A stretch of 64,000 nucleotides of DNA, from NCBI GenBank assembly GCA_965277455.1, contig OZ255823.1:2438250-2502249 (forward strand), in the 5' to 3' direction. A program made the translations under genes and the position numbers. Numbering within the stretch: the first letter of the stretch is position 1; each line of letters starts with the position of its first letter. The notes beneath the pieces were generated by a model. The model was not told the DNA's origin, searched no databases, and worked only from the letters and a program-made list of their open reading frames with translations. The stretch is from Capsulimonadaceae bacterium (GTDB taxonomy: Bacteria > Armatimonadota > Armatimonadia > Armatimonadales > Capsulimonadaceae). Positions 1 through 64,000 of the stretch are shown here, piece after piece.

Positions 1-594
1 CAGCAGGGCAGGTCCGTCTACCAATTCCAGCGGCGGCTTGCCCTGCGCCTCCGCGACAGCTTCCCGTGTGAACTCCCCGCAGGTGACGAAGATGCCACCC
101 GCCGCGCCGTCTCGGGCCACCGCGCCGCGCAGCTCTCGCACGGTCGGTGCCCCCACTTTGGCCTGCTTCCACCGCTTGCACTGCACCAGCGTTGTCTGCC
201 CGTTGCGTCGCAGAATTAGGTCCACGCCGCCGTCGGGGCCGCTGCCGCCTTTTTCCTCCACCGCGTAGCCCTGCCGCCGGTAGGCTTCGCCGACCAGCAG
301 CTCAAAGTCCTGCCAGGTCATTGCCTTCAGTGTTTCCAGACTGCTTTGGGGCGCCAGCAGCGCCCGGCGCTTGTGTTTGTCGATTTCAGCGACAACCGCG
401 AATAGGGCAAGCAGGGCAGTGATGGGGAGTGCAAAGGCCGCCGAAAGCTGGGCCGAGCTGCTGCCGTGCCAGAGTGCCGGGCCGAGGTAGCGCAGCACGA
501 TATAGATGGCCGCCACGAAGGCCATAACAGCCCAGGTTGGCAGGAGCCGAAAGAGGAGGTAGAAAAGGTTGTCTTCTGATTTTTGCCGCGCCAT
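1..594 (-). CDS. Mrr-like restriction-endonuclease-domain protein with N-terminal TM helices (3' end lies outside the window)
   Basis: Absent from the ORF track because it runs off the window edge. Hand translation from ATG at 592-594 gives MARQKSEDNLFYLLFRLLPTWAVMAFVAAIYIVL... (hydrophobic helices). It continues MTWQDFELLVGEAYRRQGYAVEEKGGSGPDGGVDLILRRNGQTTLVQCKRWKQAKVGAPTVRELRGAV...GGIFVTCGEFT. This matches the D...QxK core layout of Mrr/type IV restriction nuclease catalytic domains. Confidence 0.6.
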   Translation of the reverse strand, partial: MARQKSEDNLFYLLFRLLPTWAVMAFVAAIYIVLRYLGPALWHGSSSAQLSAAFALPITALLALFAVVAEIDKHKRRALLAPQSSLETLKAMTWQDFELLVGEAYRRQGYAVEEKGGSGPDGGVDLILRRNGQTTLVQCKRWKQAKVGAPTVRELRGAVARDGAAGGIFVTCGEFTREAVAEAQGKPPLELVDGPALL

Positions 595-3054
595 TTAAGA
601 ACTTTCTGGGTCTGTTTCCTTCTTATTCTGGCTGGTTTTATCTTCGTCTTTATCTTTCTTCTCCGCCGCCGGGACTTCGAGGGCGACGGGGGGGAAGTCG
701 CGGAGGGTGAAGTGGTAGGTGCCGCCGTTGCGGGGAAGGCGGAAGGTGACGGACAGGGAGGCGGCCAGGGCGCGGTCGTCTTTGCCGGGGGCGAAGCGGA
801 AGGACCAGCCGCCTCCTTCGGCGAGGACGCGCTGACCGAGCGCCCCGAGGGGCAGGCCGACGGGGCGGGTTGGGCGGCCAGCCGGGGCATGGCGGGTGAG
901 GCGGAAGTCGCCGGGGGTCAGGGTCAGCGAGCGGCGCGTTTCGCTGCGGTCGGCGAGGGCCAGGGTGATTTCGACGTAGCGTGCGCTCTCGTCGGAGTGA
1001 CCGGCGTAGGTCTCCAAAGACGCATCGGTGACGACTAGCTCCCAGTCATCGCGGACGATCTTTTCGCCGGTGCGGTAGACCGTGGGCGTGCCAGCGCCAT
1101 TGAGGTGCTTGTCGAACCAGCTCAGGCAGCGGCGCAGCTCATCGAGGCGGTGCTGCGGCTCGCCGAGGCCGTGGCCTTCGCGGGGGTAATGGACATACTC
1201 GGCGGTGCGGCCCAGCAGGTGCAGGGCCTGATACATCTCGTAGGAGTTGGTCAGCAGCGTGTTCGGGTCGCCTTCGCCGTGCAGGATCAAAACGGGCGTG
1301 TGGATGTCCTGCAAGTAGGTGGACGGCGAGCGTTCGGCGTACAGTTCAGGCCGCTCCCAGGGAGTACCGCCCAGGTACTCGACTTCCCAGCGCGGGGCCT
1401 GCGAGTTGGAAAAGTCGGTGACGAGCGAGAAGATGCCGAACTGCGACACGGCGGCCTGGAAGCGGTCGGTGCGGGCAATCAGCCAGTTGACGAGGTAGCC
1501 GCCGTAGGACGCGCCGATGACGGCGAGGCGGTCCGGGTCGGCGATGCCTTCGGCGATGGCCTGATCGATGCCCGCCAGAATGTCCTGCACGTCTGCCCCG
1601 CCGAGGTCATTTTGGTTCGCGGTGCTGAACGCATTGCCGTAGCCTTCGCTGCCCCGGTAGTTGGGGGACAGGACGGCGTAGCCCGCGCCCGCCCAGACCT
1701 GCGAGGCCGTGTAGGGGCTGAGGGCCTGCACCGTGCGCCCGTGCGGCCCGCCGTGGAGGCTGACCACAAGCGGGTGCTTTTGGCCCTCGGCGTCCTCGCG
1801 GGGGAGGGTGAGCAGACCCTCGATTTCCAGCCCGTCAGGCGACTTCCAGGAGACCACGGCGGTCGGGCAGAGAGCATGGCCGTCGGCCCAGTCGGCGTTC
1901 AAATCGGTCAGCGTCTCAGGGCGCTTCGCTTTGGGCGCAAGCCAGACCAATTCGGGCACGTCCACGCTGCTGCTCGACGCATACACGATGCCGCCGTCGG
2001 GGGCAGTGTGCCAGTCGTGGATGTGGCCGTCGCCGTCAATCACCGCTTCCCAGCCATCTGCGGACTGCTTGAACACCTGCGTTGTTGTGCCGACGGCGGC
2101 CAGGACGTAGAGAGTGCCCGCCGCGTCCAGATGCACGCCGGGCCAGTCGGTGATGTCGTGTTCGAACGTCTCAGTCAGGCACACCGGGGCCGTGTCTTCG
2201 CCGTCGGCAGGCACAGCGTACAGATTGGACTGCGAGTAGGACAAGGCCGGGTCCAGCGGGGCGACAAAGAGCACCTGCGAGCCGTCGCGGGTCCAGAGCG
2301 GGTGGAACTTGCCGCCCGGCCCATTCGCCACCGGGCGCGGGTTGGTACCTTCTATGTTAACGACCCAGACATCGGTTTTGTGGTAGTCATTCGGCTCGCC
2401 GGTGTAGTTGGTCGTAAAGGCCACCCGCTTGCCGTCAGGCGAAATGGCAATCTCGCCGAGGCCGAAGTCGCCGGGATGGACTAAAACCGGCTTCTTTTTG
2501 ATTAAATCAATGCGCCAGATTTGCTGACGGAACTTCTCGGCCCGCTCGCGGACGCCGTCGTCCTTGCGGTCCTGCGCGTCGTCGTAGGCGGATTGCAGGG
2601 GCTTCGGGCGCGGCTCCTGCGCCAGATAGACGACGCCGGTGCTGTCCGGCAGCCAGTCGTAGTCCCCCACCCCTTCAGGGGCGTCGGTGAGCTTTTCGGC
2701 CTCGCCGCCCCCGCCGTCCATCGGCAGGAGCCAAACCTGCGTTTCCGGGTCGGCGTCGGCATTGTAGTCCGTGCCGCCTTCGTCGTCGCGGTCTGAGAGG
2801 AACGCCAGCCATTTGCCGTCGGGGGACCAGCGCGGCTGCGTCTCGCTGCCCGGCCCGCGTGTCACCTGGCGGGGTTCGGCCTCATCGCCGAGTTTCAGGA
2901 CGGACAGGTGCTGTGTTATCCCGTTGCCGTCCCAGTCCGTTTCGCTCACCCCATACGCCACGCGCACGCCGTCCGGCGCGACGCGCACATCGCCGGGCAT
3001 TTTCAGGTCCAGCAGCGCCCGAGGCGTGACCTTCTGCTTCCGTATTCTCGCCAT
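595..3054 (-). CDS. S9 family serine peptidase (prolyl oligopeptidase/acylaminoacyl-peptidase type) with N-terminal PD40/TolB-like beta-propeller
   Basis: Track ORF is 595..3198. I trimmed it to ATG 3052-3054 (MARIRKQK) because the upstream 48 codons read through a REP-like repeat. Propeller repeats: WSPDGKWLAFLSDRD, ISPDGKRVAFTTN, WTRDGSQVLF. Hydrolase motifs GASYGGY, HGEGDPN and EGHGL occur in Ser-Asp-His order. There is an extra ~170-aa C-terminal beta-rich region and a K/D/E tail. Confidence 0.85.
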   Translation of the reverse strand: MARIRKQKVTPRALLDLKMPGDVRVAPDGVRVAYGVSETDWDGNGITQHLSVLKLGDEAEPRQVTRGPGSETQPRWSPDGKWLAFLSDRDDEGGTDYNADADPETQVWLLPMDGGGGEAEKLTDAPEGVGDYDWLPDSTGVVYLAQEPRPKPLQSAYDDAQDRKDDGVRERAEKFRQQIWRIDLIKKKPVLVHPGDFGLGEIAISPDGKRVAFTTNYTGEPNDYHKTDVWVVNIEGTNPRPVANGPGGKFHPLWTRDGSQVLFVAPLDPALSYSQSNLYAVPADGEDTAPVCLTETFEHDITDWPGVHLDAAGTLYVLAAVGTTTQVFKQSADGWEAVIDGDGHIHDWHTAPDGGIVYASSSSVDVPELVWLAPKAKRPETLTDLNADWADGHALCPTAVVSWKSPDGLEIEGLLTLPREDAEGQKHPLVVSLHGGPHGRTVQALSPYTASQVWAGAGYAVLSPNYRGSEGYGNAFSTANQNDLGGADVQDILAGIDQAIAEGIADPDRLAVIGASYGGYLVNWLIARTDRFQAAVSQFGIFSLVTDFSNSQAPRWEVEYLGGTPWERPELYAERSPSTYLQDIHTPVLILHGEGDPNTLLTNSYEMYQALHLLGRTAEYVHYPREGHGLGEPQHRLDELRRCLSWFDKHLNGAGTPTVYRTGEKIVRDDWELVVTDASLETYAGHSDESARYVEITLALADRSETRRSLTLTPGDFRLTRHAPAGRPTRPVGLPLGALGQRVLAEGGGWSFRFAPGKDDRALAASLSVTFRLPRNGGTYHFTLRDFPPVALEVPAAEKKDKDEDKTSQNKKETDPESS

Positions 3055-3080
3055 AGGGAGTGATTGTACCCGATGGAGAG

Positions 3081-3221
3081 GACCCCCTAGCCCCCAATAA
3101 TGGGGGAACCGGAAAGTTAGGAGTATCGTTCCGATTTGTTCCAATAGGGGCGGGGTCCCCCTCCCTCTTTTCCTGCTATCTTTATCTGGCTCCCCCATTA
3201 TTGGGGGCGGGGGGTCCCCTC
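3081..3221. mobile_element. REPIN/MITE-like element, family A copy 1
   Basis: Left arm GACCCCCTAGCCCCCAATAATGGGGGAACCGG. Right arm CTGGCTCCCCCATTATTGGGGGCGGGGGGTCC is its inverted complement. Each arm contains a CCCCCA/TGGGGG hairpin. The right end abuts the CTA (TAG) stop of 3222..4391. Confidence 0.85.
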
Positions 3222-4391
3222 CTACACCTGGTCCAGTGGGGCGATGACGGGGAGGCGGGTGGGAAACAGACGGTCAGCGAGGGCCAGGGTTTCGGGCGAG
3301 TCGCAGGAGACCAAGCCGAGGGTATGTGCTTCGGACGGCGTTTGATAGCCCAAATAAAGCTGGGCCAGAACGCGGATGTCGGCGCGAAGCCAGGGGCGGT
3401 CTCGGGGGGAGCCGGGTTCGATGCCCGCGCCGGAGAGGCGCACGGGGGCGGTGTTGGCGGCCCGCACCAGATCGGAGGCCCGCAGGGTGAGGGTAGTGCC
3501 TTCGTCGCGCAGAACCGCGCCGTAGAGGCGCTCGTGGACGGCGGATAGCGCCCCGGCGAGGTCAACGATGCGAAGCATGACGCCAGGCGTGGGCGGGTCC
3601 GGGGACGGGGCCAGGCCGAAGGCGGCGATGTGAGCCGGGGCGGCGCGCCAGGAGGCCATAAGCTCGGGCTGAGACGCGAGTAAGCCGCAAAGGCCGTGCC
3701 GGGCTTCGGCGGTCTGGCCGTGCATTTCCAGGACGGTCAGCGTGTCGGTGCGCTCCCAGAGGGCGTAGCCGGTGACGGTCCCGGCGGCGTCAAAAACGTA
3801 GGCTTCGCGGCCCGGCAGGGGAAGGCGAATGAGGCTCCAGCGGCGGAGGTCGCGGGCGAATGCGCCGGTGTCAGACGCCGTCAGCTTGGAAGCGAGGTCG
3901 CAGATAATCGGCCAGTCGGTGTCGCGGGCGGGACGGACGTGCCGCGCCTCGGGGTGCCGGGGCAGCGCGGCGGGAACGGCCTGCCAGAGAAAGTCATGGG
4001 TGGCATATTCCCAGCCGAACTGCCTGTAGAACGGCGCGGAAACGGGGTGCAGCAGGGACAGCGGGTAGCCCAGGTCGTCCCAAAGGTCGGTGACGGTCTG
4101 CGACAGCAGGGACCCGGCATAACCCCGGCGCTGCCATTCGGGGCGAGTGGCGACCCCGGCGACCCCGCCGCAGGGGACGGGAACGCCGCCGACGCGCAGG
4201 CGGGTGGGCACGATAGTCAGGGCGGAGACGACGCCAGCGTCGGGAAGGGAGAGGAGGCGCTTGTGGGACAGCTCAAAGTACGGGTCGCCATAGAAAATGG
4301 GGCGGGCCAAATCGGCGTCCAGCTCAAAGGCGGCGCAGAGGGTATGGAGAGCGTTCTCGGCGTCTTCGGGGCGGGCGGCGTGGAAATTCAC
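3222..4391 (-). CDS. GNAT N-acetyltransferase, Eis-like size and architecture
   Basis: GTG start overlaps the stop of 4388..4996 (GTGA). Acetyl-CoA motif RPEWQRRGYAGSLL. The 389-aa length with a long C-terminal extension is typical of Eis-type GNAT plus SCP2-like proteins. Confidence 0.6.
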   Translation of the reverse strand: MNFHAARPEDAENALHTLCAAFELDADLARPIFYGDPYFELSHKRLLSLPDAGVVSALTIVPTRLRVGGVPVPCGGVAGVATRPEWQRRGYAGSLLSQTVTDLWDDLGYPLSLLHPVSAPFYRQFGWEYATHDFLWQAVPAALPRHPEARHVRPARDTDWPIICDLASKLTASDTGAFARDLRRWSLIRLPLPGREAYVFDAAGTVTGYALWERTDTLTVLEMHGQTAEARHGLCGLLASQPELMASWRAAPAHIAAFGLAPSPDPPTPGVMLRIVDLAGALSAVHERLYGAVLRDEGTTLTLRASDLVRAANTAPVRLSGAGIEPGSPRDRPWLRADIRVLAQLYLGYQTPSEAHTLGLVSCDSPETLALADRLFPTRLPVIAPLDQV

Positions 4392-4996
4392 GGGGCCGCG
4401 TGCCAGGCGCGGAGAAACTCAAAGGAGAGCGGGTCGCGCTTTTGGAGGGCGCTTGCGGTGTTCACATAGGCCGAGAACGCCTCAGCAAAGCCTTCTTCCA
4501 CGTTGGTTTCGGCGTAGGGCGTGATGAGCTTGTGAGCGTCTTTCTGGTGCTTGTAAAGGCTCTCGTAGGTGTGGCGGTCGTCTTTGGACAGCCGGTGGAA
4601 CCAGACATAGTGGCCGTATTCGTGGGCAAACGTGGCGACATCCGGCGCGGCTCCGGCGGGAAGGCGCAGAGTGATGCGGGGCGGGTCGTCCTCAAAGATG
4701 CCGTCAATGCCGCCGTCGTCGGCATGGGAGCTTGAATTGCTGTCGCCTTCGCCCGTGTCCTGCGCGGCGAGATAGCTGTCCATGTCGCGGTCGTTCAGGG
4801 GGGTAACGACGAATCGCTCCCGCGCCTGAAAGCGGGCGGGAATATGCTTGCCGAACCAGCCTAAAAGGGAATGAGCGGCGGCGGGCGTGGCGGTGTCCGC
4901 GATGACTACCTGGGCGTGGGCGCGGGGCAGCGCAGGCAGGAGTCCGGCGACCAAAAGGAGAACAAACAAGGGATGTGACAGGCGAGGGCGCGTCAT
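4388..4996 (-). CDS. Secreted HExxH zinc-metallopeptidase-like protein
   Basis: Signal peptide MTRPRLSHPLFVLLLVAGLLPALPRAHAQ. HExxH motif in FAHEYGHYVW, with a later EEGFAEAF. Confidence 0.5.
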   Translation of the reverse strand: MTRPRLSHPLFVLLLVAGLLPALPRAHAQVVIADTATPAAAHSLLGWFGKHIPARFQARERFVVTPLNDRDMDSYLAAQDTGEGDSNSSSHADDGGIDGIFEDDPPRITLRLPAGAAPDVATFAHEYGHYVWFHRLSKDDRHTYESLYKHQKDAHKLITPYAETNVEEGFAEAFSAYVNTASALQKRDPLSFEFLRAWHAAP

Positions 4997-5050
4997 AGCT
5001 CTATTTTACCATATTCGGACGCCGGGCGCAAGGACAAGAGAGCGCAAGAA

Positions 5051-5070
5051 CGAGGGGTTTTAACCCCTCG
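5051..5070. promoter_or_regulatory. Perfect 9+9 palindrome in the divergent intergenic region upstream of recQ
   Basis: CGAGGGGTT-TT-AACCCCTCG, lying between the divergent genes 4388..4996 and recQ. Confidence 0.35.
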
Positions 5071-5114
5071 TGCCTATGGTATCTATCACAGCCACGGAAG
5101 GACAACAAATTATT

Positions 5115-7079
5115 ATGCCAACTAAAACGACAGCCGCCGGACCGGCGGCGGAGACGCCCGCGCAGCTTTTGCAGAAGTATTTCGGGTTCGGCGAGTTCCG
5201 GCCCGGACAGGAAACGGCGATCAATGCGCTGGACACGGACAAAGCCGCGCTGGCCGTGTTCCCGACGGGCGGCGGCAAGTCGCTGTGCTATCAGCTTCCG
5301 GCCCTGCGCTACGACGGGCTGACACTGGTGGTGTCGCCGCTGATTGCCCTGATGAAAGATCAGATCGACTTTCTGACGGGCCGGGGCATTGAGGCGGCCC
5401 GGCTGGACTCGTCGCTCGGCGGGGACGAAACGCGGGCAGTGACGGCCAAAGTGGAGGCCGGAACGCTCAAGATGCTGTATGTGGCCCCGGAACGCTTCAA
5501 CAATGAGCGGTTTCTGGCCCTCTTGGAGCGGACGCCGATAGCGCTGTTTGCCGTGGACGAGGCGCACTGCATCTCGGAATGGGGGCACAATTTCCGGCCC
5601 GATTACCTGAAGCTGGCCGAGGCGGCCCAAAGGGTCGGCGCGGAGCGGGTGCTGGCGCTGACGGCGACGGCGACGCCTGCCGTGGTCGAGGACATCTGCC
5701 TCGCGTTCCACATTCCCCCGTCGGCGTCGGTGGTGACGGGCTTTTACCGGCCCAATCTGAACCTGAGCATCTCGCCGGTGGCCGAGCGAGACCGGGACGC
5801 GCTGCTGGTGAAGCGGGTCAGCAAGCGTGCGCCCGGCCCGACGATTGTGTATGTGACCCTGCAAAAGACCGCCGAGCGGGTGGCGGCGCTGCTGTCCGAC
5901 GCCGGGCATCCGGCGGAGGCGTATCACGCCGGGCTGGACCCGGAGGTGCGGGCGCAGGTGCAGGACCGCTGGATGGCGTCGGACACGGGCATTGTGGTAG
6001 CGACCATCGCCTTTGGCATGGGCATCGACAAGGCCGCCGTGCGCTATGTGTACCATTACAACCTGCCGAAGTCGCTGGAAAGCTACAGCCAGGAGATCGG
6101 GCGGGCCGGGCGGGACGGCAAAACGTCCACGGTGGAGCTTTTAGCCTGCCCCGAAGACGTGCCGACTTTGGAGAACTTCGCCTACGGGGACACGCCCGCC
6201 GAAGGCTCCCTGCGGTCGCTTTTGGATGACCTGCTTGGGCGCGGGCCGTCGTTTGACCTGTCGCTGTATGCGCTGTCCGCCGAGCATGACATCCGGCAGC
6301 TTGTTTTGCGAACGGCCCTCACTTACCTGGAGCTGGACGGCGTGTTCCATCAGGGCACGCCGTTCTATGCGGGCTACGAGGTGCAGCCCTTGCGCCCGCT
6401 CTCGCAGATTATCGGCGAGTTTCAGGGCGTTCACGCGGACTTTATCCGGGACCTGTTCGGCGTGGCCCGGCTGGGCAAAATCTGGTACGCCCTCAATCCC
6501 GATGTGGCCGCCGAGACGCTGAACGTGGACCGGCGGCGGGTGGTCCGGGCCTTGGAGTACCTCGAAGAAAAGCAGTGGGCGCTGCTCAAAGTCGCCGATG
6601 TCCGTCAGCGGTACACACGCGGCGCGGGGGACGCGGGGCAAAAGGCGGATGCCGAAGCGCTGGCCTTTGACCTGTCTTCACGCTTCCTGCGCCGCGAGCA
6701 GGCCGAGATTTCGCGTCTCGGGCAGGTCATGGCGCTGGTGACACTGGACGGCTGCCTCTCCAATGCCCTCGTCGCCTACTTCGGCGAGACTCGCACCGAG
6801 CCGTGCGGGCACTGCACGTTCTGCCTGACAGGCCGCGCCGCCGTCCTGCCGCCCACCGAGCCGCTTCCCGCCCCGGAAACCCTGCTGGATGTGTCTGCGT
6901 GGCAGACCCTCCGTGCCCAGCACCCAAACGCGCTGGGCGATCCGCGCCAGGCGGCCCGGTTCCTGTGCGGGCTGACGTCCCCCGCCCTGTCCCGCGCCCG
7001 TCTGGGGCGGCATCCGCTGAACGGCAAATTAGAAACCCTGCGCTTCGCCGACGTGCTGGCGTGGTGCGCGGGAGAGTGA
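5115..7079 (+). CDS. recQ: ATP-dependent DNA helicase RecQ
   Basis: FGFGEFRPGQ, Walker A PTGGGKSLCY, DEAH box in FAVDEAHCISEWGHNFRPDY, and a C-terminal Cys cluster CGHCTFC. The start is uncertain: ATG 5115 has GGAAGGA ~12 nt upstream, ATG 5076 and GTG 5070 are alternatives. Confidence 0.85.
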   Translation: MPTKTTAAGPAAETPAQLLQKYFGFGEFRPGQETAINALDTDKAALAVFPTGGGKSLCYQLPALRYDGLTLVVSPLIALMKDQIDFLTGRGIEAARLDSSLGGDETRAVTAKVEAGTLKMLYVAPERFNNERFLALLERTPIALFAVDEAHCISEWGHNFRPDYLKLAEAAQRVGAERVLALTATATPAVVEDICLAFHIPPSASVVTGFYRPNLNLSISPVAERDRDALLVKRVSKRAPGPTIVYVTLQKTAERVAALLSDAGHPAEAYHAGLDPEVRAQVQDRWMASDTGIVVATIAFGMGIDKAAVRYVYHYNLPKSLESYSQEIGRAGRDGKTSTVELLACPEDVPTLENFAYGDTPAEGSLRSLLDDLLGRGPSFDLSLYALSAEHDIRQLVLRTALTYLELDGVFHQGTPFYAGYEVQPLRPLSQIIGEFQGVHADFIRDLFGVARLGKIWYALNPDVAAETLNVDRRRVVRALEYLEEKQWALLKVADVRQRYTRGAGDAGQKADAEALAFDLSSRFLRREQAEISRLGQVMALVTLDGCLSNALVAYFGETRTEPCGHCTFCLTGRAAVLPPTEPLPAPETLLDVSAWQTLRAQHPNALGDPRQAARFLCGLTSPALSRARLGRHPLNGKLETLRFADVLAWCAGE

Positions 7080-7108
7080 CTTGCCGCAAGCAAAGAAAGG
7101 TAATCTGA

Positions 7109-7456
7109 ATGAGCTGGGCCAAGTTCGCTATCAAAGCCCTCCAGCGTGGGGAGGCTGTTCAAATTAAACCACGCGGCCACTCGATGAAGGGCAAGGTCAA
7201 CGACGGCGACTTGGTAACCGTGGCGCCTTGTGACCCGGACAGCTTAAGCGTGGGCGATATACTTCTCGTGCGGGTACATGGCAGCGATTATCTGCACCTG
7301 CTCAAAGCCCGCGATAAGGAGCGTTTTCAGATCGGCAACAACCGAGGCGGCATCAACGGCTGGGTCAGCAAAAACAACATCTATGGCAAAGCGATTAGGG
7401 TTGAACCCGGCGACACGAAGCCGTTGTCCAAAGAGGCTCTATCCGAGTTGAGTTGA
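7109..7456 (+). CDS. Stand-alone S24/S26-type (LexA/signal-peptidase-like) serine peptidase fold protein
   Basis: PRGHSMKGKVNDGDLVTV...GDILLVRV...LHLLKA...IYGKAIRV matches the G-x-S-M ... GD-hv ... K layout of the S24 Ser/Lys dyad fold. It has no DNA-binding N-domain and lies in a visibly lower-GC patch. Confidence 0.45.
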   Translation: MSWAKFAIKALQRGEAVQIKPRGHSMKGKVNDGDLVTVAPCDPDSLSVGDILLVRVHGSDYLHLLKARDKERFQIGNNRGGINGWVSKNNIYGKAIRVEPGDTKPLSKEALSELS

Positions 7457-7479
7457 TACTGCGCCGCAAGAGGTAACCT

Positions 7480-7710
7480 ATGAGCGAAGTAAACCAAAGT
7501 GCAAAGTTGTTTCAAGAGCAGCCGTGTTCTGTCTGTGGCAGTTCAAGTTTTAATTGGGGTTATCTCACAGGCCGCAATGACCTTTGGTTTCGAGAAGGAA
7601 AACATACCGATTTAGGCTTATCTGCGCTGCCTACGCGGGGCTATCAACGCTGCCAAGCGAGAAAATGTACCGTCTGCCACAATGTGTTACTGTTCGCACA
7701 ATCACCTTAG
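7480..7710 (+). CDS. Small zinc-ribbon protein (CxxC...CxxC)
   Basis: 76 aa with CSVCGSSSF near the N-terminus and CTVCHNV near the C-terminus. Its SD context (GCCGCAAGAGGTAACCTATG) resembles that of 7109 (GCCGCAAGCAAAGAAAGGTAATCTGAATG). Confidence 0.4.
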   Translation: MSEVNQSAKLFQEQPCSVCGSSSFNWGYLTGRNDLWFREGKHTDLGLSALPTRGYQRCQARKCTVCHNVLLFAQSP

Positions 7711-7809
7711 CTTTACCGGACGCGGTACAAAAGGCGTAGCGCCCGATGTTAGCGGTTTGAGGAGGCCGCTGCCAGGGCAATAAATCGCGCCTTCACTTGT
7801 CTCTGTTTC

Positions 7810-7818
7810 TGGTACAAT
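7810..7818 (+). promoter_or_regulatory. Extended -10 promoter (TGGTACAAT) for 7870..8490
   Basis: TACAAT at 7813-7818 preceded by TG at 7810-7811. There is no good -35. Confidence 0.35.
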
Positions 7819-7869
7819 GGGGGCGTACTTAGATTGAAATTACTTTAAACACGCAGTTGAGGAGAATGT

Positions 7870-8490
7870 ATGGCAGTCACGGACCGGTTTTATGGAGCGA
7901 ATACGATGGGCACAAGCCGCCCGATCCAGGATTTTGGGCTGAGTGACCTGACGGGGACGTACACGTACACGGCCAAGCTCAGGGTCAAGGGGCTGCTGGT
8001 GGTAGTCTTCTTTTCGCCGAACTCGGCCCCGTCGGTGCGGGCGCTGAAGACGGTGCAGGGGTGGGTTGCGGGCCTGCCGACGCAGAAGTGGACGGCGCTG
8101 GCGGTCAGCGAGGGGAGCCGAACGGAGCTGGCGGCATGGGCGGAGGCGCAGGGGGTGGACGGCGTTTCGGTGCTGGTGGACAACGGGCTGTATCAGACGC
8201 GGACGTGGGGGGTCTCGCACCTGCCGAGCGTGTACCTGGTGTCGGGAGCAACGGGGCGGGTGCTGCACAAGATCATGGGCGATGACGAGAAGGCGCTGGG
8301 CGGCATGAAAGAGATGCTGCATTCCGAGGTGGAGAAGCTGGTGACTGCGGAGGCCGCCGCAAAGGCGGCGGAAGAGAAGAAGGCCGCAGACGCCGCCGCG
8401 AAGGCCGCCGAAGAGAAGAAGGCTGCCGAAGAAAAGAAGGCCGCCGAGGCGGCAAAGCCGTCGGACAGCACTCCCCCGGCCAAACCGTAG
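7870..8490 (+). CDS. Thioredoxin-fold (TlpA/redoxin-like) protein lacking the CxxC pair, with Ala/Lys/Glu repeat tail
   Basis: Redoxin-like layout: LLVVVFFSPNSAPSVRAL occupies the position where CxxC normally sits, followed by GVSHLPSVYLVSGATGRVL. Tail is AAAKAAEEKKAADAAAKAAEEKKAAEEKKAAEAAK. SD GAGGAG lies 5 nt upstream of the ATG. Confidence 0.5.
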   Translation: MAVTDRFYGANTMGTSRPIQDFGLSDLTGTYTYTAKLRVKGLLVVVFFSPNSAPSVRALKTVQGWVAGLPTQKWTALAVSEGSRTELAAWAEAQGVDGVSVLVDNGLYQTRTWGVSHLPSVYLVSGATGRVLHKIMGDDEKALGGMKEMLHSEVEKLVTAEAAAKAAEEKKAADAAAKAAEEKKAAEEKKAAEAAKPSDSTPPAKP

Positions 8491-8494
8491 GCGC

Positions 8495-8534
8495 AAAAAA
8501 AAACCGCCGGGGCAGTTCTCGCTGTCTCGGCGGT
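8495..8534. terminator. Second hairpin terminator (T9 on minus strand; also 13 nt downstream of the plus-strand gene 7870..8490)
   Basis: A9 run, then ACCGCCGGGGCAG...CTGTCTCGGCGGT. It reads as a hairpin plus T9 on the minus strand and may act in both directions. Confidence 0.5.
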
Positions 8535-8654
8535 CGCCTCTCACGCTGGCTTCAACACCTGGGTTTTGGGCCGGGAGCGGCAAGGATAAGGAGATCACAT
8601 TTATCTGACGCCGCCGGGCGACCAAATGTTCCCTTTGCGCCCAAGCCAAAGCCG

Positions 8655-8691
8655 TAAAAGAAAAGCCGCCGCCTGGGTTCAGGCGGCGGCT
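8655..8691 (-). terminator. Intrinsic terminator after 8712..9569
   Basis: Stem AGCCGCCGCCT / AGGCGGCGGCT with loop GGGTTC. On the minus strand it is followed by TTTTCTTTTAC. Confidence 0.7.
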
Positions 8692-8711
8692 GTTTTGCTG
8701 CGGAGACGCGA

Positions 8712-9569
8712 TTAAAGGGTGCTGAACGTGGCGGCATGGGCACTGTCGCCAGTCCCGGCAGCGCTCGGCAGGGACTGCGACGGTGTCCCGTAGGGATTGC
8801 CATAAGGGACGTTGTTTGCGCCTTGTACGTCGTTTTGCTGGAGAGCACTGGGTCCAGGCGAAATCGCCGCGCCGCGCAGCCATTTCACATGGCCGTCAGT
8901 CAGCAGGAAGTTCGAGCCATCGGTGTGGCGGCCTGTGGGCTTGTTATCAAAGTCGGTCAAGTTGGACGGGGTCACACCACCGAGGTAACCTGTAGCATAG
9001 TGCCAGATGCCATTGGCAAACTTGCCCACGCCGTCACCCGCGAAACCAACGCCTGCCGATCCTGCGTCCTGTGGGTAGCCACCATTGTTGTTGATGGATA
9101 AATCAGCGTCAATAGAGCGGTTCGTGTCTTCGAAGCAGAGGACCGTTGCAGCGGGAGAGTTGACCTGGGCTAGAGCAAATTTGGCACTGTCAGCGATGTT
9201 GGAGTTGATGCCATAGGACGACACCGTGTAGCCAGCGGTGCTGGGTGCCGTCGAGTCATCGGGGCACTTGAACAGGTCTTTGCTCTTGGCAAACGGATAC
9301 ACGCTGGGAACCCAGCCTGCGCCATGATTAGTGGGATAGGCTCCGGGGTACTTTTCGTCGGCATCCTGGGTGTACTGGATGATGGCGAGGCCAATCTGCT
9401 TCATGTTGGACTGGCAGGAGGCGCGGCGGGCGTTCTCGCGGACCTTCTGGAAAACAGGGAAGAGAATTGCCGCGAGAATCGCGATGATGGCGATGACGAC
9501 GAGCAGTTCGATCAGCGTAAAGCCGAGGGCAGAGCGGCGCTTGACGCGGCGTGTGGGCAGAGAAGACAT
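8712..9569 (-). CDS. Prepilin-type N-terminal cleavage/methylation domain protein with DUF1559 (H-X9-DG) C-domain
   Basis: Trimmed to ATG 9567-9569 ([38 protein letters not shown]). C-terminal [17 protein letters not shown] is an H-X9-DG motif. Confidence 0.85.
9405..9524 (-). repeat. Near-identical 120-nt segment shared with 10495..10614 (prepilin N-terminal coding region)
   Basis: Both encode the identical 40 aa [40 protein letters not shown]. The nucleotide sequences differ at only a handful of positions by eye. Confidence 0.85.
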
Positions 9570-9696
9570 AGGGGTTCCTTTCAGGAAACAAGCCAGCCAA
9601 AATGGCCGGGTGAGGGTCTGTTTTAAGAAAGGCGCGTCATTGCGGGGAGGAGAAAAGTGCGGGAAAGAAAGCGTCTGTGCTTTGGTAGTACGCTTC

Positions 9697-9705
9697 AGTA
9701 TAGCA
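9697..9705 (-). promoter_or_regulatory. Extended -10 promoter (TGCTATACT) for prepilin gene 8712..9569
   Basis: Plus-strand AGTATAGCA at 9697-9705, in an AT-richer intergenic stretch. Confidence 0.35.
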
Positions 9706-9783
9706 CAGTTTCCGCAGTTTATATAAAATTGAGTGCCAAAAAGGAACTTGATTCTTGCCAGCTTTGCCAGACTGTACGCAAGC

Positions 9784-9820
9784 AAAGGCCGCGCCGGGGT
9801 GTATTCCAGGTGCGGCCTTT
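9784..9820 (-). terminator. Weak hairpin after 9838..10644
   Basis: AAAGGCCGC...GCGGCCTTT with a large loop and no clean U-tract. Confidence 0.3.
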
Positions 9821-9837
9821 CTGGGTGGACGCTAAGC

Positions 9838-10644
9838 TTATTTGATGCTGAATGTTCCGGCGAAATTACCGGTCGTCGAAGCGGTTCCAGCGGCCACGCC
9901 GCAGCCGTTGCTTTGCGGGTCGGTCGACTGGGCAGCATTGGGACCAGGCGAAACCTGTGAGCCGCGCAGCCATTTGACATGGCCGTCGGCAAAGCAGAAG
10001 TCCGAGCCGTCGGTATGCACCGGGGTTTTCAACAGCGCAGTGACATTGGCGCTGCTGCACGGCGGGTTGCCGAGGCCGACGGTGGCACTGGTTCCGTCGA
10101 CATATTTGGCCCCGGTAGTATAGTCAATGTAGCCCGCTCCCAGGGCGTCGCCACCGTTGGCGGCGGGCGAGAAGTTGCCCTGACCACCGCCGGTGTCTGC
10201 ATTGGGGTCCTGAATGTTGGCGACGCCGCCCTGCACTTCAGAGAGCAGAACGGTACTGGCGGGGGCATTGAGCTGGGCCAGGGTCGAGTAAGCCAGGTTC
10301 GGGTTGAACGCATAGGAGACGGGAACAAGGGTGCCGTTCGGGGAGGTCGAATCATCGGGGCACTTGTAGACGCCGGTGCTTTTGACGTAGGCGTAGACGC
10401 TGCTGCCCCACCCTACTCCGCCGGTGTTGGGCCGGGGAAACTGTTCATCGGCATCCTGCCCGTACTGGGTGAGAGCAAGGGCAAGCTGTTTTTCGTTGGA
10501 CTGGCAGGAAGCGCGGCGGGCGTTCTCGCGCACCTTCTGGAAGACGGGGAAGAGAATTGCCGCGAGAATCGCGATGATGGCGATGACGACGAGCAATTCG
10601 ATCAATGTAAAGCCGGAACGCGGCTTCGCGTGCGGATAAGGCAT
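9838..10644 (-). CDS. Prepilin-type N-terminal cleavage/methylation domain protein with DUF1559 (H-X9-DG) C-domain
   Basis: Trimmed to ATG 10642-10644 ([33 protein letters not shown]). C-terminal [17 protein letters not shown]. Confidence 0.85.
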
Positions 10645-10739
10645 GAGGGTATTCCTTTCAGCACAGGTCATGCGGTGTGCTGATACTTGCATACCCGGTT
10701 CAGAAAGGAACATAAACGCACGGTTAGCGCAGAGTTAGA

Positions 10740-12845
10740 TCACTGCCAGCCGGCTCCGGCGAAGTCGAAGCGGATTTTTTTAGCGCGGTTGGAGTAGTAA
10801 AAGACGAGGTCGCGTCCGAGAACGCGGCGGGTGACAGAGTATTCGACGTCGGAATAGCGGTCGTTCAGGTAGTTTTCGTAGGTTGTGGCGAGGCCGAGGC
10901 CCCAGTCAGGCGTGACGCGGTAAGTGGCCGAGGCGAACAGGCTGCGGTCGTTGAGCGGCAGGCCGTAGCCGCCGGAAAACGAGGTTTGCAGCCGCTTGAA
11001 GGGGGTCGCCTGGAAGGTGGCAGTCAGGCGGTGCTGCGAGGGCGAACGCAGGAGGGCGGCCAGCGCATCGAGGCCCCCGGCGGGTGTGCCGATCTGGGTC
11101 AGGAGGGGGTCATAGCGGTAAGTGTAGTTCAGGGCGAGCGAGTCGGACTGACGGAAAGTGCGTGTCAGGCCGAGGCTGGCGCTGACGGTGGGGGCGAACT
11201 GGTTGCGCTCGCCGCCCCACGCCTGGCCGACGGTGAGCGAGTTGGTAAAGACGGTGCGCTTGTCGAGATGCTGGGGCGCGGTGAAGAGGCGCAGGTCGAC
11301 GGATTTGGTGTTGATGGGCGTTGTCACTTTGGCGATTCCGGGAGCCTGCGAGGTCAGGGTGCCGGTCTGGACCGCGAAATCGGTGGTGTAGTTGACGCCG
11401 GAATGGCCGAATGCACGCGGGTTGGACTGGACATAGGCATTCAGGCTCAGGCTCTGGGCGCTGTAGCCGTCGAAGCCGGGGTCGTGGCTGCCGGCGGCGT
11501 TCAGGTTGAACGAGAAGCCGTTGAACTGGCGCGAGACGTTGGACGAGGCATACAGGCTGCGGTGCGAGGGATAGTCGACGAACAGGTAGCCGGTCGTGGT
11601 TTCGTCAAGCCGCTGGGTATGGCTCCACTGAGCGCCCCATTCAGAGCGGGTGATACCGGACACGAGGAACTGGCCCTGACCGCCCCGCCCCATCTGGTAA
11701 GTTTGTTCGAGGTCGAGCGCGAGGCCATGCCGGGCGGCGTGGCCGTTGAAAAAGCCGGTGCCGGAGGAAAGTGCTCCGCCGACATTTGCGCCGGTGACGG
11801 CGGCATTCCGCAGATAAATCGTGCCTTTGGAATGCGGGGTGACATTGTAGTAGTAGGGCAGATTGAGAAAGACGCCCTGGGAGCCGAAGCCGAGGAGCTG
11901 CTGGCCGAAAATCTGGGTGGAGTTCATCGGCATCACATGGTACGGGACCGAAAGCAGCTTTTTACCGTCGCTGTAGATGGTAGCGCGTCGGAACTGGACC
12001 TGATCGCCGGGGTCGGCGGTGATGGCGCGGGCGGAAACGACGACCCGGCTGTCGGAGAGGTCGACAAAGCGGAACGGATTGGATTGCAGAGGCAGCTCGG
12101 CGGGGTCGGCAACCTGGGGAGAGGTTTCAAGGGCCGTGCCGGTAATCAAAACGCTGGCGCTCTGGTCGGCAAGAATGGCGCTGCCGTTGCCGGTGAGCAG
12201 GTCATAGCGAAGCTCGGCGGCACGGACCTGATGGTGTCCCCGGCGGATGACGGCCCCGTGGGCAATGACGGTCTGGGTCTGCAAGTCGGCTTGCAGGCGG
12301 TCGGCATCGATCTGTATGGACTTGTAGGACAGGTGCGCGGAGCCGTTTTTGCCTTCGGCTTCAATGATGCGTGCGTCGGCGCTGTAGATCAGATATTGCG
12401 GGCAGTCCACGCGAATCCAGCGGGCGTCTTTGTCGAAGAGTGACTCGCGGTCAGCGGTGAACTCCACGGAGGCTGCGCCCGCAGAGGAGCCGTCGGAGGA
12501 GAGGCCGAAGGCGGCGGCGGTGACGGCGGCTTTGCCTTCCTGCGAGGCGGCGGTCAGCGAGACGCGGGCGACACCAGACGCGGTGGTAGCGATATCCGGG
12601 GTCAGCGTTCCGAGGGTGGTGGTGAAGCGGACGGAGGTTCCGTCCGGGGCGATTTTGCCGCCGCCGTCGCGGACGGTGGCGGTGATAATGGTTGTGCTTT
12701 TGCCGTCGGCATAGATGACGTCCGGGGTGGCGGACACGGTGACGCTGGCCTGTCCGCCTGCCCGTGCAGGCGCGGTGAGGCGCGGGGCAGCGGTCAGGAG
12801 AAGGAGCAGAAGCGCAGTCAGAAGAGGCCGGGTGGGGTAGAGCAT
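10740..12845 (-). CDS. Outer-membrane beta-barrel protein, LptD/OstA-like, with N-terminal bacterial Ig-like (Big_1-type) domain
   Basis: Signal peptide MLYPTRPLLTALLLLLLTAAPRLTAPARA. Ig-like segment VTVSATPDVIYADGKSTTIITATVRDGGGKIAPDGTSVRFTTTLGTL. OstA-like segment AEGKNGSAHLSYKSIQIDADRLQADLQTQTVIAHGAVIRRGHHQVRAAELRYDLLTGNG. The last ~400 aa have alternating beta-strand character rich in Y/G/N/T, ending FDFAGAGWQ. Confidence 0.55.
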   Translation of the reverse strand: MLYPTRPLLTALLLLLLTAAPRLTAPARAGGQASVTVSATPDVIYADGKSTTIITATVRDGGGKIAPDGTSVRFTTTLGTLTPDIATTASGVARVSLTAASQEGKAAVTAAAFGLSSDGSSAGAASVEFTADRESLFDKDARWIRVDCPQYLIYSADARIIEAEGKNGSAHLSYKSIQIDADRLQADLQTQTVIAHGAVIRRGHHQVRAAELRYDLLTGNGSAILADQSASVLITGTALETSPQVADPAELPLQSNPFRFVDLSDSRVVVSARAITADPGDQVQFRRATIYSDGKKLLSVPYHVMPMNSTQIFGQQLLGFGSQGVFLNLPYYYNVTPHSKGTIYLRNAAVTGANVGGALSSGTGFFNGHAARHGLALDLEQTYQMGRGGQGQFLVSGITRSEWGAQWSHTQRLDETTTGYLFVDYPSHRSLYASSNVSRQFNGFSFNLNAAGSHDPGFDGYSAQSLSLNAYVQSNPRAFGHSGVNYTTDFAVQTGTLTSQAPGIAKVTTPINTKSVDLRLFTAPQHLDKRTVFTNSLTVGQAWGGERNQFAPTVSASLGLTRTFRQSDSLALNYTYRYDPLLTQIGTPAGGLDALAALLRSPSQHRLTATFQATPFKRLQTSFSGGYGLPLNDRSLFASATYRVTPDWGLGLATTYENYLNDRYSDVEYSVTRRVLGRDLVFYYSNRAKKIRFDFAGAGWQ

Positions 12846-12926
12846 AAAAAAGTCGTCTCAGCCGGGGTCTAGAAGCCCCCGGCGATTACGTGGTGCAATG
12901 ACGGAGAGAGATTAAATTGAGAGAGA

Positions 12927-13931
12927 TTAAGTGGACGGTGCGCCAGGCGGCAGGATTGTTCCACCTGTTGTGCCGGTTCCGGTGCCAATAGTCCCCTGTC
13001 CCAGATTGGGCGGCGCGGGGATGCCGGTTCCGGTTGTTGTCGTTGTCGTTGTCGTCGTCGTTGTGCCCCCGCCTCCCCCGCCGCCGTTGTGGTGATGGTG
13101 ACCGGACGCAATAGCGAGGCCGATGCCGACGGCGACCAGGACGCCAATTAGAATGGAGCCAATGTGGTTTTTCTTGCCGTGCTTGACGTCAGCGGGCGCG
13201 GCGGCTTGCCTCTGCGGTGCCGCCTGGGCGTTCAGCGCGGAAACGACATGGCCGGCGGCATCGTTGACGGCGCTTTGCAGCAGAGTATTCGGGTCGTCCG
13301 CAGCGTTGAACGAGACGCCGTGGCCGGTGTAGGCCAGCACTTTGACAGGAGCGCCCGTGGTCGTGTTGTAGAGGGTCGCGCTGACGGTCAGGTTGACGCT
13401 GCGCGTTTTGGGGTCCTGCGATAGTGCCTCGACGGTTCCGAGCAGGTAGCCATCGGTCCCGACTTCGTCGGTGATGCGCTGTGCGGTCGCCCCATTGGTG
13501 TACGGGGGAACCAGATCATTTTCGGTGACGCCCTGGCCGGTGGCGCTTGGCTCGCTCAGCGCCCGCTGGATTTGGGGCAGACGGGGCGAGAAAGAGCTGG
13601 CCTGGTAGCGGCCAATGGTGTTCAGACGCATCTTGACGGCTTCTTCGACCTGTGCGCCGACGATGTCCGGGTCGAAGCCCGAGTTGGAAGCTCCCGCAGG
13701 CATCGTGTTGGCGAAGGGGAACAGCAGGACTGATTTAATCCGGGTCGCCTGCATGGGTGCCGTGGGAAAGCGGATGACTGCGGCAGAGGCCGAAGGCGAC
13801 GCGGGTGCAACGGGTGCGGGGTCCTGCGCCTGTGCGGCGCTCGTGAGGATGGTCCCCGGCGGCAGCAGAAATGTTGCCGTCAGGGCGAATGCCACCAGAC
13901 GCTTGAGAGATGTGTGTTGAGTGAATGTCAT
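12927..13931 (-). CDS. Secreted/membrane-anchored protein with CsgG/LpoB-like N-domain, one C-proximal TM helix and a His-Gly-Thr homopolymer tail
   Basis: Trimmed to ATG 13929-13931, with SD GGGGAG upstream. Signal peptide LVAFALTATFLLPPGTILTSAAQAQ. Domain pattern IKSVLLFPFANT...VEEAVKMRLNTIGRYQASSFSPRLPQIQRAL...GTDGYLLGTVEAL. TM helix IGSILIGVLVAVGIGLAIASG. Tail HHHHNGGGGGGGTTTTTTTTTTT. Confidence 0.45.
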   Translation of the reverse strand: MTFTQHTSLKRLVAFALTATFLLPPGTILTSAAQAQDPAPVAPASPSASAAVIRFPTAPMQATRIKSVLLFPFANTMPAGASNSGFDPDIVGAQVEEAVKMRLNTIGRYQASSFSPRLPQIQRALSEPSATGQGVTENDLVPPYTNGATAQRITDEVGTDGYLLGTVEALSQDPKTRSVNLTVSATLYNTTTGAPVKVLAYTGHGVSFNAADDPNTLLQSAVNDAAGHVVSALNAQAAPQRQAAAPADVKHGKKNHIGSILIGVLVAVGIGLAIASGHHHHNGGGGGGGTTTTTTTTTTTGTGIPAPPNLGQGTIGTGTGTTGGTILPPGAPST

Positions 13932-13952
13932 AGTGTAGTTTCTCCCCACGCC

Positions 13953-16226
13953 CTAATAGCGGGACCGGTGCTGGTTCTGCTGCCGTGCCCGTGCGCTGCT
14001 CGACAGCAGTGCGCTGGACAACGTCGTCGCGCCGCCGTTCAGGTTGACCGGCAGGGGATCGTTGAAGATGTATGGGTTATCGTTCTCCGAGCTGCCGTTC
14101 AAGAGGTCTCGTGCGCCGACGCGGTAGAAGAACTGGGTGGCGTTCGGGAAGGCGGTGGTCAGATCGATATTGTTGAAAACGACCGCCGTGCCATTGGCCG
14201 TGCTAATGCCCCCATTGATGTTGGTCGGGTCTGTAATGGGTGCATTGTAGGAGCCAGGCTGGGGGGCAAACCGGCGAGCATTGGCAAAACCAGGGTCCGT
14301 GGAGATTTCCAGAACGTAGTCAGTTCCGCCGCGTGTGGCGGGGATGGTGAAGTTGACGTTGTTCAGGCCGGTCCCTGTGGCGGCGTTAGCGAACGGCGTC
14401 ACCGGCTCAATGAGGGTGATGTAGTTCGTGCTCCGCAGGCCGGTAAGCTGGTAGGTCTGATCATGCCCGAAGGTGGTCCCGGTGTTGTTGTTGGTTCCGG
14501 TGTTGTTGTTGTTGTTGTTGGTTCCGCTGTTGTTGTTGTTGGAGCTGTTGTTATTATTGTTGTTGTTGTTGCCGTTCGTATTGTTGTTATTGTTGTTGTT
14601 GTTGCCGTTGTTGTTGCCGTTGGTTCCTGGGTTCAGAATGCCGGTTCCAAAAGTGGCGGGCTGGAGGTACAAACCTTCCACCTGGTAAAACACGCGCTGG
14701 CCGAGGGCAAGCCCTGTGCCGGGGATGGGTGCTCCCACGGTGATCGTTCCGGTAGTGGTGGTGGTCGCGGTGGTCCCTACCGTGCTGGCAGTGACGGTCA
14801 GAAGCTGAGTGTTGTCGGTGATGTCAGGCTTGGAGGCGCTGATGGAGGTGATGCCGACTGGCCCATCGTAGACAAGCAGGTTGCCATGCCCGGACTGGGC
14901 CAGAAGCGGCACCTGTCCGAAGCTGAAAGTGCTAGTGTTGGTGGTAGTGGTCGTGTTATTGTTGCTGCTGCCGCCGCTCTGGGTCGCCGTGACGCCGAGG
15001 GCAGCCGGGCTGGACAGGGATACCGGAGCATCGCTGCGGTAGACGTGATATTCCAGGAAGTTGTTCGGGTTGATGTTGCCGACATCCGAGGTGATTTTCA
15101 CGGCGACGGGGATGTATCGATCCTGGGGCAGACTAATTCCGGTCGGAACCGTGGTGCTCTGTGCGCCGCCGACGAGGGTAGCGCGTCCGGCCTGAGCATG
15201 GGGTCCCTGAACGGCGGCCCCGCCCAAGGATTGACCGTGGCCCTGCCGTACAGCAGAGACGATCAAGGCTCCGGCGATGAGAGCAACCAGAATGCCACCG
15301 ATTCCGCTGAAGACATTACGAGAGGCGGCATGCGTGGGCGTGTCCGAGGACACGTCTGCACTGCTGGCGGTCCGAAAGGAGCCGACGCTTTTATCGATGC
15401 TGTAGGAAGGCAGCTCGTAAATGGCCGTGGCCCGGTCTTCGGGGCGGATACCCTGGCCCTGATCGGTCACCACGGCATTGGCGTCGTTGTTGCTGACATC
15501 GGAGACTTTGATAGTGCCGGTGACGACGCCGTTGCGGGTCACGATCATGTTCAGGCCGTCGTAAAGACCGTCGCGGGAGCCTTTATTGAGAGTCACGGAG
15601 TTCACGCCGCGTCCGATGAGGACGGTAGCGACGGGCAGGTTGAACTTGCTGATCTGCTTGACGGCGTTGAAGGCGGCATTGCCGAACGCTTCGTTGACGA
15701 GCGACTCTTCATCGGTGACGGGGATAGGCCGCACATTGGAGCTGCCCTCGGCCAGAGCGCCGTTCAGGAGGTAGCCCGAGCGCGGGTCGATAACGCGCAC
15801 GACGAGGCTGACTTTGGCCTGGCGGCGGTCCTGGGAGAACGACACCGAGGAGATTTCGCCGGCCACGATGGCATTGACGCCCAGCGACTGCCCGACTTTT
15901 TCAATGGAAGTCAGGTTCAGGGGTGGGGTCAGGTTGTCGTTGGTAATGGCATTCAGGAGGTCCTGCCGGGGAGTGACGGCATAGCGGTTCAGCTTTGCCA
16001 GCTCCACGACAAAGGAGTCGGCGGCCAGCCGCCCGACATCCGTGCTGCCGTAGCCGGAGGGGTTGGCGAAGTCCAGAACCGCCCAGGAGGGCAGGGTCCG
16101 GGACAGGTCCTGAGCCTGCGCTCTCGGCGAGCCGACCAGGAAAAGAGCCAGTACGGGCAGGGCCATCAGCAGCGACATCAGAACACTGATGGGCTGTGCG
16201 CTCCAATGCTGTTTGAAATGTTTCAC
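13953..16226 (-). CDS. Single-pass envelope protein: CsgG/LpoB-like domain, small beta-barrel domain, TM helix, then Thr/Asn-linked beta-sandwich domains
   Basis: GTG start with AGGAGG 11 nt upstream. Signal peptide SVLMSLLMALPVLALFLVGSPRAQAQ. Domain pattern SWAVLDFANPSGYGSTDVGRLAADSFVVELAKLNRYAVTPRQDLLNAI...GVNAIVAGEI. TM helix FSGIGGILVALIAGALIVSAV at aa ~306-326. A ~54-residue Asn-dominated tract lies at aa ~532-585. Confidence 0.45.
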   Translation of the reverse strand: MKHFKQHWSAQPISVLMSLLMALPVLALFLVGSPRAQAQDLSRTLPSWAVLDFANPSGYGSTDVGRLAADSFVVELAKLNRYAVTPRQDLLNAITNDNLTPPLNLTSIEKVGQSLGVNAIVAGEISSVSFSQDRRQAKVSLVVRVIDPRSGYLLNGALAEGSSNVRPIPVTDEESLVNEAFGNAAFNAVKQISKFNLPVATVLIGRGVNSVTLNKGSRDGLYDGLNMIVTRNGVVTGTIKVSDVSNNDANAVVTDQGQGIRPEDRATAIYELPSYSIDKSVGSFRTASSADVSSDTPTHAASRNVFSGIGGILVALIAGALIVSAVRQGHGQSLGGAAVQGPHAQAGRATLVGGAQSTTVPTGISLPQDRYIPVAVKITSDVGNINPNNFLEYHVYRSDAPVSLSSPAALGVTATQSGGSSNNNTTTTTNTSTFSFGQVPLLAQSGHGNLLVYDGPVGITSISASKPDITDNTQLLTVTASTVGTTATTTTTGTITVGAPIPGTGLALGQRVFYQVEGLYLQPATFGTGILNPGTNGNNNGNNNNNNNNTNGNNNNNNNNSSNNNNSGTNNNNNNTGTNNNTGTTFGHDQTYQLTGLRSTNYITLIEPVTPFANAATGTGLNNVNFTIPATRGGTDYVLEISTDPGFANARRFAPQPGSYNAPITDPTNINGGISTANGTAVVFNNIDLTTAFPNATQFFYRVGARDLLNGSSENDNPYIFNDPLPVNLNGGATTLSSALLSSSARARQQNQHRSRY
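14472..14633 (-). repeat. AAC/AAT-rich trinucleotide tract encoding a ~54-residue Asn-dominated linker
   Basis: The plus strand reads GTTGTTGTTGTT... with short interruptions. The protein reads NPGTNGNNNGNNNNNNNNTNGNNNNNNNNSSNNNNSGTNNNNNNTGTNNNTGT. Confidence 0.9.
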
Positions 16227-16278
16227 GAAATCAGAGTCCTCCTAAAGCGGTCCCGTCTAAGCGGGTCCCGACGGGCTG

Positions 16279-19200
16279 TTAATTGCCCGTCGGGATTTGA
16301 AGCGTCACGTCGGTATATACTCGTATCCAGTAGGCCGTCCAGGGCTGGAGTGTATCGGTGGGCGAGACCGGCTGGTAGGCCGTTCCGTCGTAGCGGTACA
16401 GCGTCGGCGAGATCAGGTGGAAGCTCGCGCCAGAGGCATCCGCGAAGCTGCGGGTGACACCGTCGCTGCCCACGAAGTTCAGACTGGAAACGGCAGTTCC
16501 CTTGATATTGGGCACGCCGATCTGGTTCCAGGCCGGATGCAGAGCGACGCTGACGATTCCAGTGGGCGTCGTGCCGGTCTGCGTCACCGCCGTCGAGTTT
16601 TTCAGGAACACCCAGTAGCCGACACCGAGGCGCGGGGCATCGGCGGGGGCGGTCGGGTCCAGCACGTAGCTGGAAGCGACGGGGTCCCACAAAGCGACGT
16701 GCGAGCGGTTGCCGGGCGTCGTGGCTGTGTTCAGCGTGCCAAACACGCCGTCGAAGCCAAGCGATGCGTAGTTGTACGGCAGGGACACGAACTGGAGACC
16801 TGCCGGGAACGTATGCACGGCGGGCAGGCCGGTGATGCCGCTGAAGTCCAGCCGGGTGAACGTGCTCGCCGTGACGGAGACCGTCTGCGGCGCGGTGGAG
16901 ACGCCGCCCCGGCTGGCGGTGACGGTGTAGGTCCCCTGAGCCAGCGTGATCGGGCCGTAGTTGAGCGTGCCGCCGTCGGGCGCGGTCACGGCAGTCGCCG
17001 TGGAAGTCGCCGTCTTGACTGCTCCGGTGCCGGAGTTGGTAACGGTGATGGTCGCGCCTGCCAGCGGGGAGGCCCCGGAGGTGGACAGGACGAGGCCGCC
17101 GAGTGTGCCGTTGGCAACAGCGCCCAGCACAAGGTCTGGGGCGACGACGGAGGTTCCGCCGACAGCCTGCACGGTGGCGACGGCATTGCCGAAGCCGGTG
17201 GCAGTGGCGGTCAGCGTGTAGCTGCCTGCCGGGACTGTCGCCGTATAGGTTCCATCCGACGCCGTGGTCGCGGTCATGGCGACCGTGGCGGGGCTGCCCG
17301 AGGTGAAGATGACCGAGGCATTGGCGATGCCAGTGCCGGAGGCATTGATGACCCGGCCTGTGACGACGCCGGTGGCGGCGCTCAGGACGAAATTCGCCGT
17401 TGACGCCGCGCTGGCGGTGATGGTGACGCTTTGGGGCGTCGATGCACCGTAGACGGGCGGGAAGCTGGCCGTGCCGCTGTACATCCCGGCGGGGATGGTC
17501 GGCAAGCTGTAGACTCCGTTGGCATTGGTCGTGGCGATCTGCGCGGTTCCGCCCCCGGCGGGGTTGAATGTGACGGTCGCCCCGGCGATCAGGTTGCCCG
17601 AGGCGTCCTTGACCGTGCCGCTCAGAGTTCCGGGCGCGGCAGGCGACAGCGTGAGGCTGGCGCTCTGCGTGGCATCGCCTTCGACGGTGAACGTGTTGGT
17701 CGTGTTGGACGTGGTCCGTGCGAAGCCGTTTTTGTAGGCCGCGACGGTGTAGGTTCCGGGTTCTACGCCGGTGATGGTATAGTTGCCGGTCGAGTCCGAC
17801 GTGGCGCTGAAGGTGCCGCGTCCGGGGATGGTGGTCCCGTTGGAGGACACAAGATAGACAGTCGCACCGCCGATGCCTGCGCCGGAGCTGCCGTTGCCGG
17901 AGGTGGAGCGGATGGTTCCGCTGACGGTTCCGGTCCGCAGGTAGCAGACGATGTTGTGCATCATATTCTGGCGCTGATTGTGCGGGAAGTAGAACCGTGT
18001 CGCCGGGTTGCCGATATCACGCGAGTAGTAGTCGGTCGAGATGCCCTCAAAGCCGAAGGAGGCGTAGACGACTTTTGCGCCTGTGCCGCCGGTGGCGGTG
18101 TCAGAGTAGTAAACCAGTCCGTTGCCGCCCGGCGAGTTAGCCGCACCGGGGTCGCCAATGGTGTTGCTTCCATAGACATTGTTGAACGGGTTCAGCACGA
18201 GGTCTGTGTGGGAGCTGGTTTTGGACGCTGCGATGGTGTCGATCTGGCTGACGACCGAGTTGCCCTGGCCGCCGCTGTTGGAGACGCCGAATGGAGTCGC
18301 ATACGGCCCGAGCTGATCGAGAGAGCCGTCGGTGCGCCAGAACGGAACCTGATCTTTGTGGAAGTAGGTGTCTCCAAAGACGTTGCCACCGATGTTGTTG
18401 CTGATCGTGATCGGATTTTGGAAGGGAGCAACGAAATCCTGACCATTGGCTGTATTGACCTGGAAGAAGTTCATCCGGGCCTGCCCGTCGAAGAAGGCGA
18501 CGTTGGAAATCCGGTTGTTTGCGGCGTCGCCGCCGCCGGTGGCATTGTGCGTGCCCTTGTTTCCAGTGACCAGAGTGGCCCCGAGGACATCTGAGAGGAA
18601 GCCTCCTGCCGCGTTGCCCGTGGTTCCGTTCTGCGTGATGGATGAGCCGACATCCTGGCCGGTCATAAACAGGCGTCCCCCTGCTTTGACGAAGGTGCGG
18701 AGCGAGGTCTGCGTGGCGGGGTCGGTGATGGTTCCCGGTCCGACAAGCAGGTCCCCGGCGAAGGGGGCGCTCCAGACGATGCAGCGAGGGGCAACTGTTA
18801 CCGCCGGTGCAGCAGGGAATGTGACGGCGGGCGTGACAGTGCTGTCCGAGACGGCGGGCTGCGGCGTGGTGGTCGGCTCGTAGCTCTGGAACAGCGAGTC
18901 AGGGACAGGGCCGCGTGACAGGGTGCGCCAGATGCTGTACCGCTGCGATTTGACTGCTGGGACACCGTCAACGGTCTGACCGTCGTCGATGTTGGCATCC
19001 GCGTAGGAGCCGACGCCGAGGCCATTGAGCTGGCTTGTTACTCCATAGCCCGATGCGCTCACGCCATCGCTGTCGTTGAGGGTAGCGAGCTGCACCGCCA
19101 GGGTGATCGGGAACTTGCGTCCGGCGATGACCCGTGACACATAGGTTGTGTTCGGCATCAGGCTGATGTCGATGTCGGTCAGATAGGACTCGGCCCCGTA

Positions 19201-22200
19201 GAACTTGGGAACGAGGTTGACCAGGCTGTTCTGGCCGCCGAACGTCGTGCCGGCGAACTTCTGGCCCAGGGCATAGTCGCTCACGAACAGAATGTCGTTC
19301 GTGCCGATGTCGCGCAGGGTGCTGAAGCCCCAGACGTTGTCGTAGATGCGGAAGTTGGAGCGCTCGCCGGAGAAAGGGGACGTGCCGCCCGCGAAATTCG
19401 GGAACACGGCCTTGTCATAAGCGATGACGTCCAGGTAGAAGTCGCTGCCCGAGGCAGGCGGGGTCCAGGTGACAGAATACAGAAGGCCGCCGCCGCCGTC
19501 CTGCTGGGCAGCAGGCAGGCGGGTGAGCTTGAGCCACTCGGCGGGGCGGAACACGGGGGTCGTGACCAAGATGCCTTTAGTGGTCGTGGTGGTGACGTTC
19601 GTGGTCGAGTTCACGGTCGGGCGCGGCGGGTGACCGTTGCCGAACGTGGACTGTGTGAGCGTTTGCGACTGGTCATTCACCTTCGTTCCGGGAATGAGCG
19701 TCACATCGTTGAGCGGTGTCGAGCCGCGCTCGTTGACGCTTGCGGTCTGAACGTTTGTGCCGTATCCAGGCAGCGTGGTCGTGACCCGGTACTGACCGGG
19801 GGCGAGGGTCACCGTGAAGTTGTTTCCATTGGCATCCGGTGTGGCGGAAGAGATGAGCGGCGAGGGCGTGGTTGCCACAGTGGCACCGGTGAAATAGTCG
19901 GTGATGGTGATGGTCGCACCGCCGACGGGATCGCTCCCACTTTTATCGGCTCTCTGAGCAGAGATCGTGCCGGTCAGGGTACCGGCGGCGGGGAAGCCGC
20001 TGAAGGCCCGCTGGTCGTCCACACCGGCCAGATAGTAGGGGTTGGTGTAGTCGGCTGGCGACGCATCGGTGACAGTCCCATTGGGGTTGTTGGCGTAGTC
20101 GGGGTTAAGCGCCTGTGCCTCATATTCCTGCCCGGAGGGGACGAAGAACTTGGGATCGAAGCCCTGCGGGATGTTCGGGTTGCCTTTGGCGTCCACCAGA
20201 GGCTTGCCGTTGTCGTCGGTAGTGATCGGGTTCTTGCTGTTCTGGTTGGCAACCGGGGTGATGCCGACGGAGATGGACTCGCCGCCTGTGTCGACCCCGG
20301 CAACCGCGCCCCGCTGTGCTTGGGGGCCGCCAAGATCATTGGTGAAGTAGTTGTACCCGGACGCATTCAGGCCGCCGTTGTAGAGCAGGCTGGAAGAGCC
20401 GCTGTCGGGGTTGTTCCGGTTCGGATTGTTGCCCTGAGTGGCGTAAGAGGGGTCATGCGTGAAGACTTTATGCTCCAGCCGCAGGGCATCCTGGTACTTG
20501 GAGTCAGGGTCTTTGATCTGAACATAGACGTTGTTGTCGTCTACGCCTGCTTCCCGGTCGCTCAGCCGGACGGTCATGGTCATGGGACGACCGCCTGTAA
20601 GGTTAGCCCGTGACTGCACGCCGTTCTGGTCAGCGATGTGGACGACTTCGCTGCCGCTGTAGGGCACGAGCGTCGGCGGGTCGAGGTTCAGCACCTGCGA
20701 CTCGAAGATGCCGGTGTAGTTCGCGCCGACAACGCCGCCGCCACCGAGCGGCTGGCCCTGGGGAACGGAAATGGCCGTCTCAGAGGGCCGGTTCGTGACC
20801 GGACTGTTGTAGGTGACGCTGCGGTTGGATGAATAGGCGATGCTGAACAGGGTCAGGCCGGGTGCCCATGTCGGGTACGCATCTTCGTACTGGCCGCCGA
20901 CCGAGGCCACCGCGTTATCGTCGGTGTTGAGCTTGACGGCACCGTTGTTTCCGGTCCCGTCTGTCTGAGCGCCTTCGGGGGTCAGCGTCTCGTTATAGAC
21001 GGCAGTGACCTGGTAGTAATATTCGACGCCGTTCGTGACCTGCGTGTCCGTGATGAACGTATTTTGCACGTTGGTCAGGAACGGCACATTGCCTTCCTGG
21101 CCGGACCCTTGAACGGTGCGGTAGATGTTGTAGTAGGACGGCGTGCCGTTCTGCGAGAAGAAATTCAAATTGACAGCGCCGTCGCTGCCGGTGACACTGT
21201 TCAGGATCGGCGCGATGCTGTTCTGATTGAAACCGTTCTGGAAGTAGCCGTTTGCACCCAGACCGCTGCTATCGGAAGCGTTCGGGCTGGACAGGATTTC
21301 GATGCCCTGGGCAATCGGGGGGTCACCGCCGTTTGCCTGGGGGGCAAAAGCGACGTTGATGTTTCCATTGAAATCGCTGAAAGTCTGGATGTCCACCACG
21401 ACGGCGGTGTTCTGGCCGACGACGGCGGCCTGGCTGACCAGCGGAGCATCCTGGCGCACGAAGGCGTTGGCGGGCGGCCCGGCGGTGTTGACGACGGTAA
21501 CAGGCTGCGGCTGCGAGGTGAAGCCGGGCGCGATGAACTGAACGGTATAGGCCCCGGTCGGGAGGCGAGCCAGGTAGTTCAGCGGCTTGGCGTCGCCGTT
21601 AGGAGCAGCGGGCGAGGACGTCGCTGTGGTGGTGCGCGTCAGGGCAACAACGGCAGCGCCCTGCTGCACTTCCACGAGCACGCCGCCGAGGGGCTGGGCG
21701 GAGACGGAGTTCGTGACAAGCCCGCCGAGGGTTCCGACGGCGGCTCCCGCTTGCAGAACGAAGTTCGTCGTGGTCGCTGCGCCAGCGGTGATGTTGACAA
21801 CCTGTGTCAGAGTCTGGTAATTGCCAGTCGGCTCTGCCGTGACGTAGTAGGAGCCGACGGGGAGGGTCAGGGAGTAGTTCCCGCCAGCAACAGTGGCAAA
21901 CGGGCCGGGGATATTCGCGCCAGGCGTTCCATTGGGTCCGACGGCAATCACGGTCAGTGGGATGTTAGAAAGCGGCGTGCCATTGGAAGACACCGTGCCC
22001 GTGGCGGTTCCGGTGGCCTGGGTCAGCGCGAAGTCCGCACGGACGACCGCGCCGCTGCTGACATTGAGCGTCCGGGACTGCGCCGGGTAGCCGGTCGCGG
22101 TTACGGTGATGGTGTACAGGCCCTGCGGAAGCTGCGTGTCGTAGTTGACGTTCGCGCCGCCGTTGGGGTCCGGGGTAGTCGGAGTGGTCGTCGTGAGCGG

Positions 22201-24162
22201 GTCGGGCGTCGTGGTGACGGCCTGCCCGGCCGAGTCGGTGATAGTGATTGTCGCTCCGGCCAGAGGAGTGTTGGTGGCGGAGTCGGTGACGACGCCGTCG
22301 AGGCGTCCCGGCGAGGTCTGCGCGATCTGAACGATATCAATGGGTATCGTATTCCCATTGGCATTGACAGTAAACAGACGCTTGCCGACGGCGGTGTTTT
22401 TGTTGTCGGACAGGTGCAGGCGCACAGTGTACTCGACGTCCGGCGTCAGGTTGGAGAACGCATAGTTGAAGGTGCCGTTGCGGTCGGTGTTGTAGATCGC
22501 AGGCGGGGCGGTCGGGTCGGTGACGGTGTTGGTGGCGACCGCCGGGGTGATGGTCTCCGCCGTGCCGCCGTTTGCGACGACGCCCGCTGTGGTGGCGTCC
22601 GAGGTGAACGTGTTCGCGCCATTCGAGACGGTCGGACCGCCCGCGTTGACCCGGTAAACCGGCGTGCTGGCGGCCAGGGGAGTGGTGGCGGCTTCATTGG
22701 AGCGGCCGGTCTCGCCGCTTGCATCCACGTTTCGCAGGACCTGAAGGTAATAAATGTCATGCGCGGAGGCGGGCGAGGAGCCGCGTGAGAAGGCCAGATA
22801 CTCTGCGCCCGGCGCGGGATTCAGGTAGGCATTGCGGTTCAGCGACGACCAGGCGGGGCCGTAGTTGTCGGTTCCGGCGGTCGTCAGCGGCTTGCCCGCA
22901 AGAGTGATGCTGCCGAAGGCATTGCTGCGTGCGCCGCCGCCAAGCAGGAACAGGCTGCGGTTGCTCCGGGGAGTGGCGGTCAGGGTCAAGGTCTGGTCGA
23001 GCCGTCCGCCGGGCTGCTGCCCGGTCTGGCTGATGGTGGTGGCAGTGGACGAGAACGCGATAAACTGGGCATCTGCCGAGTAGGCCGGGTCGGTGTCGTC
23101 GGCGGGGCCATCAGTGATTTTGGCAGGCAGGGACGGGTTGGACGGGTCCGAGCCGCCGGTTCCAGTGTACAGGTAGTACAGGTGGAAATGGCCGTTATAG
23201 GCGGTGTTGGAGCCGCCCGTGGTGAGTGCTGCGAAGACGATCTCATCGGGCCGTCCGGCAAAGGCGGGGCGTCCGACCTGCGAGAAGCCGGTTCCGCCTG
23301 CGCCGACCGCGAAGCCATCGTTACGGACGGTCAGCGAGGACGGGCCGTTTGCGGTGGTGTCGGAGACGTTCACCGTGGTCGGGCTGAACTGGATGCGGTA
23401 CAGGTTCTGGGTTCCGGGCGTCTGCGCGTCGGAGGTGAATGCGAGGTACTGGTTGTTGCCGCCACTGAGGGCCGGGAAGAACTCGCCTTTCATCGTGCCG
23501 GGGGCAGTTCCGCCAGCGCTCAGCCCGGTGCTGCTGGTGAGCTGAACCGCTGCGCCGCCATTGACGGGGATGGCCCAGATATGGAAGCGGCCATCAGCCT
23601 GAATGCCGCCGTTGATGGTCCGGTTGGAGGAAAAGACGATCATCGTCTCGTCCGCCGTCCAAACTGGGTTCAGGTTAGTCGCGGTCAGCGAAGCAAGCTG
23701 CCCGGTCGGGGGCGCAAACGCAGGCGCGGGGTTGTTGACGTCAAACGTCTGCACCGCTTCGTTGACCAGCGGCGTGCCGGCGGCGGCGCTGGGGCGCAGG
23801 AGAGCGCCGGAAAGTCGGCGCACGGCGGCCTGCTGCGCCGCGTTCTGGCCGGTCAGCGAGGGCCGGTCATAGATATAGCGGCCATCGCTGCCCCGGCGCG
23901 GGCCGGAGGTGGCTTTGACGGTGGCAGGAAAAGCCACCCGGACGGCAGACAGGGCCAGCGCCTGCCCCAGCCCATGATGGATGGGTGCGGGCGACGCGCC
24001 GAGCAGACCTGCGGCCAGAGCCACAGTCGCCGCCGCAGCGGTGCCGGTCAGGGCGGGCTTGACGGTGCTGGACTTAAAGGCGCTGGACTTAAAGGCGCTG
24101 GATTTGAAGGCGCGGAAAGAAGACAGGGCGGCACGCAAAGATAGGGGACGTAGTGCTTTCAA
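16279..24162 (-). CDS. Giant secreted multidomain protein B (2,627 aa): PD40 propeller, malectin-like domain, CarboxypepD_reg-like repeats, Fn3-like domain, unnamed ~1,000-aa core, conserved C-terminal module
   Basis: TTG start (24160-24162) with GAGAGG 10 nt upstream. Hydrophobic leader TAAAATVALAAGLLGA. PD40 repeats: VWTADETMIVFSSNR, DGPADDTDPAYSADAQFIAFSS. Malectin-like segment YRVNAGGPTV...FNYAFSNLTPDVEYTVRLHLSD...GKRLFTVNANG. About 8 repeats of the type GTLSGTVKDASGNLIAGATVTF...NGVYSL..IPAGMY. It is a paralogue of 24414..32195. Confidence 0.75.
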   Translation of the reverse strand: MKALRPLSLRAALSSFRAFKSSAFKSSAFKSSTVKPALTGTAAAATVALAAGLLGASPAPIHHGLGQALALSAVRVAFPATVKATSGPRRGSDGRYIYDRPSLTGQNAAQQAAVRRLSGALLRPSAAAGTPLVNEAVQTFDVNNPAPAFAPPTGQLASLTATNLNPVWTADETMIVFSSNRTINGGIQADGRFHIWAIPVNGGAAVQLTSSTGLSAGGTAPGTMKGEFFPALSGGNNQYLAFTSDAQTPGTQNLYRIQFSPTTVNVSDTTANGPSSLTVRNDGFAVGAGGTGFSQVGRPAFAGRPDEIVFAALTTGGSNTAYNGHFHLYYLYTGTGGSDPSNPSLPAKITDGPADDTDPAYSADAQFIAFSSTATTISQTGQQPGGRLDQTLTLTATPRSNRSLFLLGGGARSNAFGSITLAGKPLTTAGTDNYGPAWSSLNRNAYLNPAPGAEYLAFSRGSSPASAHDIYYLQVLRNVDASGETGRSNEAATTPLAASTPVYRVNAGGPTVSNGANTFTSDATTAGVVANGGTAETITPAVATNTVTDPTAPPAIYNTDRNGTFNYAFSNLTPDVEYTVRLHLSDNKNTAVGKRLFTVNANGNTIPIDIVQIAQTSPGRLDGVVTDSATNTPLAGATITITDSAGQAVTTTPDPLTTTTPTTPDPNGGANVNYDTQLPQGLYTITVTATGYPAQSRTLNVSSGAVVRADFALTQATGTATGTVSSNGTPLSNIPLTVIAVGPNGTPGANIPGPFATVAGGNYSLTLPVGSYYVTAEPTGNYQTLTQVVNITAGAATTTNFVLQAGAAVGTLGGLVTNSVSAQPLGGVLVEVQQGAAVVALTRTTTATSSPAAPNGDAKPLNYLARLPTGAYTVQFIAPGFTSQPQPVTVVNTAGPPANAFVRQDAPLVSQAAVVGQNTAVVVDIQTFSDFNGNINVAFAPQANGGDPPIAQGIEILSSPNASDSSGLGANGYFQNGFNQNSIAPILNSVTGSDGAVNLNFFSQNGTPSYYNIYRTVQGSGQEGNVPFLTNVQNTFITDTQVTNGVEYYYQVTAVYNETLTPEGAQTDGTGNNGAVKLNTDDNAVASVGGQYEDAYPTWAPGLTLFSIAYSSNRSVTYNSPVTNRPSETAISVPQGQPLGGGGVVGANYTGIFESQVLNLDPPTLVPYSGSEVVHIADQNGVQSRANLTGGRPMTMTVRLSDREAGVDDNNVYVQIKDPDSKYQDALRLEHKVFTHDPSYATQGNNPNRNNPDSGSSSLLYNGGLNASGYNYFTNDLGGPQAQRGAVAGVDTGGESISVGITPVANQNSKNPITTDDNGKPLVDAKGNPNIPQGFDPKFFVPSGQEYEAQALNPDYANNPNGTVTDASPADYTNPYYLAGVDDQRAFSGFPAAGTLTGTISAQRADKSGSDPVGGATITITDYFTGATVATTPSPLISSATPDANGNNFTVTLAPGQYRVTTTLPGYGTNVQTASVNERGSTPLNDVTLIPGTKVNDQSQTLTQSTFGNGHPPRPTVNSTTNVTTTTTKGILVTTPVFRPAEWLKLTRLPAAQQDGGGGLLYSVTWTPPASGSDFYLDVIAYDKAVFPNFAGGTSPFSGERSNFRIYDNVWGFSTLRDIGTNDILFVSDYALGQKFAGTTFGGQNSLVNLVPKFYGAESYLTDIDISLMPNTTYVSRVIAGRKFPITLAVQLATLNDSDGVSASGYGVTSQLNGLGVGSYADANIDDGQTVDGVPAVKSQRYSIWRTLSRGPVPDSLFQSYEPTTTPQPAVSDSTVTPAVTFPAAPAVTVAPRCIVWSAPFAGDLLVGPGTITDPATQTSLRTFVKAGGRLFMTGQDVGSSITQNGTTGNAAGGFLSDVLGATLVTGNKGTHNATGGGDAANNRISNVAFFDGQARMNFFQVNTANGQDFVAPFQNPITISNNIGGNVFGDTYFHKDQVPFWRTDGSLDQLGPYATPFGVSNSGGQGNSVVSQIDTIAASKTSSHTDLVLNPFNNVYGSNTIGDPGAANSPGGNGLVYYSDTATGGTGAKVVYASFGFEGISTDYYSRDIGNPATRFYFPHNQRQNMMHNIVCYLRTGTVSGTIRSTSGNGSSGAGIGGATVYLVSSNGTTIPGRGTFSATSDSTGNYTITGVEPGTYTVAAYKNGFARTTSNTTNTFTVEGDATQSASLTLSPAAPGTLSGTVKDASGNLIAGATVTFNPAGGGTAQIATTNANGVYSLPTIPAGMYSGTASFPPVYGASTPQSVTITASAASTANFVLSAATGVVTGRVINASGTGIANASVIFTSGSPATVAMTATTASDGTYTATVPAGSYTLTATATGFGNAVATVQAVGGTSVVAPDLVLGAVANGTLGGLVLSTSGASPLAGATITVTNSGTGAVKTATSTATAVTAPDGGTLNYGPITLAQGTYTVTASRGGVSTAPQTVSVTASTFTRLDFSGITGLPAVHTFPAGLQFVSLPYNYASLGFDGVFGTLNTATTPGNRSHVALWDPVASSYVLDPTAPADAPRLGVGYWVFLKNSTAVTQTGTTPTGIVSVALHPAWNQIGVPNIKGTAVSSLNFVGSDGVTRSFADASGASFHLISPTLYRYDGTAYQPVSPTDTLQPWTAYWIRVYTDVTLQIPTGN
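24064..24123 (-). repeat. 15-bp tandem repeat encoding (AFKSS)3 in the leader of giant B
   Basis: Plus strand GGTGCTGGACTTAAAGGCGCTGGACTTAAAGGCGCTGGATTTGAAGGCGCGG. Protein SSFRAFKSSAFKSSAFKSST. Confidence 0.85.
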
Positions 24163-24301
24163 GCGGATTGAACCTCTCGGATTGGGGACACCCGGCCCGG
24201 ACGAAACTGTCCGAACGGGCGGCAGGAGATCATTCGATGATGCGGCGTGGTCACAGAACTAGAAAATAGACAAATCGGTGGGACGATGTCCCGGCTTGAC
24301 G

Positions 24302-24330
24302 ATTATAACATAGCGCTGGTTTTTACGCAA
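24302..24330 (-). promoter_or_regulatory. Sigma70-type promoter of giant B
   Basis: On the minus strand: TTGCGT, 17-nt spacer, TATAAT (ATTATA at 24302-24307, ACGCAA at 24325-24330). Flanking bases resemble the giant A promoter (GATTATAACA.AGC). Predicted leader about 130 nt. Confidence 0.55.
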
Positions 24331-24344
24331 GCGGTTTTTTCGTG

Positions 24345-24408
24345 AAAAAGAAAAAAGGGGACAAAACGGCGGAAGCGAAGGTCGCTTCCGCCGTTTTTGG
24401 CTGTCCCC
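24345..24408 (-). terminator. Intrinsic terminator after giant A
   Basis: Minus strand GGGGACA..AAAACGGCGGAAGCGA-loop-TCGCTTCCGCCGTTTTGTCCCC, followed by TTTTTTCTTTTT. Confidence 0.8.
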
Positions 24409-24413
24409 TCGGG

Positions 24414-27400
24414 CTACGGCACTGTGGGCAGGCCGGTCCCCGTCGCGGGCGTGGTCGGTGTCACCGTCGTGCTGGTCCCCGTCGGGATTTCCAGCGTGGC
24501 AGGCACGCGGACCCGGAGCCAGTAGGCTGTCCACGGGCTGAGGACCGCGCTGTCGCTGACCGGCTGGTACGTGTTGCTTGCGCTGTCGTACCGGTAGATG
24601 TTCGTGACACCCGGCGTCAGGATCGCGTACTGCGAGGTGGACGCGGCGGCATAGGTGATCTTTCCACCCGCACCGTTGTCAAACATCAGGCTGGACACCG
24701 GCACGCCGCTCGGGTTAGGAACGCCGATCATGTTCCAGGTCGGGTTCAGCGGCTGAGGCACGAAGCCGCCGGGCGCGTTGGTTCCCTGCTGCGTGACGGG
24801 CACGGCGTTCTTCAGGAAGACCCAGTAGCCCTGGCCGAGACGAACTGTGTCGGCAGGGGCGGTCGGGTCCAGCTTGTAGACGGCGGCGACGGGGTCCCAC
24901 ACCGCGACATGGGAGCGGTTGCCGTTCGGGTCCGAGCCGCCTGCCGACGAGTTGAGCGTTCCGAGGAGGCCGTCGAAGCCAAGCCCACTGTAGTCGTAGG
25001 GCGTCGAGAAGAACTGAAGTCCTGCCTGGAACACATACAGCGCGGGCAGGCCGTTCGTGGCTCCTGCAAAGTCAACCCGCGTGAACACGCCGCCTTTAAC
25101 GACGACCGTCTGAGGCGTGGACTTGCGGGTCCCTTTCGTGACGGTCACGGTGTAGGTTCCGCTGATGACCTGACCCGTGTAGTTCAGAGCCTTGCCGTCT
25201 GGTCCGGTCGAGGCGGCAGTGCTGGTCGTATAGGACGCCACGACGGTTCCGGCGGAGTTCATGACATTGACCGTTGCGCCGCCCACCGGAGTGGTGCTGC
25301 CCGCAACGGCGTCCGTGACGAGGCCGCCGATGGTTCCGATGCTGCTGGTCAGCGAGAGGTCGACTCGCTTTGGCAGGGCGTTGGTGACTGTGAAGGCCGC
25401 AGAGATCGACTGCGTAAAATTGGCCTTCGTCGCGGTCAGCGTGTACGTGCCGGGCGGCAGGCTGAACGTGTAGTTCTGGAGCGCCCCGTCCAGTCCGGCG
25501 CTGGTGCTCGTGCCGGTGGTGATGATAGTCGGCGTCGTGGTTACCGCCGTGCCGCCCGCATTGGCAACAGTCAGCGTGACGCCTGAGAGCGGCGCACCGG
25601 TCACGCTGTCTGTGATCAGGCCATAGACCGTGGCTTTTTCGTTCAGCACCAGCGCCACAGGGGTGTTGGTGTCGCCCAGCTCGACCGCCGCCGAGTTGAC
25701 CCCGTCAAAGAACCCGGCAGCCGTCGCGGTGAGGGTGTAGGTTCCGGGCGCGAGGCCCGGCGAGGTGTAGACACCTGCGACGTTCGCGGTTACGATGGTG
25801 GACGCGCCGCCCGCCGCCGGGGTGATGGTCACCGTGGCATTGGTGATTGGTGCACCGCCGGCGGCATCGGTCACCGTCACGGCAAAGGTCGGCAGGATTT
25901 GCGTGAGCGTGAAGTTGGCAGTCGCCGTGGTGTTGGGCGAGACCGTCACCGTCTGAGCAGGGGGCGAAGTGTATTCGGGGTTGCCATTGGTGTTGCTTGG
26001 CCCGACGACCATGCCGCTGTAGTTTCCGGCAGGAACGCTGCCCATCGGGATTGCATACGCACCCTTGCCGTCGGTGACCGCCATGCGTGTAGTAGTTCCA
26101 TCCGTAGAGGTAAACGTCACGGTTGCACCGGGGACTACCGCTTTAAGGTTGTCAAAGACGGTTCCGCTGATTGTGCCGGGCAGGAGCTTCGGCAGGGCAA
26201 AGTCTCCATACGCGATGGTATCACCGTTGTAAAAGGTGATTTGCGTGCTTTTGCTGCCCGGTGTGAATGGGTCAATAAACGGGGTGGACTGGTAGCCTGC
26301 TTTTGACGCGATAATGGTATAGGTTCCACCGTCTACCAGAGGAAGGGTCGCTGGCGAGTATACGCCGTTAGCTCCGGTGAGCGCCGTTCCAATCATTTTG
26401 CCCGTGGTGACATCGGTAACGGTGACCAGTGCATTTTGCAGCTTCACGCCGGTTGCGGCATCGAACACGGTTCCCTGAACGGTCGGCGGGATCAGGGTCA
26501 GCGTGAAGTTCTGCGTTAAGGGCGTACCGGGCGTCACAGTGACGTTGACCGCCGCTGTACGGGCCGCCGTCACGCTGCCGTGCTTGTTGGTCTTGCCGAC
26601 GGCGGTGGCCGAGTAGGTCCCGGCGGGTGCGGCGGCAATGTTGTAATTGCCGTTTGCATCCGTCGTGGCCGTCAGCGGCGTGGTGCTGCCGGGGGGCGTG
26701 AAGGTGACGATGGCATTGGCAACCGGTGTTGTGCCGCCGCTATAAATCACCTTGCCGTTGATCGAACCGGGCAGGATGGCGGTCAGGGCCTTGTCCTGAC
26801 CGGTAATCACATCGCCGAGGAACAGCGACAGGGTGAAGTTCTGCGAGGTGAAGCCGGGCGCACTGGCGACGAGTACGATGCGCGTCGCTGTGCCGGGGAA
26901 GGCGGCTACCGGCAGAATGCCCTTCAGGGTATAGGTTCCATCTGCGCCGATAGGCGTGGTAGCAAGCGCAGAGCCGGTCGTCGTGGTGCCATCGGTGGTG
27001 GCGAATGCCTGCACCGCGCCGCCTGCGACTAAGGCTCCGCCTGCGGCGTTGTCAGTCGGGCCGCTGTAAATGCGGCCAGAGACAGTGGCCCCGATCTGGG
27101 TCAGGGTAAAGGTAACACCGCCCGCCTTCGTGCCGTCGCCGGTGGTGACACCGGACTGAACGACGATGCTGGTATCAAACGGCGCATTGGCTTTCGACGC
27201 CGAGATGTACTGCGCCGTTCCCTGATTGTTGAGCGGGCCGGTGGCCGTGGCGACGGTGTAGGTAGTCACGGGCACGCTGGAGAACAGGAAGCCGCCCTTC
27301 GTTTGACCGGCCTGCGTTCCATCGAAGGTCGTGGTGGTACGTGTGACCGTGTTATCCTGCGATGTGACCGTAACGGTCGCGCCGGGAATTGTCGCTCCGG

Positions 27401-30400
27401 TGTTGTCCACGACGATGCCCGCGATGTTGCCCGGCGGGACCGGGTTAATGGTCAGCGTAGCGTTGGCGGCGGTGGTGTCGCCTTCCACGGTGAACGAGAC
27501 GTTGCTGTTGGAGACGGCGCGGGTGTAGCCGTTCTTGTAGGCGATGACGCGGTACGTGCCCGGCTCGACGCCGCTGATAACGAAGTCGCCAGACTGCGAG
27601 GTCGTCGCGCTGAAGACCGCCCGAGACGGAGGCGTCTGGCCGTTGATATCCTGCACATAGACGGTTGCGCCGGGAACGCCCGAGTTTGCGTTCTGCCCGT
27701 TGCCAGCCGCCGTCTGCGTGATTTTGCCGGTGATGAAGCCGCTACGCAGGTAGGAAACGATGTTGTGAATGACCGCCGAGCGGACGTTGCGCGGAATAAT
27801 TTCCGGCACAAACAGGTCATAGGCCGGGTTCTGCGATGGGTTAGGCGCGTCGGAACTGTAGTAGTCCTGCGACAGTGCGCCGAGGTTGAAACCGGCATAG
27901 ACTGTCCGGCTGCCCGTGCCGCCGTTCGGAAGCTGGGGCGCGGCCCCATTGGCGGGCTGGACGTAAGGATCGCTGTGAAAGACCAGCGCATTGCCGCCGT
28001 TGTCATATGTCGCGCCGACAATCGCCCCGTTCAAGGGGGTGATTACGTCGGGTTGTCCCTGAATACTAGCCCCGGTTGGCAGACGGTTAGCCGGGATTTC
28101 GTCAAAGGCCCCGTCATTCTGGTCCGTGCTGGTCAGCCGGAGGCGGTCCTGGAAGGGGAACACGCCGTTGATAATCTGGAAGCCGCTGCCGAAGCCGCCA
28201 GCCATGCTCAGATACTGAACACCGCCGTTGTTAAAGCCGCCGAGTGACCCGTCAAACAGGGCGTTGCCGAAGATGCGGTTGTTGGTGCCATTCAGCGTGG
28301 TCGTTCCCGTCTGGGCGGGGTTGAACGAGGCATTCAGAACGTCCGGCAGGAAGCCGCCGGGCGTATTGCCGGAAACCCCGGCAAGTGTCAGCGTGGAGCC
28401 GACATCCTGGCCGGTGATGCAGAGGCGTCCGCCGTTCGACACGAAGGAGCGGAGTGCCTGCTGCGTGCGGACGCGGTTGTTGACGTTGGGAACGCCGGTC
28501 AGGTCCAGGTCATCAAGCGTACCGGGGTCGACCAGCAGGCTGCCCGTGTAGGGAGCCAGCCAGATGATGCAGCGGTGCGCGTCCAGCACAAGCTGGGCAG
28601 GTACGGTTCCGGCCCCGCCGGTAGCAGGGTCGACAACGACAGGCTGCTGGGTCAAGGTAGGCTGGTAGGACTGAAGCAGTGTATCGGGCACGGGGCCACG
28701 AGACAGGATGCGCCAGATCGTGTATTTCTGCGAGTTGACGAACGGAACACTCACAGAAGTGCCCGTAATCGGGTCTGCAAATGTGTTGCGTCCGCCGTCG
28801 TCAATAACCCCATCGTAGTAAGAGCCAACCCCGAGGCCGTTCTCGTGGCGTATTCCGCCAGGATTCATAGAAAACGTGCTTCCAAGCTGGGTCCGGGTTC
28901 CTGATCCCAGGAAGGGGTTCAGAATGGGGAAGAAGTTGTAGCTCGTCGGCGAGTCGGGAGCGCCAGCGTAGACACGGTCGGGCAGGATGCTGACATCCAC
29001 GTCTGTCAGGTAGGACTCAGTCCCAAATTGCTTGGGGATCAGGTTCTGGTTGGTGTTCTGCCCGCCAAAGGTGGTGGCGGCGAACTTCTGGCCGAGGGCG
29101 TAGTCGGAAACGACCAGAATATCGTTGTTGGGCAGCGTCTGCTGCGTGCTGAAACCGCCGACGTTATCGTAGATGCGGAAGTTGAACTTCTGACCGTCGT
29201 AGGTGGAAGTCCCTGCGGGCAGGGTCGGGAAGACGGCCTTGTCGTAGGCGATGACGTCCAGATAGAAGTCGCTGGGCGAGGCGGGCGTCTTCCAGGTGAC
29301 GGTGTAAAGAACGCCGCCCTTGTTATCCTGCAAGGCTTGCGGGACACGCACCATTTGCAGGTACTCGGCAGGGGCGGTGACGTTGCCGTTGGCATCCATC
29401 GTGTTCGCGGTCGGGCGGGGCGGGCGTGTCTGGCCACTGAATGCCTGCTGGTCATCCACACCGGCGAGGTAGAACGGCGAGCGGTAGTCGGTGATCACTG
29501 TATCCGTGCCATTGCCGCCGCCCGTGGCGTACTGCGGGTTGACAAACTGGGCCTCATATTCGGCACTGAACGGGACGAATCGGGCCGGGTTGCCGCCGAC
29601 ACTAGCGGCGGCAATCGGGTTCGGGTTATTGCCGCCGCCCGTCTTGCCGACAAAGATGAGCGCATCATCCGGGTTGTTGCCGTTAGGAAAGCCATAATGG
29701 CCGCCGTGCGAGCCGCGCTGGGTCACGCGCTGGGCGATGCCGGGCGTCCCCTGATCCGGCGTGCCATAGGACGGGTACGTGTACTGGTTGACTGATTGGC
29801 TGCTTCCGTTCCCAAAGCCTTCATAGAGACCGAAGCCAAGTCCGAAGTTTCCAACTCTGCCGTCTGCGGTTCCGGTGGTGTTGGCTTCGGAGACAGGCTG
29901 GTTAGCCTGGCCGATGAACTGCCGGTCGCGGGAGAAGACCTTGTGCTCAAAGCCCTGGGCATCCTGATATTTGGAGTCCGGGTCTTTGATTTGCAGATAC
30001 ACTTTGGGGCTGTTGACACCCGCGACGGCATTAGGGTTAGTCGCTGCTGCGCCGGTGTCGTCGATGTTCGCTTCGCGGTTGGACAGGCGTACCGTAATGG
30101 TGATGTTCTGGCTGCCGGTGACGGCCAGCTTATTGGACGTGCCGTTGACCGGGTTCAGCGACTGGCCGTTGGCATCCACGGCTCCGGCGGCCTGGATGTG
30201 AAGCACCTGGTCCGGTGCAAAGCGCAGCAGGGTCGGCGGGTCGAGGTTCAGCACCTGCGACTGGAAGAGGCCCGAATAGTTCGCGCCGACGGTGTAAAAT
30301 TGGTTGTTTGGGTCGGACGTATTGGCCGTGCCGCCCTGCGGGATAGAAATGGCGACTTCAGACGGGTTGGCAGTCGTCGGGTCGTTATAGGTGACGCTGC

Positions 30401-32195
30401 GCCCGCCGGCAATAGTGCCTGCGGCCAGCGTACCGTCGGCGCTCAGGCTGTATGTGCCGGAGGTCAGTGCGCCATTGGTGAAGTTGCCGGTCTGGTAGGC
30501 GATGCTGAACACGGATAGGAACGGCGACCAGGTCGGGTACACGTTGTCATAGACATTGCCCGTGTCATCGGTGTTGAGCTTGACCACAGTGTTAGTCGTC
30601 GCGCCAACTGCTGTGCCCTCGGCAAGCACCGTATCCGGGTTTGCGGATGTGCTGGCGGTACGCACGGTTTGCAGGTAGTAGATGTCATGCGCGGCGGCCT
30701 GACTCGCACCACGGGCGAAGGCGAGGTACTGGAAGCCAGGGGCAGGGTTGATATACTGGTTGCGGGCAGACAGCGTGATATAGCTCCAGGCTGGGCCGAA
30801 GTTGTCGGTTCCCGCCGCCGTGACACGTCCATTGCCATTGGCATTGCCTGCAAGCGCGTTCGGCACGACGCCGAAGCCCGAGGCCGTGCCGCTGCCACCG
30901 CCGCTGATCAGGAACAGGGAGCGCAGGCTGTTGACGGTCGTGCCAGCGGCCGCAGTCGTCAGCGACTGGGACTGGTTTGGGTCCTGCATGGCGGTGGGCG
31001 GATTCGGGCCAAAGCTGTTGCTGGGGTTGTTCGAAACGCCATTGGCCGTGGAGGCGAACGCAATAAACTGGCCGTCCTGCGACCACGCGGGGTCGGTATC
31101 GTCGGCGGGGCCATCGGTCAGCTTGCCGGGAAACGAAAAATTGTTGTTCGGGTCAAAGCCGAGGCTGTTGGTATACAGGAAATACAGGTGGTAGTGTCCA
31201 CCATTCGTGCCGGAGTTGGGAAAGCCGATGGTGGAAAAAGCTGAAAACACGACGAGACCGTCGTTGCCAGGCGAGAAAGTGGGCCGCTGAACGTTGCCGA
31301 AGCCAGTCTGAGATGAGCTGATGGTCTGATTCGGGTCGCGGAGTGTCACCGAAGTGATACCGTTCAGCCGGGGGTTTGACTGGGAAACATCCAGTAGGTA
31401 GGGCGGATTTGTCGTGCTTAACTGGGCATTGTTATAGGCCACCAGAGCATTGAACGAGAAGCCGCCGGCGGAGGTGGTTCCCGCGACGCTGGCTCCGAGC
31501 ACGAACAGGTTGCGCGTGCCGGGCGACTGCCCATCGGACACGAAGGCCAGCTTGCTGTTGTTGGCGGACAGGGCCGGGAAGAACTCGCCCCGGATATTGG
31601 GGTCGGTATTGGAGTCGCCGGTGATCTGGTAGGCTTCGCCGCCGGAGGCGGGAATCGCCCACAAATGGAACCGGCCATCGGGCTGGACGCCGCCCCGGAC
31701 GGTGCGGTTGGACGAGAAGACGATAAACGTCTGGTCGGCGGACCACACCGGGGTCAGGTTGGTGGGGGTCAGGTTGTTGATGAACACCGCCGAGTTGGTC
31801 GAGTCGTTGTTCAGGTTGGTAGGGGTTCCATAACCAATCAGCGGCTCAAACGCGGGAAGCGGGTTGCCGATGTCGAACGTCTGCGTGGCGTTCGGGATGG
31901 GCACGGTATTGGCGGTGGTGGCGGCGTTGGCACGCTGCAGCGCCCCGGACCGAAGCAGGCTGTGGTCAATCAGCGTGCGTCCGTTAGGCAGGTTGCGGTA
32001 GCCCGTTCGGGACGCATTGGCGGGGCCAGCGGCCTTGATAGGGGCGGCACTCAGCAGCGAGCGCAGAGTCAGTGCATCGCCGATGCTGGCCTGTGCCTGC
32101 GGCATGAGGCCAGCCAGGAGCGACAGGAGCAGCAGGGTGAAAATCAGGAAACGGGACGGGCGCGAAGCGCCGCAAGCAGTGCGTTTTGCGTTCAA
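24414..32195 (-). CDS. Giant secreted multidomain protein A (~2,593 aa): PD40 propeller, unnamed ~1,000-aa core, ~9 CarboxypepD_reg-like repeats, conserved C-terminal module
   Basis: Track ORF runs to 32384. I place the start at TTG 32193-32195 because GGGAGG lies 11 nt upstream, the context matches the giant B start, and a signal peptide follows immediately (RPSRFLIFTLLLLSLLAGLMPQAQA). Core motifs shared with giant B: LNLDPPTL, QIKDPDSKYQDA, FYLDVIAYDKAVFP, SDYALGQKFA, GGRLCITGQDVGS. Confidence 0.75.
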   Translation of the reverse strand: MNAKRTACGASRPSRFLIFTLLLLSLLAGLMPQAQASIGDALTLRSLLSAAPIKAAGPANASRTGYRNLPNGRTLIDHSLLRSGALQRANAATTANTVPIPNATQTFDIGNPLPAFEPLIGYGTPTNLNNDSTNSAVFINNLTPTNLTPVWSADQTFIVFSSNRTVRGGVQPDGRFHLWAIPASGGEAYQITGDSNTDPNIRGEFFPALSANNSKLAFVSDGQSPGTRNLFVLGASVAGTTSAGGFSFNALVAYNNAQLSTTNPPYLLDVSQSNPRLNGITSVTLRDPNQTISSSQTGFGNVQRPTFSPGNDGLVVFSAFSTIGFPNSGTNGGHYHLYFLYTNSLGFDPNNNFSFPGKLTDGPADDTDPAWSQDGQFIAFASTANGVSNNPSNSFGPNPPTAMQDPNQSQSLTTAAAGTTVNSLRSLFLISGGGSGTASGFGVVPNALAGNANGNGRVTAAGTDNFGPAWSYITLSARNQYINPAPGFQYLAFARGASQAAAHDIYYLQTVRTASTSANPDTVLAEGTAVGATTNTVVKLNTDDTGNVYDNVYPTWSPFLSVFSIAYQTGNFTNGALTSGTYSLSADGTLAAGTIAGGRSVTYNDPTTANPSEVAISIPQGGTANTSDPNNQFYTVGANYSGLFQSQVLNLDPPTLLRFAPDQVLHIQAAGAVDANGQSLNPVNGTSNKLAVTGSQNITITVRLSNREANIDDTGAAATNPNAVAGVNSPKVYLQIKDPDSKYQDAQGFEHKVFSRDRQFIGQANQPVSEANTTGTADGRVGNFGLGFGLYEGFGNGSSQSVNQYTYPSYGTPDQGTPGIAQRVTQRGSHGGHYGFPNGNNPDDALIFVGKTGGGNNPNPIAAASVGGNPARFVPFSAEYEAQFVNPQYATGGGNGTDTVITDYRSPFYLAGVDDQQAFSGQTRPPRPTANTMDANGNVTAPAEYLQMVRVPQALQDNKGGVLYTVTWKTPASPSDFYLDVIAYDKAVFPTLPAGTSTYDGQKFNFRIYDNVGGFSTQQTLPNNDILVVSDYALGQKFAATTFGGQNTNQNLIPKQFGTESYLTDVDVSILPDRVYAGAPDSPTSYNFFPILNPFLGSGTRTQLGSTFSMNPGGIRHENGLGVGSYYDGVIDDGGRNTFADPITGTSVSVPFVNSQKYTIWRILSRGPVPDTLLQSYQPTLTQQPVVVDPATGGAGTVPAQLVLDAHRCIIWLAPYTGSLLVDPGTLDDLDLTGVPNVNNRVRTQQALRSFVSNGGRLCITGQDVGSTLTLAGVSGNTPGGFLPDVLNASFNPAQTGTTTLNGTNNRIFGNALFDGSLGGFNNGGVQYLSMAGGFGSGFQIINGVFPFQDRLRLTSTDQNDGAFDEIPANRLPTGASIQGQPDVITPLNGAIVGATYDNGGNALVFHSDPYVQPANGAAPQLPNGGTGSRTVYAGFNLGALSQDYYSSDAPNPSQNPAYDLFVPEIIPRNVRSAVIHNIVSYLRSGFITGKITQTAAGNGQNANSGVPGATVYVQDINGQTPPSRAVFSATTSQSGDFVISGVEPGTYRVIAYKNGYTRAVSNSNVSFTVEGDTTAANATLTINPVPPGNIAGIVVDNTGATIPGATVTVTSQDNTVTRTTTTFDGTQAGQTKGGFLFSSVPVTTYTVATATGPLNNQGTAQYISASKANAPFDTSIVVQSGVTTGDGTKAGGVTFTLTQIGATVSGRIYSGPTDNAAGGALVAGGAVQAFATTDGTTTTGSALATTPIGADGTYTLKGILPVAAFPGTATRIVLVASAPGFTSQNFTLSLFLGDVITGQDKALTAILPGSINGKVIYSGGTTPVANAIVTFTPPGSTTPLTATTDANGNYNIAAAPAGTYSATAVGKTNKHGSVTAARTAAVNVTVTPGTPLTQNFTLTLIPPTVQGTVFDAATGVKLQNALVTVTDVTTGKMIGTALTGANGVYSPATLPLVDGGTYTIIASKAGYQSTPFIDPFTPGSKSTQITFYNGDTIAYGDFALPKLLPGTISGTVFDNLKAVVPGATVTFTSTDGTTTRMAVTDGKGAYAIPMGSVPAGNYSGMVVGPSNTNGNPEYTSPPAQTVTVSPNTTATANFTLTQILPTFAVTVTDAAGGAPITNATVTITPAAGGASTIVTANVAGVYTSPGLAPGTYTLTATAAGFFDGVNSAAVELGDTNTPVALVLNEKATVYGLITDSVTGAPLSGVTLTVANAGGTAVTTTPTIITTGTSTSAGLDGALQNYTFSLPPGTYTLTATKANFTQSISAAFTVTNALPKRVDLSLTSSIGTIGGLVTDAVAGSTTPVGGATVNVMNSAGTVVASYTTSTAASTGPDGKALNYTGQVISGTYTVTVTKGTRKSTPQTVVVKGGVFTRVDFAGATNGLPALYVFQAGLQFFSTPYDYSGLGFDGLLGTLNSSAGGSDPNGNRSHVAVWDPVAAVYKLDPTAPADTVRLGQGYWVFLKNAVPVTQQGTNAPGGFVPQPLNPTWNMIGVPNPSGVPVSSLMFDNGAGGKITYAAASTSQYAILTPGVTNIYRYDSASNTYQPVSDSAVLSPWTAYWLRVRVPATLEIPTGTSTTVTPTTPATGTGLPTVP

Positions 32196-32419
32196 GACGG
32201 ATACAACCTCCCTGGTTGTGCGCGGCTCTCGGGGGGAGCGGCCAAGAAACGATGCGTTGAAAAACGATACAGTGAAGCGCGGTGAATGGATACTCACGAA
32301 AAAGCTCTCTTTGAAAAGGACGGTTAATGTCAACGGGCAGCCGAAACGGTGCCGGGCACGAAGCAAGTATTGGGGGGTAAACAATGCAATTTTGTGGCCC
32401 TGAAACTAAGGGATGAGTG

Positions 32420-32448
32420 ATTATAACACAGCCCCCGAAGTTTGGCAA
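32420..32448 (-). promoter_or_regulatory. Sigma70-type promoter of giant A
   Basis: On the minus strand: TTGCCA, 17-nt spacer, TATAAT (plus-strand ATTATA at 32420-32425, TGGCAA at 32443-32448). This predicts a leader of roughly 215 nt. Confidence 0.55.
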
Positions 32449-32518
32449 GCGGGTACAGGCGTGTTTTCGTAAAAATTCATCGCCCGTTTATCTTTGACCG
32501 CCGCTTTGGCTGAGAGCT

Positions 32519-33985
32519 TCAATTTTCAAGAAACTTTTTTTCGGAAGTTTGGATGGCCTGCGGGCGCACGAAGACGAAGGCCAGGAGTGTGCCGAGGCTG
32601 ACTAAAATGGAGGCGGCCACAAAGGGGGCGATGTGGCCGAGCTTGTCGTAGAGCACGCCGCTGACGGCCACGCCGCCGAGTGCCCCGATGCCCTGCGCCG
32701 TGGAGACGGCGGCAAAGACTGTGCCCCGGCGCTCTTCGCCGCCCAAATCGGCCAGCAGGGCAAGCCAGGCGGGAAAAGCCGCGACAAAGCCGACGCCCAG
32801 CACCGTCACCGCGCCGATGAAGCCCAGAATACCGACCTGGAAGTGATGCAGAATGGGAATGCCCCACAGCCCGAGAGCGCAGAGGGCGAAGCCCGCTCGC
32901 ACCGACTGCGTCTTGCCCCAGCGGTCCGCGAGATGCCCGACGGGGACAGAAATCAGGGCAATCACGAACGCCGGACCGAGGGCATGAATGCCAAAGGCGG
33001 TTTCGGTCATGCCATATTCGTCGAGCGCGAATTTCTTGACCAGCGGCATGATGCAGCCGATACCGAGAAAGGTGACGACGGCCAGCCCCAGAAACTGCGG
33101 CACGGTGCGAATGGCATCCAGGAAGCCGGACCAGTTCACCGATTCATGGGAGGCTTCTCCGTCGGTGGCAGCGGCGGCGGCCACAACTCCAGGCCGGCGG
33201 CGCTCGCGGACGGCCAGCGCGGCAAAGGTCGCCAGCGCAAACAGGAGGCTTGCCAGAATAAACGAGGGGTAGTAGTAGCCGGGGTGGTGCGTGATAGGGA
33301 CGGGCGGTGGTCCCGCCACCACATGGGCGGCGTGCCCCCGGTGAATATGCGCCCCGACCTGCTTGCCAATTCTGTGAAGCTGACCGCCAATGGTCATTTC
33401 ATGGGCAAAAACCGGCCCGAAGGCACTGTCTACGAGGCCGCCAATCAGCAGCGACAGGGACAGGCCCGCCATGTAAACGACGTTTAAAAGCCCCATGGCC
33501 GCGCCCCGGCTTTTTTCCGCCACGACATCGCCAACATACGCATACAGGGAGGGCCAGATCGCCGCCTGCCCCGCGCCGTCCACCGCCCGCAGGATACCAA
33601 ACACCAGCAGCGTGATAATGGCCGTCGCCGCCGCCGGGTCGTAGTGAACACTAATCAAAATCAGCGGTGTGAAGACGGTCACCAGCGCCCCACCAAGCAT
33701 CAGGGGCCGCCGCCCTATTTTGTCTGCCAGGACGCCGAGGGGAGATTTGAACAGCACTTCGCTGATAAAGAACGGCAGCATCAGGAGCGTGTAGACGCTT
33801 GTGTGGATTTTCAGCCCCGTCGTGAAGTAAATCGGCAGCGCGGAGTTGCTGAGGACGGAGATGCCCAGCTCCGAGCACGCGGCAATCAGAACGACCGGCA
33901 GGATGGCGGCAATCCAGCCGCCCTTCTTAACGGCGGGGTCAGCGGCGGGCGGGACGGGCTGAGACTCGGGGTAGGTTTGGCTCAT
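32519..33985 (-). CDS. MFS transporter
   Basis: About 12-14 hydrophobic helices. MFS motif A is present in GVLADKIGRRPLM. Confidence 0.8.
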   Translation of the reverse strand: MSQTYPESQPVPPAADPAVKKGGWIAAILPVVLIAACSELGISVLSNSALPIYFTTGLKIHTSVYTLLMLPFFISEVLFKSPLGVLADKIGRRPLMLGGALVTVFTPLILISVHYDPAAATAIITLLVFGILRAVDGAGQAAIWPSLYAYVGDVVAEKSRGAAMGLLNVVYMAGLSLSLLIGGLVDSAFGPVFAHEMTIGGQLHRIGKQVGAHIHRGHAAHVVAGPPPVPITHHPGYYYPSFILASLLFALATFAALAVRERRRPGVVAAAAATDGEASHESVNWSGFLDAIRTVPQFLGLAVVTFLGIGCIMPLVKKFALDEYGMTETAFGIHALGPAFVIALISVPVGHLADRWGKTQSVRAGFALCALGLWGIPILHHFQVGILGFIGAVTVLGVGFVAAFPAWLALLADLGGEERRGTVFAAVSTAQGIGALGGVAVSGVLYDKLGHIAPFVAASILVSLGTLLAFVFVRPQAIQTSEKKFLEN

Positions 33986-34002
33986 GGCAGTTATGGAGGG
34001 TA

Positions 34003-34044
34003 CACAAAGGGAAAACGGAAAGAGGGCGCGGCAAGCAGCGCCCC
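34003..34044 (-). terminator. Candidate intrinsic terminator after 34081..35163
   Basis: GGGCGC-GGCAAGCA-GCGCCC hairpin, followed on the minus strand by the T-rich CTCTTTCCGTTTTCCCTTT. Confidence 0.45.
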
Positions 34045-34049
34045 TACTC

Positions 34050-34082
34050 TTGTCCCCCCATTATTGGGGGTTAGGGGGTCCT
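34050..34082. repeat. Family A solo arm (half element)
   Basis: TTGTCCCCCCATTATTGGGGGTTAGGGGGTCC matches only the right arm of A1/A2. It overlaps the stop of 34081..35163. Confidence 0.7.
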
Positions 34083-35163
34083 AATCCAGCCGCACTTCGC
34101 GGCCTGTTTCGGCGGATAAGTACAGGGCATCCAGAATTCGCGTCACCCGCAGGCCCTCTTCGCCGGGGACGGGGACGGGCGTATCGGTCAAAAGCGCCTG
34201 CACGAAGGCGCGAAGCTCGGCTTCATGGGTCTGCACGGTGGGCAGGAACATGGGCGTTGTGTCGGTCAGGGTCCCGCTTTCCTCACGGAACAGGCGGGTC
34301 GCGGCGTCATTGAGCGGCTCCAGATAGGCCCCGCCCTCTGTGCCCAGAATGCTTGTGTGATACTCGCTGCCCGCGATGTTCGCCGCAAACGAGGATTCTA
34401 AAGACAGCGTCGCGCCGCTGTCGAAGCGAATAAACCCGGCGGCGAAGTCTTCCACGGTGAACATCTTCGGGTCCCATTGCCCCATCAGGCCAATCACGCC
34501 CTCGCGGTGCCCGAACTTGGCATAGGTTTGGCCGGTGACGGAGACAGGATTCGGGTAGCCCATCAGCCAGAGCGTCAGGTCAAGAATATGCACGCCAATA
34601 TCAATCAGCGGCCCCCCACCCTGCTTGTCTTTCTGGGTGAACGTCCCCCAGCCGGGGATGCCCCGGCGGCGCAGGGCATGGGCGCGGGCGTAGTAGATGT
34701 CGCCGAGCTTGCCGTCATCCACAAACCGCTTGACGGCCTGCGGCCCGGCCCCAAAGCGGATATTGAGGCCCACTTGAAATTGTTTGCCCGCCGCATGGCC
34801 CGCCGCCACCATCGCCTCGCCTTCAGCGGCGTTCAGCGCCAGCGGCTTTTCGCACAGAACGTGCTTGCCCGCCGCGAAGCTGTCTAAAACGTGCTGACGG
34901 TGCAGGTAGTTCGGGGTGCAGACGCCGACAGCGTCGACGTCCGGCATCGCCAGCAGGTCCGCATAGTCCGTGACCGTCTTAGCTTCGGGGGCAAGCGCCG
35001 AGGCAATTTGAAGGGCCTGTGGATCAATATCGCACAGCGCGACCACGCGCACCAGCCCTTCGGCCTGCATCTTCAGGTAGGCGGGCAGGTGACGGCGCTG
35101 CGTAATGCTGCCGGTTCCGATAATTCCAATTCCCAGGGGTCCAATCCCTAACGGCTGCATCAT
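34081..35163 (-). CDS. Gfo/Idh/MocA family NAD(P)-dependent oxidoreductase
   Basis: Trimmed to ATG 35161-35163 (MMQPLGIGPLGIGIIGTGSITQRRHLPA, a Rossmann GxGxxG). EKPLA motif present. The track N-terminal extension reads through palindromic element D. Confidence 0.85.
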   Translation of the reverse strand: MMQPLGIGPLGIGIIGTGSITQRRHLPAYLKMQAEGLVRVVALCDIDPQALQIASALAPEAKTVTDYADLLAMPDVDAVGVCTPNYLHRQHVLDSFAAGKHVLCEKPLALNAAEGEAMVAAGHAAGKQFQVGLNIRFGAGPQAVKRFVDDGKLGDIYYARAHALRRRGIPGWGTFTQKDKQGGGPLIDIGVHILDLTLWLMGYPNPVSVTGQTYAKFGHREGVIGLMGQWDPKMFTVEDFAAGFIRFDSGATLSLESSFAANIAGSEYHTSILGTEGGAYLEPLNDAATRLFREESGTLTDTTPMFLPTVQTHEAELRAFVQALLTDTPVPVPGEEGLRVTRILDALYLSAETGREVRLD

Positions 35164-35220
35164 GTGCGGTCTATTCGCCGCCGTTGCCCGGATTTCCTGC
35201 TTTGCCTCGCAAATCGGAAC

Positions 35221-35353
35221 CCGGCACTGGAAGTGCCGGTCTATTAGCAAAAGGAAAAAGTCGCTCCGCGACTAAAGAGCAGCCCCCGTGAGCTAGTCCC
35301 CAGTCGCGGAGCGACTTTTCTGTTTACAAGTAGACCGGCACTTTGAGTGCCGG
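35221..35353. repeat. Palindromic element D (single copy in window)
   Basis: Left arm CCGGCACTGGAAGTGCCGGTCTA...AGTCGCTCCGCGACT is mirrored by AGTCGCGGAGCGACT...TAGACCGGCACTTTGAGTGCCGG. Each end contains its own CCGGCACT/AGTGCCGG hairpin. Confidence 0.75.
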
Positions 35354-35368
35354 TCTTCTCTGATTGCT

Positions 35369-35578
35369 TTATTCTCTCCGCGAACGCTTGGGCAAACGCA
35401 GGGACAGAAGCGGACGCAGGCGGCGCAGGATAGCCTCGCCGTGCAGGTGACGGGGCCGCAGCCACTTGTGCGAACGCCGCCGCGTCGGCAGGGAGATATT
35501 GGTCGCCGTCCGCGTCAGATACAGATAGAAACAGGCCGCGAGAAGCAGATACCCGGCCACACTCAAAGCAATTACCAT
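35369..35578 (-). CDS. Possible small membrane protein (one TM helix plus Arg-rich tail)
   Basis: MVIALSVAGYLLLAACFYLYL followed by the basic tail RRRSHKWLRPRHLHG...RLPKRSRRE. It starts 30 nt downstream of the GT4 gene on the same strand. Support is composition only. Confidence 0.3.
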   Translation of the reverse strand: MVIALSVAGYLLLAACFYLYLTRTATNISLPTRRRSHKWLRPRHLHGEAILRRLRPLLSLRLPKRSRRE

Positions 35579-35607
35579 AGCTAATTATTCCCGGTCAGAA
35601 TGCCTGC

Positions 35608-36864
35608 TTAAACCGGGGCCGGCTCAGTCAGCAGGGCGGGCGTGAGGTTCGGGGCACGCCAGTCGCTTGTGCTGTATTCTTCCCAGACACGGTCGTAAGT
35701 CGCCATCGTTTGCCCGGCGATGGTGTCCCAGTTGAAGACGGTCTGGACGCGCTCCCAGGCTTCGGCGGTCATGCGGGCGGCGGTGTCCGGCTCGTGCAGG
35801 ATTTTGAGCAGGCCGTCCGCCAGAGAATTGGGGCTGCCCGCGTAGGTGGCCAGGCCGGTGACGTTGTTTTCGACGACTTCCGGCAGGCCCCCAGCATCGG
35901 AGACGACGACGGGGACGTGCGCGGCCATTGCTTCTAAAGCCACGATGCCGAACGGCTCATACAGCGAGGGGAAGCAGGCAATATCAATAATCGAGTAGAT
36001 TTTAAGCAGGTCTTCGTCGGGCACGAAGCCCGCGAAGTAAACGTGCCTCTCCATCCCGAGGTATGCGGCGAGGTTGACCAGATGCTCGCGCTTGCCGCCG
36101 CCGCAGATCAGCAGCTTGGCGTCATGGTAGCCCCAGCGCACTTTAGGCAGGGACTCAATCAAAATCTGCACGCCTTTTTCGCGGACCATGCGGCCCACGA
36201 AGAAGATGATTTTCTCCTCGGGGGCGGCGTAGCGGGCGCGGAACTCGGCTTTCTCTTCGGGGGTGAAGTCGGGGAGCTGGAACTTGGCGGCATCGACGCC
36301 GTTTGGCACGATGTCCATTTTGTCCCAGGGCGTGTGCAGGGCGTGCTCGCACTCGCGCTTCATAAAGTCGGTGCAGACGATGACGCGCCAGGCTTCGTTC
36401 TGCAAGTGTTCTTCCACGGAGTTGATGTAGCCCTGCGTCGGCCCGACGATGCCGCTGTTGCGGCCATATTCGGTGGCATGGATGGTGGCGACCAGCGGCA
36501 GGTGGTATTTGTGCTTCAGCGCCGCCGAGGCAAAGTGTGCCAGCCAGTCATGCGGGTGCAAAATCAGCGGCGATTTGCTGTCTTTGTTGAGCAGCGCGGC
36601 GACGAGCGCATCCCCGCGTTCCAGCATGGCATCATTGAGAAGCTGAACCCAGTGAATAAAGTCATTGCCCGGCCCCGACGGTGTGACGCGGTAGAGGTAA
36701 ACGCCGTCCTCGACTTCTTCCTCCGCCGCCCCCGGATGCTCGCAGGTGACGACATGGACTTCGACGCCCCGCGCCACGAGCGCGTGCGCGAGGTCGTAAA
36801 CGTGCCGCGAAATCCCGCCGACGATTTTGGGAGGATACTCCCAGCTAAACATAATGACGCGCAT
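35608..36864 (-). CDS. Glycosyltransferase family 4 (glycogen-synthase-like GT-B fold)
   Basis: N-terminus MRVIMFSWEYPPKIVGGISRHVYDLAHALVARGVEVHVVT. C-terminal EPFGIVALEAMAAHVPVVVSDAGGLPEVV matches the E-x7-E type motif. Confidence 0.85.
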   Translation of the reverse strand: MRVIMFSWEYPPKIVGGISRHVYDLAHALVARGVEVHVVTCEHPGAAEEEVEDGVYLYRVTPSGPGNDFIHWVQLLNDAMLERGDALVAALLNKDSKSPLILHPHDWLAHFASAALKHKYHLPLVATIHATEYGRNSGIVGPTQGYINSVEEHLQNEAWRVIVCTDFMKRECEHALHTPWDKMDIVPNGVDAAKFQLPDFTPEEKAEFRARYAAPEEKIIFFVGRMVREKGVQILIESLPKVRWGYHDAKLLICGGGKREHLVNLAAYLGMERHVYFAGFVPDEDLLKIYSIIDIACFPSLYEPFGIVALEAMAAHVPVVVSDAGGLPEVVENNVTGLATYAGSPNSLADGLLKILHEPDTAARMTAEAWERVQTVFNWDTIAGQTMATYDRVWEEYSTSDWRAPNLTPALLTEPAPV

Positions 36865-36903
36865 GGTCTTGGTGTGTCTCCTTGAACGATGATCTGCAAA
36901 AAG

Positions 36904-38295
36904 TCAGGGCTGAGTGAGAGGGATGCGGCGCAGGACGGTGTTAGTCCCATCAACAACTTGAACCAGAAAGCGGCCTTTCGGCAGCAGTAGCGCGGGCTGA
37001 GGCACGCCGGGGCGCAGTTCAATCTGGTCTATTGGAACGGCTTGCTTGGGGTCTTCGCCCGCATAGAATGCCTGGAGGAGCAGGGAGGCGTCTTTGGGCC
37101 GAGGCAAGTCAGCGGGCAGAGCCGCCGGGTGACGCCGCCCGTCCATTCGCAGCCAGTCAGGCCGTCCGTTTTGATAATGCGTGGGCGGGTGGCAAACCAC
37201 CAGGTCGTAGCCGCCGCGCACTGAGGGGGATACATAATACCGGGTTTGTTTCTGAAACACGACCGGCGTATTTTTCACAAGATGCTGGCTGATGATAGCA
37301 CGGTAGAGCAGGCTGTCATACGCGGGAGTGCTGCGGGCATACAGGTTTGACTGGTCAATGCTGAACGGAGCAATGCCGCTCAATCGCTGGAAATAGACCG
37401 CCATCGGGACGAACACGGTGGAGCCGGACGTTTTTGTGCCGAGGTCTCCGGCAGACCAGGTTATTGTGTCGGTCTTCCTGAAAATATGCCCGTACCCGGC
37501 ATACAGCAGGATTTTGGCGTGCGGGTCATGCTTCAGAATGCGGTCATAGACATTTTGCGCTTCCCCCCGCTCGCGCAGGTCTTCGTCGGCAAAGGGGTTT
37601 GCGGAGCGGTCGAAATGCTGAGATGCCTTCAAGTGATACTCGTAAGGGACAACATGAAAGCCAAGTTTCAGCGCGGTACGCACGAGGTCGCCAAAAGTCG
37701 GCTCCTGCGTGTAGTAGCCGCTGGTTTGGATCGGGTAGCCGCGCTTTTGAAGCTGCGTGTCTTTTTCGCTGAGTGTTTCGGCGGCAAAGTAGCGAAAGCC
37801 CTGTGCGTACAGCCCCGGCAGCAGAGACAGCGCAAACGCACGGCCCATCGGCACATGATGGGCTTCGTTGAGGAAGAGAACGCGGTGGGTTTTTGCCAGC
37901 TTCAAGATGGCCGAACGCGCATCGACGGGGTGATAGACGTGCAAGGCCGCAGAAGCCGCTTTCGCGTCGGCGTCTGTCAGGTCCTCTGACGGCGGCCCCT
38001 GCTGGTCAAAATCAGCCAGTGCCTCTGCGTCATTACCGACAAACGATTTCTGCGCGGCCAGTTCCTGAAAATACGTCCCGCGCCACCGGGGCGAGGCCAT
38101 GTAGCGGCTTTGAAGCGGACGCAGGGCTTCCAAAGGAGCTAGATAGTTGCCCGGCGCTTTCGGCACAAGCGAGTCCGGGCTTGGTAACTCCGGCACAGGC
38201 GGCGGCACAGGGGCGGGGGTTTGGGCCTTCGTGCCGGGCAGGGCCAGGAGACCGAGGTAAGCAGTCACAGCAAACGCAAACGCGGCAGTTTTCAT
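36904..38295 (-). CDS. Secreted hypothetical protein
   Basis: Signal peptide MKTAAFAFAVTAYLGLLALPGTKAQ. The 463-aa ORF sits 6 nt downstream of purD. I recognise no family; LFLNEAHHVPMGRAF only vaguely recalls ChaN/Tiki-like proteins. Confidence 0.55.
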   Translation of the reverse strand: MKTAAFAFAVTAYLGLLALPGTKAQTPAPVPPPVPELPSPDSLVPKAPGNYLAPLEALRPLQSRYMASPRWRGTYFQELAAQKSFVGNDAEALADFDQQGPPSEDLTDADAKAASAALHVYHPVDARSAILKLAKTHRVLFLNEAHHVPMGRAFALSLLPGLYAQGFRYFAAETLSEKDTQLQKRGYPIQTSGYYTQEPTFGDLVRTALKLGFHVVPYEYHLKASQHFDRSANPFADEDLRERGEAQNVYDRILKHDPHAKILLYAGYGHIFRKTDTITWSAGDLGTKTSGSTVFVPMAVYFQRLSGIAPFSIDQSNLYARSTPAYDSLLYRAIISQHLVKNTPVVFQKQTRYYVSPSVRGGYDLVVCHPPTHYQNGRPDWLRMDGRRHPAALPADLPRPKDASLLLQAFYAGEDPKQAVPIDQIELRPGVPQPALLLPKGRFLVQVVDGTNTVLRRIPLTQP

Positions 38296-38301
38296 GGGGC
38301 G

Positions 38302-39597
38302 TCATTTTTCTTCGGCCCGGTGGCCGATGTCGGTGCGGAAGTGCATATGGTCGAAGGTGATGTTTTTGACGGCGGCGTAGGCGCGGGCGCGGGCCTGGGC
38401 AAAGTCGTCGCCCCAGGCGGTCAGGCCGAGGACGCGGCCTCCGGCGGTGAGGACTTCGTGGTCGTCCCCGAAGCGGGTTCCGGCATGGAACGCGACGACG
38501 TCGGACAGGTGGGCGACTTGCTCCAAGCCGTCGACGGGCAGGCCGGTGGCATAGGCACCGGGGTAGCCGCCTGAAGCCAGCACGACGCAGACGGCACTCT
38601 GGTCTTTCCAGCGCACTTCGACTTCGTCGAGGTGGGCGTCGGTGACACCGAGCAGAATGTCCACGAGGTCAGTTTCTAAGAGGGGCAGGATGACCTGGGT
38701 TTCGGGGTCGCCGAAGCGGCAATTGAACTCCAATGTTTTGAGGGAGCCGTCGCGGGCTACCATGATGCCCGCATAGAGCACGCCTTTGTAGGGAATGCCG
38801 GACTCGCGGATGGCATCGACGGCGGGGCGCAGAACTTCGTTGACGGCCTGCTGATACAGCGCGGGGGTGATGAGGGGGACGGGGGCATAGCAGCCCATGC
38901 CGCCGGTGTTCGGGCCTTCGTCGCCGTCGAGGGCGCGTTTGTGGTCCTGCACGGCCAGCATCGGGACAATGGTGGTTCCGTCGGTGAAGGCCATCAGCGA
39001 GGCTTCTTCGCCTTCCAAAAACTCTTCAATCACGACGGTGTCTCCCGAAGTCCCGAAGACGCGCTCCTGCATAATCTGGCCGATGGCCTCCTGCGCCTCC
39101 GTGTCGGTGCGGCAGATGTAAACACCTTTGCCCGCCGCCTCGCCGTCGGCTTTGACGACGAGCGGAGCATCGGGCTGGGCAGCAAAATGGGAATGCAGGT
39201 AGTGGGACGCATCGGCGTACACATCGAAGGCGGCGAAGTGGGCGGTGGGGATGCCGTAGCGGAGCATCAGCCCTTTGGCGTAGGCTTTGGAGCCTTCGAG
39301 GAGGGCCGGCTCGCGGGCAGGGCCGAAAATCCGCAGGCCGCGCTGCTCGAAGAGGTCCACGATGCCGGCAATCAGGGGCACTTCCGGGCCGACCACGGTG
39401 AGGTCGATGCCGTGGTCTACGGCGAATTGCAGCAGGCCCTCCGTGTCCGTGATGGCAAGCGGAACGCATTCGGCTATTTGTGCGATGCCCGCGTTGCCGG
39501 GCGCACAGAACAGCTTGCTGACCTGCGGACTTTGCGCCAGCTTCCAGACCAGCGCGTGCTCGCGCCCCCCGCCTCCAATCACCAGAACGTTCAGCAT
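38302..39597 (-). CDS. purD: Phosphoribosylamine--glycine ligase
   Basis: MLNVLVIGGGGREHALVWKLAQSP..., an ATP-grasp core, and NCRFGDPETQ. Confidence 0.95.
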   Translation of the reverse strand: MLNVLVIGGGGREHALVWKLAQSPQVSKLFCAPGNAGIAQIAECVPLAITDTEGLLQFAVDHGIDLTVVGPEVPLIAGIVDLFEQRGLRIFGPAREPALLEGSKAYAKGLMLRYGIPTAHFAAFDVYADASHYLHSHFAAQPDAPLVVKADGEAAGKGVYICRTDTEAQEAIGQIMQERVFGTSGDTVVIEEFLEGEEASLMAFTDGTTIVPMLAVQDHKRALDGDEGPNTGGMGCYAPVPLITPALYQQAVNEVLRPAVDAIRESGIPYKGVLYAGIMVARDGSLKTLEFNCRFGDPETQVILPLLETDLVDILLGVTDAHLDEVEVRWKDQSAVCVVLASGGYPGAYATGLPVDGLEQVAHLSDVVAFHAGTRFGDDHEVLTAGGRVLGLTAWGDDFAQARARAYAAVKNITFDHMHFRTDIGHRAEEK

Positions 39598-39632
39598 AAG
39601 TTGTCTTTCTTCCTCGCGCCCCTACGGTCTCA

Positions 39633-41711
39633 TCAGTACCCGGTCGGCTCGTCCGTGCGCGTCAAGTCCAGGTTCGTAAACTTGGCATACTGCGGCATGA
39701 AGCCGACTTTGACCATGCCAGTCGGGCCGTTGCGGTGCTTGCCGACAATCAACTCGGTTTCTTCCATTTCCTGACGCTCGGGCCGCTCCCCGTTTTCGGC
39801 ATCGGCATTGAAGGCTTCCTTCATCTTATAGTAGGCTTCGCGGTACAAAAAACAGACCATATCGGCCTCCGCCTCGATAGAGCCGCTGTTGTGCGCGACA
39901 ATGCCGTTTGCCAGGAAGTTCGCACAGCCGGGAACGGTGATGTCGAAAACTTCTTCTTCGCCTGCCGGAGTGATGCTTTTGATTTCTTCCCACAGCAAGT
40001 CGCTGTTGGCCCAGACACCTAAAAGCTCATCTTTGAGGCTTTCCGCAAACTTCGCACAGATGTCCCGGCGGGGGCGTGGATCATGGGGTGCTCCGGGTGG
40101 CAAAAGCACCGCGACTTCGGCGGGCAACCGCAGCAGGGCGGTATCCAGCACAAACGGTTTGCCGCCAAACTCAGGCTTCGGCAGAGCCGTGGCGATGATG
40201 TCGCCAACTTGAAGCTCGCCAACCTGCTTCCAGCCCTGCGCGGTCAGGAGGGGGTGGTTGGCGGTGGCTGTGACTGTGCGCCCGGTGCGTGTTTGGAGCG
40301 TGAAGACAGTCTTGACGCCGGTGGACCAGACGCAGGCGACTTCGAACGGGCGCACTTTCTGCCGGCGGTCTACGGCCAGAATATGATCCCCGGCCTGAAT
40401 GTCGCGGATGGCGCGGAGAGTTCCTGTGGCGGCGTCCATGAGCCGCGTGTCGCCGACGACGCATTCCCGCAGGTCAGACAGCAGGGGGCGTTTGTTTTCG
40501 CGGTTTTCGACGGAGCGGGAAAGCTGGGACAGGGCGATGACGGGGACTTTTAGCTCGCGGCCTAACGATTTGAGGCCACGGGCGATTTCGCCGATCTCCT
40601 GGACGCGGTTTTCGGTGCGGCGATGCCCGCGCATGAGCTGCAGGTAGTCCACGATAATCAGGCCCAGGCCATGCTCGGCCATGAGGCGGCGGCATTTGGA
40701 GCGCATGGTCAGCGCGGAGGTTTCGGTGGCGTCATCAATAAAGATGGGAGCCTCGTACATGCTCTGCACGACCCCGGCCAGCTTGGTCCATTCGTCCTCG
40801 GTCAAGTGGCCCGTGCGGAGCTTGTGCGAGTTGACCTGTGCCTGCGAGCAGAGCATTCGCAGGGCAAGCTGCTCTTTGGACATTTCCAGCGAGAAGATAG
40901 CGACGGGCTTGCGCTCTTTAATGGCAACGTGTTCGGCGATAGAAAGGCAGAGCGACGTTTTCCCCATACTAGGCCTCGCAGCCACGATGACGAGGTCGGT
41001 GTTCTGGAGGCCGGAAGTGATCTCGTCGAAATCGTCAATGCCGGTGGAGAGGCCGGAGATTTTTGACTTCATCTCGGCCAGCTCTTCGGCTTTGTCGTAG
41101 ACCGAGAGCAAAAGCGTTCGCAGGGGGGAGAAGTATGCCTGGGTGCGCTGCTGGGAGACGCCGAAGATGGCCCGCTCGGCCTGGTCGATGACTTCGCCGA
41201 CGTCTTCGACTTCGCCGCGTGCGCTGCCGATGATTTCGAGCGACGCTTCAATCAGGCGGCGCAGGGTGGCTTTTTCTTCGACAATCTTGGCGTAATACTC
41301 AACGTTGGCAGCGGTGGGGACGGTGTCAAACAGGGCCGTGAGATAGGCGATGCCGCCGACGGCTTCTAACTTGTCCCGGTTTTTCAGTTCTTCCTGAACG
41401 GTAATCAGATCGACACGCACGTCGCGCTCGGCCAGCGTCGAGATGACATCAAAGAGGGTCTGATGGTTGTCGCGGTAGAAGTCGTCTTTGTCTAAAATCT
41501 CAAAGACTTTTTCGACCGCCGACCGCTCAATCAGCATTGCGCCCAATGTAGACTGCTCGGCTTCAATGGAATGGGGCGGGACATACGCGCCGAGGGGGCC
41601 GCTGCCGGAGCCGCTGCCGCCGAACGCATTGCTGCCGCCGAAGCCACTACTCCCGTAGCCATTGCCACCGCCGGAGCGGCCTCGTTTGTCGTAATCGTTG
41701 CGTTCAGGCAT
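39633..41711 (-). CDS. dnaB: Replicative DNA helicase DnaB, interrupted by a mini-intein
   Basis: Gly-rich N-terminal tail, then HSIEAEQSTLGAML. Walker A ARPSMGKTS, Walker B IIVDYLQLM. The sequence breaks at LSDLRE|C...HN|SGSIEAEADMV and continues GKHRNGPTG. Confidence 0.95.
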   Translation of the reverse strand: MPERNDYDKRGRSGGGNGYGSSGFGGSNAFGGSGSGSGPLGAYVPPHSIEAEQSTLGAMLIERSAVEKVFEILDKDDFYRDNHQTLFDVISTLAERDVRVDLITVQEELKNRDKLEAVGGIAYLTALFDTVPTAANVEYYAKIVEEKATLRRLIEASLEIIGSARGEVEDVGEVIDQAERAIFGVSQQRTQAYFSPLRTLLLSVYDKAEELAEMKSKISGLSTGIDDFDEITSGLQNTDLVIVAARPSMGKTSLCLSIAEHVAIKERKPVAIFSLEMSKEQLALRMLCSQAQVNSHKLRTGHLTEDEWTKLAGVVQSMYEAPIFIDDATETSALTMRSKCRRLMAEHGLGLIIVDYLQLMRGHRRTENRVQEIGEIARGLKSLGRELKVPVIALSQLSRSVENRENKRPLLSDLRECVVGDTRLMDAATGTLRAIRDIQAGDHILAVDRRQKVRPFEVACVWSTGVKTVFTLQTRTGRTVTATANHPLLTAQGWKQVGELQVGDIIATALPKPEFGGKPFVLDTALLRLPAEVAVLLPPGAPHDPRPRRDICAKFAESLKDELLGVWANSDLLWEEIKSITPAGEEEVFDITVPGCANFLANGIVAHNSGSIEAEADMVCFLYREAYYKMKEAFNADAENGERPERQEMEETELIVGKHRNGPTGMVKVGFMPQYAKFTNLDLTRTDEPTGY
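39888..40463 (-). mobile_element. DnaB mini-intein (192 codons, no homing-endonuclease-sized insert)
   Basis: Residues 417-608 of the ORF. Block A CVVGDTRLMD; block B TATANHPLLT (TxxH); C-terminal blocks VFDITVPGCANFLANGIVAHN, followed by the +1 Ser. I checked the codons directly: gca at 40461-40463 is Cys and gtt at 39888-39890 is Asn on the minus strand. Confidence 0.85.
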
Positions 41712-41744
41712 GGGAAGGTAGGCTCAAACAGAAAGATAAAAGGT

Positions 41745-41881
41745 CTGCCACGGGTTAAACCCCGAGGCTAAAAAAAGCCCACCGTCCAGGGGACGTAAGA
41801 CAGCAAGGTGAGAGGCTGTCTGGTTCTTAACGTCGCTTCGACGGTGGGCACTGGAAAGCCTCGGGGTTTAACCCGTGGCAG
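41745..41881. mobile_element. REPIN/MITE-like element, family B copy 1
   Basis: Perfect 25-bp terminal inverted repeats CTGCCACGGGTTAAACCCCGAGGCT / AGCCTCGGGGTTTAACCCGTGGCAG. Lies between rplI and dnaB. Confidence 0.9.
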
Positions 41882-41889
41882 GCTGGAAA

Positions 41890-42336
41890 CTACTCAGCAA
41901 CAACGGCCACTTTGAGGGGAACGGTGACTTCGCGGTGCAATTTGATGGGCACTTCGTACTCGCCAACGGCTTTGATGGGGTCGAGCAGGCCGACTTTGCG
42001 CTTGTCAAGCTTGATGGACAGGTCGCGGGCGACGGCCTCGGCGATGTCGGCGGCGGTGACGCGGCCATAAAGGCGGCTGTTCTCCCCGGCTTTGACGGTC
42101 AGTGTGACGGTCTTATCGGTAAGCTGCTCGGCGGTCAGGTCGGCTTCGGCGCGGAGCTTTTCAGTGCGCCGGTCTTCAAGGGCCTGTTTGGCAAGCAGGT
42201 TTTTCATGGCTCCGCCGCCCGCTTCGACGGCCAGCTTGCGCGGGAACAAGTAGTTCCGGGCGTAGCCGTCGGCGACGAGGACGACTTCGCCCTGCTTGCC
42301 CTGATGGGCGATGTCCTGCATTAAAATAACTTTCAT
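41890..42336 (-). CDS. rplI: 50S ribosomal protein L9
   Basis: MKVILMQDIAHQGKQGEVVLVADGYARNYLFPRKLAV; 148 aa. Confidence 0.95.
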   Translation of the reverse strand: MKVILMQDIAHQGKQGEVVLVADGYARNYLFPRKLAVEAGGGAMKNLLAKQALEDRRTEKLRAEADLTAEQLTDKTVTLTVKAGENSRLYGRVTAADIAEAVARDLSIKLDKRKVGLLDPIKAVGEYEVPIKLHREVTVPLKVAVVAE

Positions 42337-42389
42337 AGCTGCGTTTCCTTTATGGGTGTCTTTTAGTGTTAATTGGTGTTAATCTGTGT

Positions 42390-43964
42390 TTACTTGGAGC
42401 GGCGGTATTCGATGCCGACCAGCGTGCCGCCGCCGTGGTGGTTGATGTTCTCGCCGCCCAAGACGACGCCGAGGTCGGGCGTGAGCATCACCGTGCCTTT
42501 GGCGTCGAGGTGCAGATGGTTCGGGTCATATAAATCCAGCGAGACCGTCTCGCGCTTGCCGAGGCCGTAATCCGCGCCGACACTGAGCTTGGAGGCGTAC
42601 AGACCCGCACGGGCATCCAAGCTGCCACCTTTGCCGAGGCCCTGCCCGCCCTGCAGGATGAGCTTGTTCGAGTCCCCAAAGCCGTAGACGCCGACGCGGG
42701 CAAACGTGACGGGCTGAAGGCCAAACGGCACGACGGCGTCGATGTCGGTGCGAAAGTGCCGCTCGCGTGTGTTATAAAGCGCCTGCACACGGGGCAGGTA
42801 CAGCGGGGCGCCTTTGGACGGCGCGGGGGTCGGCTTGATTCCTCCCGTGCCGCCGCCGCCCGTGACAACCACACCGCCCACGCCGGGGATCAGCACGGCG
42901 GCGGCAGTCGGTTTTTGCCGCCCGCCGGCCAGCTTGTTCAGTCGCGCAATCAGGTACGACGCCTGCTCACTGCTGTCTTTGATATTTTCGATAGTCTCGC
43001 GCAGATTGGACTGCACTTTCGGATCGCCGGTGAGCGACTGAAAGTTGCCCGCGATTGCGTTAAACTTGGCTGTGGTCGCGGCCAGATTATCGGTCGTCAC
43101 TTTCAGGTTGGCGACGGTCGCCTGAAGCTGTCCGCCGCCGAGGGCGGTGTTGGCATTGCCCGTAATGCCCGCGACTGCCGAAGTCGTGTCATCTAAATTG
43201 CGGACAATCGCGTTGATTTCCGCTTTGTTTTCGCGGGTGGTGTCCCGAATAGAAGCCGTGGTCTGCGCGATATTATCTAGCGAGACCTGCGCCCCGGACT
43301 GGGTCTGCTTCAAGAGTGCCTGTATCTGGGCGTTGTCTTCGAGAAGCAGGCCATTCAGGCGCTGGGTCAGCTTGGCCCCGTTGGCCGAGGCGACGTCCAG
43401 GTTCTTTAAAGTATCGGTCAGACCGCGCTTGAGGGCCGGGTCATTCGCGGCACGGATGCCGCTGTCAAGCAGCGTATCCACTTTTTTGGTGGTCAGCGTG
43501 AGCTGGTCCAGCAGCAGCGTCGCTTTATCGAGCGAGGCGGTTAAATCGCCGCTATTCTCGCCCTTTAATATCTCGCCGTCACGGATGGCTGGCAGCGCGG
43601 CAGAGCTTACGGGCGGGACAACGACCACCGTGCCGCTCGTGCCGAGCAAGGGCGTCAGGATGGTGAAGCGCGAGCCTTTCGGAATACGAACGACGCGGCC
43701 ATTGATCGTGTTTTTGATTTGCAGCTTCATGTCGGCCTGCTGTGCCTGCGTCAGATTGACGCTCTGCACTTTTCCGATCTGAACCCCGGCCAGAGTGACC
43801 GGCGTATCCGCCGTTACCCCTTTGGCGTCGGTGAACAGCACGTCAAACGAGTACGTGTTGGCCGCCCCGAAGCCGCCCCGCAAAAAGTACCACATGGTAC
43901 CGAACAAAAGGCCAAACACCACAAAAACCAGCCCGACCCGCCCGGCATTTCCTAAAGTCGTCAT
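42390..43964 (-). CDS. mlaD: MlaD/Mce-family protein with long helical region and C-terminal beta-rich extension
   Basis: Trimmed to ATG 43962-43964 (MTTLGNAGRVGLVFVVFGLLFG, a TM helix). Mce domain FTDAKGVTADTPVTLAGVQIGKVQSV. It lies downstream of the mlaE/mlaF-like genes. Confidence 0.75.
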   Translation of the reverse strand: MTTLGNAGRVGLVFVVFGLLFGTMWYFLRGGFGAANTYSFDVLFTDAKGVTADTPVTLAGVQIGKVQSVNLTQAQQADMKLQIKNTINGRVVRIPKGSRFTILTPLLGTSGTVVVVPPVSSAALPAIRDGEILKGENSGDLTASLDKATLLLDQLTLTTKKVDTLLDSGIRAANDPALKRGLTDTLKNLDVASANGAKLTQRLNGLLLEDNAQIQALLKQTQSGAQVSLDNIAQTTASIRDTTRENKAEINAIVRNLDDTTSAVAGITGNANTALGGGQLQATVANLKVTTDNLAATTAKFNAIAGNFQSLTGDPKVQSNLRETIENIKDSSEQASYLIARLNKLAGGRQKPTAAAVLIPGVGGVVVTGGGGTGGIKPTPAPSKGAPLYLPRVQALYNTRERHFRTDIDAVVPFGLQPVTFARVGVYGFGDSNKLILQGGQGLGKGGSLDARAGLYASKLSVGADYGLGKRETVSLDLYDPNHLHLDAKGTVMLTPDLGVVLGGENINHHGGGTLVGIEYRRSK

Positions 43965-44004
43965 AAATATCGCGCCTGTTTTTCTGCCGTTTTTCCTGGC
44001 CGTC

Positions 44005-44811
44005 TTATCGGGCGACCTCAATCGGCCCCTGCGAGCGGCCTTCGATAAACTGCTGGACAATCGGGTTATCTGAATGCCTGATCTCTTCGGGCGTGCCCGA
44101 AGTCAGCACGCGGCCTTCGTGGATCATTGTAATCTTGTCGGCAATCCGAAAAATGCTTGTGATATTGTGCGAGACCACCACGCTGGTAACGCCCAGCTTG
44201 TCCCGCATCTCCATAATTAGCTCATCGACAACGCTTGACACCACCGGGTCGAGACCCGAGGTCGGCTCATCGTACAGCAAAATCTCCGGGGACATCGCAA
44301 TCGCCCGTGCCAGACCCACCCGCTTTGCCATGCCCCCGGATAGCTCCGAGGGATACAGCGTCTCGGTCCCCGGCAAGCCGACCAATGCCAGCTTTTCGGC
44401 GACAATCTGCTTGATCTCGGCCCCGCCCAGCTTGCGCCGCCGCCGCAGGCCAAACGCGACATTTTCAAACACGGTCAGCGAGTCAAAGAGAGCAGCGTAC
44501 TGAAAGACCATGCCCATCCGCTCACGCACATGATTCAGGGCGTTCTCCGGCATCCCAACAATCTGAGCGTCGCCGATGCGGATTTCCCCGCTCGTCGGCT
44601 CGGTCAGTCCGCCGAGGCAGTGCAGCATGGTGGTCTTGCCGGACCCGGACATCCCCATGACGCACAAAATCTCGCCGGGCGCAACGCCCAGCGAAACGCC
44701 CTTTAAGATTTCTTTATCGCCCACCTGAAAGCGCACATCGCGGGCTTCAACCCAGGCTGGCTCCGTCCAGTCGTTCTGGTTCTGGTGGGCTAACTCTTCC
44801 AGACTGCTCAA
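44005..44811 (-). CDS. mlaF: ABC transporter ATP-binding protein, MlaF-like
   Basis: Walker A GMSGSGKTT, signature LSGGMAKRVGLARA, Walker B LLYDEPTSGLD. The apparent TTG start overlaps the mlaE stop (TTGA), so the start is uncertain. Confidence 0.85.
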   Translation of the reverse strand: MSSLEELAHQNQNDWTEPAWVEARDVRFQVGDKEILKGVSLGVAPGEILCVMGMSGSGKTTMLHCLGGLTEPTSGEIRIGDAQIVGMPENALNHVRERMGMVFQYAALFDSLTVFENVAFGLRRRRKLGGAEIKQIVAEKLALVGLPGTETLYPSELSGGMAKRVGLARAIAMSPEILLYDEPTSGLDPVVSSVVDELIMEMRDKLGVTSVVVSHNITSIFRIADKITMIHEGRVLTSGTPEEIRHSDNPIVQQFIEGRSQGPIEVAR

Positions 44812-45644
44812 ACCGAAGTCACCTCGCTGAACATAAAGTAGGTCAGCACGAAGTTTGCGATATAAATCAGCACAATCGACAGCACGACGGCGTTCGTGGT
44901 CGCTTTGCCAACTTCGGTGGCCCCGCCGCGTGTTTTCAGGCCCTGATGACAGCCGACCAGCGCGATAATCAGCCCAAACACCAGTGTTTTGAGAATGCCT
45001 TTGATGAAGTCCGATGGATCGAGAAACTGCTTCATGGAGTTCAGATAGGTTTGCCCCAGCACGCCCTCGGAGTTCGACACGATGTAGCCGCCCAGAATGC
45101 CCCCGGCATCGGCCAGCGCACAGACCAGCGGAACCATAATGATTGCAGCCAGCAGGCGCGGCACGACCAGGTATTGCACGGGGCTGACGGCCAGCGCCCG
45201 GAGGGCATCAATCTGCTCCGTGACTTTCATCGTTCCAAGCTCGGCGGCAATCGCGGACCCGGCCCGTGCGGCCACCACCACGCCGGTCAGCACCGGCCCC
45301 AGCTCCCGCGCAATCGCCAGCGCGACAACAGCCCCGGTAAAGCCTTCCGCCCCGTACTGCTTCAGAAACGGCGCGAAATAGAGCGCCAGCACTGCGCCCG
45401 AAGTCGACGACGTGAGCAGGGCAATCCAAACCGAGTTGACCCCGAGCGAGGACATCTGGTCCAGCAGGTCCCGTCCGTCTACCCCGCGCCGGGCGCTTTT
45501 AATGGTCTGTCCGAGCAGCATCAAAATCTCGCCCAGATACACCAGCACCGTAGTAAAGGGCTTAAAGAACGCCTGAAGGGCGGTCTCGGCACAGGGCACG
45601 GGCGAGGCCGCCGGGGCGGGCAGGGTGTTAGTTTGGTCAGCCAT
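44808..45644 (-). CDS. mlaE: ABC transporter permease, MlaE-like
   Basis: 278 aa with multiple TM helices. Sits at the head of the permease-ATPase-MlaD gene order. Confidence 0.8.
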   Translation of the reverse strand: MADQTNTLPAPAASPVPCAETALQAFFKPFTTVLVYLGEILMLLGQTIKSARRGVDGRDLLDQMSSLGVNSVWIALLTSSTSGAVLALYFAPFLKQYGAEGFTGAVVALAIARELGPVLTGVVVAARAGSAIAAELGTMKVTEQIDALRALAVSPVQYLVVPRLLAAIIMVPLVCALADAGGILGGYIVSNSEGVLGQTYLNSMKQFLDPSDFIKGILKTLVFGLIIALVGCHQGLKTRGGATEVGKATTNAVVLSIVLIYIANFVLTYFMFSEVTSV

Positions 45645-45780
45645 AAACGTGTTGCAAACGTAATTCGCAGGCTTCGAATGCCTGCCTGAAATCCGGGCAC
45701 AGTATACTGCGAAAGAGGGCGCGAAGTCAAGGCGGGCGCAATTAGCACCATAAGCGCGGTGGGAGCGTGTGGTTGAAAAT

Positions 45781-46088
45781 GGCGTTGTTGCCTAACTGTC
45801 CCTGCCCCAAAAAACCATGCCCCAAGAAACCATGCCATAAATGGCACGGCTAATCGGCCTGCGGCCAGAAAGTACCGCTTCGCGGCACTCAATTATTTGC
45901 AAATTCTCTGCACCTATATTCTCTGCACCTATATTCTCTGCACCTATATTCTCTGCTTTTATCCCCGCGAAGCGTGGGATTTCTGGCGTCCGCGCCGTCT
46001 AGCCATGCGTTTCAACGCATGGTTTCAACGCATGGTTTTATGGCATGATTCGGATTTATGGCATGGTATGGATTTATGCAACAACGCC
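45781..46088. mobile_element. Composite palindromic element, family C copy 1 (expanded)
   Basis: Outer ends GGCGTTGTTGCC...GCAACAACGCC. Inner arms CCATGCCATAAATGGCACGGCT..CGGCCTGCGGCCAGAAAGTACCGCTTCGCGGCACTC. The right half is degenerate with internal duplications. The centre carries a 15-bp tandem repeat. Confidence 0.8.
45903..45956. repeat. 15-bp tandem repeat ATTCTCTGCACCTAT, about 3.6 copies
   Basis: Read directly from the sequence. It lies in the central loop of element C1. The other family C copies have unrelated, non-repeated centres. Confidence 0.9.
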
Positions 46089-46163
46089 GTTGAAAACCCC
46101 TCGTCTTGCTGTACCTCACACGCACAGGCAGGAAATCGCCGCTTCGGCGCAGAACAGGGCCTC

Positions 46164-46760
46164 ATGCTTACCAACGATCAAGTCCTGCAAATGTTTAAAG
46201 ATTCCGGCGCTCTGTTGGAGGGCCATTTCCTGCTGGCGTCGGGCTACCATAGTGCCGTTTATTTAGAAAAATTTCAAGTCCTGCAATATCCGCTCTATGT
46301 CGAGGCCCTCTGCAAAGACCTCGCCGAACGGTTCGCGGGCGATGAAGTCAATGTCGTCGTCGGCCCCACCACCGGCGGCGTGCTGCTGGCCTATGAAGTC
46401 GCCAAACAGCTCGGCGTGCGCGGCATCTTCGCCGAGCGGGGCGAGGGCGGCACAGGCCGGGTCCTGCGCCGGGGCTTTGAGATCAAAGAAAACGAGAACG
46501 TCTTACTCGTCGATGATATCCTGACCACCGGCGGCAGCGTGCGGGACACGATGGAGGCGATTGAAGCCTACAGCGGCAACCTCGTCGGCATCGGCGTTCT
46601 GGCCGACCGCAGCGGCGGCGCGATTGACTTCGGCGTCCCCTTAGAGGCACTACTTTCGCTGAACGTCGAAAAGTTCGCCCCCGACGCCCTGCCGGACTGG
46701 CTCGCCGCCATCCCGCTGACCGAGCGCGGGTCTACGCAGAACATGGGCAAGGCAAAGTAG
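46164..46760 (+). CDS. pyrE: Orotate phosphoribosyltransferase
   Basis: Trimmed to ATG 46164 (MLTNDQVLQMFKDSGALLEGHFLLASGYHS). PRPP-binding loop LLVDDILTTGGS. The track N-terminal extension is a translation of repeat element C1. Confidence 0.9.
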   Translation: MLTNDQVLQMFKDSGALLEGHFLLASGYHSAVYLEKFQVLQYPLYVEALCKDLAERFAGDEVNVVVGPTTGGVLLAYEVAKQLGVRGIFAERGEGGTGRVLRRGFEIKENENVLLVDDILTTGGSVRDTMEAIEAYSGNLVGIGVLADRSGGAIDFGVPLEALLSLNVEKFAPDALPDWLAAIPLTERGSTQNMGKAK

Positions 46761-46766
46761 CCGAAT

Positions 46767-47114
46767 ATGCGCTTCTGGCTGGGCAAATTGATCGGCTTTG
46801 TAATCGGAACGTTACTCGGCATCTGCATTGTGCTTGTGCCCGCCGTAGTTGATCGACTGCTTCATCCAAGTTACTGGGCGGGAGAAGCCCACGCGCTTGG
46901 TCAGCGGGCAGGCTTCATATATGGCCTTCTGGGAATAACAGTGTTCTCCTTGCTCATCGGCCTCTTGTTCGGCATCATTGGTCAAGCCTACGGCGGTTGG
47001 CGGCAGGAGGCCGCCCAAGAGAAGAACGCCCGATTAGCAGCCGTCGCACAGGCACAGCAGACAAAAAACGTTTGGCCGCCGCCGCCGAACAAAAGGGACA
47101 CGGATGACATGTAA
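46767..47114 (+). CDS. Hypothetical membrane protein
   Basis: Two or three hydrophobic helices (LIGFVIGTLLGICIVLVPAVV, GLLGITVFSLLIGLLFGIIG). Starts 6 nt after pyrE. Confidence 0.4.
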   Translation: MRFWLGKLIGFVIGTLLGICIVLVPAVVDRLLHPSYWAGEAHALGQRAGFIYGLLGITVFSLLIGLLFGIIGQAYGGWRQEAAQEKNARLAAVAQAQQTKNVWPPPPNKRDTDDM

Positions 47115-47117
47115 GAG

Positions 47118-47255
47118 CCATGCCATAAATGGCACGGCTACCCGGCGCGGACGCCGAAAAGTACCGCTTCGCGGCACTCGGAAAGATTTGTTCTTAGCCC
47201 CGCGAAGCGGTGCTTTCTGGCCGCAGGCCAATTAGCCGTGCCATTCATGGCATGG
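47118..47255. mobile_element. Family C copy 2 (inner core only)
   Basis: CCATGCCATAAATGGCACGGCT...CCGCTTCGCGGCACTC...AGCCCCGCGAAGCGG...AGCCGTGCCATTCATGGCATGG. It lacks the outer GGCGTTGTTGCC ends and starts 3 nt after the stop of 46767..47114. Confidence 0.85.
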
Positions 47256-47300
47256 TTTCCTCACGCAATGCGTGATGAATTCATAATCAGAGTGACGCAA

Positions 47301-48032
47301 TCACAAACTATCAAGACGCCCGCCGTCGGCGATGAGGGTAGTACCCGTGATGAAGCGGGAGTCGTCGGAGGCGAGGAAGGCGATGGCGGAGGCGATGTCA
47401 TCGGGCCAGCCAACCGCGCCGTCGATGACTTCGATGCCGTTTTTGATGTTCGGGTTGTCCCACAGCATCGGCGTGTCAATCGCGCCGGGGGCGACGCAGT
47501 TGATGCGGATGCGGCGCTCGACCATCTCTTCGCTGAAGCCGCGTGTGAAGGACTCGACGGCTCCTTTGGAAGCGGCATAGGGCACGACGCCTTTGGTGGT
47601 GGCATGGGCATGAACCGAGCTGACATTAACAATGGCACCGCCGGGGGGCATGTGGGGCACGCTGTATTTGCAGAACAAAAAGACCGAGCGCAGGTTGACG
47701 CCCATGACGCGCTCCCATTCGTCGTCGGCAAGCTCTACCAACGGGTCAAAAGTCATCGTGGCGGCATTGTTGACCATGACATCGATATGGCCCCACCGGG
47801 CAAGGGCGGCGGCGATAGCGGCCTGGACCTGATCCGACTGCGAAACGTCGGCCCGGAAGAACTCGGCTTCGCCGCCCGATTCACAGATGCGCTCGACGGT
47901 GCCTTCGCCGGAGTTCTGCCGGTCGATAACGAGTACCCGACCGCCCTCATACGCCAGGCGCAGGCAGGTCGCCCGCCCGATGCCCGACCCGCCGCCTGTG
48001 ACCAGGCAGACTTTATTTTGGAACCGCGCCAT
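47301..48032 (-). CDS. Short-chain dehydrogenase/reductase (SDR)
   Basis: Trimmed to ATG 48030-48032 (MARFQNKVCLVTGGGSGIGRA). NNAA and YAASKGA (YxxxK) motifs are present. Confidence 0.9.
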   Translation of the reverse strand: MARFQNKVCLVTGGGSGIGRATCLRLAYEGGRVLVIDRQNSGEGTVERICESGGEAEFFRADVSQSDQVQAAIAAALARWGHIDVMVNNAATMTFDPLVELADDEWERVMGVNLRSVFLFCKYSVPHMPPGGAIVNVSSVHAHATTKGVVPYAASKGAVESFTRGFSEEMVERRIRINCVAPGAIDTPMLWDNPNIKNGIEVIDGAVGWPDDIASAIAFLASDDSRFITGTTLIADGGRLDSL

Positions 48033-48069
48033 AACCCGTGATCTCTTTTCTAATTCCTCGTGCTCCTTC

Positions 48070-48091
48070 GTATGACAAGATAAAGTCATAC
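48070..48091. promoter_or_regulatory. Inverted repeat GTATGAC-N8-GTCATAC in the divergent SDR / Opu ABC intergenic region
   Basis: Read directly from the sequence. The geometry is operator-like. Confidence 0.3.
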
Positions 48092-48202
48092 TGAGTGTGC
48101 AGGCAGCCCTGCGAGAAACCGCGTCATTGCGGCCCTGACACGCATAGAACACCGTTCCGTGTGAAAAAGTGCCGACGTACATTTAGATTGGCCTTTAATT
48201 TT

Positions 48203-48955
48203 ATGATTGCTCTGCAAAATGTTTCCAAGACCTACGGGGGCCGGACGGCGCTCGCCCCCACGTCTTTAACCCTCGCGCCGGGCAAAACGACCGCGCTGAT
48301 TGGGCCAAGCGGCTGCGGCAAGTCGACGCTGCTGCGTCTTCTGGTGGGGCTGATTACACCGGACGCGGGCCAGGTGATTTTGGATGACACGCCTTTGACG
48401 CCGCAGAATGCCGAGGCCAGGCGCCACAAAATCGGCTATGTCATTCAGGACGGCGGCCTGTTTCCGCACCTGACCGCCGAGGGCAACGTGTCCCTGCTGG
48501 CCCGGTTTCTGAAAAAGCCGGGCGGCGAAATCAAAGCGCGTATGGGCGAGCTTGCTAAGTTGGTGCAGCTTCCGCCGGAGTCGCTGTCGCGGTACCCGTC
48601 GGGCCTGTCCGGCGGTCAGCGGCAGCGGGTAGGGCTGATGCGGGCGCTGATGCTGGACCCGCCCCTGCTGCTTCTAGATGAACCGCTGGGGGCACTAGAC
48701 CCGATCACGCGGAGTGAGTTGCAGCAGCAGCTCAAAGACATCTTCGGGCGTCTGGGTAAAACGGTGGTGCTGGTGACACACGACATGGGCGAAGCAGCCT
48801 TTCTGGCCGATACGATTGTGCTGATGCGGGAGGGAAGCGTAGTACAGGCGGGGACTTTGGACGACCTGCTGCACCGCCCCACCGAGGCGTATGTGACGGA
48901 CTTTATCCGGGCACAGCGTTCGCCATTGCCGCCGATGCCGGAGGTGGAAGGATGA
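48203..48955 (+). CDS. Osmoprotectant (glycine betaine/choline type) ABC transporter ATP-binding protein
   Basis: Trimmed to ATG 48203 (MIALQNVSKTYGG). Motifs GPSGCGKST, LSGGQRQRVGLMRA, LLLDEPLGALD. Confidence 0.85.
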   Translation: MIALQNVSKTYGGRTALAPTSLTLAPGKTTALIGPSGCGKSTLLRLLVGLITPDAGQVILDDTPLTPQNAEARRHKIGYVIQDGGLFPHLTAEGNVSLLARFLKKPGGEIKARMGELAKLVQLPPESLSRYPSGLSGGQRQRVGLMRALMLDPPLLLLDEPLGALDPITRSELQQQLKDIFGRLGKTVVLVTHDMGEAAFLADTIVLMREGSVVQAGTLDDLLHRPTEAYVTDFIRAQRSPLPPMPEVEG

Positions 48956-50583
48956 CCTACCTCCTTGCTCCTTCGTACCTCAGTCACAGGGTCCTTCCTA
49001 AAGGAAGGATACGGATAGAACAGGAGGGCAGGGGGACCCCGCCCCTACGCCCTGTCCTAATCCTTCCTTTAGGAAGGACCCTGCGAAGCAAGGCGGTAGG
49101 TCTCCTTCTTTGCCTCCTCGCCTTTGCTGCCGTACCCGCGCAGGCGCAGACCAAAACCGTCACCGTTGGCTCCAAGCGGTTTGCCGAGTCGCGCATTCTG
49201 GGCGAGATACTCACGCAGAGGGCGAACAAAGTGGGCGAGGCCAAAGCGACCCACAAAGCGGGTCTGGGCAACACGGGGATTGTGTTTGCCGCCCTGCAAG
49301 GCGGCAGCATTGATGTCTACCCGGAATACACGGGGACGATTTCGCAGGAGCTTTTGAAGAGCAAAACACCCCTGACTCTGTCCGCGATGAACGCGAAGCT
49401 GGCCCCGCTTGGCCTCGCTGTCGGCCTGCCGCTGGGGTTCAACGACGGCTATGCCCTGGCGATGCGGGGCGATCTGGCACAGGAGCTAGGCATCAAAACG
49501 CTGTCCGATCTGGCAAAGCACCCGGAGCTAAAGCTGGGCTTGTCGCAGGAGTTTCTGAAACGCGCCGACGGCTGGCCGGGGGTCAAAGCGGCGTACAAGC
49601 TGCCGTTTGAGTCGCCGCAGGGCTTAGACCACGGGCTGGCGTATGAGGCCATTGCAGGCAAGCAGATTGATGTCACGGACATCTACACCACAGACTCGAA
49701 AATCCCCAAGTATCACCTGCGCGTTTTAGTCGACGACAGGCACTATTTTCCCATCTATGACGCTGTGCTGCTCTACCGGAAAGACCTGCCGACGCGCCTG
49801 CCTAAGACATGGGCCAAGTGGGAAACTTTGTCGGGCAAAATCACCGATGCCAAAATGATCGCGCTGAACGGGCAGGTGGAAATCGACGGCGGCACGCCCG
49901 AGAATGTCGCGGCGGCGTATCTGTCCGGCGGTTCGGTCAAAGCGACCCACGAAACGCTGTGGTCGGCCCTGACGGCGAAAGACTTCTGGCCGGAGACGCG
50001 GCAGCATTTGTTTCTCGTGTTCGCGTCGCTGGCTTTGAGCATCCTGGTCGGCATCCCGCTGGGCATCTGGGCGGCGCGGTCGCGGGCGGCGGCGCAGCCG
50101 GTGCTGGTGCTGACGGGTTTGATACAGACCATCCCTTCGCTGGCCCTGCTGGCGTTTCTGATTGCCCTGCTGCATCAGATTGGACCTATCCCGGCGATTG
50201 CGGCGCTCTTCCTATACTCGCTCCTGCCGATTGTCCGCAACACGTACACGGGTCTGACCGATATTGCGCCTTCTTTGCGCGAATCGGCGTCGGCGCTCGG
50301 CCTGCCGCCGGGGGCACGTCTGCGTCTAGTAGAGCTGCCTCTGGCGTCACGGGCGATCTTCGCGGGCATCAAAACTGCCGCCGTTATTAACGTCGGCACG
50401 GCCACGATTGCCGCCTTTATCGGCGCGGGCGGCTATGGCAACCGAATTACACAGGGGCTGGAAAACAATGACAATTTGCTGCTGCTGGCGGGGGCCATCC
50501 CAGCATCGCTGCTGGCCCTCCTGGTGCAGTACGGGTTCGATCTGCTGGACCGGGCGGTGACGCCGAAGGGGCTGCGGGGGTGA
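48952..50583 (+). CDS. Fused substrate-binding protein and permease of an Opu-type ABC transporter
   Basis: ATG overlaps the upstream stop (ATGA). Signal-like LLLCLLAFAAVPAQA. The SBP part begins TVTVGSKRFAESRILGEIL. The C-terminal permease has the EAA-type loop ESASALGLPPGARLRLVELPLA. Codons 2-50 are encoded by palindromic element E. Confidence 0.8.
   Translation: MTYLLAPSYLSHRVLPKGRIRIEQEGRGTPPLRPVLILPLGRTLRSKAVGLLLCLLAFAAVPAQAQTKTVTVGSKRFAESRILGEILTQRANKVGEAKATHKAGLGNTGIVFAALQGGSIDVYPEYTGTISQELLKSKTPLTLSAMNAKLAPLGLAVGLPLGFNDGYALAMRGDLAQELGIKTLSDLAKHPELKLGLSQEFLKRADGWPGVKAAYKLPFESPQGLDHGLAYEAIAGKQIDVTDIYTTDSKIPKYHLRVLVDDRHYFPIYDAVLLYRKDLPTRLPKTWAKWETLSGKITDAKMIALNGQVEIDGGTPENVAAAYLSGGSVKATHETLWSALTAKDFWPETRQHLFLVFASLALSILVGIPLGIWAARSRAAAQPVLVLTGLIQTIPSLALLAFLIALLHQIGPIPAIAALFLYSLLPIVRNTYTGLTDIAPSLRESASALGLPPGARLRLVELPLASRAIFAGIKTAAVINVGTATIAAFIGAGGYGNRITQGLENNDNLLLLAGAIPASLLALLVQYGFDLLDRAVTPKGLRG
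48955..49101. mobile_element. Palindromic element E, 147 bp, inserted in frame in the 5' end of the Opu SBP-permease gene
   Basis: Ends ACCTACCTCCTTGCT / AGCAAGGCGGTAGGT (14/15 match). Inner arms CAGGGTCCTTCCTAAAGGAAGGAT / ATCCTTCCTTTAGGAAGGACCCTG. The centre GGGGGACCCCGCCCCT is the reverse complement of a 16-mer in the spacer of A1 (3146-3161). Confidence 0.8.
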
Positions 50584-50600
50584 CAGCAAAACAGGCAGAG

Positions 50601-50732
50601 GAGCCACGGGTTAAAACCCGAGGCTGCCAAAAGCCCACCGTCCAGGGGACGTAAGATACGATGACGACGAGACGATTCTTGTGTCCCCTGGACACTGGGC
50701 ACTTCCGAGCCTCGGGTTTCAACCCGTGGCTC
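50601..50732. mobile_element. REPIN/MITE-like element, family B copy 2
   Basis: TIRs GAGCCACGGGTTAAAACCCGAGGCT / AGCCTCGGGTTTCAACCCGTGGCTC (24/25 match). The core shares GCCCACCGTCCAGGGGACGTAAGA with B1. Confidence 0.9.
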
Positions 50733-50750
50733 CTTTGACCACTGCTGCTG

Positions 50751-50759
50751 TGCTATAAT
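50751..50759 (+). promoter_or_regulatory. Extended -10 promoter (TGCTATAAT) implying a leaderless mRNA for 50766..51452
   Basis: TATAAT at 50754-50759 ends 6 nt before the ATG at 50766. TGn lies immediately upstream. No SD is possible in the gap. Confidence 0.45.
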
Positions 50760-50765
50760 TACCCT

Positions 50766-51452
50766 ATGGGTGGATACTACATCAATGTCAGCCTCCAAGA
50801 CGCCGACCCCGCCGCCGTGCGCGGGGCTGTCACGGAGCTATTTGCCGCCGAAGGCTTCCTGCCTCTCGGCGAGCAGCCTGCCTCGCTCGTGACCGAGGAC
50901 GAAGACGCGCTGCCAGAGGGCGAGACTTGGTACGGCGTCCTCGTCAGCGGCAAGGCAGGCGCAGGCTGGGTGACGGTCTACGTCGACGACTGGCAGGACA
51001 GCGGCTTGCTGGCAAAGCATTTGTCCAAGACGCTTGGCACACCCGCGCTGGAAGTCTGGGTGGCCGATGACATTCACTGGGGCTACACCTATTACGAGCG
51101 CGGCGCAGTGCGGGACCGCTTCGCCGATGACCCTGCCGCCCTCGCCGACACTCCCGAAGAAGCCGCGCTGTATGTCGGCCAAGCCGATACTCTGGCCCCC
51201 GTCCTGCAAGTGCCGCCGTCGCAGTTTGCCACAACGCTGACCGACGCCCGTGCAAGCGCCGGGCAGTTCGCAGGCGGCCCGCTGGACGCCGTCGCGCTGG
51301 CCGTCGGCCTGCCGTTTGAGCATCTGTTCACTGGCTACGACTATTTTTTCGAGGATGACCCCGACGACTACGCACAGGATTTGGAAGACTGGCCCGCCTT
51401 CCGCCACCTTGCCTTTCAGCCCCCGGCGGGGCGGGAGACGCTTTCGGAGTAA
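50766..51452 (+). CDS. Hypothetical acidic protein
   Basis: 228-aa ORF tightly packed with the next two genes. I recognise no motif. Confidence 0.5.
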   Translation: MGGYYINVSLQDADPAAVRGAVTELFAAEGFLPLGEQPASLVTEDEDALPEGETWYGVLVSGKAGAGWVTVYVDDWQDSGLLAKHLSKTLGTPALEVWVADDIHWGYTYYERGAVRDRFADDPAALADTPEEAALYVGQADTLAPVLQVPPSQFATTLTDARASAGQFAGGPLDAVALAVGLPFEHLFTGYDYFFEDDPDDYAQDLEDWPAFRHLAFQPPAGRETLSE

Positions 51453-51454
51453 AA

Positions 51455-51874
51455 ATGAACAAGGCAAAGCTGATGGTAGAAGGTCGGAGGAGACATTATT
51501 ACCGGCTGTTTAGGCTGCCGGTGCTGACCATAGCAACACTTTGGGCAGTCGTTATGCTTTGGGATATTTTCAGAACGAGTGATGCCGAGGGCAAGCTCTG
51601 GAACGCGCTCTTAGGCGGCTCCATGATAGCTTTCATCGCGCCAGTGTGGGTTTTTGTTCGGGGGCGGGTTCCGCTGTGGCTGTCACTCTTGGTCGCCTGT
51701 GCCGCTGTGTTCAGCGTTCTAATGGTAAACGCTTGGGCGTGCCGAGCAGCAGGGACGGCTGGGACTCACTTTTACGACCATTGGTGGCTGCTCCTGTTGA
51801 GCCTGGCAGGATATGGGGTTACAAAAGCATCGGCACGATCTTTTATCGCGGACGCAACCCTTGAGCCAGACTAA
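51455..51874 (+). CDS. Hypothetical membrane protein (3-4 TM helices)
   Basis: Starts 2 nt after the previous stop. Helices VLTIATLWAVVMLW, GGSMIAFIAPVWVFV, LWLSLLVACAAVFSVLMV, WWLLLLSLAGYGV. Confidence 0.45.
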   Translation: MNKAKLMVEGRRRHYYRLFRLPVLTIATLWAVVMLWDIFRTSDAEGKLWNALLGGSMIAFIAPVWVFVRGRVPLWLSLLVACAAVFSVLMVNAWACRAAGTAGTHFYDHWWLLLLSLAGYGVTKASARSFIADATLEPD

Positions 51875-53468
51875 AACCCTCCGCTCCGCCAAGCGCCAAC
51901 TGGGGCAGTTTCTTACCCCCTCCCCCATCGCCCGTCGCCTGCTGGCGGACTTCACTTTCACCCCCACTGACACCGTGCTGGAGCCGAGCTTTGGCGACGG
52001 GTCGTTTCTGCTGCCGCTGGTGGAGTCGTTCCTGGCGCTGTATGAGGGGCCACTTGCGGAGCGGCTGGCGCGGGTGCTGACGGAGAATGTGTGGGGCGTG
52101 GAGATTGACCCGGTGCTATATGAACGGGCGCTGGCGGCGATTTCTGAACACTGGGGAGTGCTGCCGGCGCGGCACAATTTGCGGAACGCGGACTTTTTCC
52201 GGGCCGAGCTGCCAAACGGTTTCACGTATGTCGTCGGCAACCCGCCGTTCGGGGGGACGATTGCACCGGAGTTGCAGGATGCTCTGGACAAGGCGCTGGG
52301 GTGGCGCGGCGGGCACAAGATTAAGAAAGAAACGTATTCGTTTTTTATTGTCAAATCAATGGATTTGCTGGGGCTGGGCGGGCGGCTGCGGTTTATTTGC
52401 AGTGACACGTTTCTGACCATCAACACGATGCAGGGATTACGAAGACATTTGCTGGACACGGGATCGCCCAGCGTAACGCGGCTGGGGGAGTTTTCGGACG
52501 AGACGCAGTACGCAATGGTGGTGCTGGACTGGGTGAAGTCGGGCCGGGCGGAGGCGGCGACGGTAGACGGTTGCCCCGTGGCGCGGGCGCAGATAGCGGC
52601 GACGGGGAACCACTCGTGGCGGGTGACGGACGAGTACGCGCCGTATTTTGCCGGGCCAAAGCTGGGCGATTTTGTGGTGGCGACAAGCGGGATGACCGTC
52701 GGGGCGAATGCGCTGTTTGTGCGGCCTATCTTGGGCAATGCCGTGACGGAGCCGTACACATTTGAGTTCTATGAAGACCCGCTCACTCTGGTGCGGGAAA
52801 TCGAACGTGCCCGGCTCGGCGTGCTGGCTTCGGCGAAGAAAGCCGACATCGCAGCGCGGGTCTGCCGGGGCGAGACGCGGCGGGCGGTGCGGGTCGTGCC
52901 GCGTGAGACGCCGCTCACCGTTCCCCTGCCCCACCCTGACTATAAGCCGTACAATAAAGCCTCGGCGGCACTAATCTATGCCCCGCCGACGCACGTAATT
53001 TATTGGAAGGATGCCGGGGACGCGGTGCTGACGTTTAAAAAGAGCGGCCCGTGGTATCTGCACGGGGTCGGCGGACGGTCGTATTTTGGGCGCGAGGGCT
53101 TGACGTGGCAGCTCATTTCGGACACGCTGAATGTGCGCTGGCTGCCGCCGGGATATATCCTGGACAGCGGCGCTCCGTGTGCGTTTCTGCGGGAGGACGT
53201 GAGCGAAGACGAGCTGTTTTTCATTCTGGGCTGGGCGCTGTCGCCGCTGTGTGGGCGGCTCTTAAAAGACGTCATCAACCACACGAAGAACATTCAGGGC
53301 AAGGATTTCGAGCGTCTGCCGTACCCGTTCTGGCTGAGCGCGGAGGCAAAGCGCGAACTGATTGCGCGGGTCCGGGAGATGGTTGCCGAAGCGCGGGCGG
53401 GGCGGGTGCTTGGGCGGGGCGACCGGAAAGTGATGGAGGTGGGGGCTGGGTATGAGCCAACCCCCTAG
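51813..53468 (+). CDS. N6-adenine DNA methyltransferase (Eco57I/TaqI-like gamma-class) with C-terminal target-recognition-like domain
   Basis: LGQFLTP, motif I EPSFGDGSF, motif IV VVGNPPFGG. The C-terminal half has TSGMTVGANALFV and ELFFILGWALSPL. An alternative TTG start at 51861 would reduce the overlap with 51455..51874. The TAG stop lies inside repeat A2. Confidence 0.75.
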   Translation: MGLQKHRHDLLSRTQPLSQTKTLRSAKRQLGQFLTPSPIARRLLADFTFTPTDTVLEPSFGDGSFLLPLVESFLALYEGPLAERLARVLTENVWGVEIDPVLYERALAAISEHWGVLPARHNLRNADFFRAELPNGFTYVVGNPPFGGTIAPELQDALDKALGWRGGHKIKKETYSFFIVKSMDLLGLGGRLRFICSDTFLTINTMQGLRRHLLDTGSPSVTRLGEFSDETQYAMVVLDWVKSGRAEAATVDGCPVARAQIAATGNHSWRVTDEYAPYFAGPKLGDFVVATSGMTVGANALFVRPILGNAVTEPYTFEFYEDPLTLVREIERARLGVLASAKKADIAARVCRGETRRAVRVVPRETPLTVPLPHPDYKPYNKASAALIYAPPTHVIYWKDAGDAVLTFKKSGPWYLHGVGGRSYFGREGLTWQLISDTLNVRWLPPGYILDSGAPCAFLREDVSEDELFFILGWALSPLCGRLLKDVINHTKNIQGKDFERLPYPFWLSAEAKRELIARVREMVAEARAGRVLGRGDRKVMEVGAGYEPTP

Positions 53469-53551
53469 CCCCCAATAATGGGGGAACCGGATTGGGAGAA
53501 GAGAAGCGTCGTCTTACTCTGGCTCCCCCATTATTGGGGGCGGGGGGGGGC
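53459..53551. mobile_element. REPIN/MITE-like element, family A copy 2
   Basis: Same arms as A1 with a different, shorter spacer. The left arm contains the TAG stop (53466-53468) of the methyltransferase. The right end abuts the stop of 53552..53980. Confidence 0.85.
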
Positions 53552-53980
53552 CTACAGCCCCCGCCGCATCAGGAAGTGCATGATGCCCGCGTCGTCGAAC
53601 TCGTCGCCTTCGGCCACGAAGCCGAGGCGCTCGTAGAAGGGAATGGCGTAGGTCTGCGCTTCCAAAATGGCTTCGTCGTAGCCCTGACGGCGGGCTTCCT
53701 CCAAAACGGCCTCCATAAGACGCAGGCCGAGGCCGCGCCCACGGGCGGATTTGATAATCGCCACGCGCCCGATTTTGGCGAGGCCGTGCTTTTCCAAAAG
53801 CCGGGCGGTGCCGAGGGGCGTGCCGCCGTCGCGCAGGAGGAAATGGGTGGCAATGGCGTCGTATTCATCCATTTCGAGGTCAAGCGGCACGTTCTGCTCT
53901 TCCACAAAGACTTCTTTGCGGAGGTCATAACAGACATCAAATTCGTCGGGCGTCGTGGTGACGGTAATCGTAATCGGCAT
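53552..53980 (-). CDS. GNAT family N-acetyltransferase
   Basis: Trimmed to ATG 53978-53980 (MPITITVTTTPDEF). Acetyl-CoA motif ARGRGLGLRLME. Confidence 0.85.
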   Translation of the reverse strand: MPITITVTTTPDEFDVCYDLRKEVFVEEQNVPLDLEMDEYDAIATHFLLRDGGTPLGTARLLEKHGLAKIGRVAIIKSARGRGLGLRLMEAVLEEARRQGYDEAILEAQTYAIPFYERLGFVAEGDEFDDAGIMHFLMRRGL

Positions 53981-53991
53981 CGGTTCTTGTC

Positions 53992-54726
53992 TCAATCCAG
54001 AAAGCGGTATTTTAAGAGCGCCCACGCGGCGTCGAAGGCATCGCGCCAGCCGATTTTCTTGCCTTCTTCGGCGGTGCGGGCGGCATAGCGGATGGGCGTC
54101 TCGTAGATTTTATACCCGCGTTTGATGATTTTTGCGGTCACTTCCGGGCAGAAGTCAAACCGCTCACAGCGCAGGGGAATGGACTCTAAGAGGGGGCGGC
54201 GGAACATCTTGTAGCAGGTCGCCTCGTCGGTCAACTTTGTGCCGAACAGCATATTGGTCAGCTTGGGCAGGAGGCGGCGAGCGTAATAAAACTTGTCCCT
54301 GACTTCGTGGTTGAGCTTGGCAGCTTCCGGCGACAGGCGGGTGCCGTAGACCACCGCCGCACCGGCGTCAATCTTTGCCAGCATCGGCAGGAAATCGCGG
54401 GGGTCATACTCGCAGTCGGCGTCCTGAATGACCACGACGTCGCCGCGTGCGTGCGAGAGGGCAACGCGAATCGCCGCGCCCTTGCCCGCGTTTTTCGGGG
54501 CATAGACGATTTTCAGGTGCGGGTCATGCCGCGCTTCCAGGGCGTGCAAACGCGCCCGCGTGCCATCGGTCGAGCCGTCGTCGACGACAATCAGCTCCAG
54601 GTCTATCGGCAGGGCCAGCACATCGGCGATAATGTCCGCGACCGTCTCGGCTTCATTGTAGACCGGCATCAGCACCGACAGGCGGGGTTTATGTGGGAAA
54701 GGCGTCATTGCTGTTGGATTGTTCAA
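53992..54726 (-). CDS. Glycosyltransferase family 2 (polyprenol-phosphate glycosyltransferase-like)
   Basis: LSVLMPVYNE, VVDDGSTDGT, and VVIQDADCEYDP (DxD). The track start is TTG; ATG at 54706-54708 (MTPFPHK) is an alternative. Confidence 0.85.
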   Translation of the reverse strand: MNNPTAMTPFPHKPRLSVLMPVYNEAETVADIIADVLALPIDLELIVVDDGSTDGTRARLHALEARHDPHLKIVYAPKNAGKGAAIRVALSHARGDVVVIQDADCEYDPRDFLPMLAKIDAGAAVVYGTRLSPEAAKLNHEVRDKFYYARRLLPKLTNMLFGTKLTDEATCYKMFRRPLLESIPLRCERFDFCPEVTAKIIKRGYKIYETPIRYAARTAEEGKKIGWRDAFDAAWALLKYRFLD

Positions 54727-54756
54727 TTTGCGGAACGCTGCCGAATGTGAGCGTAT

Positions 54757-55398
54757 TCAGGTGTTGTTTGTGGCACTCAGGCGTCGAAGATGCACTTTTG
54801 CCCGCCGATGGCCCAGCGTAGCGGCTTTTTCCAGCCAGAAGCGGCCCCAGCGCGGTGAGGCTTTTACACCTTCGCCGTCCAGATAGGACAGGCCCAGATT
54901 ATATTGCGCTTTGGTGTCTCCCTGCCGCGCTGCCACTTTGTACCAATGCACCGCCCGGTCAAAGTCAACCGGAACGCCGCAGCCTGCATGGAAGCACCAG
55001 CCTAAATCCCGCTGCGCGTCGGAGTTGCCGACTTTGGCGGCTTTCGCCAGCCAGAAGTGCATTTGTTCATAGTCCTGCGATACGCCCTCGCCTGTGCGGT
55101 AACTGAAGGCCAGATTGTACATCGCAGCATCGTGTCCCTGCCGGGCGGCCTTTTCGTACCAGCGCAGTGCTTCCGGCAGGTCAGGAGGCGTGCCGCGTCC
55201 GTGTTCGTGGCAGACGCCGACATAAAAGAGTGCCCGTAGATGTCCGGCATTTGCGGCTTGTGCCCAGAGCGGATACACAGCAGTCCAATCGGTTGGGCGC
55301 GGGCGGGTGCGCCCGTAGGCGAGCCGATAGCCGAGACGAAACAGCGCATCGGCATTGCCCGCCGCCGCCCGTTTTTGCAATGTCTGCGTCGTTTCCAT
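54757..55398 (-). CDS. Sel1-like repeat (SLR/TPR) protein
   Basis: Repeated units such as AMYNLAFSYRTGEGVSQDYEQMHFWLAKAAKVGNSDAQRDLGWCFHAGCGVPVDFDRAVHWYKVAARQG. Confidence 0.85.
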   Translation of the reverse strand: METTQTLQKRAAAGNADALFRLGYRLAYGRTRPRPTDWTAVYPLWAQAANAGHLRALFYVGVCHEHGRGTPPDLPEALRWYEKAARQGHDAAMYNLAFSYRTGEGVSQDYEQMHFWLAKAAKVGNSDAQRDLGWCFHAGCGVPVDFDRAVHWYKVAARQGDTKAQYNLGLSYLDGEGVKASPRWGRFWLEKAATLGHRRAKVHLRRLSATNNT

Positions 55399-55406
55399 AA
55401 TCTAGT

Positions 55407-55646
55407 GGCGTTGTTGCCTAACTGTCCCTGCCCCAAGAAACCATGACCCAAAAACCCATGCCATAAATGGCACGGCTCACCGGCCTGCGGCCAGAAAGTA
55501 CTGCTTCGCGGCACTCAAACATATCTATCCTAACTCTTAGCCCCGCGAAGCGGGGCTTGCTGGCGTCTGCGCCCGATAGCCGTGCCATTTATGGCATGGC
55601 TCCTGATGTCCCTGTTGGCAGCGACAACGATTTATGCAACAACGCC
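55407..55646. mobile_element. Composite palindromic element, family C copy 3 (full length)
   Basis: GGCGTTGTTGCCTAACTGTCCCTGCCCCAAGAAACCATG...CCATGCCATAAATGGCACGGCT...AGCCGTGCCATTTATGGCATGG...GATTTATGCAACAACGCC. Confidence 0.85.
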
Positions 55647-55768
55647 TAATAGCGTTCCAATTTGGTGCAATTTGGTGCAATTCTGAAATCGCCTGCAAAC
55701 TCTCAGACGCTTTCCTGCGTAGTATACCAGAATGCGCGGTGCAGATAGCCCCCGGCAAGCGTGCCTCC

Positions 55769-55797
55769 TTGACATTGGGGGCGTTCCAGCCTATAAT
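55769..55797 (+). promoter_or_regulatory. Consensus sigma70 promoter upstream of PBP1A
   Basis: TTGACA (55769-55774), 17-nt spacer, TATAAT (55792-55797). The ATG at 55815 leaves a leader of only about 10 nt with no SD. Confidence 0.6.
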
Positions 55798-55814
55798 GGT
55801 AGGCAGGTCAAACT

Positions 55815-58367
55815 ATGGCAACAACAAGCACACCAAGAACCAATTCGCCCCGGAAAAGCTCGCCGACGACGAAATCAGGCGGACGTGGGGGCGGCGGACG
55901 GACTCCGAAGCCGAAGCGTAAAGGGTCGCCGTTCTGGGGACGGGTCAAAGCCGTGTTTACCCTGCTGACGATCTTCGTGCTGCTGTCGGTGCTGACGCTG
56001 ATGGCCTGGGTGGCCGTGCGTATCCATGATATGCCGCGCACGATTGATATTGACACGGCCCCGATGGGCATTACCTATCTGTACTCGTCGGACGGGCAGG
56101 AACTGGCGGAGTTCTTTACCGAGCGGCGCAAAGTGGTTCCGATTGAAGACATCCCGAAGAACCTCCAGGATGCGACGGTGGCGTTTGAAGACAAGCGGTT
56201 TTATTCGCATTCGGGCGTCGATTTCCGGGGCATCGAGCGGGCACTGTATTCCAACTTCCGGCACGGCGATTTGAAGGGTGAGGGCGGCAGCACCATCACG
56301 CAGCAGCTTGCGCGGAACGCGGGTATCGAGGGATTGGACCGCAAAAAATCGTTCGGGCGCAAGTTCAATGAGCTGATTATCGCCAACCAAATCGAGAAAA
56401 GCTACACCAAGCAGGACATTCTTGCCAAGTATTTAAACCTTGTGAACTACGGCTCCGGCGCGTATGGCGTGGAAGCCGCCGCCGAAGTGTATTTCAACAA
56501 GCACGTCAAGCAGCTTGATCTGGCCCAGTGCGCCCTGCTGGCGGGGCTGCCGAACCGGCCCGCCGATTTTAGCCCGTACAAGGACATGGAAGCCGCCAAA
56601 GGGCAGCGCGGGCGCGTCTTGCAGCAGATGCTGGAACAGGGCAAAATCACGCCCGCGCAGTTCAATCAGGCCGTCAAAGAGCCGATTAAGCTCGCCGGGG
56701 CCAAAGCGCCGCCGCAGGGCAGCCAGATTTTCCATGCGCCGTTTTTTGTCAACTATGTGGTGGACCAACTGCGCCGCAAGTACGGCCCGGACCGGCTGTT
56801 TGAAGGCAACCTGAAAGTCTACACGACACTGAACTGGGAAATGCAGCAGGCGGCGGAAAAAGAGCTGGTGGAAGGCATCGACCGGGCGCGGCGGGCCGGG
56901 CATGGGCCGACGCAGGGCTGTTTGGTGGCGTTGGACCCCAAAACCGGCGGCATCAAGGCGATGGTTGGCGGCGTGGATTACAAGCAAAGCCAGTTCAACA
57001 TCGTGACGCAGGCGCGTCGTCAGCCCGGCTCATCGTTCAAGGCAGTGCTGTATTCGGCGGCCATCAATGACGGCTCGTTTAAAGAGAGCAGCACGGTTCT
57101 GGACGCCCCGGTGACATTCCGCTCTGGTGGCAAGCCGTACACGCCCCGCGATGACAGCGGCTACACCTACCGGCGCGTGACGCTGCGCGAGGCGATGGCG
57201 CAGTCCATCAACGTTCCCGCTATCCGGGTCATCAGTGTGATTGGCCCGCAGAACGTCGTTCGCTATGCCCGCATGATGGGTGTCAAGTCTCCCCTGGACC
57301 CCTATCTGGCGCTGGCGCTGGGGTCGAGCGGTGTGACGCCGCTGGAAATGGCGAGCGTGTATTCGACGTTCGCCGCTGGCGGTGATCACGCCGAGCCGGC
57401 GGCGTGGACGCGGCTGACCGACGCGCAGGGCAATGTGCTGGAAGATGTGCCGCCTTCGGTGGCGACGCACGTTTTGCAGAAGGACACCGTCGCACAGCTT
57501 AACGATATGCTGGGTGCGGTCATCACCGACGGCACGGCCCGCAACATCGACGGCATTGTGGCGGACGCGCACGGCAAAACAGGCACGACACAGGGCCATA
57601 AAGACGTGTGGTTTGTCGGCTACACTTCGGATTTGGTCTGCGCGGTCTGGGCCGGGCATCCCATTTACCGTTCCAAAGGACTGCCGCCCGCTTACGGAGA
57701 ACCGATGGAAGGCAGCGCGTGGGGATCCACCGTCTGCGCCCCGATCTGGGCCAAGTTTATGAGCCGAGGCATCCCCATTTTCCAGGCCGCCCGTGCCCGT
57801 GAGATCGCTCAGGAGAAGGCCAAACAAACGCCGGTAGCGAAGCCGCTCACGCAGGCTGACACCGATGCCGCCGCTGAGAACCCGCCCGCGCCCGCCGACA
57901 ATTCCGACGACACGCCGAAATCCCGCCGCCACTCCCGTCCTAATGCCGCCCGCGACAATGGCGACGGCACAGTGACGGTCAATGTCGATGACGGCTCCAA
58001 CCTACTGGCCCCCAGCGGCTCCGCCGGGTCGCACCCGGAGACATTCACCGCAGGCACGCAACCGACCGCGCTGTCCCCGCAGTATACGACTTCGGGCGGC
58101 GACAGCAGCGGCTCGCCTGACGACAGCAGCAGCCCGTCGGCATCCGGTACGGACGGCGGCAGCGGGGACACCGCCGCGCCGAGCCGCCGTTCCCGCCGGG
58201 ACCGCCGCCATGCCGATAGCGGCGACAACGTCAGCGTGATGGTCAACCCGGAAGACGGCCTGCTGGCAACCAAGTGGGACCCGCAGACGGTGCGCCGGTC
58301 GTTCCCACGCGGCCAGGAGCCGCACGAATACAGCCAGATGTACCCCCCGCCGCCGGGCGAGCAGTAG
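55815..58367 (+). CDS. Class A penicillin-binding protein (GT51 transglycosylase plus transpeptidase) with ~200-aa low-complexity C-terminal tail
   Basis: GT51 motifs EDKRFYSHSGVD and GGSTITQQL. Transpeptidase motifs SSFK, SIN and KTGTT. The tail is rich in D/S/G/P/A. Confidence 0.9.
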   Translation: MATTSTPRTNSPRKSSPTTKSGGRGGGGRTPKPKRKGSPFWGRVKAVFTLLTIFVLLSVLTLMAWVAVRIHDMPRTIDIDTAPMGITYLYSSDGQELAEFFTERRKVVPIEDIPKNLQDATVAFEDKRFYSHSGVDFRGIERALYSNFRHGDLKGEGGSTITQQLARNAGIEGLDRKKSFGRKFNELIIANQIEKSYTKQDILAKYLNLVNYGSGAYGVEAAAEVYFNKHVKQLDLAQCALLAGLPNRPADFSPYKDMEAAKGQRGRVLQQMLEQGKITPAQFNQAVKEPIKLAGAKAPPQGSQIFHAPFFVNYVVDQLRRKYGPDRLFEGNLKVYTTLNWEMQQAAEKELVEGIDRARRAGHGPTQGCLVALDPKTGGIKAMVGGVDYKQSQFNIVTQARRQPGSSFKAVLYSAAINDGSFKESSTVLDAPVTFRSGGKPYTPRDDSGYTYRRVTLREAMAQSINVPAIRVISVIGPQNVVRYARMMGVKSPLDPYLALALGSSGVTPLEMASVYSTFAAGGDHAEPAAWTRLTDAQGNVLEDVPPSVATHVLQKDTVAQLNDMLGAVITDGTARNIDGIVADAHGKTGTTQGHKDVWFVGYTSDLVCAVWAGHPIYRSKGLPPAYGEPMEGSAWGSTVCAPIWAKFMSRGIPIFQAARAREIAQEKAKQTPVAKPLTQADTDAAAENPPAPADNSDDTPKSRRHSRPNAARDNGDGTVTVNVDDGSNLLAPSGSAGSHPETFTAGTQPTALSPQYTTSGGDSSGSPDDSSSPSASGTDGGSGDTAAPSRRSRRDRRHADSGDNVSVMVNPEDGLLATKWDPQTVRRSFPRGQEPHEYSQMYPPPPGEQ

Positions 58368-58517
58368 AACCCCTCCCGCTCGTTCCTCGCTCCCTCCCCT
58401 GTTAGGGGAGGGTTAAGATACGGACAAAAGGCATAAGCCCTGCGCCAGCTCTCTTCTCCGGCTCCTTCTGTGCCCTTCCCTAACAGGGGAGGGAGCGAGG
58501 AACGAGCGGGAGGGGTC
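58368..58517. repeat. Palindromic element F (single copy in window)
   Basis: Arms of about 44 bp: ACCCCTCCCGCTCGTTCCTCGCTCCCTCCCCTGTTAGGGGAGGG / CCCTTCCCTAACAGGGGAGGGAGCGAGGAACGAGCGGGAGGGGT. It starts 1 nt after the PBP1A stop and ends 15 nt before the PBP2 ATG. Confidence 0.8.
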
Positions 58518-58531
58518 TTACCTAAAACCCT

Positions 58532-60397
58532 ATGATCATTTCCCCGAAACCTGCCGGACGGCCCGACCGCTACCAGCCCCCGCCGGAGCGCCCGCAATCG
58601 CGCCGGTCGGCAACGCAGCGGGCATGGGGGTTCGGGCTTGTCATCGCCCTGCTGTTCTTTGGCCTCCTCAGCCGCCTGTGGTTCCTGCAAGTCGTTCACG
58701 GCGATGATTTCAAGGACGCCGCCGCCGCCAATCAGGCGCGGCGCATCCGCACCCGCGCCCCACGCGGGGCGATTGTGGACCGAAACGGCGTTCTGCTTGC
58801 CGCAAACCGGCCCCGGCTGGCAATTTATGCCGTCCCCGCCGTCGCCAAAGACCCCGCAGAGCTGGCGCAGCTGGCCGCGCTGATCCACGTCACCCCGGAC
58901 GAGATCGCGCAGACCATCGCAGATACCAAACAGAACCCCTATGACCCCCTGCGGATTGCCTTAGATGTGCCGCTCTCTACCATCACGCAGATTGAAGAAA
59001 ACCGGCCCTTCCTGCCAGGCGTCTCCACGCAGCCCGAGCCGGTGCGCTGGTATCCGAAAGGCGATTTAGCCGCGCATCTGATTGGCACGATGGGCCGCAT
59101 TAATGCCGATGAGCTGAAGGACGCCCGCACACAGGGCTACGCGGGCTATTTCACTGATGACTTTCTGGGCAAAACAGGGATCGAAGACGCCTACGAATCG
59201 TACCTGCGCGGTCGGCCCGGCGGGACCGACGTGCAGATTGACGCGCACGGGCGGACGGTGCAGCGAATGGCCGCGCAGGAGGCCGCACCGGGCGGGACGG
59301 TGCATCTGACGATTGATGCCGGGGTACAGGCGGCGGGGGAGCGGGTCTTCAAAGAGCATAACTTCGTGGGGGCCGCCGTCGCGCTTGACCCGCGCACCGG
59401 GGCGGTGCTGGCGATGGTCTCCGCGCCGACCTTTGACCCGAACAAGTTTGCCACGGGGATTACGTCCAAAAACTGGGCACCTATCCATGCCGACCCCACG
59501 CACCCACTGATTGACCGGGCCATCGACGCGATGTATCCGCCCGGCTCGACGTTTAAACCCGTGGTCGCGGCGGCGGGCCTGGAGACCGGCGCGATTACAA
59601 CGCAAAGCCGGGTCTACTGCACCGGCTCATACCATCTGGGCCGCGCCCGGTTCGGCTGCTGGGAGGTGCATGGGGACACGGACTTCACCAAAGCCATCGC
59701 GCAGTCGTGCGACGTGTTCTTTTATGTCGCGGGCCGCAAAATTGGGCCGGACAAAATTGCTTATTATTCCAAGAAGTTCGGGCTGGCCGAGAAGACCGGG
59801 ATTGACCTGCCGGAAGACATTGGGACCATCCCCTCCCCCGCCTGGAAGGCAAAGCACTTCAAGCGGCTTGGGCCGCAGTATTCGGACTGGTTTCCCGGCG
59901 ACACGCTCCATATGTCTATCGGGCAGGGCGATGTGCTGACGACGCCGCTGCAAATGGCGCGGGTGGCGGCGGCGCTGGCAAATGGCGGGAACGTTTTGAC
60001 GCCCTACACGGTTGCTAAAATCACAGACGGCGACACGGACGCGGTGCGGTTCGAGGCTGCGCCCAAAATCGTGCGCCATGTGCCGGTGAGCGCGGCCAAC
60101 ATGGAGGCCGTCCGGCGAGCGATGCGGGCGACGGTGACCAATGGCACAGGGAAAATCGTCAGCTTTAAGGACCTGGCCGTGGCCGCCAAAACGGGGTCCG
60201 CGCAGACGCAGGGCAATTCCAAGACGCACGGTTTGTTTATCTGCTTTGCCCCCTATGACCATCCGACCATTGCGATTGCCGCGATTGTGGAGCATGGCGG
60301 GCACGGCGGGGACACGGCGGGGCGGGTAGCCCGCGCCATGCTGCAATCCTATTTCCATCTGAAAGACACAGGCGGCGCGTCCAGCCGGAGCGACTGA
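58532..60397 (+). CDS. mrdA: Class B penicillin-binding protein (PBP2-type D,D-transpeptidase)
   Basis: N-terminal TM helix. Motifs STFK, SIGQG and KTGS(A). Confidence 0.8.
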   Translation: MIISPKPAGRPDRYQPPPERPQSRRSATQRAWGFGLVIALLFFGLLSRLWFLQVVHGDDFKDAAAANQARRIRTRAPRGAIVDRNGVLLAANRPRLAIYAVPAVAKDPAELAQLAALIHVTPDEIAQTIADTKQNPYDPLRIALDVPLSTITQIEENRPFLPGVSTQPEPVRWYPKGDLAAHLIGTMGRINADELKDARTQGYAGYFTDDFLGKTGIEDAYESYLRGRPGGTDVQIDAHGRTVQRMAAQEAAPGGTVHLTIDAGVQAAGERVFKEHNFVGAAVALDPRTGAVLAMVSAPTFDPNKFATGITSKNWAPIHADPTHPLIDRAIDAMYPPGSTFKPVVAAAGLETGAITTQSRVYCTGSYHLGRARFGCWEVHGDTDFTKAIAQSCDVFFYVAGRKIGPDKIAYYSKKFGLAEKTGIDLPEDIGTIPSPAWKAKHFKRLGPQYSDWFPGDTLHMSIGQGDVLTTPLQMARVAAALANGGNVLTPYTVAKITDGDTDAVRFEAAPKIVRHVPVSAANMEAVRRAMRATVTNGTGKIVSFKDLAVAAKTGSAQTQGNSKTHGLFICFAPYDHPTIAIAAIVEHGGHGGDTAGRVARAMLQSYFHLKDTGGASSRSD

Positions 60398-60423
60398 CCC
60401 TGCGGGGAGTTGATGAGAAGATT

Positions 60424-61119
60424 ATGCTTTACGAACTGCGCCATTATGACATTCGAAGCAGCCGGGGCCTGGACTTGGTCACCGCTCGCTTCGGCGAGCA
60501 CGTTTTGCCAATCTGGGACCGGATCGGCATCCATCATGTCGGTTTCTGGTCGATATTAGTCGGCTCGCCCAGCCCCCGGCTTACTTATATGCTGGCCTGG
60601 GAAGATTTGGCCCAGAGGCAGGCGCTGTGGGATACATTTGAGGCGGATGAGGCCTGGAAAAAAGCGCGGCGTGAGGCTGTAGAAGACTGGAACGGCAATC
60701 AGACGCATACAATCACCAGCACGATTTTGAAGCCGACGGAGTTTTCCCGGCAGCCGAAACAACACAATCAGCCTGCGCGGCTGGCGGGTGGTCTCTTTGA
60801 GCTGCGGACATACTACTTTGACGACATGACAAAGCTCAGTCAAACTTTGGAAGCGTACAATACGCAGCTTGCCCCGGCGTTTGAGAAGCACGGGCTGTTT
60901 GCGATGGGCTACTGGACCACATACATCGGCGAGTCGCCCCGTCTGACATATATGCTCGTCTTTGAGAACCTGGCCCACCGGGAGCGGGCCTGGGCCTCGT
61001 TTTACACCGACCCGCAGTGGCCCGCCCGGCAGGATTGTTTGTACCCGGACGGGCAGCCTCTGATTTCGCGTATTGATAGCTGCCTGATGAAAGGCACAGA
61101 CTTTTCCGGCTGGCAGTGA
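60424..61119 (+). CDS. NIPSNAP family protein (two NIPSNAP-like halves)
   Basis: MLYELRHYDI...RLTYMLAWEDLAQR, repeated as LFELRTYYF...RLTYMLVFENLAHR. Confidence 0.7.
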   Translation: MLYELRHYDIRSSRGLDLVTARFGEHVLPIWDRIGIHHVGFWSILVGSPSPRLTYMLAWEDLAQRQALWDTFEADEAWKKARREAVEDWNGNQTHTITSTILKPTEFSRQPKQHNQPARLAGGLFELRTYYFDDMTKLSQTLEAYNTQLAPAFEKHGLFAMGYWTTYIGESPRLTYMLVFENLAHRERAWASFYTDPQWPARQDCLYPDGQPLISRIDSCLMKGTDFSGWQ

Positions 61120-61166
61120 CCGCATGGGATCGCCTCCCTGCCCCCAATTCTGGCGTACCCCCGACA

Positions 61167-61308
61167 GAGCCACGGGTTAAAACCCGAGGCTCGGAAGTGC
61201 CCAGTGTCCCAGAGGACACAAGACAAGAACAAGATAGGCTCCGCACCAACGGTCTTGCGTCCCCTGGACGCTGGGCTTTTGGCAGCCTCGGGTTTCAACC
61301 CGTGGCTT
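61167..61308. mobile_element. REPIN/MITE-like element, family B copy 3 (core inverted relative to B2)
   Basis: Same arms as B2. The internal ends CGGAAGTGCCCAGTGTCC... and ...CGTCCCCTGGACGCTGGGCTTTTGGC equal the reverse complement of the B2 core. Confidence 0.9.
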
Positions 61309-61933
61309 CCTTTCCGGCTCCTTGTACAGTCTTCAGCCAGTCCGCCGCTGCCAGCGCCTCGGCGCGGGTCAGGGCGTGGCCGCCCTCTTCCCAGTGCGCC
61401 GTGACATCGGCCCCGTATCCCCGAAGCAGAGTCAGCAGTCGCTCGGTTTCGGCGATTGGAATCAGAGGGTCCCGGCGGCCTGCACCGACAAAGACGGGCG
61501 TTCCTGTGAGGTCCGGCGGCGTCTCCGGGACCAGCGGAACCATCGGGGCAAGCAGCACGGCGGCCCGCAGAACGCCGGGATGAAGCAGAATCAGGCTGCC
61601 TGCGATGTTTGCGCCATTCGAAAAGCCCGCCGCCGTCACTCGCGCTGCGTCAAAGCCATACTGGTCAGCGGCGAGGGCGACAAACTCGGCCAGGGCGTGC
61701 GTTTGGGCGATTAAATCCGGCACATCAAAGACCCCCTCGGCCAGCCGCCGAAAAAAGCGCGGCATTCCCCGTTCCAGCACTCGCCCTCTTGGCGACAGCA
61801 AATTAGCCTCCGGCAGAAGCAATGCGCCGAGCGGAAGCAGATCGTTTTCGTTGCCGCCCGTGCCATGCAGGAGCAGCAGCGTATCGGCGTCGGCGGGATT
61901 TGGGGCAGGCTGCCAGCGGTGGGTGAATGTCAC
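61295..61933 (-). CDS. Alpha/beta hydrolase (phospholipase/carboxylesterase family)
   Basis: GTG start. LLLLHGTGGNENDL, nucleophile elbow GFSNGAN, late H in GGHAL. The last three codons and the stop lie inside repeat B3. Confidence 0.8.
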   Translation of the reverse strand: MTFTHRWQPAPNPADADTLLLLHGTGGNENDLLPLGALLLPEANLLSPRGRVLERGMPRFFRRLAEGVFDVPDLIAQTHALAEFVALAADQYGFDAARVTAAGFSNGANIAGSLILLHPGVLRAAVLLAPMVPLVPETPPDLTGTPVFVGAGRRDPLIPIAETERLLTLLRGYGADVTAHWEEGGHALTRAEALAAADWLKTVQGAGKEATG

Positions 61934-61951
61934 TTGTTTGTTACCTAAGAT

Positions 61952-61986
61952 CGCCCGGCGGCCCCATATTTTGGGACCGCCGGGCG
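61952..61986. terminator. GC-rich hairpin between yceI-like gene end and hydrolase gene start
   Basis: CGCCCGGCGGCCCCA-TATTT-TGGGACCGCCGGGCG (15-bp arms, 1 mismatch). There is no U-tract on the minus strand. Confidence 0.35.
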
Positions 61987-62011
61987 TGTGTATTTCTCAC
62001 GGAACGCAGAA

Positions 62012-62704
62012 TTACCTGGCCGCGTTGGGCTTGGGCAAAGTGGCTTCGGCGGACAGACGGATGGTGACGTCATCGGCGAGCTGCGGGGAGCCGTCGGGCA
62101 TTTTGTGGTCCCAGGTGATGCCATAGTCTTTGCGGCTGATGGTGATGGGGTCGGCGACCATGCCAATTCGTGTGCCGCCGAAGGGGTCCTGCACGGGGCC
62201 GGAATAGCGGAACGGGATAGACACCGGATGCGATTCGCCCTTCATGCTTAGCGTGCCGTCGGCAACATAATGGTTACCGTCTTTGTGGATATGGCTGCTG
62301 GTAAAAGTCAGCGTCGGGTACTTGGCGGCATCAAAGAATTCGTCCGACTTCAGATCGGCGTCACGCGGGGCGACATTGGTGTCAATGGAGGCGATCTGCG
62401 CGGTGAGGGTGACGCTGGATTTGGATGGGTCGGCGAAATCCGCCACAATCTGCCCGGCTTTGTCATCGAAGCGGCCCTGCACTTTGCTCAGGCCCATGTG
62501 CTGAATCTCAAAGCCGAGGGACGTGTGCATCGGGTCGATGATGTATGTCCCGCTCGGGGCATTGATTCCCACATGGGCTGTGCCAAGCTGTCGCGGCGCG
62601 GGGAAGGCCGGGCCGGGAGAAAGCAGCAGAACGGCGGCTCCGGCGGCGGTCGTACTGACGGTGAGAAGGAGTGCGCCCAGTGTGCGCTTGTGTGTCGGTG
62701 TCAT
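62012..62704 (-). CDS. YceI family periplasmic protein
   Basis: Signal peptide, then YIIDPMHTSLGFEIQHMGLSKVQGRF and LTAQIASIDT. Confidence 0.85.
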   Translation of the reverse strand: MTPTHKRTLGALLLTVSTTAAGAAVLLLSPGPAFPAPRQLGTAHVGINAPSGTYIIDPMHTSLGFEIQHMGLSKVQGRFDDKAGQIVADFADPSKSSVTLTAQIASIDTNVAPRDADLKSDEFFDAAKYPTLTFTSSHIHKDGNHYVADGTLSMKGESHPVSIPFRYSGPVQDPFGGTRIGMVADPITISRKDYGITWDHKMPDGSPQLADDVTIRLSAEATLPKPNAAR

Positions 62705-62734
62705 GGTGTATTCCTTTGTGTATATGTGCCTGTC

Positions 62735-63361
62735 TTATTTGGTCTGTGTCATGCCAACGGCTTTGAGCGCTTTGGCAACCTGGGCAACGCGGCGGCCCTG
62801 GAAATGGGCGACTTCCAGATCGTCGGCAGTCGGCGGGGCATTGCCCTGGCCGGCGACGGCGGAGGCGCCGTAGGGCGTTCCGGCTTTGAACAGAGTCGGA
62901 TCGGCATAGCCCAGCGGGACGATGACCATGCCCAGATGCACCATCGGATTGTACATCGAGAGGATGGTCGATTCGTTGCCGCCGTGCGGGGACGACGTGG
63001 AGGTGAACGCGCTGCCGACCTTGCCGTTTGTTTTGCCCTGGAACCAGAGGCCGCCGAGCGAATCGATGTAGGCTTTCAGCTCGGAGGAAATTGTACCAAA
63101 GCGGGTCGGCGTGCCGAAGATGATGGCATCGGCCCCTTCGGCGTCGGCGGCTGTCGGGGCTTCGTACTTGGCGTTCATGGCGTCCGCGCTTTCGGCCCAG
63201 CCGTCGGCATGGGCCATGACTTCGCGGCTGACGATTTCACGGGCGCGGCGCAGTGTGACAACCGCGCCTTCGGACTTCGCGCCCTCGGCGATGGCGTTTG
63301 CCAGGGCCTCGGTGCTGCCGTTGCGGGAATAAAACGCGATCAAGATTTTAACGGGTTCCAT
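62735..63361 (-). CDS. wrbA: NAD(P)H:quinone oxidoreductase, WrbA-type flavodoxin-like
   Basis: KILIAFYSRNGSTEALANAIAEGA and IIFGTPTRFG. Confidence 0.9.
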   Translation of the reverse strand: MEPVKILIAFYSRNGSTEALANAIAEGAKSEGAVVTLRRAREIVSREVMAHADGWAESADAMNAKYEAPTAADAEGADAIIFGTPTRFGTISSELKAYIDSLGGLWFQGKTNGKVGSAFTSTSSPHGGNESTILSMYNPMVHLGMVIVPLGYADPTLFKAGTPYGASAVAGQGNAPPTADDLEVAHFQGRRVAQVAKALKAVGMTQTK

Positions 63362-63393
63362 CGGTGTCTCCTTGTTGTTGTCGAAAGTTGTCT

Positions 63394-63858
63394 TTATTGC
63401 AATGCAGGGATCGGCTCGCCAGTGGCTTCCTGCTTGGGCAGCACCAAGCGACCGAGCGCCAGACGGCCCGGTCCCGCCACAATGATAACCAGCGCCAGCA
63501 GCAGCAGGGTCAGGGGGTGTTCAAAGCCGCCCTTTGTGCCATCGTAGCCATTTTTCAGATGGACTAGGGAAATGGCCCCCAGCATAATCAGCAGTTCGCC
63601 AGCACTGGCGATGCGGCTCAGGACGCCAAACAAGATGCCGAGGCCGCCCAGAAACTCGCCGTAGCCGACCAGTGCGGCCACGGCCAGCGGCTGATGCGTG
63701 AACCCGGAAAACCCCGCCAGACCGGGACCACCAAATGCGCTAAAGGCAATCTGTGCGCCGTGGAAGATAAAGGGCAGAGCCAGGGCGATCCGGGCAATCA
63801 GCAGGGCGGCGTCCACGCCGGGCCGCTCGGTGGTGGTGGTTGGTGAATAAACACTCAT
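63394..63858 (-). CDS. DoxX family membrane protein
   Basis: 154 aa with 4 TM helices. ALPFIFHGAQIAF...GGPG is a DoxX-like layout. SD GAGGAG lies upstream. Confidence 0.75.
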   Translation of the reverse strand: MSVYSPTTTTERPGVDAALLIARIALALPFIFHGAQIAFSAFGGPGLAGFSGFTHQPLAVAALVGYGEFLGGLGILFGVLSRIASAGELLIMLGAISLVHLKNGYDGTKGGFEHPLTLLLLALVIIVAGPGRLALGRLVLPKQEATGEPIPALQ

Positions 63859-64000
63859 TGTTGTCTCCTCATATAGTATATTTTCTAAAGCGCACTACTT
63901 TTTAACGCGCTCCGATACCGTAATAATAGCCGATTGAGGTTAGTTCCCGCTTCCGGCACATTTTTTTTGTTTTTGGTGTTAAGTATTTTATGGACCATTC

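Follow-up and report, generated by a model that had tools for sequence, protein, structure and literature searches.

A gene cluster on the minus strand of a Capsulimonadaceae genome, conserved across the phylum Armatimonadota, links giant proteins to three envelope proteins, A, B and C, encoded directly downstream of them. Protein C is a divergent member of the LptD superfamily and bears an additional N-terminal Ig domain. Proteins A and B contain homologous alpha/beta domains of the TolB-N/CsgG/PelC/LpoB/FlgT fold, each with one predicted membrane helix, and the giants share a previously undescribed C-terminal domain that joins them to the trio. The cluster may be either a display machine of the outer membrane that has not been described before or a lipoprotein-free LPS translocon.

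Gene order and conservation of the cluster

The window (the whole 64,000-nucleotide stretch of DNA that was analysed) holds the genes for two giants followed by those for A, B and C (Table 1). The ORF coordinates agree with the placement, in a first-pass annotation, of three genes on one strand downstream of the 2,627-residue giant B, and the gaps it gave between giant B and A, A and B, and B and C (52, 21 and 81 nt) are correct. Protein B is 100% identical to database protein P0193. Upstream of the giants, the window contains genes for a GT4 glycosyltransferase, a GFO/IDH/MocA oxidoreductase and an MFS transporter; at a related locus (L030), a GFO/IDH/MocA gene and murB adjoin the protein C gene.

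Table 1. Features of the cluster and its surroundings (window coordinates)
Feature	Position	Strand	Description
MFS transporter gene	32519-33985	minus	upstream neighbour of first giant, conserved in Capsulimonadaceae
Giant A	24414-32384	minus	ORF, 2,656 aa
ctdW of giant A	24486-25052	minus	C-terminal
Giant B	16279-24162	minus	ORF, 2,627 aa, upstream of protein A
ctdW of giant B	16282-16830	minus	C-terminal, ~183 aa
Protein A	13953-16226	minus	ORF, 757 aa
Protein A alpha/beta domain	15645-16088	minus	TolB-N/CsgG/PelC-type
Protein A small beta-barrel domain	15423-15632	minus	FlgT-like together with alpha/beta domain
Protein A hydrophobic helix	15249-15314	minus	residues 305-326
Protein A C-terminal region	14037-15209	minus	beta-rich, poly-T and poly-N linkers inside
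Protein B	12927-13931/13949	minus	ORF, 334/340 aa (334 aa from ATG at 13931)
Protein B alpha/beta domain	about 13224-13739	minus	homologous to that of protein A
Protein B hydrophobic helix	13101-13163	minus	residues 257-277
B-C intergenic region	12846-12926	minus	GC hairpin then T6, ahead of protein C start
Protein C	10740-12845	minus	ORF, 701 aa
Protein C signal peptide		minus	N-terminal
Protein C Ig domain	12453-12746	minus	Big_1/Invasin_D3, residues 34-131
Protein C beta-jellyroll	about 11928-12416	minus	LptD-type
Protein C LptD signature	11805-11891	minus	GFGSQGVFLNLPYYYNVTPHSKGTIYLRN
Protein C barrel	10758-11897	minus	~22 strands predicted
Prepilin-type genes (two)	9838-10713, 8712-9992	minus	DUF1559/H-X9-DG
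Terminator	8664-8691	both	strong, bidirectional; 12-bp stem, 10 GC pairs

The gene order giant-A-B-C was found at all 24 genome loci with enough flanking sequence. At metagenome loci chosen through the C-terminal domain of the giants, protein A lies directly downstream and the same order holds in 20 of 23, the remaining three having too little downstream sequence to judge. Six Armatimonadota loci in which protein C is only 27-34% identical hold the same set of components; protein B was not detected at two loci (L033, L035). The trio is syntenic with homologues of the giants at every informative locus, including lineages in which C is about 30% identical, and its linkage to them extends across the phylum. 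A profile search of genome contigs, with a profile built from 12 closer sequences, found one C-family locus per genome in 28 assemblies. The family is broad, comprising 283 clusters at 50% identity (E <= 1e-30), and the best 150 matches listed in a representative search were all C-family members of the same architecture.

Giant A is a secreted multidomain protein with PD40, seven CarboxypepD_reg and SpaA/SdrD_B-like domains; giant B combines PD40, malectin, PEGA and seven CarboxypepD_reg domains, and no membrane anchor was found in it. All large proteins of these clusters, S8 peptidases included, have in common a C-terminal domain of ~180 residues, whatever their N-terminal domains. We name this domain ctdW. 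It is marked by the motifs GxGYW, GWNxIGxP and LxPWxGYWI, has no Pfam match and, in a profile search, no sequence match in the PDB; at distant loci, a FlgD_ig-like domain comes after it. The synteny of the trio together with the common ctdW supports the earlier proposal of an apparatus dedicated to the giants, as an argument from gene context.

The LptD-like barrel and its putative partners

Protein C had been described from its sequence as an Ig-like N-domain followed by an OstA-like jelly-roll and a large barrel, and Pfam, profile and predicted-fold comparisons bear this out. Invasin_D3 scores 39.2 bits in protein C, above the Pfam gathering score of 33, and was found in 44 of 45 diverse family members; Big_1, at 34.3 bits, lies slightly under its gathering score of 34.9. 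In the PDB, the C-family profile matches the LptD structure 7omm (E 5e-6 to 7e-6), over a region that takes in the second half of the jellyroll. The family also contains the LptD motif of the first barrel strands and lateral gate (xPYYxNxAPxxD): its GsqGlalnvPyYysvsP aligns with GSDGVSLSVPYYFNLAPN of LptD, and its vPyYysvsPkstgtlylR with VPYYFNLAPN of Neisseria gonorrhoeae LptD and with PYYFNLAPNYDATLYPR of Pseudomonas aeruginosa LptD. As in LptD, a beta-jellyroll of the OstA/LptA type lies N-terminal of the barrel. The top 15 Foldseek matches of protein C in the PDB were all LptD (E 3e-16 to 2e-11), and alignments to full-length LptD spanned 650-830 columns, with low TM-scores of ~0.3. The AF2 model predicts ~22 barrel strands from residue 317, as against 26 in LptD, with pLDDT mostly 75-90 in the barrel, and the family has an aromatic residue at its C-terminal end.

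It is useful to compare protein C with the LptD-LptE translocon of E. coli, Shigella, Pseudomonas and Neisseria. In both, a beta-jellyroll in the periplasm runs into a large barrel at the C-terminus, the first strands of the barrel carry a PYY motif, and there is a partner protein, which here is encoded alongside C. However, protein C has the N-terminal Ig domain and a shorter barrel, of ~385 residues, and falls under every Pfam and NCBIfam LptD threshold. The Pfam LptD model (PF04453) matched neither protein C (E <= 1) nor any of 45 diverse family members, and none of the NCBIfam LptD models matched protein C; the weak signals seen were to LptA in protein C (NCBIfam, E 0.026) and to LptD_N in one of the 45 (E 0.005). 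Moreover, LptE is absent, the partners A and B are of another fold and helix-anchored rather than lipoproteins, and C is genetically tied to the giants.

A comparison by hhalign finds homology between the alpha/beta domains of A and B (probability 97.7%, E 2.5e-12). As the first-pass annotation noted, both proteins have a signal peptide, a single hydrophobic helix and a homopolymer region. Their signal-peptide-like N-termini finish in AQAQ; a single helix per protein scores >2.5 on the Kyte-Doolittle scale, and their low-complexity tails are rich in Thr, Asn, Gly and His, with poly-N and poly-T tracts in A, and H4-G7-T11 and a Pro-rich tail in B. No lipobox cysteine was found in A, B or C. The helix of A is retained in the L030 homologue and is followed by a conserved Arg or Lys; beyond it, the model contains confident beta-rich domains, Thr/Asn linkers and the motif EYHVYRSD, which resembles bacterial fn3-like domains. 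The helix of B is not universal, being absent in L030 and C-terminal with no tail behind it in L029. A basic cluster precedes it, KHGKKNH here and KKKRK in L029.

The assignment of both proteins to CsgG/LpoB/TolB-N-like domains held for the shared fold, but protein A lies nearer to FlgT than to CsgG. Its first ~275 residues fit FlgT best (3w1e and 8z5n, E ~1e-11, ~275 aligned columns), with the FlgT domain pair of a TolB-N-like domain and a beta-barrel middle domain; GNA1162, TolB-N, CsgG, PelC and LpoB follow in the Foldseek ranking. FlgT, of the H-ring of the Vibrio flagellar basal body, forms rings in the periplasm at the outer membrane. By comparison, protein A is ~14% identical to it in sequence, carries a transmembrane helix and extends ~430 residues further at its C-terminus, and its context lacks flagellar genes, none of which occur in the window or at related loci with examined gene calls. 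The CsgG profile (PF03783) barely passes in protein A (23.0 bits, gathering score 20.8; residues 48-151, profile positions 12-140 of 210), is carried as a precomputed match by some A homologues only, and is missing from protein B, whose Pfam search gave no match at all. CsgG is a lipoprotein that contributes two beta-hairpins per subunit to a 36-stranded pore. Protein A is not a lipoprotein, its model consists of an alpha/beta domain, a small barrel and an alpha-helix, with no such membrane-inserting hairpins, and neither A nor B contains the barrel-forming hairpins of CsgG. No csgE or csgF genes were found in the neighbourhood within the window. PDB profile searches with A and B gave no sequence match. 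An LptE-like or LptY-like identity for A and B was also considered and rejected, since their fold is of the FlgT/PelC/LpoB type and LptY is lipocalin-like.

Models for the module and their weighing

In Proteobacteria, the TolB-N/CsgG-type fold is usual in ring- or funnel-forming lipoproteins beneath the outer membrane. Armatimonadota are among the diderm Terrabacteria, which possess neither Lol nor lipoproteins of the outer membrane. Our working model, which we hold tentatively and with slightly more doubt than confidence, is that in this module a barrel of the LptD family, together with ring-type partners anchored by helices, exports proteins tagged with ctdW or displays them. Protein C would be inserted by BAM, with its Ig domain in the periplasm, its jellyroll acting as a slide, and the LptD motif at the first strands of the predicted barrel marking what is the lateral-gate region in LptD. 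The hydrophobic helices of the paralogues A and B may stand in for a lipid anchor, so that their periplasmic alpha/beta domains would sit beneath the barrel, while B would expose its Thr/Asn-rich tail, and A its beta-rich C-terminal region, outside the cell. The giants, the S8 peptidases and other proteins of distant lineages, whose N-terminal functional regions vary, would be the clients; their ctdW might dock onto the A/B/C complex, through which they would be exported or by which they would be held at the surface. A more specific version, in which the LptD-type jellyroll and lateral gate of C also insert the anchoring helices of both A and B into the outer membrane, and the three together export or anchor ctdW clients as an undescribed display or secretion system, is possible but rather doubtful.

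Such helix insertion would parallel the reported passage of lipoproteins through LptDE. Reports on E. coli LptDE, with YifL, and on the Borrelia LptD homologue BB0838 describe the transfer of lipid-anchored proteins to the cell surface (bioRxiv 10.1101/2022.12.25.521893, 10.1101/2022.12.21.521298), the anchor exiting laterally and the polypeptide passing through the lumen, although the Borrelia result is disputed (PMC11784454). The likeness lies in an LptD-type barrel moving a hydrophobically anchored protein to the surface. The anchors there are acyl chains, whereas in Armatimonadota a predicted alpha-helix would serve. In type IX secretion, too, diverse large secreted proteins, S8 peptidases among them, have a common C-terminal beta-rich domain. 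However, no T9SS components were seen, ctdW matches no T9SS C-terminal domain model, and the ctdW cargo genes lie within the machinery cluster. T9SS cargo genes, by contrast, are scattered around the genome.

Protein C may instead be the housekeeping LPS translocon of Armatimonadota, that is, their LptD orthologue, with A and B as lineage-specific, non-lipoprotein accessory subunits that do the work of LptE, such as plugging, assembly and LPS handling. In that case C would not transport the giants, which would be its neighbours for a looser reason, for example as LPS-bound surface or S-layer-like proteins, or simply as products of co-regulated envelope genes. We regard this as a serious possibility, if on balance an unlikely one. 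The missing neighbours argue against it weakly: lptA, lptC, lptB and lptFG adjoin C at no locus with examined gene calls, but lptD is unlinked from these genes in E. coli as well. Protein C retains the LptD signature and the jellyroll-plus-barrel fold, and an apparently single-copy, broad family is the pattern of a housekeeping LptD, which counts against display. Armatimonadota possess the lipid A genes, lpxA-D among them (PMC5007114, PMC4072686), and therefore require an LPS translocon; the literature on LptD in this phylum establishes these lipid A genes only. Diderm Terrabacteria lack Lol and any outer-membrane lipoprotein, LptE included (PMC11784454; bioRxiv 10.1101/2021.05.31.446380), so that unfamiliar partners are to be expected, and bona fide LptD has lineage-specific accessories such as LptM and LptY (PMC12644819). 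Because lipid A is made, LptE is absent and the family is apparently single-copy throughout the phylum, it is quite possible that C is the sole lptD. A terminator-like hairpin also parts gene C from the genes upstream. On the other hand, the predicted barrel has ~22 strands rather than 26, no family member reaches the Pfam LptD model, and A and B are of a fold unlike LptE, of which no chain appears in the top 50 Foldseek matches. This reading leaves unexplained why ctdW proteins are attached to A/B/C across the phylum.

Two other readings seem improbable. PelC and PelBC are among the Foldseek matches of protein A, giant B contains a malectin domain, and the window has glycosyltransferase, oxidoreductase and transporter genes upstream, as L030 has GFO/IDH/MocA and murB genes by C. 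These observations would fit export of a polysaccharide or glycolipid through the C barrel, with A and B as a PelC-like funnel and the giants binding or processing the glycan. Indeed, in PelB-PelC too, a barrel in the outer membrane is joined by a periplasmic protein of the A/B alpha/beta fold, PelC forming a 12-mer funnel beneath the barrel (Foldseek matches 9h80, 5t10/5t11). Yet PelC is a small lipoprotein without a helix or surface domain, the PelB barrel is unrelated to LptD and the PelBC substrate is a polysaccharide, whereas protein C looks like LptD and unlike glycan porins such as PelB and Wza. Polymerase, flippase and synthase genes are absent from the loci, and glycosyltransferase neighbours occur in the window but not at the distant examined loci, save one downstream of C (L035). 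Alpha-helical anchors are rare in outer membranes, which counts against our display model, and the helices of A and B could be inner-membrane helices. A cleavable signal peptide with one very hydrophobic helix is textbook stop-transfer topology, and the Arg/Lys behind the helix of A agrees with it; A and B might then be ordinary inner-membrane proteins of type I, their alpha/beta domain in the periplasm and their low-complexity C-terminus in the cytoplasm; they would tether or regulate something at that membrane, and their link to C and the giants would be regulatory or trans-envelope. Against that topology, the basic cluster of B precedes the helix and would fall on the periplasmic side, contrary to the positive-inside rule. 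In addition, the beta-rich domains, Thr/Asn linkers and EYHVYRSD of A are typical of extracytoplasmic proteins, and the fold relatives CsgG, PelC, LpoB and FlgT work at the outer membrane.

An open question for diderm Terrabacteria is how their Bam and Lpt systems manage without lipoprotein subunits that E. coli cannot do without (PMC11784454). This module supplies candidates: a divergent LptD-family barrel and two helix-anchored proteins with the fold of the lipoproteins PelC, CsgG and LpoB. Should C be the LPS translocon, LptD would have in A and B its first candidate partners that are not lipoproteins. If C is a specialised paralogue, the module would represent a new route by which very large proteins are placed on the bacterial surface, with ctdW as a new sorting or anchoring domain; a true display machine would have branched off the LPS pathway to handle proteins, in a phylum without outer-membrane lipoproteins. 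Either way, the cluster would bear on whether outer membranes that contain LPS have alpha-helical anchors and on the debated handling of proteins by LptD. Overall, what the first-pass annotation observed is partly confirmed, and its interpretation is partly supported.

Transcription units and flanking genes

The claim that no hairpin and U-tract separate the genes is correct for the gaps between giant B and A and between A and B, which contain no structure of this kind, but fails for the B-C gap. There, a 7-bp, all-GC hairpin (GCCGGGG, a 9-nt loop, CCCCGGC; -21.7 kcal/mol, z = -2.5) is followed after nine nt by a T6 run that abuts the ATG of protein C. A simple terminator scan had passed over it owing to the limits that the scan sets on loop and spacer. 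Relatives carry a hairpin at the equivalent position, and distant loci have a canonical terminator, a hairpin and then a T-run. This conserved element argues against simple, uniform co-transcription and suggests that gene C may be partly transcribed alone.

Two prepilin-type DUF1559 genes follow gene C and are probably co-transcribed with the module in this window. The suggestion that they might belong to it did not hold: they are present in the closest relatives only (L001, L002, L036), and we rejected them as members. The terminator past the second of these genes faces a convergent AhpC/TSA-like gene and is likely the 3' end of the transcription unit. A minus-strand ORF at 5001-6056 is antisense to a gene for a RecQ-like helicase. 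The minus-strand ORF at 7840-8883, a candidate for a conserved fifth gene past C, is likewise an antisense artefact, of the AhpC/TSA-like ORF at 7870-8490 on the plus strand, which is a real gene convergent to the module.

The barrel protein C

Pfam finds a single domain in C, an N-terminal Invasin_D3/Big_1 Ig domain (residues 34–131). A profile of the C family matches N. gonorrhoeae LptD (E 5e-6 to 7e-6) from the last part of the jellyroll into the opening strands of the barrel, and in this alignment the most conserved family motif, GFGSQGVFLNLPYYYNVTPHSKGTIYLRN (residues 319–347), pairs with the LptD motif VPYYFNLAPN. In the AF2 model of C (mean pLDDT 76.6), the Ig domain is followed by a jellyroll and then by a barrel in which ∼22 strands were counted. 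All 15 top-ranking PDB structures for this model are LptD (E 3e-16 to 2e-11), with low TM-scores of ∼0.3. The threshold of the Pfam LptD model is reached by none of 45 diverse family members. C thus belongs to the LptD superfamily but has diverged beyond the reach of current family models. The family is large (283 clusters at 50% identity, E ≤ 1e-30), its layout is identical in all 150 matches listed, and the Ig domain is kept in 44 of the 45 diverse members.

Linkage of A, B, and C to proteins carrying ctdW

The first-pass annotation had linked the trio to the giants and suggested synteny as a test, which it passes. The order giant-A-B-C was present in 24 of 24 loci having enough upstream sequence, among 28 genome loci found via C, at C identities down to 45%. 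In loci with C at 27–34% identity (e.g., in an Armatimonadaceae MAG), C is accompanied by A, by B, and by other large proteins, namely S8 peptidases, giants of 1,800–2,500 aa, and FlgD_ig proteins of ∼1,000 aa. All large proteins of the A/B/C clusters, including the S8 peptidases of distant Armatimonadota, have ctdW, our name for the C-terminal domain of the giants; in distant lineages, it is followed by an extra C-terminal module with a FlgD_ig domain. By sequence, ctdW matched nothing in Pfam or the PDB. Among 23 metagenome loci chosen by ctdW rather than by C, A lay directly downstream of the ctdW gene in 20, and in the other three, whose downstream sequence is too short, it resembles the leading member of two giants in tandem. 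Because the search used specific patterns, divergent ctdW genes elsewhere in the same genomes would escape it.

No lpt gene adjoined C in any locus with gene calls examined. The two DUF1559 pilin genes directly downstream of C are limited to the closest relatives, and we reject them as parts of the module; they are bystanders. Homologues of A, B, and C occur almost exclusively in Armatimonadota, the majority in Capsulimonadaceae (Capsulimonas corticalis is one named relative), and B is 100% identical to one database protein.

Features of the locus and its surroundings (window coordinates)
Feature	Position	Strand	Remarks
Giant A	24414–32384	−	
Giant B	16279–24162	−	
ctdW domains of both giants	16282–16830 and 24486–25052	−	∼183 aa; last 183 residues; motifs GxGYW, GWNxIGxP, LxPWxGYWI
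Giant B middle	∼19000–20500	−	ILFVSDYALGQKF ... GGRLFMTGQDVG; by eye resembles GATase1-like/DUF4159-type domains, no Pfam match reported
A	13953–16226	−	757 aa
A signal-peptide n-region	16130–16226	−	KxxKxHWSAxP[LI]S
B	12927–13931	−	334 aa
B His run	13089–13100	−	residues 278–281
Hairpin 5′ of C, B–C gap	12846–12926	−	7-bp all-GC stem; T6 after 9 nt, abutting the ATG of C
C	10740–12845	−	701 aa
Strong terminator, likely that of the unit	8664–8691		beyond both pilin genes
MFS transporter gene	32519–33985	−	
AhpC/TSA-like gene	7870–8490	+	
RecQ-like helicase	5070–7079	+	DEAD/Helicase_C/RecQ_Zn_bind
DnaB replicative helicase	39633–41711	−	intein inside; Intein_splicing and Hint domains at residues ∼417–608
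mlaF-mlaE-mlaD	42390–45644	−	MlaD 556 aa
Eco57I/N6_Mtase-type DNA methylase ORF	51813–53468	+	possible restriction-modification element

Proteins A and B and the proposed complex

A and B have a homologous domain in common (hhalign 97.7%, E 2.5e-12). At the N-terminus, both carry a signal-peptide-like stretch that ends in AQAQ, and neither has a lipobox cysteine. A single strongly hydrophobic helix is present in each protein (A residues 305–326, B residues 257–277), and low-complexity tracts come after it (poly-T and poly-N for A, H4-G7-T11 for B). In Pfam, A matches CsgG marginally and B matches nothing. The AF2 model of A (pLDDT 70.6) contains an alpha/beta domain (47–194), a small beta-barrel (199–268), a transmembrane helix (309–328), and two confident beta-rich regions, with disordered linkers between. 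Foldseek ranks FlgT first for A (E ∼1e-11, 275 columns), then GNA1162, CT253, TolB-N, CsgG, PelC, and LpoB, and the top 50 matches include no LptE chain. In Proteobacteria, most of these proteins are lipoproteins or ring-formers on the periplasmic side of the outer membrane. Lol and outer-membrane lipoproteins are absent from the diderm Terrabacteria, Armatimonadetes among them (PMC11784454; bioRxiv 10.1101/2021.05.31.446380). It is plausible that the hydrophobic helix of A and B stands in for a lipid anchor. A plain inner-membrane stop-transfer topology is made less likely by the basic patch of B, which sits on the N-terminal side of the B helix, and by the extracytoplasmic appearance of A beyond its own helix.

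The n-region motif of A is conserved in homologues down to ∼40% identity, which exceeds the need of a plain Sec signal. In the B family, the run right after the helix is HHH or HHHH and leads into Gly/Ser/Thr- and Pro-rich tracts.

Proteins that share a conserved C-terminal domain but differ in their N-terminal regions bear the hallmark of clients, and genes adjacent throughout a phylum usually encode proteins in contact. Because the ctdW proteins have this client-like architecture and the adjacency is phylum-wide, we tentatively favor a complex of C with A and B. The two helix-anchored proteins would lie below the LptD-type barrel and surround it, and the barrel, together with them, would export ctdW-tagged proteins or hold them at the surface. 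LptDE and a Borrelia LptD homologue have been reported to move lipid-anchored proteins outward (bioRxiv 10.1101/2022.12.25.521893, 10.1101/2022.12.21.521298), which provides a mechanistic precedent; the Borrelia claim is contested (PMC11784454). The main rival, which we consider less likely, is that C is only the phylum's LptD and that A and B are its non-lipoprotein accessory subunits, a reading favored by the presence of lipid A genes in Armatimonadetes (PMC5007114, PMC4072686), by the apparently single-copy and universal C family, and by the known ability of LptD to gain lineage-specific partners (PMC12644819). The housekeeping and export or display roles are compatible, not mutually exclusive. 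The arrangement is of LptD type, its partners are unusual, and its client domain is new; it is conserved phylum-wide, and the A/B/C-giant module is well worth experimental follow-up.

Expression and setting of the locus

The re-derived coordinates agree with the ORFs and the gaps of 52, 21, and 81 nt given by the first-pass annotation, whose anatomy of the module is correct except on one point. It saw no hairpin-plus-U-tract between the genes, whereas the B–C gap holds a hairpin and T-run that the consensus terminator scan passed over. Relatives also have a hairpin at this position, with different sequences, and in distant loci a textbook hairpin and then a T-run lie directly 5′ of the C homologue. 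GC-rich hairpins directly precede the barrel gene in nearly all lineages (the window and 13 related loci). This element suggests attenuation or mRNA stabilization by which transcripts of A, B, and the giants are kept at a high ratio relative to those of C. Since the hairpin and T-run precede C, this gene is probably expressed more weakly than A, B, and the giants, or in part independently.

The MFS transporter gene directly 5′ of the first giant recurs in Capsulimonadaceae (54–63% identity, six related loci) and may belong to the same unit. The window is chromosomal DNA of high GC, and its gene content includes purD, intein-containing dnaB, mlaFED, penicillin-binding proteins, and DUF1559 prepilins. 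ORFs 7840–8883 (−) and 5001–6056 (−) were rejected as Arg-rich antisense artefacts; the real genes opposite them are the AhpC/TSA-like and RecQ-like genes, respectively. The unusually long MlaD recalls that of the diderm Firmicute Veillonella, which reportedly forms a trans-envelope bridge.

Follow-up and report, generated by a model that had tools for sequence, protein, structure and literature searches.

S-layer glycoproteins such as those of the anammox Kustd1514 family (NF052345) are giant, acidic secreted proteins that are rich in Thr/Ser, contain almost no Cys and carry Ig-like domain arrays. Their genes carry a strong terminator and, typically, a very strong promoter and a long, stabilising 5′UTR. 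In Bacillus anthracis, sap and eag provide a precedent for two adjacent S-layer paralogues expressed from separate promoters. Three other described systems resemble parts of the locus reported here: the TolB/PD40 propeller proteins; curli secretion, in which CsgG acts with CsgA/B/E/F on an unfolded amyloid subunit; and the non-catalytic GATase1-like platforms, namely STM3548/STM1381 (PDB 2gk3, 3soz), the trimerisation domain of GH42 β-galactosidase and the GIFT domains of IFT52, GldG and OST48. To our knowledge, neither the propeller nor the GATase1-like head of the proteins described here has a counterpart among known S-layer proteins.

Within the window, a 64,000-nucleotide stretch of contig OZ255823.1 from a Capsulimonadaceae bacterium, two intact minus-strand genes, here called U and D, encode giant tandem paralogues (Table 1). 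The paralogy, the common architecture and the shared C-terminal module described in an earlier sequence-only reading (where U was "Giant A") are confirmed by Pfam, BLASTP and a module HMM, and every motif quoted there is found in both proteins. The longest ORF at the U locus spans 24414..32384 (−); the true start codon, however, is a TTG at 32195 that has GGGAGG before it and a canonical signal peptide after it (LLLLSLLAGLMPQAQA, then S).

Table 1. Features of the giant-gene locus, in coordinates of the window
Feature	Position	Strand	Details
Giant U CDS	24414..32195	−	2,593 aa, TTG start
U PD40 β-propeller region	30336..32084	−	aa 38-620; Pfam PD40 E 1.4e-15
U family-defining core	27726..30275	−	aa 641-1490; split β-sandwich, low-complexity insert, GATase1-like/GIFT-like α/β platform
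U CarboxypepD_reg (transthyretin-like) array	25071..27725	−	aa 1491-2375; Pfam PF13620 E 2.2e-60, seven stretches pass
U C-terminal module	24501..25070	−	aa 2376-2565; a short Thr/Pro tail comes after it
U promoter	32420..32448	−	TTGCCA-17-TGTTATAAT, TG-extended TATAAT
U 5′UTR	32196..32413	−	about 218 nt, placing the putative TSS about 7 nt past the −10; 3′ end GGGAGG-11 nt-TTG
U intrinsic terminator	24355..24410	−	dG −41.6 kcal/mol, z −7.5
Giant D CDS	16279..24162	−	2,627 aa, TTG start
D-only insert within propeller region	21493..22659	−	malectin domain aa 502-610, three CarboxypepD_reg repeats aa 623-890
D core	17902..20715	−	aa 1150-2087; as U core plus one extra CarboxypepD_reg-like repeat, aa about 1395-1490
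D C-terminal CarboxypepD_reg repeats	16849..17901	−	aa 2088-2438; four repeats
D C-terminal module	16282..16848	−	aa 2439-2627
D promoter	24302..24330	−	TTGCGT-17-TGTTATAAT, TG-extended TATAAT
D 5′UTR	24163..24295	−	about 133 nt; 5′-proximal hairpin, GAGAGG-11 nt-TTG
CsgG-like membrane protein	13953..16226	−	757 aa, starts with GTG; 52 terminator-free nt separate it from the D stop
340-aa protein (p340)	12927..13949	−	one TM helix, His/Gly/Thr tail
701-aa envelope protein	10740..12845	−	signal peptide, Big_1/Invasin_D3 domain, about 570 unannotated C-terminal residues

Both giants consist of a signal peptide, a PD40 propeller, an unannotated core of ~850 aa, CarboxypepD_reg arrays (Pfam E ~1e-60, seven stretches apiece; ~10 repeats in U as estimated from region length) and a C-terminal module of ~185 aa. 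In BLASTP, the propeller region of U aligns with D aa 65-482 at 43% identity (E 4e-81), the first part of the core at 37% (E 4e-58), the second part with the repeats at 37% (E 3e-140) and the C-terminal end at 40% (E 2e-84). The C-terminal modules themselves are 57% identical; the module has no match in Pfam or the PDB, and its HMM gives about 200 bits in both giants and matches nothing else in the window. Malectin is a Pfam match in D only (E 4.5e-7), lying with PEGA/CarboxypepD_reg matches in an insert whose position was mapped by BLASTP. Like S-layer glycoproteins, the giants have a surface-protein-like composition, with a pI of 5.1, 13% Thr, 8% Ser, 7% Asn, 1.5% Lys and only 2-3 Cys. Unlike S-layer proteins, they carry no SLH or other known S-layer anchoring domain; their match to the anammox S-layer family (27-53 bits against a cut-off of 1,400) comes from the Ig-like repeats only. 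Both the missing anchor and this low score count against a coat function.

An exhaustive HMM search returned at least 563 clusters of similar giants (563 representatives at E≤1e-3, 242 at E≤1e-30), nearly all 1,800-2,600 aa long; the nearest representatives match over their full length, P0024 to U at 68% identity and P0022 to D at 76%. All 65 genome loci are labelled Armatimonadota save two contigs of one probably mis-binned MAG, so that, these two excepted, the giants form an uncharacterised protein family found so far only in Armatimonadota-labelled genomes. The window itself is 81% identical to a Capsulimonadaceae MAG. In the family phylogeny, the U and D clades are sisters, with single-copy lineages falling outside both, and the duplication is ancient, because each clade holds orthologues from the same ~20 genomes. 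The possibility that the sequence-only reading named as one that would overturn it, a lineage-specific duplication of a common adhesin with a core of known family, holds as far as the duplication goes, but the duplicated protein is uncharacterised and phylum-wide and its core is unmatched to characterised families. Conservation across the family is highest in the sandwich halves of the core and in the C-terminal module, and lowest in the CarboxypepD_reg stalk.

The U promoter, which scores 11/12 plus TG in the scan, is identical in the related loci L005 and L024, and the same promoter type occurs 100-550 nt upstream of the start in 32/36 family loci. The scan missed the D promoter, whose −35 matches at 3/6 positions only; nevertheless, TTGCG(T/C)AA-N-TG(T/A)TATAAT was found in all 21 U-D intergenic regions examined. 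The 3′ 90 nt of the U 5′UTR are invariant in L005 and L024, whereas its middle has indels, and the hairpin in the D 5′UTR, which has no Rfam family match, changes in a compensatory manner from GGGAC..GTCCC to GGGGC..GCCCC in relatives. The giants start with TTG in 59 of 63 predicted N-termini, whereas the neighbouring called genes start with ATG in 29 of 32, and the TTG context of D is kept in 15/16 D orthologues. A weak TTG start is unexpected for a maximally expressed gene and in that respect speaks against a coat protein. The extended −10 promoter, long 5′UTR, strong Shine-Dalgarno site and TTG start thus make up an expression cassette common across the phylum. L005 and L024 likewise keep the terminator after U, and in L024 a G-C pair of the hairpin is replaced by A-T, a compensatory change. 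Conservation in related genomes thereby backs both proposed promoters, both TTG starts and the terminator after U. The further proposal that each gene is a separate transcription unit fits U only: D has its own promoter, but no terminator was found after it (z +0.8), so it probably heads an operon rather than a closed unit.

A ribosome-binding site 52 nt past D leads into the gene for a CsgG-like protein that has, besides the domain giving it this name, a signal peptide, a single TM helix and a tail rich in Asn/Thr. Its Pfam CsgG score (23 bits against a cut-off of 20.8) makes the annotation marginal; PF03783 is detected in 3/11 close relatives, and nearly all loci with sufficient downstream DNA have a homologue after the giant. 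Beyond it lie p340, weakly similar to the CsgG-like domain (E 3e-5) and syntenic in about 18 loci, and the 701-aa Big_1 protein, syntenic in about 20 loci, whose C-terminal part might, at a guess, be a β-barrel. This arrangement of giant, CsgG-like gene, p340 and Big_1 protein is found repeatedly in different orders. In about 20 genomes, as in the window, the genes immediately upstream encode a GT4 glycosyltransferase, an oxidoreductase of the GFO/IDH/MocA type and an MFS transporter. Across the phylum, the giant gene is present once or twice, at a fixed syntenic chromosomal position beside dnaB and purD.

The conserved expression signals and the neighbouring genes together suggest that the giants make up a major coat on the cell surface and are not enzymes. 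We tentatively propose, giving it slightly less than an even chance, that the giants are the main structural proteins of an S-layer-like cell-surface coat with dedicated assembly genes. The two genes descend from an old tandem duplication of a gene for a giant Sec-exported envelope protein. Each copy encodes an N-terminal PD40 propeller, a rigid and highly conserved head, a variable transthyretin-like CarboxypepD_reg stalk and a conserved β-rich C-terminal module, the head being a split β-sandwich predicted to pack on a non-catalytic GIFT-like α/β platform. Each gene has a strong extended −10 promoter, a long structured 5′UTR and a strong Shine-Dalgarno site, combined with a TTG start that may be deliberately weak. 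The strong promoters and long 5′UTRs, the strong terminator after U and the two adjacent, separately promoted paralogues are traits shared with S-layer genes. The products, probably glycosylated, would form an S-layer-like or fibrillar layer, and could depend for their placement or anchoring on the products of the co-conserved downstream genes, namely the two CsgG-like membrane proteins and the Big_1-bearing envelope protein, the last of which is perhaps a barrel of the outer membrane. Instead of acting as an enzyme, the platform would then be a node for oligomerisation or glycan binding, and the shared machinery may recognise the C-terminal module. The codon bias of the giants, which is not above that of their neighbours (ENC 38-39 against 35-49), speaks against such a coat.

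The core bears on whether the giants might instead be surface-displayed carbohydrate-binding or -processing proteins, a version of the "surface enzyme" idea in the sequence-only reading. An AlphaFold (AF2) model of the core (pLDDT 74, pTM 0.85), searched with Foldseek, shows a split β-sandwich and a class-I-glutamine-amidotransferase-like (GIFT-like) α/β platform; the top matches, every one a GATase1-like or GIFT-like domain, are STM3548, GH42, IFT52, GH164, SpuA and true GATases, with weak statistics (best E 2.4e-3, none at E≤1e-3, TM 0.47-0.50 on the target). The GATase1/ThuA-like platform suspected earlier is thus recovered at fold level as GATase1-type, with ThuA absent among the matches. 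U aa about 1026-1483 share the fold of the non-catalytic platforms (AF2/Foldseek, probabilities 0.90-0.99) and, like them, lack a catalytic cysteine. No sequence-profile relationship of the core to them is detectable (no match in Pfam even at E≤10, in NCBIfam or in a PDB profile search); in further contrast, its α/β domain is about twice the usual size owing to long inserts, and it is fused to a split β-sandwich inside a 2,600-residue secreted protein. Since none of the 2-3 cysteines per giant is conserved, an enzyme of the amidotransferase type is excluded; the Cys-His-Glu triad is absent, and the inferred nucleophile-elbow position is an invariant Gly. The invariant polar residues (E420/S421, R522, W572, D391 and Q396/K397 in core numbering) are unusual for a structural protein and could mark a binding or active site. 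These residues, the statistically weak fold assignment, and the neighbour's marginal CsgG annotation and missing lipobox also weigh against a coat.

On the carbohydrate reading, which we consider unlikely, the head would be a lectin or a new glycan-active catalytic site on a stalk, capturing or modifying capsule or plant/lichen glycans. The malectin domain in D and the invariant acidic/polar/aromatic cluster in the core are compatible with it, and many structural neighbours of the platform are glycoside-hydrolase accessory domains (GH42, GH164, the 7vl3 glucosyltransferase) or GIFT domains. In the glycoside-hydrolase structures, however, the GATase1-like domain is not known to be the catalytic one. 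Malectin is missing from U and from most relatives, no Pfam or NCBIfam catalytic-domain model matches within the 2,600 residues, and an enzyme would have no obvious need for phylum-wide linkage to genes for CsgG-like and envelope proteins. The proposal that GIFT domains bind sugar (PMC7226087) counts in its favour.

We give similarly low credence to the giants being adhesins or biofilm-matrix fibres, exported through a CsgG-like channel for attachment and aggregation with no regular coat. Adhesins typically have Ig-like or transthyretin-like stalks whose repeat number varies, the cluster includes an intimin/invasin-type Big_1 protein, and members of the Capsulimonadaceae are capsule-forming and aggregate. 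The CsgG-like neighbour is reminiscent of the channel that exports curli, but, unlike CsgG, it lacks a lipobox cysteine and carries an additional TM helix as well as a long tail of low complexity. Equivalents of the curli subunit and accessory genes CsgA, CsgB, CsgE and CsgF were not found at the giant locus, and the presumed cargo is a folded 270-kDa protein, of a kind not known to pass a curli-type pore, rather than an unfolded amyloid subunit. Moreover, adhesin genes are usually strain-variable accessory genes, whereas the giant locus is fixed and syntenic throughout the phylum and its expression signals are invariant.

The PD40 repeats of the N-terminal region resemble those of TolB, and public annotation names relatives "Tol biopolymer transport system component". 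We regard this name as a mis-annotation by domain: the TolB equivalog scores reach 20-23 bits against a cut-off of 343, and both the TolB N-terminal domain and the tol-pal context are lacking. It is very improbable that the giants are periplasm-spanning tethers stabilising an unusual diderm envelope rather than a surface coat, and just as doubtful that the propeller binds peptidoglycan or a Pal-like partner while the stalk bridges to the outer membrane: the propeller is of PD40/TolB type, the periplasmic plugs of outer-membrane proteins often contain CarboxypepD_reg domains and the neighbouring genes encode membrane proteins whose CsgG-like domains are periplasmic, but, beside those TolB scores, an extended stalk of 8-10 Ig-like domains with a 1,500-residue head would by our estimate far exceed the width of the periplasm, the Thr/Ser/Asn-rich, Lys-poor composition with almost no Cys is typical of exposed glycoproteins, and the malectin insert suggests an external ligand.

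The two giant genes, an upstream one (U) and a downstream one (D), lie in tandem on the minus strand. The sequence-only reading had called them paralogues on the strength of a series of shared motifs; all of these motifs are found in both U and D, and BLASTP aligns the two proteins over their whole length, in blocks. These blocks comprise the propeller (D 65-482 against U 38-517, 43% identity, E 4e-81), the first half of the family-defining core (D about 1048-1389 against U 506-921, 37% identity, E 4e-58), the second half of the core together with the repeats (D 1495-2430 against U 913-1883, 37%, E 3e-140) and the C-terminal part (D 2075-2623 against U 2004-2570, 40% identity, E 2e-84). For U, the start was moved to a TTG at 32195 that is followed by MNAKRTACGASRPSRFLIFTLLLLSLLAGLMPQAQA and SIGD, a textbook signal peptide, giving a protein of 2,593 aa. 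Both proteins have a mass of about 267-269 kDa, a pI of 5.1 and a composition rich in Thr (13%), Gly (11%), Ala (11%), Ser (8%) and Asn (7%), with 1.5% Lys and 2-3 Cys. Pfam finds PD40 and seven passing stretches of CarboxypepD_reg in each (E about 1e-60), and a malectin domain in D only (aa 502-610). This malectin domain belongs to a propeller-region insert of D that also holds three CarboxypepD_reg repeats and an Fn3-like stretch; the core of D carries one additional repeat, and the C-terminal repeats number about four in D versus about ten in U. The C-terminal ~185 residues are the most similar part of the pair (57% identity), and an HMM of this C-terminal module matches, within the window, the U and D ORFs only. 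The tandem repeat in the signal-peptide n-region of D has a counterpart in two related loci, as SRGFK x3 in the orthologue at L005 and with fewer copies at L024.

Features of the giant-gene cluster and its surroundings, in window coordinates
Feature	Coordinates	Strand	Remarks
DnaB replicative helicase	39633..41711	minus	intein inside, N- and C-terminal splicing motifs present
463-aa ORF	36904..38295	minus	between purD and GT4; no Pfam or NCBIfam match
U promoter	32448..32420	minus	TTGCCA-17-TGTTATAAT, 11/12 in scan
U, longest ORF	24414..32384	minus	starts too early
U start codon	32193..32195	minus	TTG, GGGAGG before
D promoter	24330..24302	minus	TTGCGT-17-TGTTATAAT
D 5'UTR	24163..24295	minus	
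D	16279..24162	minus	long ORF, 2,627 aa, TTG start at 24162 after GAGAGG
D start codon	24160..24162	minus	TTG
Repeat in D signal-peptide n-region	about 24060..24110	minus	aa 17-32, 5-residue tandem repeat, AFKSS x3
CsgG-like gene	13953..16226	minus	signal peptide, single TM helix, CsgG-family domain
CsgG-like start codon	16224..16226	minus	GTG
340-aa protein gene	12927..13949	minus	signal peptide, single TM helix
Big_1/Invasin_D3 protein gene	10740..12845	minus	701 aa
DUF1559 protein gene	9838..10713	minus	prepilin-type (N_methyl)
DUF1559 protein gene	8712..9992	minus	prepilin-type (N_methyl)

The giants belong to a family that word-index protein searches badly under-represent: such a search returned 16 relatives (and 8 for the C-terminal module), whereas 1.84 billion cluster representatives, searched exhaustively with an HMM, gave 563 matches at E<=1e-3 (242 at E<=1e-30). 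The family is hidden from word-index searches because public gene calls fragment the giants; at three loci (L001, L002 and L004) the genes are called in 2-4 pieces, probably owing to frameshifts in long-read assemblies. Relatives carry public names such as 'TolB component' or 'carboxypeptidase regulatory-like domain protein', with no family model; TolB itself (TIGR02800) was rejected as an identity, the full-length equivalog scoring 20 and 23 bits (cut-off 343). Almost all matches are 1,800-2,600 aa long and have their core around residues 500-1,500, and an alignment of 104 relatives shows the order of parts seen in the window, namely propeller, core, repeats and C-terminal module. The closest full-length representatives are 76% identical to D (cluster representative P0022) and 68% to U (P0024). 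Two family-specific peptide patterns, scanned against a single genome from each species, gave 65 loci, the best match being a Capsulimonadaceae MAG at 81% identity, and all bear Armatimonadota labels (Capsulimonadaceae, Armatimonadales, Armatimonas, Chthonomonadales) except two contigs; this narrow range is partly expected, since the patterns are family-specific. The two exceptions (L009 and L031, JBPBQB01 contigs) come from a MAG labelled Janthinobacterium lividum that holds an Armatimonadota-type cluster, a label that probably reflects mis-binning in the public record. So far, then, the family has been found in Armatimonadota only. From MAG matches at the genus level, Capsulimonas corticalis and Armatimonas rosea are both expected to carry members. 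Across 101 full-length relatives, conservation is highest in the second and first halves of a predicted beta-sandwich in the core (0.66 and 0.47 bits per residue), followed by the C-terminal module (0.34), the GATase1-like alpha/beta platform of the core (0.24), the propeller (0.11) and the repeat stalk (0.06); the giant is an exported protein with a conserved beta-sandwich and C-terminal module and a variable stalk.

The genomic setting of the giants is fixed. The window reads dnaB (with an intein), purD, the 463-aa ORF, a GT4 gene, GFO/IDH/MocA, MFS, U, D, the CsgG-like gene, the 340-aa protein gene, the Big_1/Invasin_D3 gene and DUF1559 pilin-like genes, and the order from GT4 through U and D is repeated in about 20 genomes, with a single giant in distant lineages. 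Where a locus reaches far enough, a CsgG-like homologue nearly always comes next after the giant, also in Armatimonas and Chthonomonadales, and the 340-aa and Big_1 genes usually come after it. In a neighbour-joining tree of the platform region, U-type and D-type proteins form sister clades, each with orthologues from the same genomes, and the single-copy lineages fall outside both, which points to one duplication in the ancestor of a Capsulimonadaceae-like group that would have been kept since.

Position and neighbours are matched by a conserved expression cassette. The scan missed the D promoter, whose -35 matches at 3/6 only, and its terminator rule missed the U terminator; both were recovered via direct folding and conservation. 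The element TTGCG(T/C)AA-N-TG(T/A)TATAAT occurs in 21/21 U-D intergenic regions examined, with a freely varying spacer between the hexamers, and in 32/36 loci the start is preceded, at a distance of 100-550 nt, by an extended -10 promoter of this type, so that a long 5'UTR is a family trait. The start codon is TTG in 59 of the 63 predicted N-termini across the phylum (the window and loci L004-L067), a few of the 63 being visibly mis-picked as spurious upstream extensions or internal sites. In every case GGAGG stands before this TTG, with a spacing of 11 nt that is unusually long; 32 neighbouring called genes start with ATG (29), GTG (2, both the CsgG-like gene) or TTG (1, a giant). Conservation of a weak start codon to this depth suggests translational tuning.

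The sequence-only reading had also made each giant a separate transcription unit, and here the two genes part ways. U is a closed monocistronic unit, ending in a terminator (dG -41.6 kcal/mol, z -7.5) whose pairing, like that of a 5'-proximal hairpin in the D transcript, is kept through compensatory changes in relatives. Downstream of D, in contrast, folding gives no terminator (z +0.8), and the 52 nt from its stop to the GTG of the CsgG-like gene contain AGGAGG; D is most likely the first gene of an operon. In three genomes (the window, L005 and L024) with proteins more than 20% different, the D 5'UTR is nearly invariant over its 3' two-thirds, the shared block being ATCATCGAATGATCTCCTGCCGCCCG..CGGACAGTTTCGTCCGGGC..GGGTGTCCCC. 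Rfam and tRNA scans of the window returned nothing, and the D leader, being without an Rfam match, may be regulatory or stabilising.

The core (~850 aa, U aa 641-1490) has no match in Pfam (E<=10), NCBIfam or PDB sequences by single-sequence or profile searches. Likewise, the C-terminal module matches nothing in Pfam or NCBIfam (whole proteins and isolated pieces, E<=10) or in PDB sequences, the isolated alpha/beta regions of U and D match no Pfam family at E<=10, and a PDB profile search for the platform gave nothing below E 0.3; the nearest PDB sequence matches, 9zau (E 0.32) and DUF4374 (9gar, E 0.023), are not significant. A first AlphaFold model from a 14-sequence alignment (pLDDT 45) was discarded in favour of one from 51 diverse relatives, with a mean pLDDT of 74, a pTM of 0.85 and 279 residues above 90. 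In the predicted core, a low-complexity insert some 190 residues long separates the halves of a beta-sandwich (core residues about 15-114 and about 299-376); the other elements are a small beta subdomain and, at residues about 386-843, a large alpha/beta domain with several inserts. Foldseek against the PDB returned nothing at E<=1e-3 for this model; the ranking is coherent all the same. It is led by STM3548 (2gk3; E 2.4e-3, probability 0.99, TM 0.47-0.50 on target) and includes STM1381 (3soz; probability 0.93, TM 0.49), a GH42 beta-galactosidase, Ignavibacterium beta-1,2-glucosyltransferase, the IFT52 N-terminal (GIFT) domain, GH164 mannosidases, SpuA, true glutamine amidotransferases (3m3p, 2d7j) and OST48, all of which we take to share the class I glutamine-amidotransferase-like fold. 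Among the non-catalytic GATase1-like/GIFT comparisons, 8ibt and 5fms have probabilities of 0.93 and 0.90. The earlier guess of a GATase1/ThuA-like platform therefore holds at the level of fold but not for ThuA specifically, as PF06283 has no Pfam match and none of the best 50 Foldseek matches is described as ThuA.

The model is thus consistent, on weak statistics (best E 2.4e-3), with a flavodoxin-like alpha/beta fold bearing a nucleophile elbow. Its likeness to the non-catalytic GATase1-like/GIFT platforms (PF07090, PF08532, PF09822) is one of fold, whereas sequence profiles do not place it in these families. The elbow, assigned by secondary-structure order rather than structural superposition, would follow the strand RL(C/F)IT, with an invariant Gly (G622, core numbering) and then Q-D; in the alignment, Cys1259 of U pairs with Phe in D. 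A catalytic class I glutamine amidotransferase (PF00117) was rejected: the Cys-His-Glu triad with Cys at the elbow is absent, and no family HMM matches. Because the catalytic reading fails in this way, with almost no Cys and a Gly at the inferred elbow, the platform appears akin to the non-catalytic members of the fold, such as the GH42 trimerisation domain and the GIFT domains. For GIFT domains, sugar binding has been proposed (PMC7226087).

We think it most likely that the giants form a surface coat, as its main structural protein. The signal peptide, pI of 5.1 and 2-3 Cys fit an S-layer protein, the surface-protein composition and the combination of strong promoter, long UTR and terminator, from which abundance is inferred, fit a coat, and tandem S-layer paralogues are a known precedent. 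The giants would be handled by the CsgG-like and Big_1 gene products, with the C-terminal module as the part recognised by this shared machinery, the platform as an oligomerisation or glycan-binding node, and the adjacent GT4 and oxidoreductase genes supplying glycosylation. Against a coat we count the ordinary codon bias, itself uninformative as an expression proxy, the weak start codon, and a weak match to the Kustd1514 S-layer family (NF052345) that is confined to the repeat region (53 and 27 bits versus a cut-off of 1,400). The invariant polar residues of the core also count against it; judged from the alignment, they could mark a binding or catalytic site, and as a first rival the giants may instead be a lectin or a novel glycan-active enzyme. 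As a second rival, the giants may form an adhesin or matrix fibre. Like a curli system, the cluster encodes a CsgG-family protein together with its presumed cargo, and this CsgG-like protein passes Pfam CsgG (23 bits versus a cut-off of 20.8; PF03783 is precomputed in 3/11 close relatives); unlike the lipoprotein CsgG of curli, it lacks a lipobox after its signal peptide, and the neighbouring genes include no CsgA/B or CsgE/F family. Pfam finds no SLH domain in U or D and other known anchor domains are absent as well, which we count against a coat. As a third rival, the giants may be a periplasmic tether. Tricorn protease, T9SS cargo, RTX/T1SS adhesin and inverse autotransporter were rejected, no defining domain, score or neighbour gene supporting them.

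A more far-reaching version of the surface coat, which we regard as rather doubtful, is an undescribed phylum-specific envelope system in which giant, CsgG-like ring and Big_1 protein make up a new surface layer and the TTG with its 11-nt Shine-Dalgarno spacing acts as a throttle. The giant would then be a propeller-sandwich-GIFT head on a stalk. A ring of CsgG-like proteins would bring it to its place and anchor it there, a task that the Big_1-bearing envelope protein, possibly a barrel, would share. The throttle would be built in to limit how fast ribosomes load onto an 8-kb mRNA that would be very stable and strongly transcribed, and such pacing would allow co-translational export of a 270-kDa protein without jamming.

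Our search of the literature on Armatimonadota, Capsulimonas and Chthonomonas surface layers and proteomics, and on PD40 with CarboxypepD_reg, yielded no paper on the giants. The domain types from which the giants are built are known, as are giant repeat-rich envelope proteins in general; on this search, the ~850-aa core, the C-terminal module, the invariant CsgG-like link and the phylum-wide TTG/Shine-Dalgarno/promoter cassette appear to be undescribed. Armatimonadota are common in soil, lichens and hot springs, very few are cultured, and to our knowledge their cell envelope is essentially unexplored. Every sampled order has the giant gene, and its chromosomal position, neighbours and expression signals are the same throughout; the gene takes up 8-16 kb in a genome of 4-6 Mb, and on these grounds probably encodes a defining structural component of the lineage. 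The giants are thus a good lead on this envelope and a concrete candidate for its surface layer or capsule scaffold, with the function put forward here as an inference. The definition of the family and its core gives annotators a model to build and structural biologists a compact, well-predicted target, and a TTG kept over phylum-level divergence offers a clean natural case for asking why weak start codons persist.

Several features of the neighbouring genes are also of note. The CsgG-like protein and the 340-aa protein, between which there is weak similarity (E 3e-5), both have a C-terminal tail of extreme low complexity, with long poly-Asn/Thr runs in the former and HHHH-G8-T11 in the latter, and the CsgG-like gene starts with GTG in two related genomes as well (L001 16410; L003 5450). 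The two DUF1559 genes downstream of the cluster overlap in appearance only, because the ORF at 8712..9992 is over-extended (its methylation motif begins at residue 153). The 463-aa ORF has a GC3 of 0.68, below its neighbours, and an ENC of 48.8, above them. The DnaB orthologue at L004 carries an intein too, with a LAGLIDADG domain.

What the first reader, a model, noticed from the sequence alone, without database searches (positions are those of the whole stretch)
48955..49101. 147-bp palindromic element inserted in frame between translationally coupled ABC transporter genes
The ATPase gene stop and the SBP-permease start overlap (ATGA at 48952-48955). Element E begins at the last base of that stop codon and runs for exactly 147 bp, or 49 codons. 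The downstream ORF therefore stays open and gains TYLLAPSYLSHRVLPKGRIRIEQEGRGTPPLRPVLILPLGRTLRSKAVG ahead of its hydrophobic signal segment LLLCLLAFAAVPAQA. I saw no in-frame ATG, GTG or TTG between the element and the signal peptide. Either the repeat is translated as an N-terminal extension, or initiation uses a non-canonical codon. The insertion site is consistent with the just-after-a-stop-codon preference of the other elements. The element centre shares a 16-mer (AGGGGCGGGGTCCCCC) with the spacer of A1, which indicates mosaic elements.
Basis: partly seen in the sequence, partly recalled or inferred. Interest (0 to 1): 0.65.

Follow-up and report, generated by a model that had tools for sequence, protein, structure and literature searches.

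The report
Palindromic repeat translated inside signal peptide
A 150-bp palindromic repeat has landed just after the stop codon of an ABC-transporter ATPase gene, which is also codon 2 of the overlapping next gene, and it appears to be translated as a harmless extra ~47 residues at the front of that protein's cleavable export signal; mobile repeats fused in frame to genes are a known kind of event, but here relatives show different repeats at the same spot.

Summary
ATGA at 48952-48955 joins an ATPase gene to an OpuAC-SBP/permease fusion gene. A long imperfect palindrome follows (RNA fold -117.7 kcal/mol, z -9.8). The frame stays open, and 48952 is the only in-frame ATG/GTG/TTG before the mature protein.

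The element belongs to a dispersed family in Capsulimonadaceae/Armatimonadales MAGs: 92 full copies in the DNA fetched, with ends GACCTACC...GGTAGGTC. By family ends it spans 48954-49102, about 149-151 bp, not exactly 147. Family lengths show no multiple-of-3 bias, and only one of its six frames is open, the one in use.

Element ends abut stop codons of upstream genes (47 of 184 ends within 2 nt). With an ATGA overlap, that position is inside the next gene.

In all 13 orthologous junctions read as DNA, the coupled start is kept and the frame from it is stop-free. That includes 10 loci carrying insertions of at least four unrelated palindrome types. Close relatives carry E alleles that differ by indels, all multiples of 3.

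Best reading: the repeat is translated from the coupled ATG as a basic, unstructured extension of the signal-peptide n-region. It is a tolerated passenger. Rickettsia RPE and Yersinia YPAL fusions are the precedents. This is a new variant of a known kind, of moderate interest.

The parts
48203..48955 (+). ABC transporter ATPase gene (OpuCA/ProV-like, 250 aa from ATG 48203). Stop TGA at 48953-48955.
   Evidence: Pfam ABC_tran, E 6e-37. Orthologues are 250-254 aa and end at the same relative place.
48940..48944 (+). Shine-Dalgarno GGAGG, 7 nt upstream of ATG 48952, inside the ATPase 3' end.
   Evidence: Read from the sequence. The same ccggagg...ATGA context is seen in L193, L194 and L189.
48952..48955 (+). 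ATGA overlap: start of the SBP-permease gene and stop of the ATPase gene (translational coupling).
   Evidence: The overlap is conserved in 13 of 13 orthologous loci (ATGA or GTGA; TAATG in L107).
48954..49102 (.). Element E: one copy of a dispersed nested-palindrome repeat family with ends GACCTACC...GGTAGGTC. The repeated stretch runs on to about 49104.
   Evidence: Inverted repeats. 92 full copies and 143 blastn hits in the loci fetched from Capsulimonadaceae/Armatimonadales MAGs. Read loose ends at 48954 and 49104/49105, with a depth spike over the element.
48954..48969 (.). Left terminal inverted repeat. It pairs with 49087-49102.
   Evidence: 16 nt, 94% complementary. Conserved across the family.
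49087..49102 (.). Right terminal inverted repeat.
48987..49010 (.). Inner module CAGGGTCCTTCCTAAAGGAAGGAT (itself a small hairpin, TCCTTCC-TAAA-GGAAGGA). Repeated in inverted orientation at 49060-49083.
   Evidence: Exact on both strands, 0 expected by chance. It is the most conserved part of the family.
49060..49083 (.). Inverted copy of the inner module. It contains the SD-like AGGAAGGA and the in-frame CTG at 49081-49083.
49011..49059 (.). Variable centre of the element. 49030-49047 is shared with the spacer of the palindrome at 3079-3214.
   Evidence: The centre differs in sequence and length between family copies and between E alleles of close relatives. The 16/18-mer match is.
48952..50583 (+). 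Substrate-binding-protein/permease fusion gene of an osmoprotectant-type ABC transporter, 543 aa.
   Evidence: Pfam OpuAC 68-325 and BPD_transp_1 367-536. More than 100 close homologues. AlphaFold model has mean pLDDT 87.8.
48955..49092 (+). Element-encoded extension of the signal-peptide n-region: residues 2-47, K+R 9 against D+E 2 over residues 1-50, hydrophilic.
   Evidence: Translation, charge and hydropathy. pLDDT below 50 for residues 1-41.
49093..49146 (+). Signal-peptide h- and c-regions AVGLLLCLLAFAAVPAQA. The Ala-x-Ala motif precedes QTKTVTVGSKRF.
   Evidence: It is the only strongly hydrophobic stretch of the N-terminus. Predicted helix 44-64. Equivalent to the signal peptides of the 'empty' orthologues L187-L189.

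Best explanation
Element E is a non-autonomous, nested-palindrome repeat, MITE/REPIN-like. It belongs to a family abundant in this Armatimonadota (Capsulimonadaceae-like) clade.

Members of the family sit with one end against the stop codon of an upstream gene. Here the upstream ATPase gene overlaps the next gene by ATGA, so 'just after the stop' is codon 2 of the SBP-permease gene.

The copy survives for two reasons. It is read in the single open frame of its six. And it lies in the n-region of a cleavable Sec-type signal peptide, which tolerates extra length.

Translation starts at ATG 48952, by coupling to termination of the ATPase and with the SD GGAGG 7 nt upstream. It runs through the element and adds about 47 basic, unstructured residues ahead of the hydrophobic core. 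The extension is presumably removed with the signal peptide at AQA|Q, leaving the mature transporter unchanged.

Shown here: the family and its ends, the stop-codon association, conservation of the coupled start, preservation of the frame across independent insertions and indels, and the absence of any other canonical start.

Inferred: actual translation, export and cleavage, the coupling mechanism, and that the element is a neutral passenger rather than a functional part.
For: 1. Family. More than 106 matching stretches, nearly all in Capsulimonadaceae/Armatimonadales MAGs. 92 full copies of 94-278 bp with conserved ends.

2. Stop-codon association. 47 of 184 element ends have the stop of an ORF of at least 100 aa within -2..+2 nt. 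The peaks are at -2 (a T plus the element's GA makes TGA, as in the window) and at +2. 54 of 92 copies have such a stop within -12..+10 nt. The window's other palindromes do the same.

3. Frame. E is open in 1 of 6 frames, the one used. Family lengths are 33/30/29 for length mod 3, and only 91 of 552 frame passages are open. An in-frame, open copy is therefore a selected outcome, not a built-in property.

4. Orthologous junctions read as DNA. 13 of 13 keep the overlapping start and have 0 stops before the h-region. Three are short 'empty' sites (L187-L189, 25-27 codons before GSKRF). Ten carry +3 to +47 extra codons. These come from E (window, L199, L198), the CCCCCAATAATGGGGG type (L190, L193, L191), the GGGGAGGGG type (L107, L192) and the GGAACCCACC type (L194, L195/196).

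5. No alternative start. There is no internal in-frame ATG/GTG/TTG in the window, L192, L193 or L195.

6. Close relatives. Proteins at least 90% identical carry E alleles with 50, 50, 51, 46, 46 and 31 residues before the h-region, plus a ~30-nt remnant. All are in frame. L199 has lost the right arm, so the hairpin and the CTG/SD-like site are gone, yet the frame is kept.

7. Homologues overall. Of 124 homologues, 33 have 20-29 residues before GSKRF and 66 have 50-79.

8. The extension is net +7 and hydrophilic, and the only hydrophobic core is residues 46-58. AlphaFold gives pLDDT below 50 for residues 1-41, a helix at 44-64 and a confident mature fold.

9. A JGI gene call that skipped the repeat (P0063) proved open from the ATGA in the DNA.

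10. A second gene shows the same thing. A secreted dienelactone-hydrolase-like ORF (L025 428-1570) overlaps its upstream ORF by ATGA. It carries an E copy in frame, in a different element frame, with no canonical start after it.

11. Precedent. RPE, ERIC and YPAL elements are found fused in frame, and one YPAL fusion forms part of a signal peptide (PMC10969869, PMC2229807).
Against: - There is no direct expression evidence. No RNA runs hold this locus, and there is no proteomics.
- The fold sequesters the SD and the ATG in the extended stem, so free initiation at 48952 would be poor. The model relies on coupling and on co-transcriptional translation.
- An in-frame CTG at 49081, preceded by AGGAAGGA, would give a textbook signal peptide (M)RSKAVGLLL.... 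This resembles the empty-site N-terminus MRSKLIILLLL of L187.
- The number of truly independent insertion and indel events is an estimate. Several loci share ancestry.
- Some orthologues have internal in-frame GTG/TTG/ATG codons (L190, L107, L194), so internal starts cannot be excluded there.
- In the hydrolase family some long N-termini are gene-call over-extensions (P0138 against P0136).
- Signal-peptide function of a 65-residue presequence was judged by simple rules only. No signal-peptide predictor was available.
Confidence: 0.75

Rival explanations
1. The element is an untranslated intercistronic spacer. The SBP-permease starts inside the right arm at the near-cognate CTG 49081, using the SD-like AGGAAGGA at 49071-49078, and yields (M)RSKAVGLLLCLLAFAAVPAQA.
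For: CTG 49081 is in frame and is preceded by a purine-rich stretch. The resulting N-terminus looks like the empty-site peptide MRSKLIILLLL of L187.
Against: - If the start lay downstream, the frame and stops between the ATGA and the CTG would be free to vary. Yet 10 of 10 insertion-bearing loci and all E alleles keep the frame.
- L199 has deleted the arm holding CTG/AGGAAGGA and still keeps the frame from the ATG.
- The CTG lies in the 3' arm of a -117.7 kcal/mol hairpin.
- LGRTLRSK is simply the conserved right end of the family read in this frame, and it occurs in unrelated copies.
- CTG is a rare bacterial start codon (established knowledge).
Confidence: 0.08
2. The hairpin is kept because it does something at the RNA level. 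For example, it might lock the SD and start so that the permease is made only by ribosomes finishing the ATPase (strict coupling), or it might stabilise or attenuate the transcript. The coding capacity would then be only a side condition.
For: - The minimum-free-energy fold pairs GGAGGUGGAAGGA (SD to ATG) with the Leu codons just beyond the element, extending the stem.
- Empty-site orthologues also pair the SD with the Leu-codon stretch.
- MITE and REP hairpins are known to modulate neighbouring mRNAs (PMC2229807).
Against: - Close relatives have lost the right arm (L199) or nearly the whole element (L198) while keeping the gene and the frame. The hairpin is therefore dispensable.
- Other lineages carry quite different palindromes, or none, at the site.
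- The empty-site folds are weak, z -1.5 to -2.9.
- This reading is not exclusive of translation of the element.
Confidence: 0.12
3. The insertion has inactivated the gene, which is a recent pseudogene or is untranslated in this genome.
For: A 150-bp hairpin at codon 2 could block expression, and there are no expression data.
Against: - The ORF is intact over 543 aa with full-length domains, and it is 76-84% identical to the closest homologues outside its own ≥90% cluster.
- The same element state persists in at least six related genomes with the downstream gene intact, and the indels keep the frame.
- The model of the mature part is confident.
Confidence: 0.04
4. Assembly artefact: a repeat was wrongly placed at this junction.
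For: Short-read contigs break inside the element.
Against: - Contigs of the source run match the window exactly on both sides, running into the element: 48500-48998 and 49077-49600 with 0 differences.
- A ~94% identical relative in another metagenome also runs from the ATPase gene into the element.
- Independent assemblies give the same N-terminus.
Confidence: 0.01

Closest known systems
Rickettsia palindromic elements (RPE; Ogata et al. 2000, 2002, as reviewed in PMC10969869 and PMC2229807)
   Same: A palindromic repeat of about 100-150 bp with terminal inverted repeats, dispersed in the genome. It is found inserted in frame in a conserved protein-coding gene without destroying it, and the peptide lies outside the folded core.
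   Different: - RPE families carry a conserved ORF, and roughly half of the copies are intragenic.
- The E family shows no multiple-of-3 length bias (33/30/29), and only about 16% of frame passages are open.
- Most E copies are intergenic, next to stop codons.
- The two in-frame copies seen use different element frames.
- The phylum is different. Sequence similarity to RPE was not tested.
Intragenic ERIC/YPAL fusions in enterobacteria (Delihas 2007; PMC2229807), including Y. pestis YPO1552, whose signal peptide is partly formed by a YPAL element
   Same: A small palindromic mobile sequence is fused in frame at the 5' end of a gene and contributes to a signal peptide. L198 (P0127) is the closest parallel: a ~30-nt remnant of E now supplies part of the h-region.
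   Different: - Here the host gene is an old, conserved transporter gene, not a new ORF.
- The element lengthens the n-region rather than creating the hydrophobic core.
- The same site has been hit by several unrelated families in related lineages.
REP/REPIN and BIME-type extragenic palindromes
   Same: There are two inverted copies of a short hairpin-forming module (GGTCCTTCC-TAAA-GGAAGGA) around a variable spacer. Location is just downstream of stop codons. Many copies are present, and different modules are nested or combined as mosaics.
   Different: - E has additional long terminal inverted repeats.
- No RAYT gene was looked for.
- REP elements are by definition extragenic, whereas this copy is inside a coding sequence.
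Translational coupling through overlapping stop/start (ATGA) in ABC-transporter operons
   Same: A 4-nt overlap, an SD inside the upstream gene, and conservation across orthologues.
   Different: Normally the downstream coding sequence follows the start directly. Here a 150-bp hairpin-forming repeat sits between the start codon and the rest of the gene.

Membership tests
MITE (miniature inverted-repeat transposable element) | Small (about 100-300 bp), no transposase gene | tested here: met
   94-278 bp. In the window copy 5 of 6 frames carry stops, and the open one encodes a 49-aa low-complexity peptide.
MITE (miniature inverted-repeat transposable element) | Terminal inverted repeats conserved among many dispersed copies | tested here: met
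   GACCTACCNCCTTG.../...CAAGGNGGTAGGTC in 92 full copies from several MAGs.
MITE (miniature inverted-repeat transposable element) | Target-site duplication flanking the copies | tested here: inconclusive
   Flanks are mostly GA|...|TC or GGA|...|TCC, which are inverted and so probably part of the TIR. A few copies have AT|...|AT. No consistent direct repeat was seen. No clean empty site exists for this locus.
MITE (miniature inverted-repeat transposable element) | A related autonomous IS with the same ends | tested here: not met
   Pairs of family ends 0.5-3.5 kb apart in about 0.9 Mb of held sequence enclose ordinary-looking, non-repeated ORFs judged by eye from their translations (no family search was run), not evident transposases. 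Whole genomes were not searched.
RPE-like 'protein-coding palindrome' | In-frame insertion in a conserved protein gene that stays intact | tested here: met
   Window ORF 48952-50583. A second case is L025 428-1570.
RPE-like 'protein-coding palindrome' | The family as a whole keeps an ORF (length a multiple of 3, conserved peptide) and is frequently intragenic | tested here: not met
   Length mod 3 is 33/30/29. 91 of 552 frame passages are open. Most copies abut gene ends. The two in-frame copies use different frames.
RPE-like 'protein-coding palindrome' | Sequence relatedness to Rickettsia RPE families | not tested
The family was found only in Armatimonadota-labelled MAGs, apart from two stray hits.
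REP/REPIN | Inverted doublet of a short imperfect palindrome, extragenic, close to 3' ends of genes | tested here: met
   The 24-nt module is present in inverted orientation. 54 of 92 copies have an ORF stop within -12..+10 nt of an end. This particular copy, however, is intragenic.
REP/REPIN | Cognate RAYT (IS200/IS605-like Y1 transposase) in the genome, flanked by the REP | not tested
   Would need the whole genomes.
Translationally coupled gene pair | Overlapping stop/start with an SD in the upstream gene, conserved in orthologues | tested here: met
   ATGA with GGAGG 7 nt upstream. 13 of 13 loci keep the overlap. Coupling itself is not testable with these tools.
Sec-type cleavable signal peptide with extended n-region | Positively charged n-region, a hydrophobic core of about 10-15 residues, and small residues at -3/-1 | tested here: met
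   Net +7 before the core. The core is AVGLLLCLLAFAAV. A-Q-A precedes Q66. Predicted helix 44-64. Some orthologues have lipobox variants (LSGC, LAGC) at the same place. No dedicated predictor was available, and cleavage is not testable here.

The most novel reading that the evidence does not exclude
In this Armatimonadota clade, the first codons of secreted-protein genes that overlap or closely follow an upstream stop codon act as recurrent 'safe harbours' for several unrelated palindromic repeat families. The repeats home to stop codons, and signal-peptide n-regions tolerate them. The result is that most orthologues of at least two unrelated exported proteins carry element-derived, translated presequences that turn over quickly: gain, in-frame decay, and even recruitment into the h-region. 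That would be an RPE-like phenomenon outside Rickettsia with a defined structural niche, and a natural experiment on how long and how structured a signal-peptide n-region, and its mRNA, can be.
Probability: 0.4. Interest if true: 0.7.

Novelty: new variant of a known kind. Interest (0 to 1): 0.55.

Why it matters
- It gives a mechanistic reason why a selfish palindromic repeat can sit inside an essential-looking gene: stop-codon-proximal insertion, plus an overlapping gene pair, plus a disposable signal-peptide n-region.
- It is a cautionary case for annotation. One pipeline skipped the repeat and truncated the gene (P0063). In the unrelated hydrolase family used for comparison, other calls over-extend ORFs through repeats.
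- It offers natural variants for testing how ribosomes that re-initiate at an ATGA overlap deal with a very stable hairpin, and how much extra n-region Sec export tolerates. The variants are the full element, a half element, a remnant and the empty site in proteins at least 80-90% identical.
- If the pattern is general in these genomes, it extends the 'protein-coding palindrome' idea beyond Rickettsia.

Tried and rejected
- Metagenome scan for orthologous loci.
- Possible counter-examples. P0063 (called from VGEAHATHQ) proved to be a gene-call artefact, because the DNA is open from the ATGA. L197/P0051 is a contig that starts inside the repeat and is uninformative. P0062, P0065, P0097 and P0109 could not be checked because the look-ups were exhausted.
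- 'Elements insert into loops of pre-existing hairpins'. Complementarity of the 15-nt flanks beyond the TIR is not above shuffled pairs (3.9 against 4.0 of 15). Rejected. The SD:Leu-codon pairing in empty sites is weak.
- Autonomous IS partner: none found in the held sequence.
- Target-site duplication: none consistent.
- Rfam: only sub-threshold matches of the hairpin to miRNA precursor models, which is noise.
- RNA-seq: no RNA run holds the locus.
- Literature on palindromic repeats in Armatimonadetes: nothing relevant.
- The idea that the right-end 'RSK' is ancestral gene sequence, because L187 starts MRSK. Rejected, since CCCTGCGAAGCAAGG...GGTAGGTC is the conserved right end of the family.
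Full report
**1. What is in the sequence.**

The stretch 48203-48955 encodes an ABC-transporter ATPase (Pfam ABC_tran). The stretch 48952-50583 encodes a 543-aa fusion of an OpuAC substrate-binding domain and a BPD_transp_1 permease. The two genes overlap by ATGA at 48952-48955, and GGAGG lies 7 nt upstream.

Immediately after comes a long imperfect palindrome:
- The outer arms 48954-48969/49087-49102 are 94% complementary.
- The inner 50-nt arms are 48984-49033/49037-49086.
- A 24-mer is exact in both arms, against none expected by chance.

As RNA the region folds at -117.7 kcal/mol (z -9.8), and the stem extends over the SD and the start codon. The reading frame from ATG 48952 is open. It gives a 47-residue hydrophilic, basic stretch (K+R 9, D+E 2 over residues 1-50), then AVGLLLCLLAFAAVPAQA, then the mature domain. 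There is no other in-frame ATG, GTG or TTG. The 16-mer shared with 3146-3161 is real and extends to 18 nt.

**2.

A 20-mer from the arm found more than 106 stretches. Almost all are in MAGs labelled Capsulimonadaceae or Armatimonadales. The homologues of the transporter point to the same clade, and the locus is held by lichen and rock metagenomes.

blastn of E against these loci gave 143 copies, and 92 full copies were delimited by their ends. The family is defined by GACCTACC...GGTAGGTC, usually flanked by GA/TC or GGA/TCC. It has conserved arms carrying the hairpin module GGTCCTTCC-TAAA-GGAAGGA and a centre that varies freely in sequence and length.

In window coordinates the repeat is 48954-49102. 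Read loose ends and a large depth spike put the repeated stretch at 48954-49104. The G of the ATG and the GA of the TGA therefore coincide with the element's consensus end. The element is about 149-151 bp, not 147.

The family is not built to be coding:
- Lengths of 94-278 bp fall 33/30/29 into the three residue classes mod 3.
- Only 91 of 552 frame passages are stop-free.
- The window copy is open in one frame of six, the one in use.

**3. Why this site.**

Element ends abut the stop codons of real-looking upstream genes. 47 of 184 ends have the stop of an ORF of at least 100 aa within 2 nt. There are two sharp peaks: a T followed by the element's GA, giving TGA exactly as in the window (18 ends), and stop-GA-GACC (15 ends). 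54 of 92 copies have such a stop within -12..+10 nt.

The other palindromic families in the window behave alike. Examples are 47115 directly after the stop at 47114, 50596 at 12 nt after the transporter's stop, and 34082, 41881, 53460 and 58364.

Where two genes overlap by ATGA, 'just after the stop' lies inside the downstream gene.

**4. The orthologous junction is a hot spot, and the frame is always kept.**

Thirteen junctions were read as DNA: the window, L107, L187-L196, L198 and L199. All keep the overlapping stop/start (ATGA or GTGA; TAATG in L107). All are stop-free from that start to the hydrophobic core.

Three are short 'empty' sites: MRSKLIILLLL..., MSSKFVILLLL... and MKTTLFLFFLL..., with 25-27 codons before the GSKRF anchor. 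Ten carry extra codons derived from at least four unrelated palindromes:

| Palindrome type | Loci |
|---|---|
| E | window, L199, L198 |
| CCCCCAATAATGGGGG | L190, L193, remnant in L191 |
| GGGGAGGGG | L107, remnant in L192 |
| GGAACCCACC...GGTGGGTTCC composite | L194, L195/196 |

In the window, L192, L193 and L195 the coupled ATG is the only canonical start before the mature protein.

At the protein level, 33 of 124 homologues have 20-29 residues before GSKRF and 66 have 50-79.

The one apparent counter-example was an IMG gene call starting downstream of the signal peptide. It is an annotation artefact, because the DNA is open from the ATGA.

**5. Close relatives give the sharpest test.**

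The cluster at 90% identity that contains the window's protein holds nine sequences:
- Five carry full E copies at the same place. Their centres differ by 1- and 4-codon indels (50, 50, 51, 46 and 46 residues before the core).
- One (L199) has lost the whole right arm, leaving 31 residues. The hairpin is gone, and so is the CTG/AGGAAGGA candidate.
- One (L198) keeps only about 30 nt of the left end, which now reads as part of the hydrophobic core (MKTSLLVPSFLCLLACLPAQA).
- Two carry other elements.

Every one of these states is in frame. A ~94% identical strain in a lichen metagenome also runs from the ATPase into the element without gaps.

If translation began downstream of the element, frame and stops in it would be free. 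Take conservatively four independent insertions and five independent indels, each with a one-in-three chance of keeping frame. That gives roughly 5e-5, before counting the stop-free requirement. This is my own rough calculation.

The dispensability of the right arm also argues that what is conserved is the reading frame, not the hairpin.

**6. Mechanism proposed.**

A ribosome finishing the ATPase at TGA 48953-48955 re-initiates at the overlapping ATG. It then unwinds or pre-empts the hairpin as it elongates and makes a precursor with a 65-residue presequence. The element-encoded part is positively charged and non-hydrophobic, so it stays cytoplasmic as a long n-region. AlphaFold gives it no structure (pLDDT below 50 for residues 1-41), followed by a helix at 44-64 and a confident mature fold (mean pLDDT 87.8).

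Cleavage at AQA|Q would remove it. Some orthologues have a lipobox at the same position. This explains why the mature transporter is indifferent to what sits there.

The steps from 're-initiates' onward are inferred. No RNA or protein data exist for this organism.

**7. A second gene shows the same thing.**

Among the 92 family copies, one lies in a secreted dienelactone-hydrolase-like gene, L025 428-1570. Its ATG overlaps the stop of the upstream ORF by ATGA, and the E copy at 464-600 is in frame. It is read in a different element frame (DLPSLLRRVLPKGR...). It is followed directly by SLRRLGGLLLLLALSPAVRAQA, with no canonical start in between.

Homologues of this protein again show many different element-like presequences, including one from the window's own genome. 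Some of them are plainly gene-call over-extensions, for example P0138 against P0136, which has an internal Met at the core. This generalisation is therefore tentative. Most E copies that are 'open' into a downstream gene have a proper start after the element and are simply in 5' leaders.

**8. Comparison with what is known.**

Small palindromic mobile sequences fused in frame to genes are established:
- Rickettsia RPEs: about 150 bp, nearly half of them intragenic, and one host protein shown to be translated and active.
- The Neisseria 107-bp Correia form.
- Intragenic ERIC.
- Yersinia YPAL, including an exported protein whose signal peptide is partly MITE-derived (PMC10969869, PMC2229807).

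The present case works like these. It is not an RPE-type family, because the family-wide ORF criterion fails. Architecturally it is closest to a MITE with REPIN-like inner modules. No target duplication, IS partner or RAYT was established. Rfam holds nothing like it, and I found no paper on such repeats in Armatimonadota.

What is new is the combination: insertion close to a stop codon, meeting an ATGA overlap, and landing in a signal-peptide n-region, repeated with several families at one site and followed by in-frame decay.

**9. Verdict.**

The CTG-start alternative is at about 0.08. The finding is a new variant of a known kind and of moderate interest (0.55). If the 'safe harbour' pattern proves general in these genomes, it would deserve more.

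Noticed in passing
window 47115-47260, 50596-50737, 34042-34082, 41745-41881, 58364-58521, 3079-3214: At least four other palindromic repeat families in the window also start within 0-12 nt of the stop codon of an ORF of at least 100 aa. For example, 47115 follows the stop at 47114 directly, and 50596 lies 12 nt after the transporter's stop.
   Followed up: partly
window 53460-53548 (ORF 51813-53468): The N6_Mtase/Eco57I-like ORF ends at 53468, inside the palindrome that begins at 53460 (the CCCCCTAGCCCCC motif). Its last codons and its TAG stop seem to be supplied by the repeat.
   Followed up: no
L198 1501-1590 (protein P0127): A close relative keeps only about 30 nt of the left end of E. 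That remnant now encodes SLLVPSFL, part of the hydrophobic core of the signal peptide, so a repeat fragment has been recruited into a functional segment.
   Followed up: partly
L025 428-1570: A second, unrelated exported protein (dienelactone-hydrolase-like) has an E-family copy in frame between an ATGA-overlapping start and its signal-peptide core. Its homologues show many other element-like presequences.
   Followed up: partly
L187-L189 1471-1560; window 48940-48952 with 49103-49117: In empty-site orthologues and in the window, the purine-rich SD region can pair with the CUC/CUU Leu codons of the signal-peptide core. The start codon then sits in or near the loop. The z-scores are weak, -1.5 to -2.9.
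   Followed up: partly
L001-L106 (e.g. L037 5629-5767, L073 4220-4384, L087 3430-3552): Many E copies are flanked by GGGGGAGCCGGA|...|TCCGGCTCCCCC, which are the arms of the CCCCCAATAATGGGGG family. The families are therefore often nested or adjacent. The centres of E copies are interchangeable cassettes.
   Followed up: partly
window 14456-14644 and 14930-14989: A long run of TGTTGTTG-type 9-nt periodic repeats, probably a low-complexity coding stretch on one strand (family D1).
   Followed up: no
window 16579-20889 versus 24789-30551: A series of 74-87% identical direct repeats spaced about 8.0-9.8 kb apart (families D2, D4, D5, D11, D15, D20). This suggests a diverged tandem duplication of a multi-gene block.
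   Followed up: no
window 45897-45960: A short tandem repeat reads MQILCTYILCTYILCTYILC at the head of an over-long ORF that runs into the phosphoribosyltransferase gene. The real start is probably downstream.
   Followed up: no
L195/L196 1231-1500: The IMG gene call (P0063) starts 270 nt downstream of the ATGA and drops the signal peptide, although the frame is open. Repeat-containing 5' ends are being mis-annotated in public data.
   Followed up: yes
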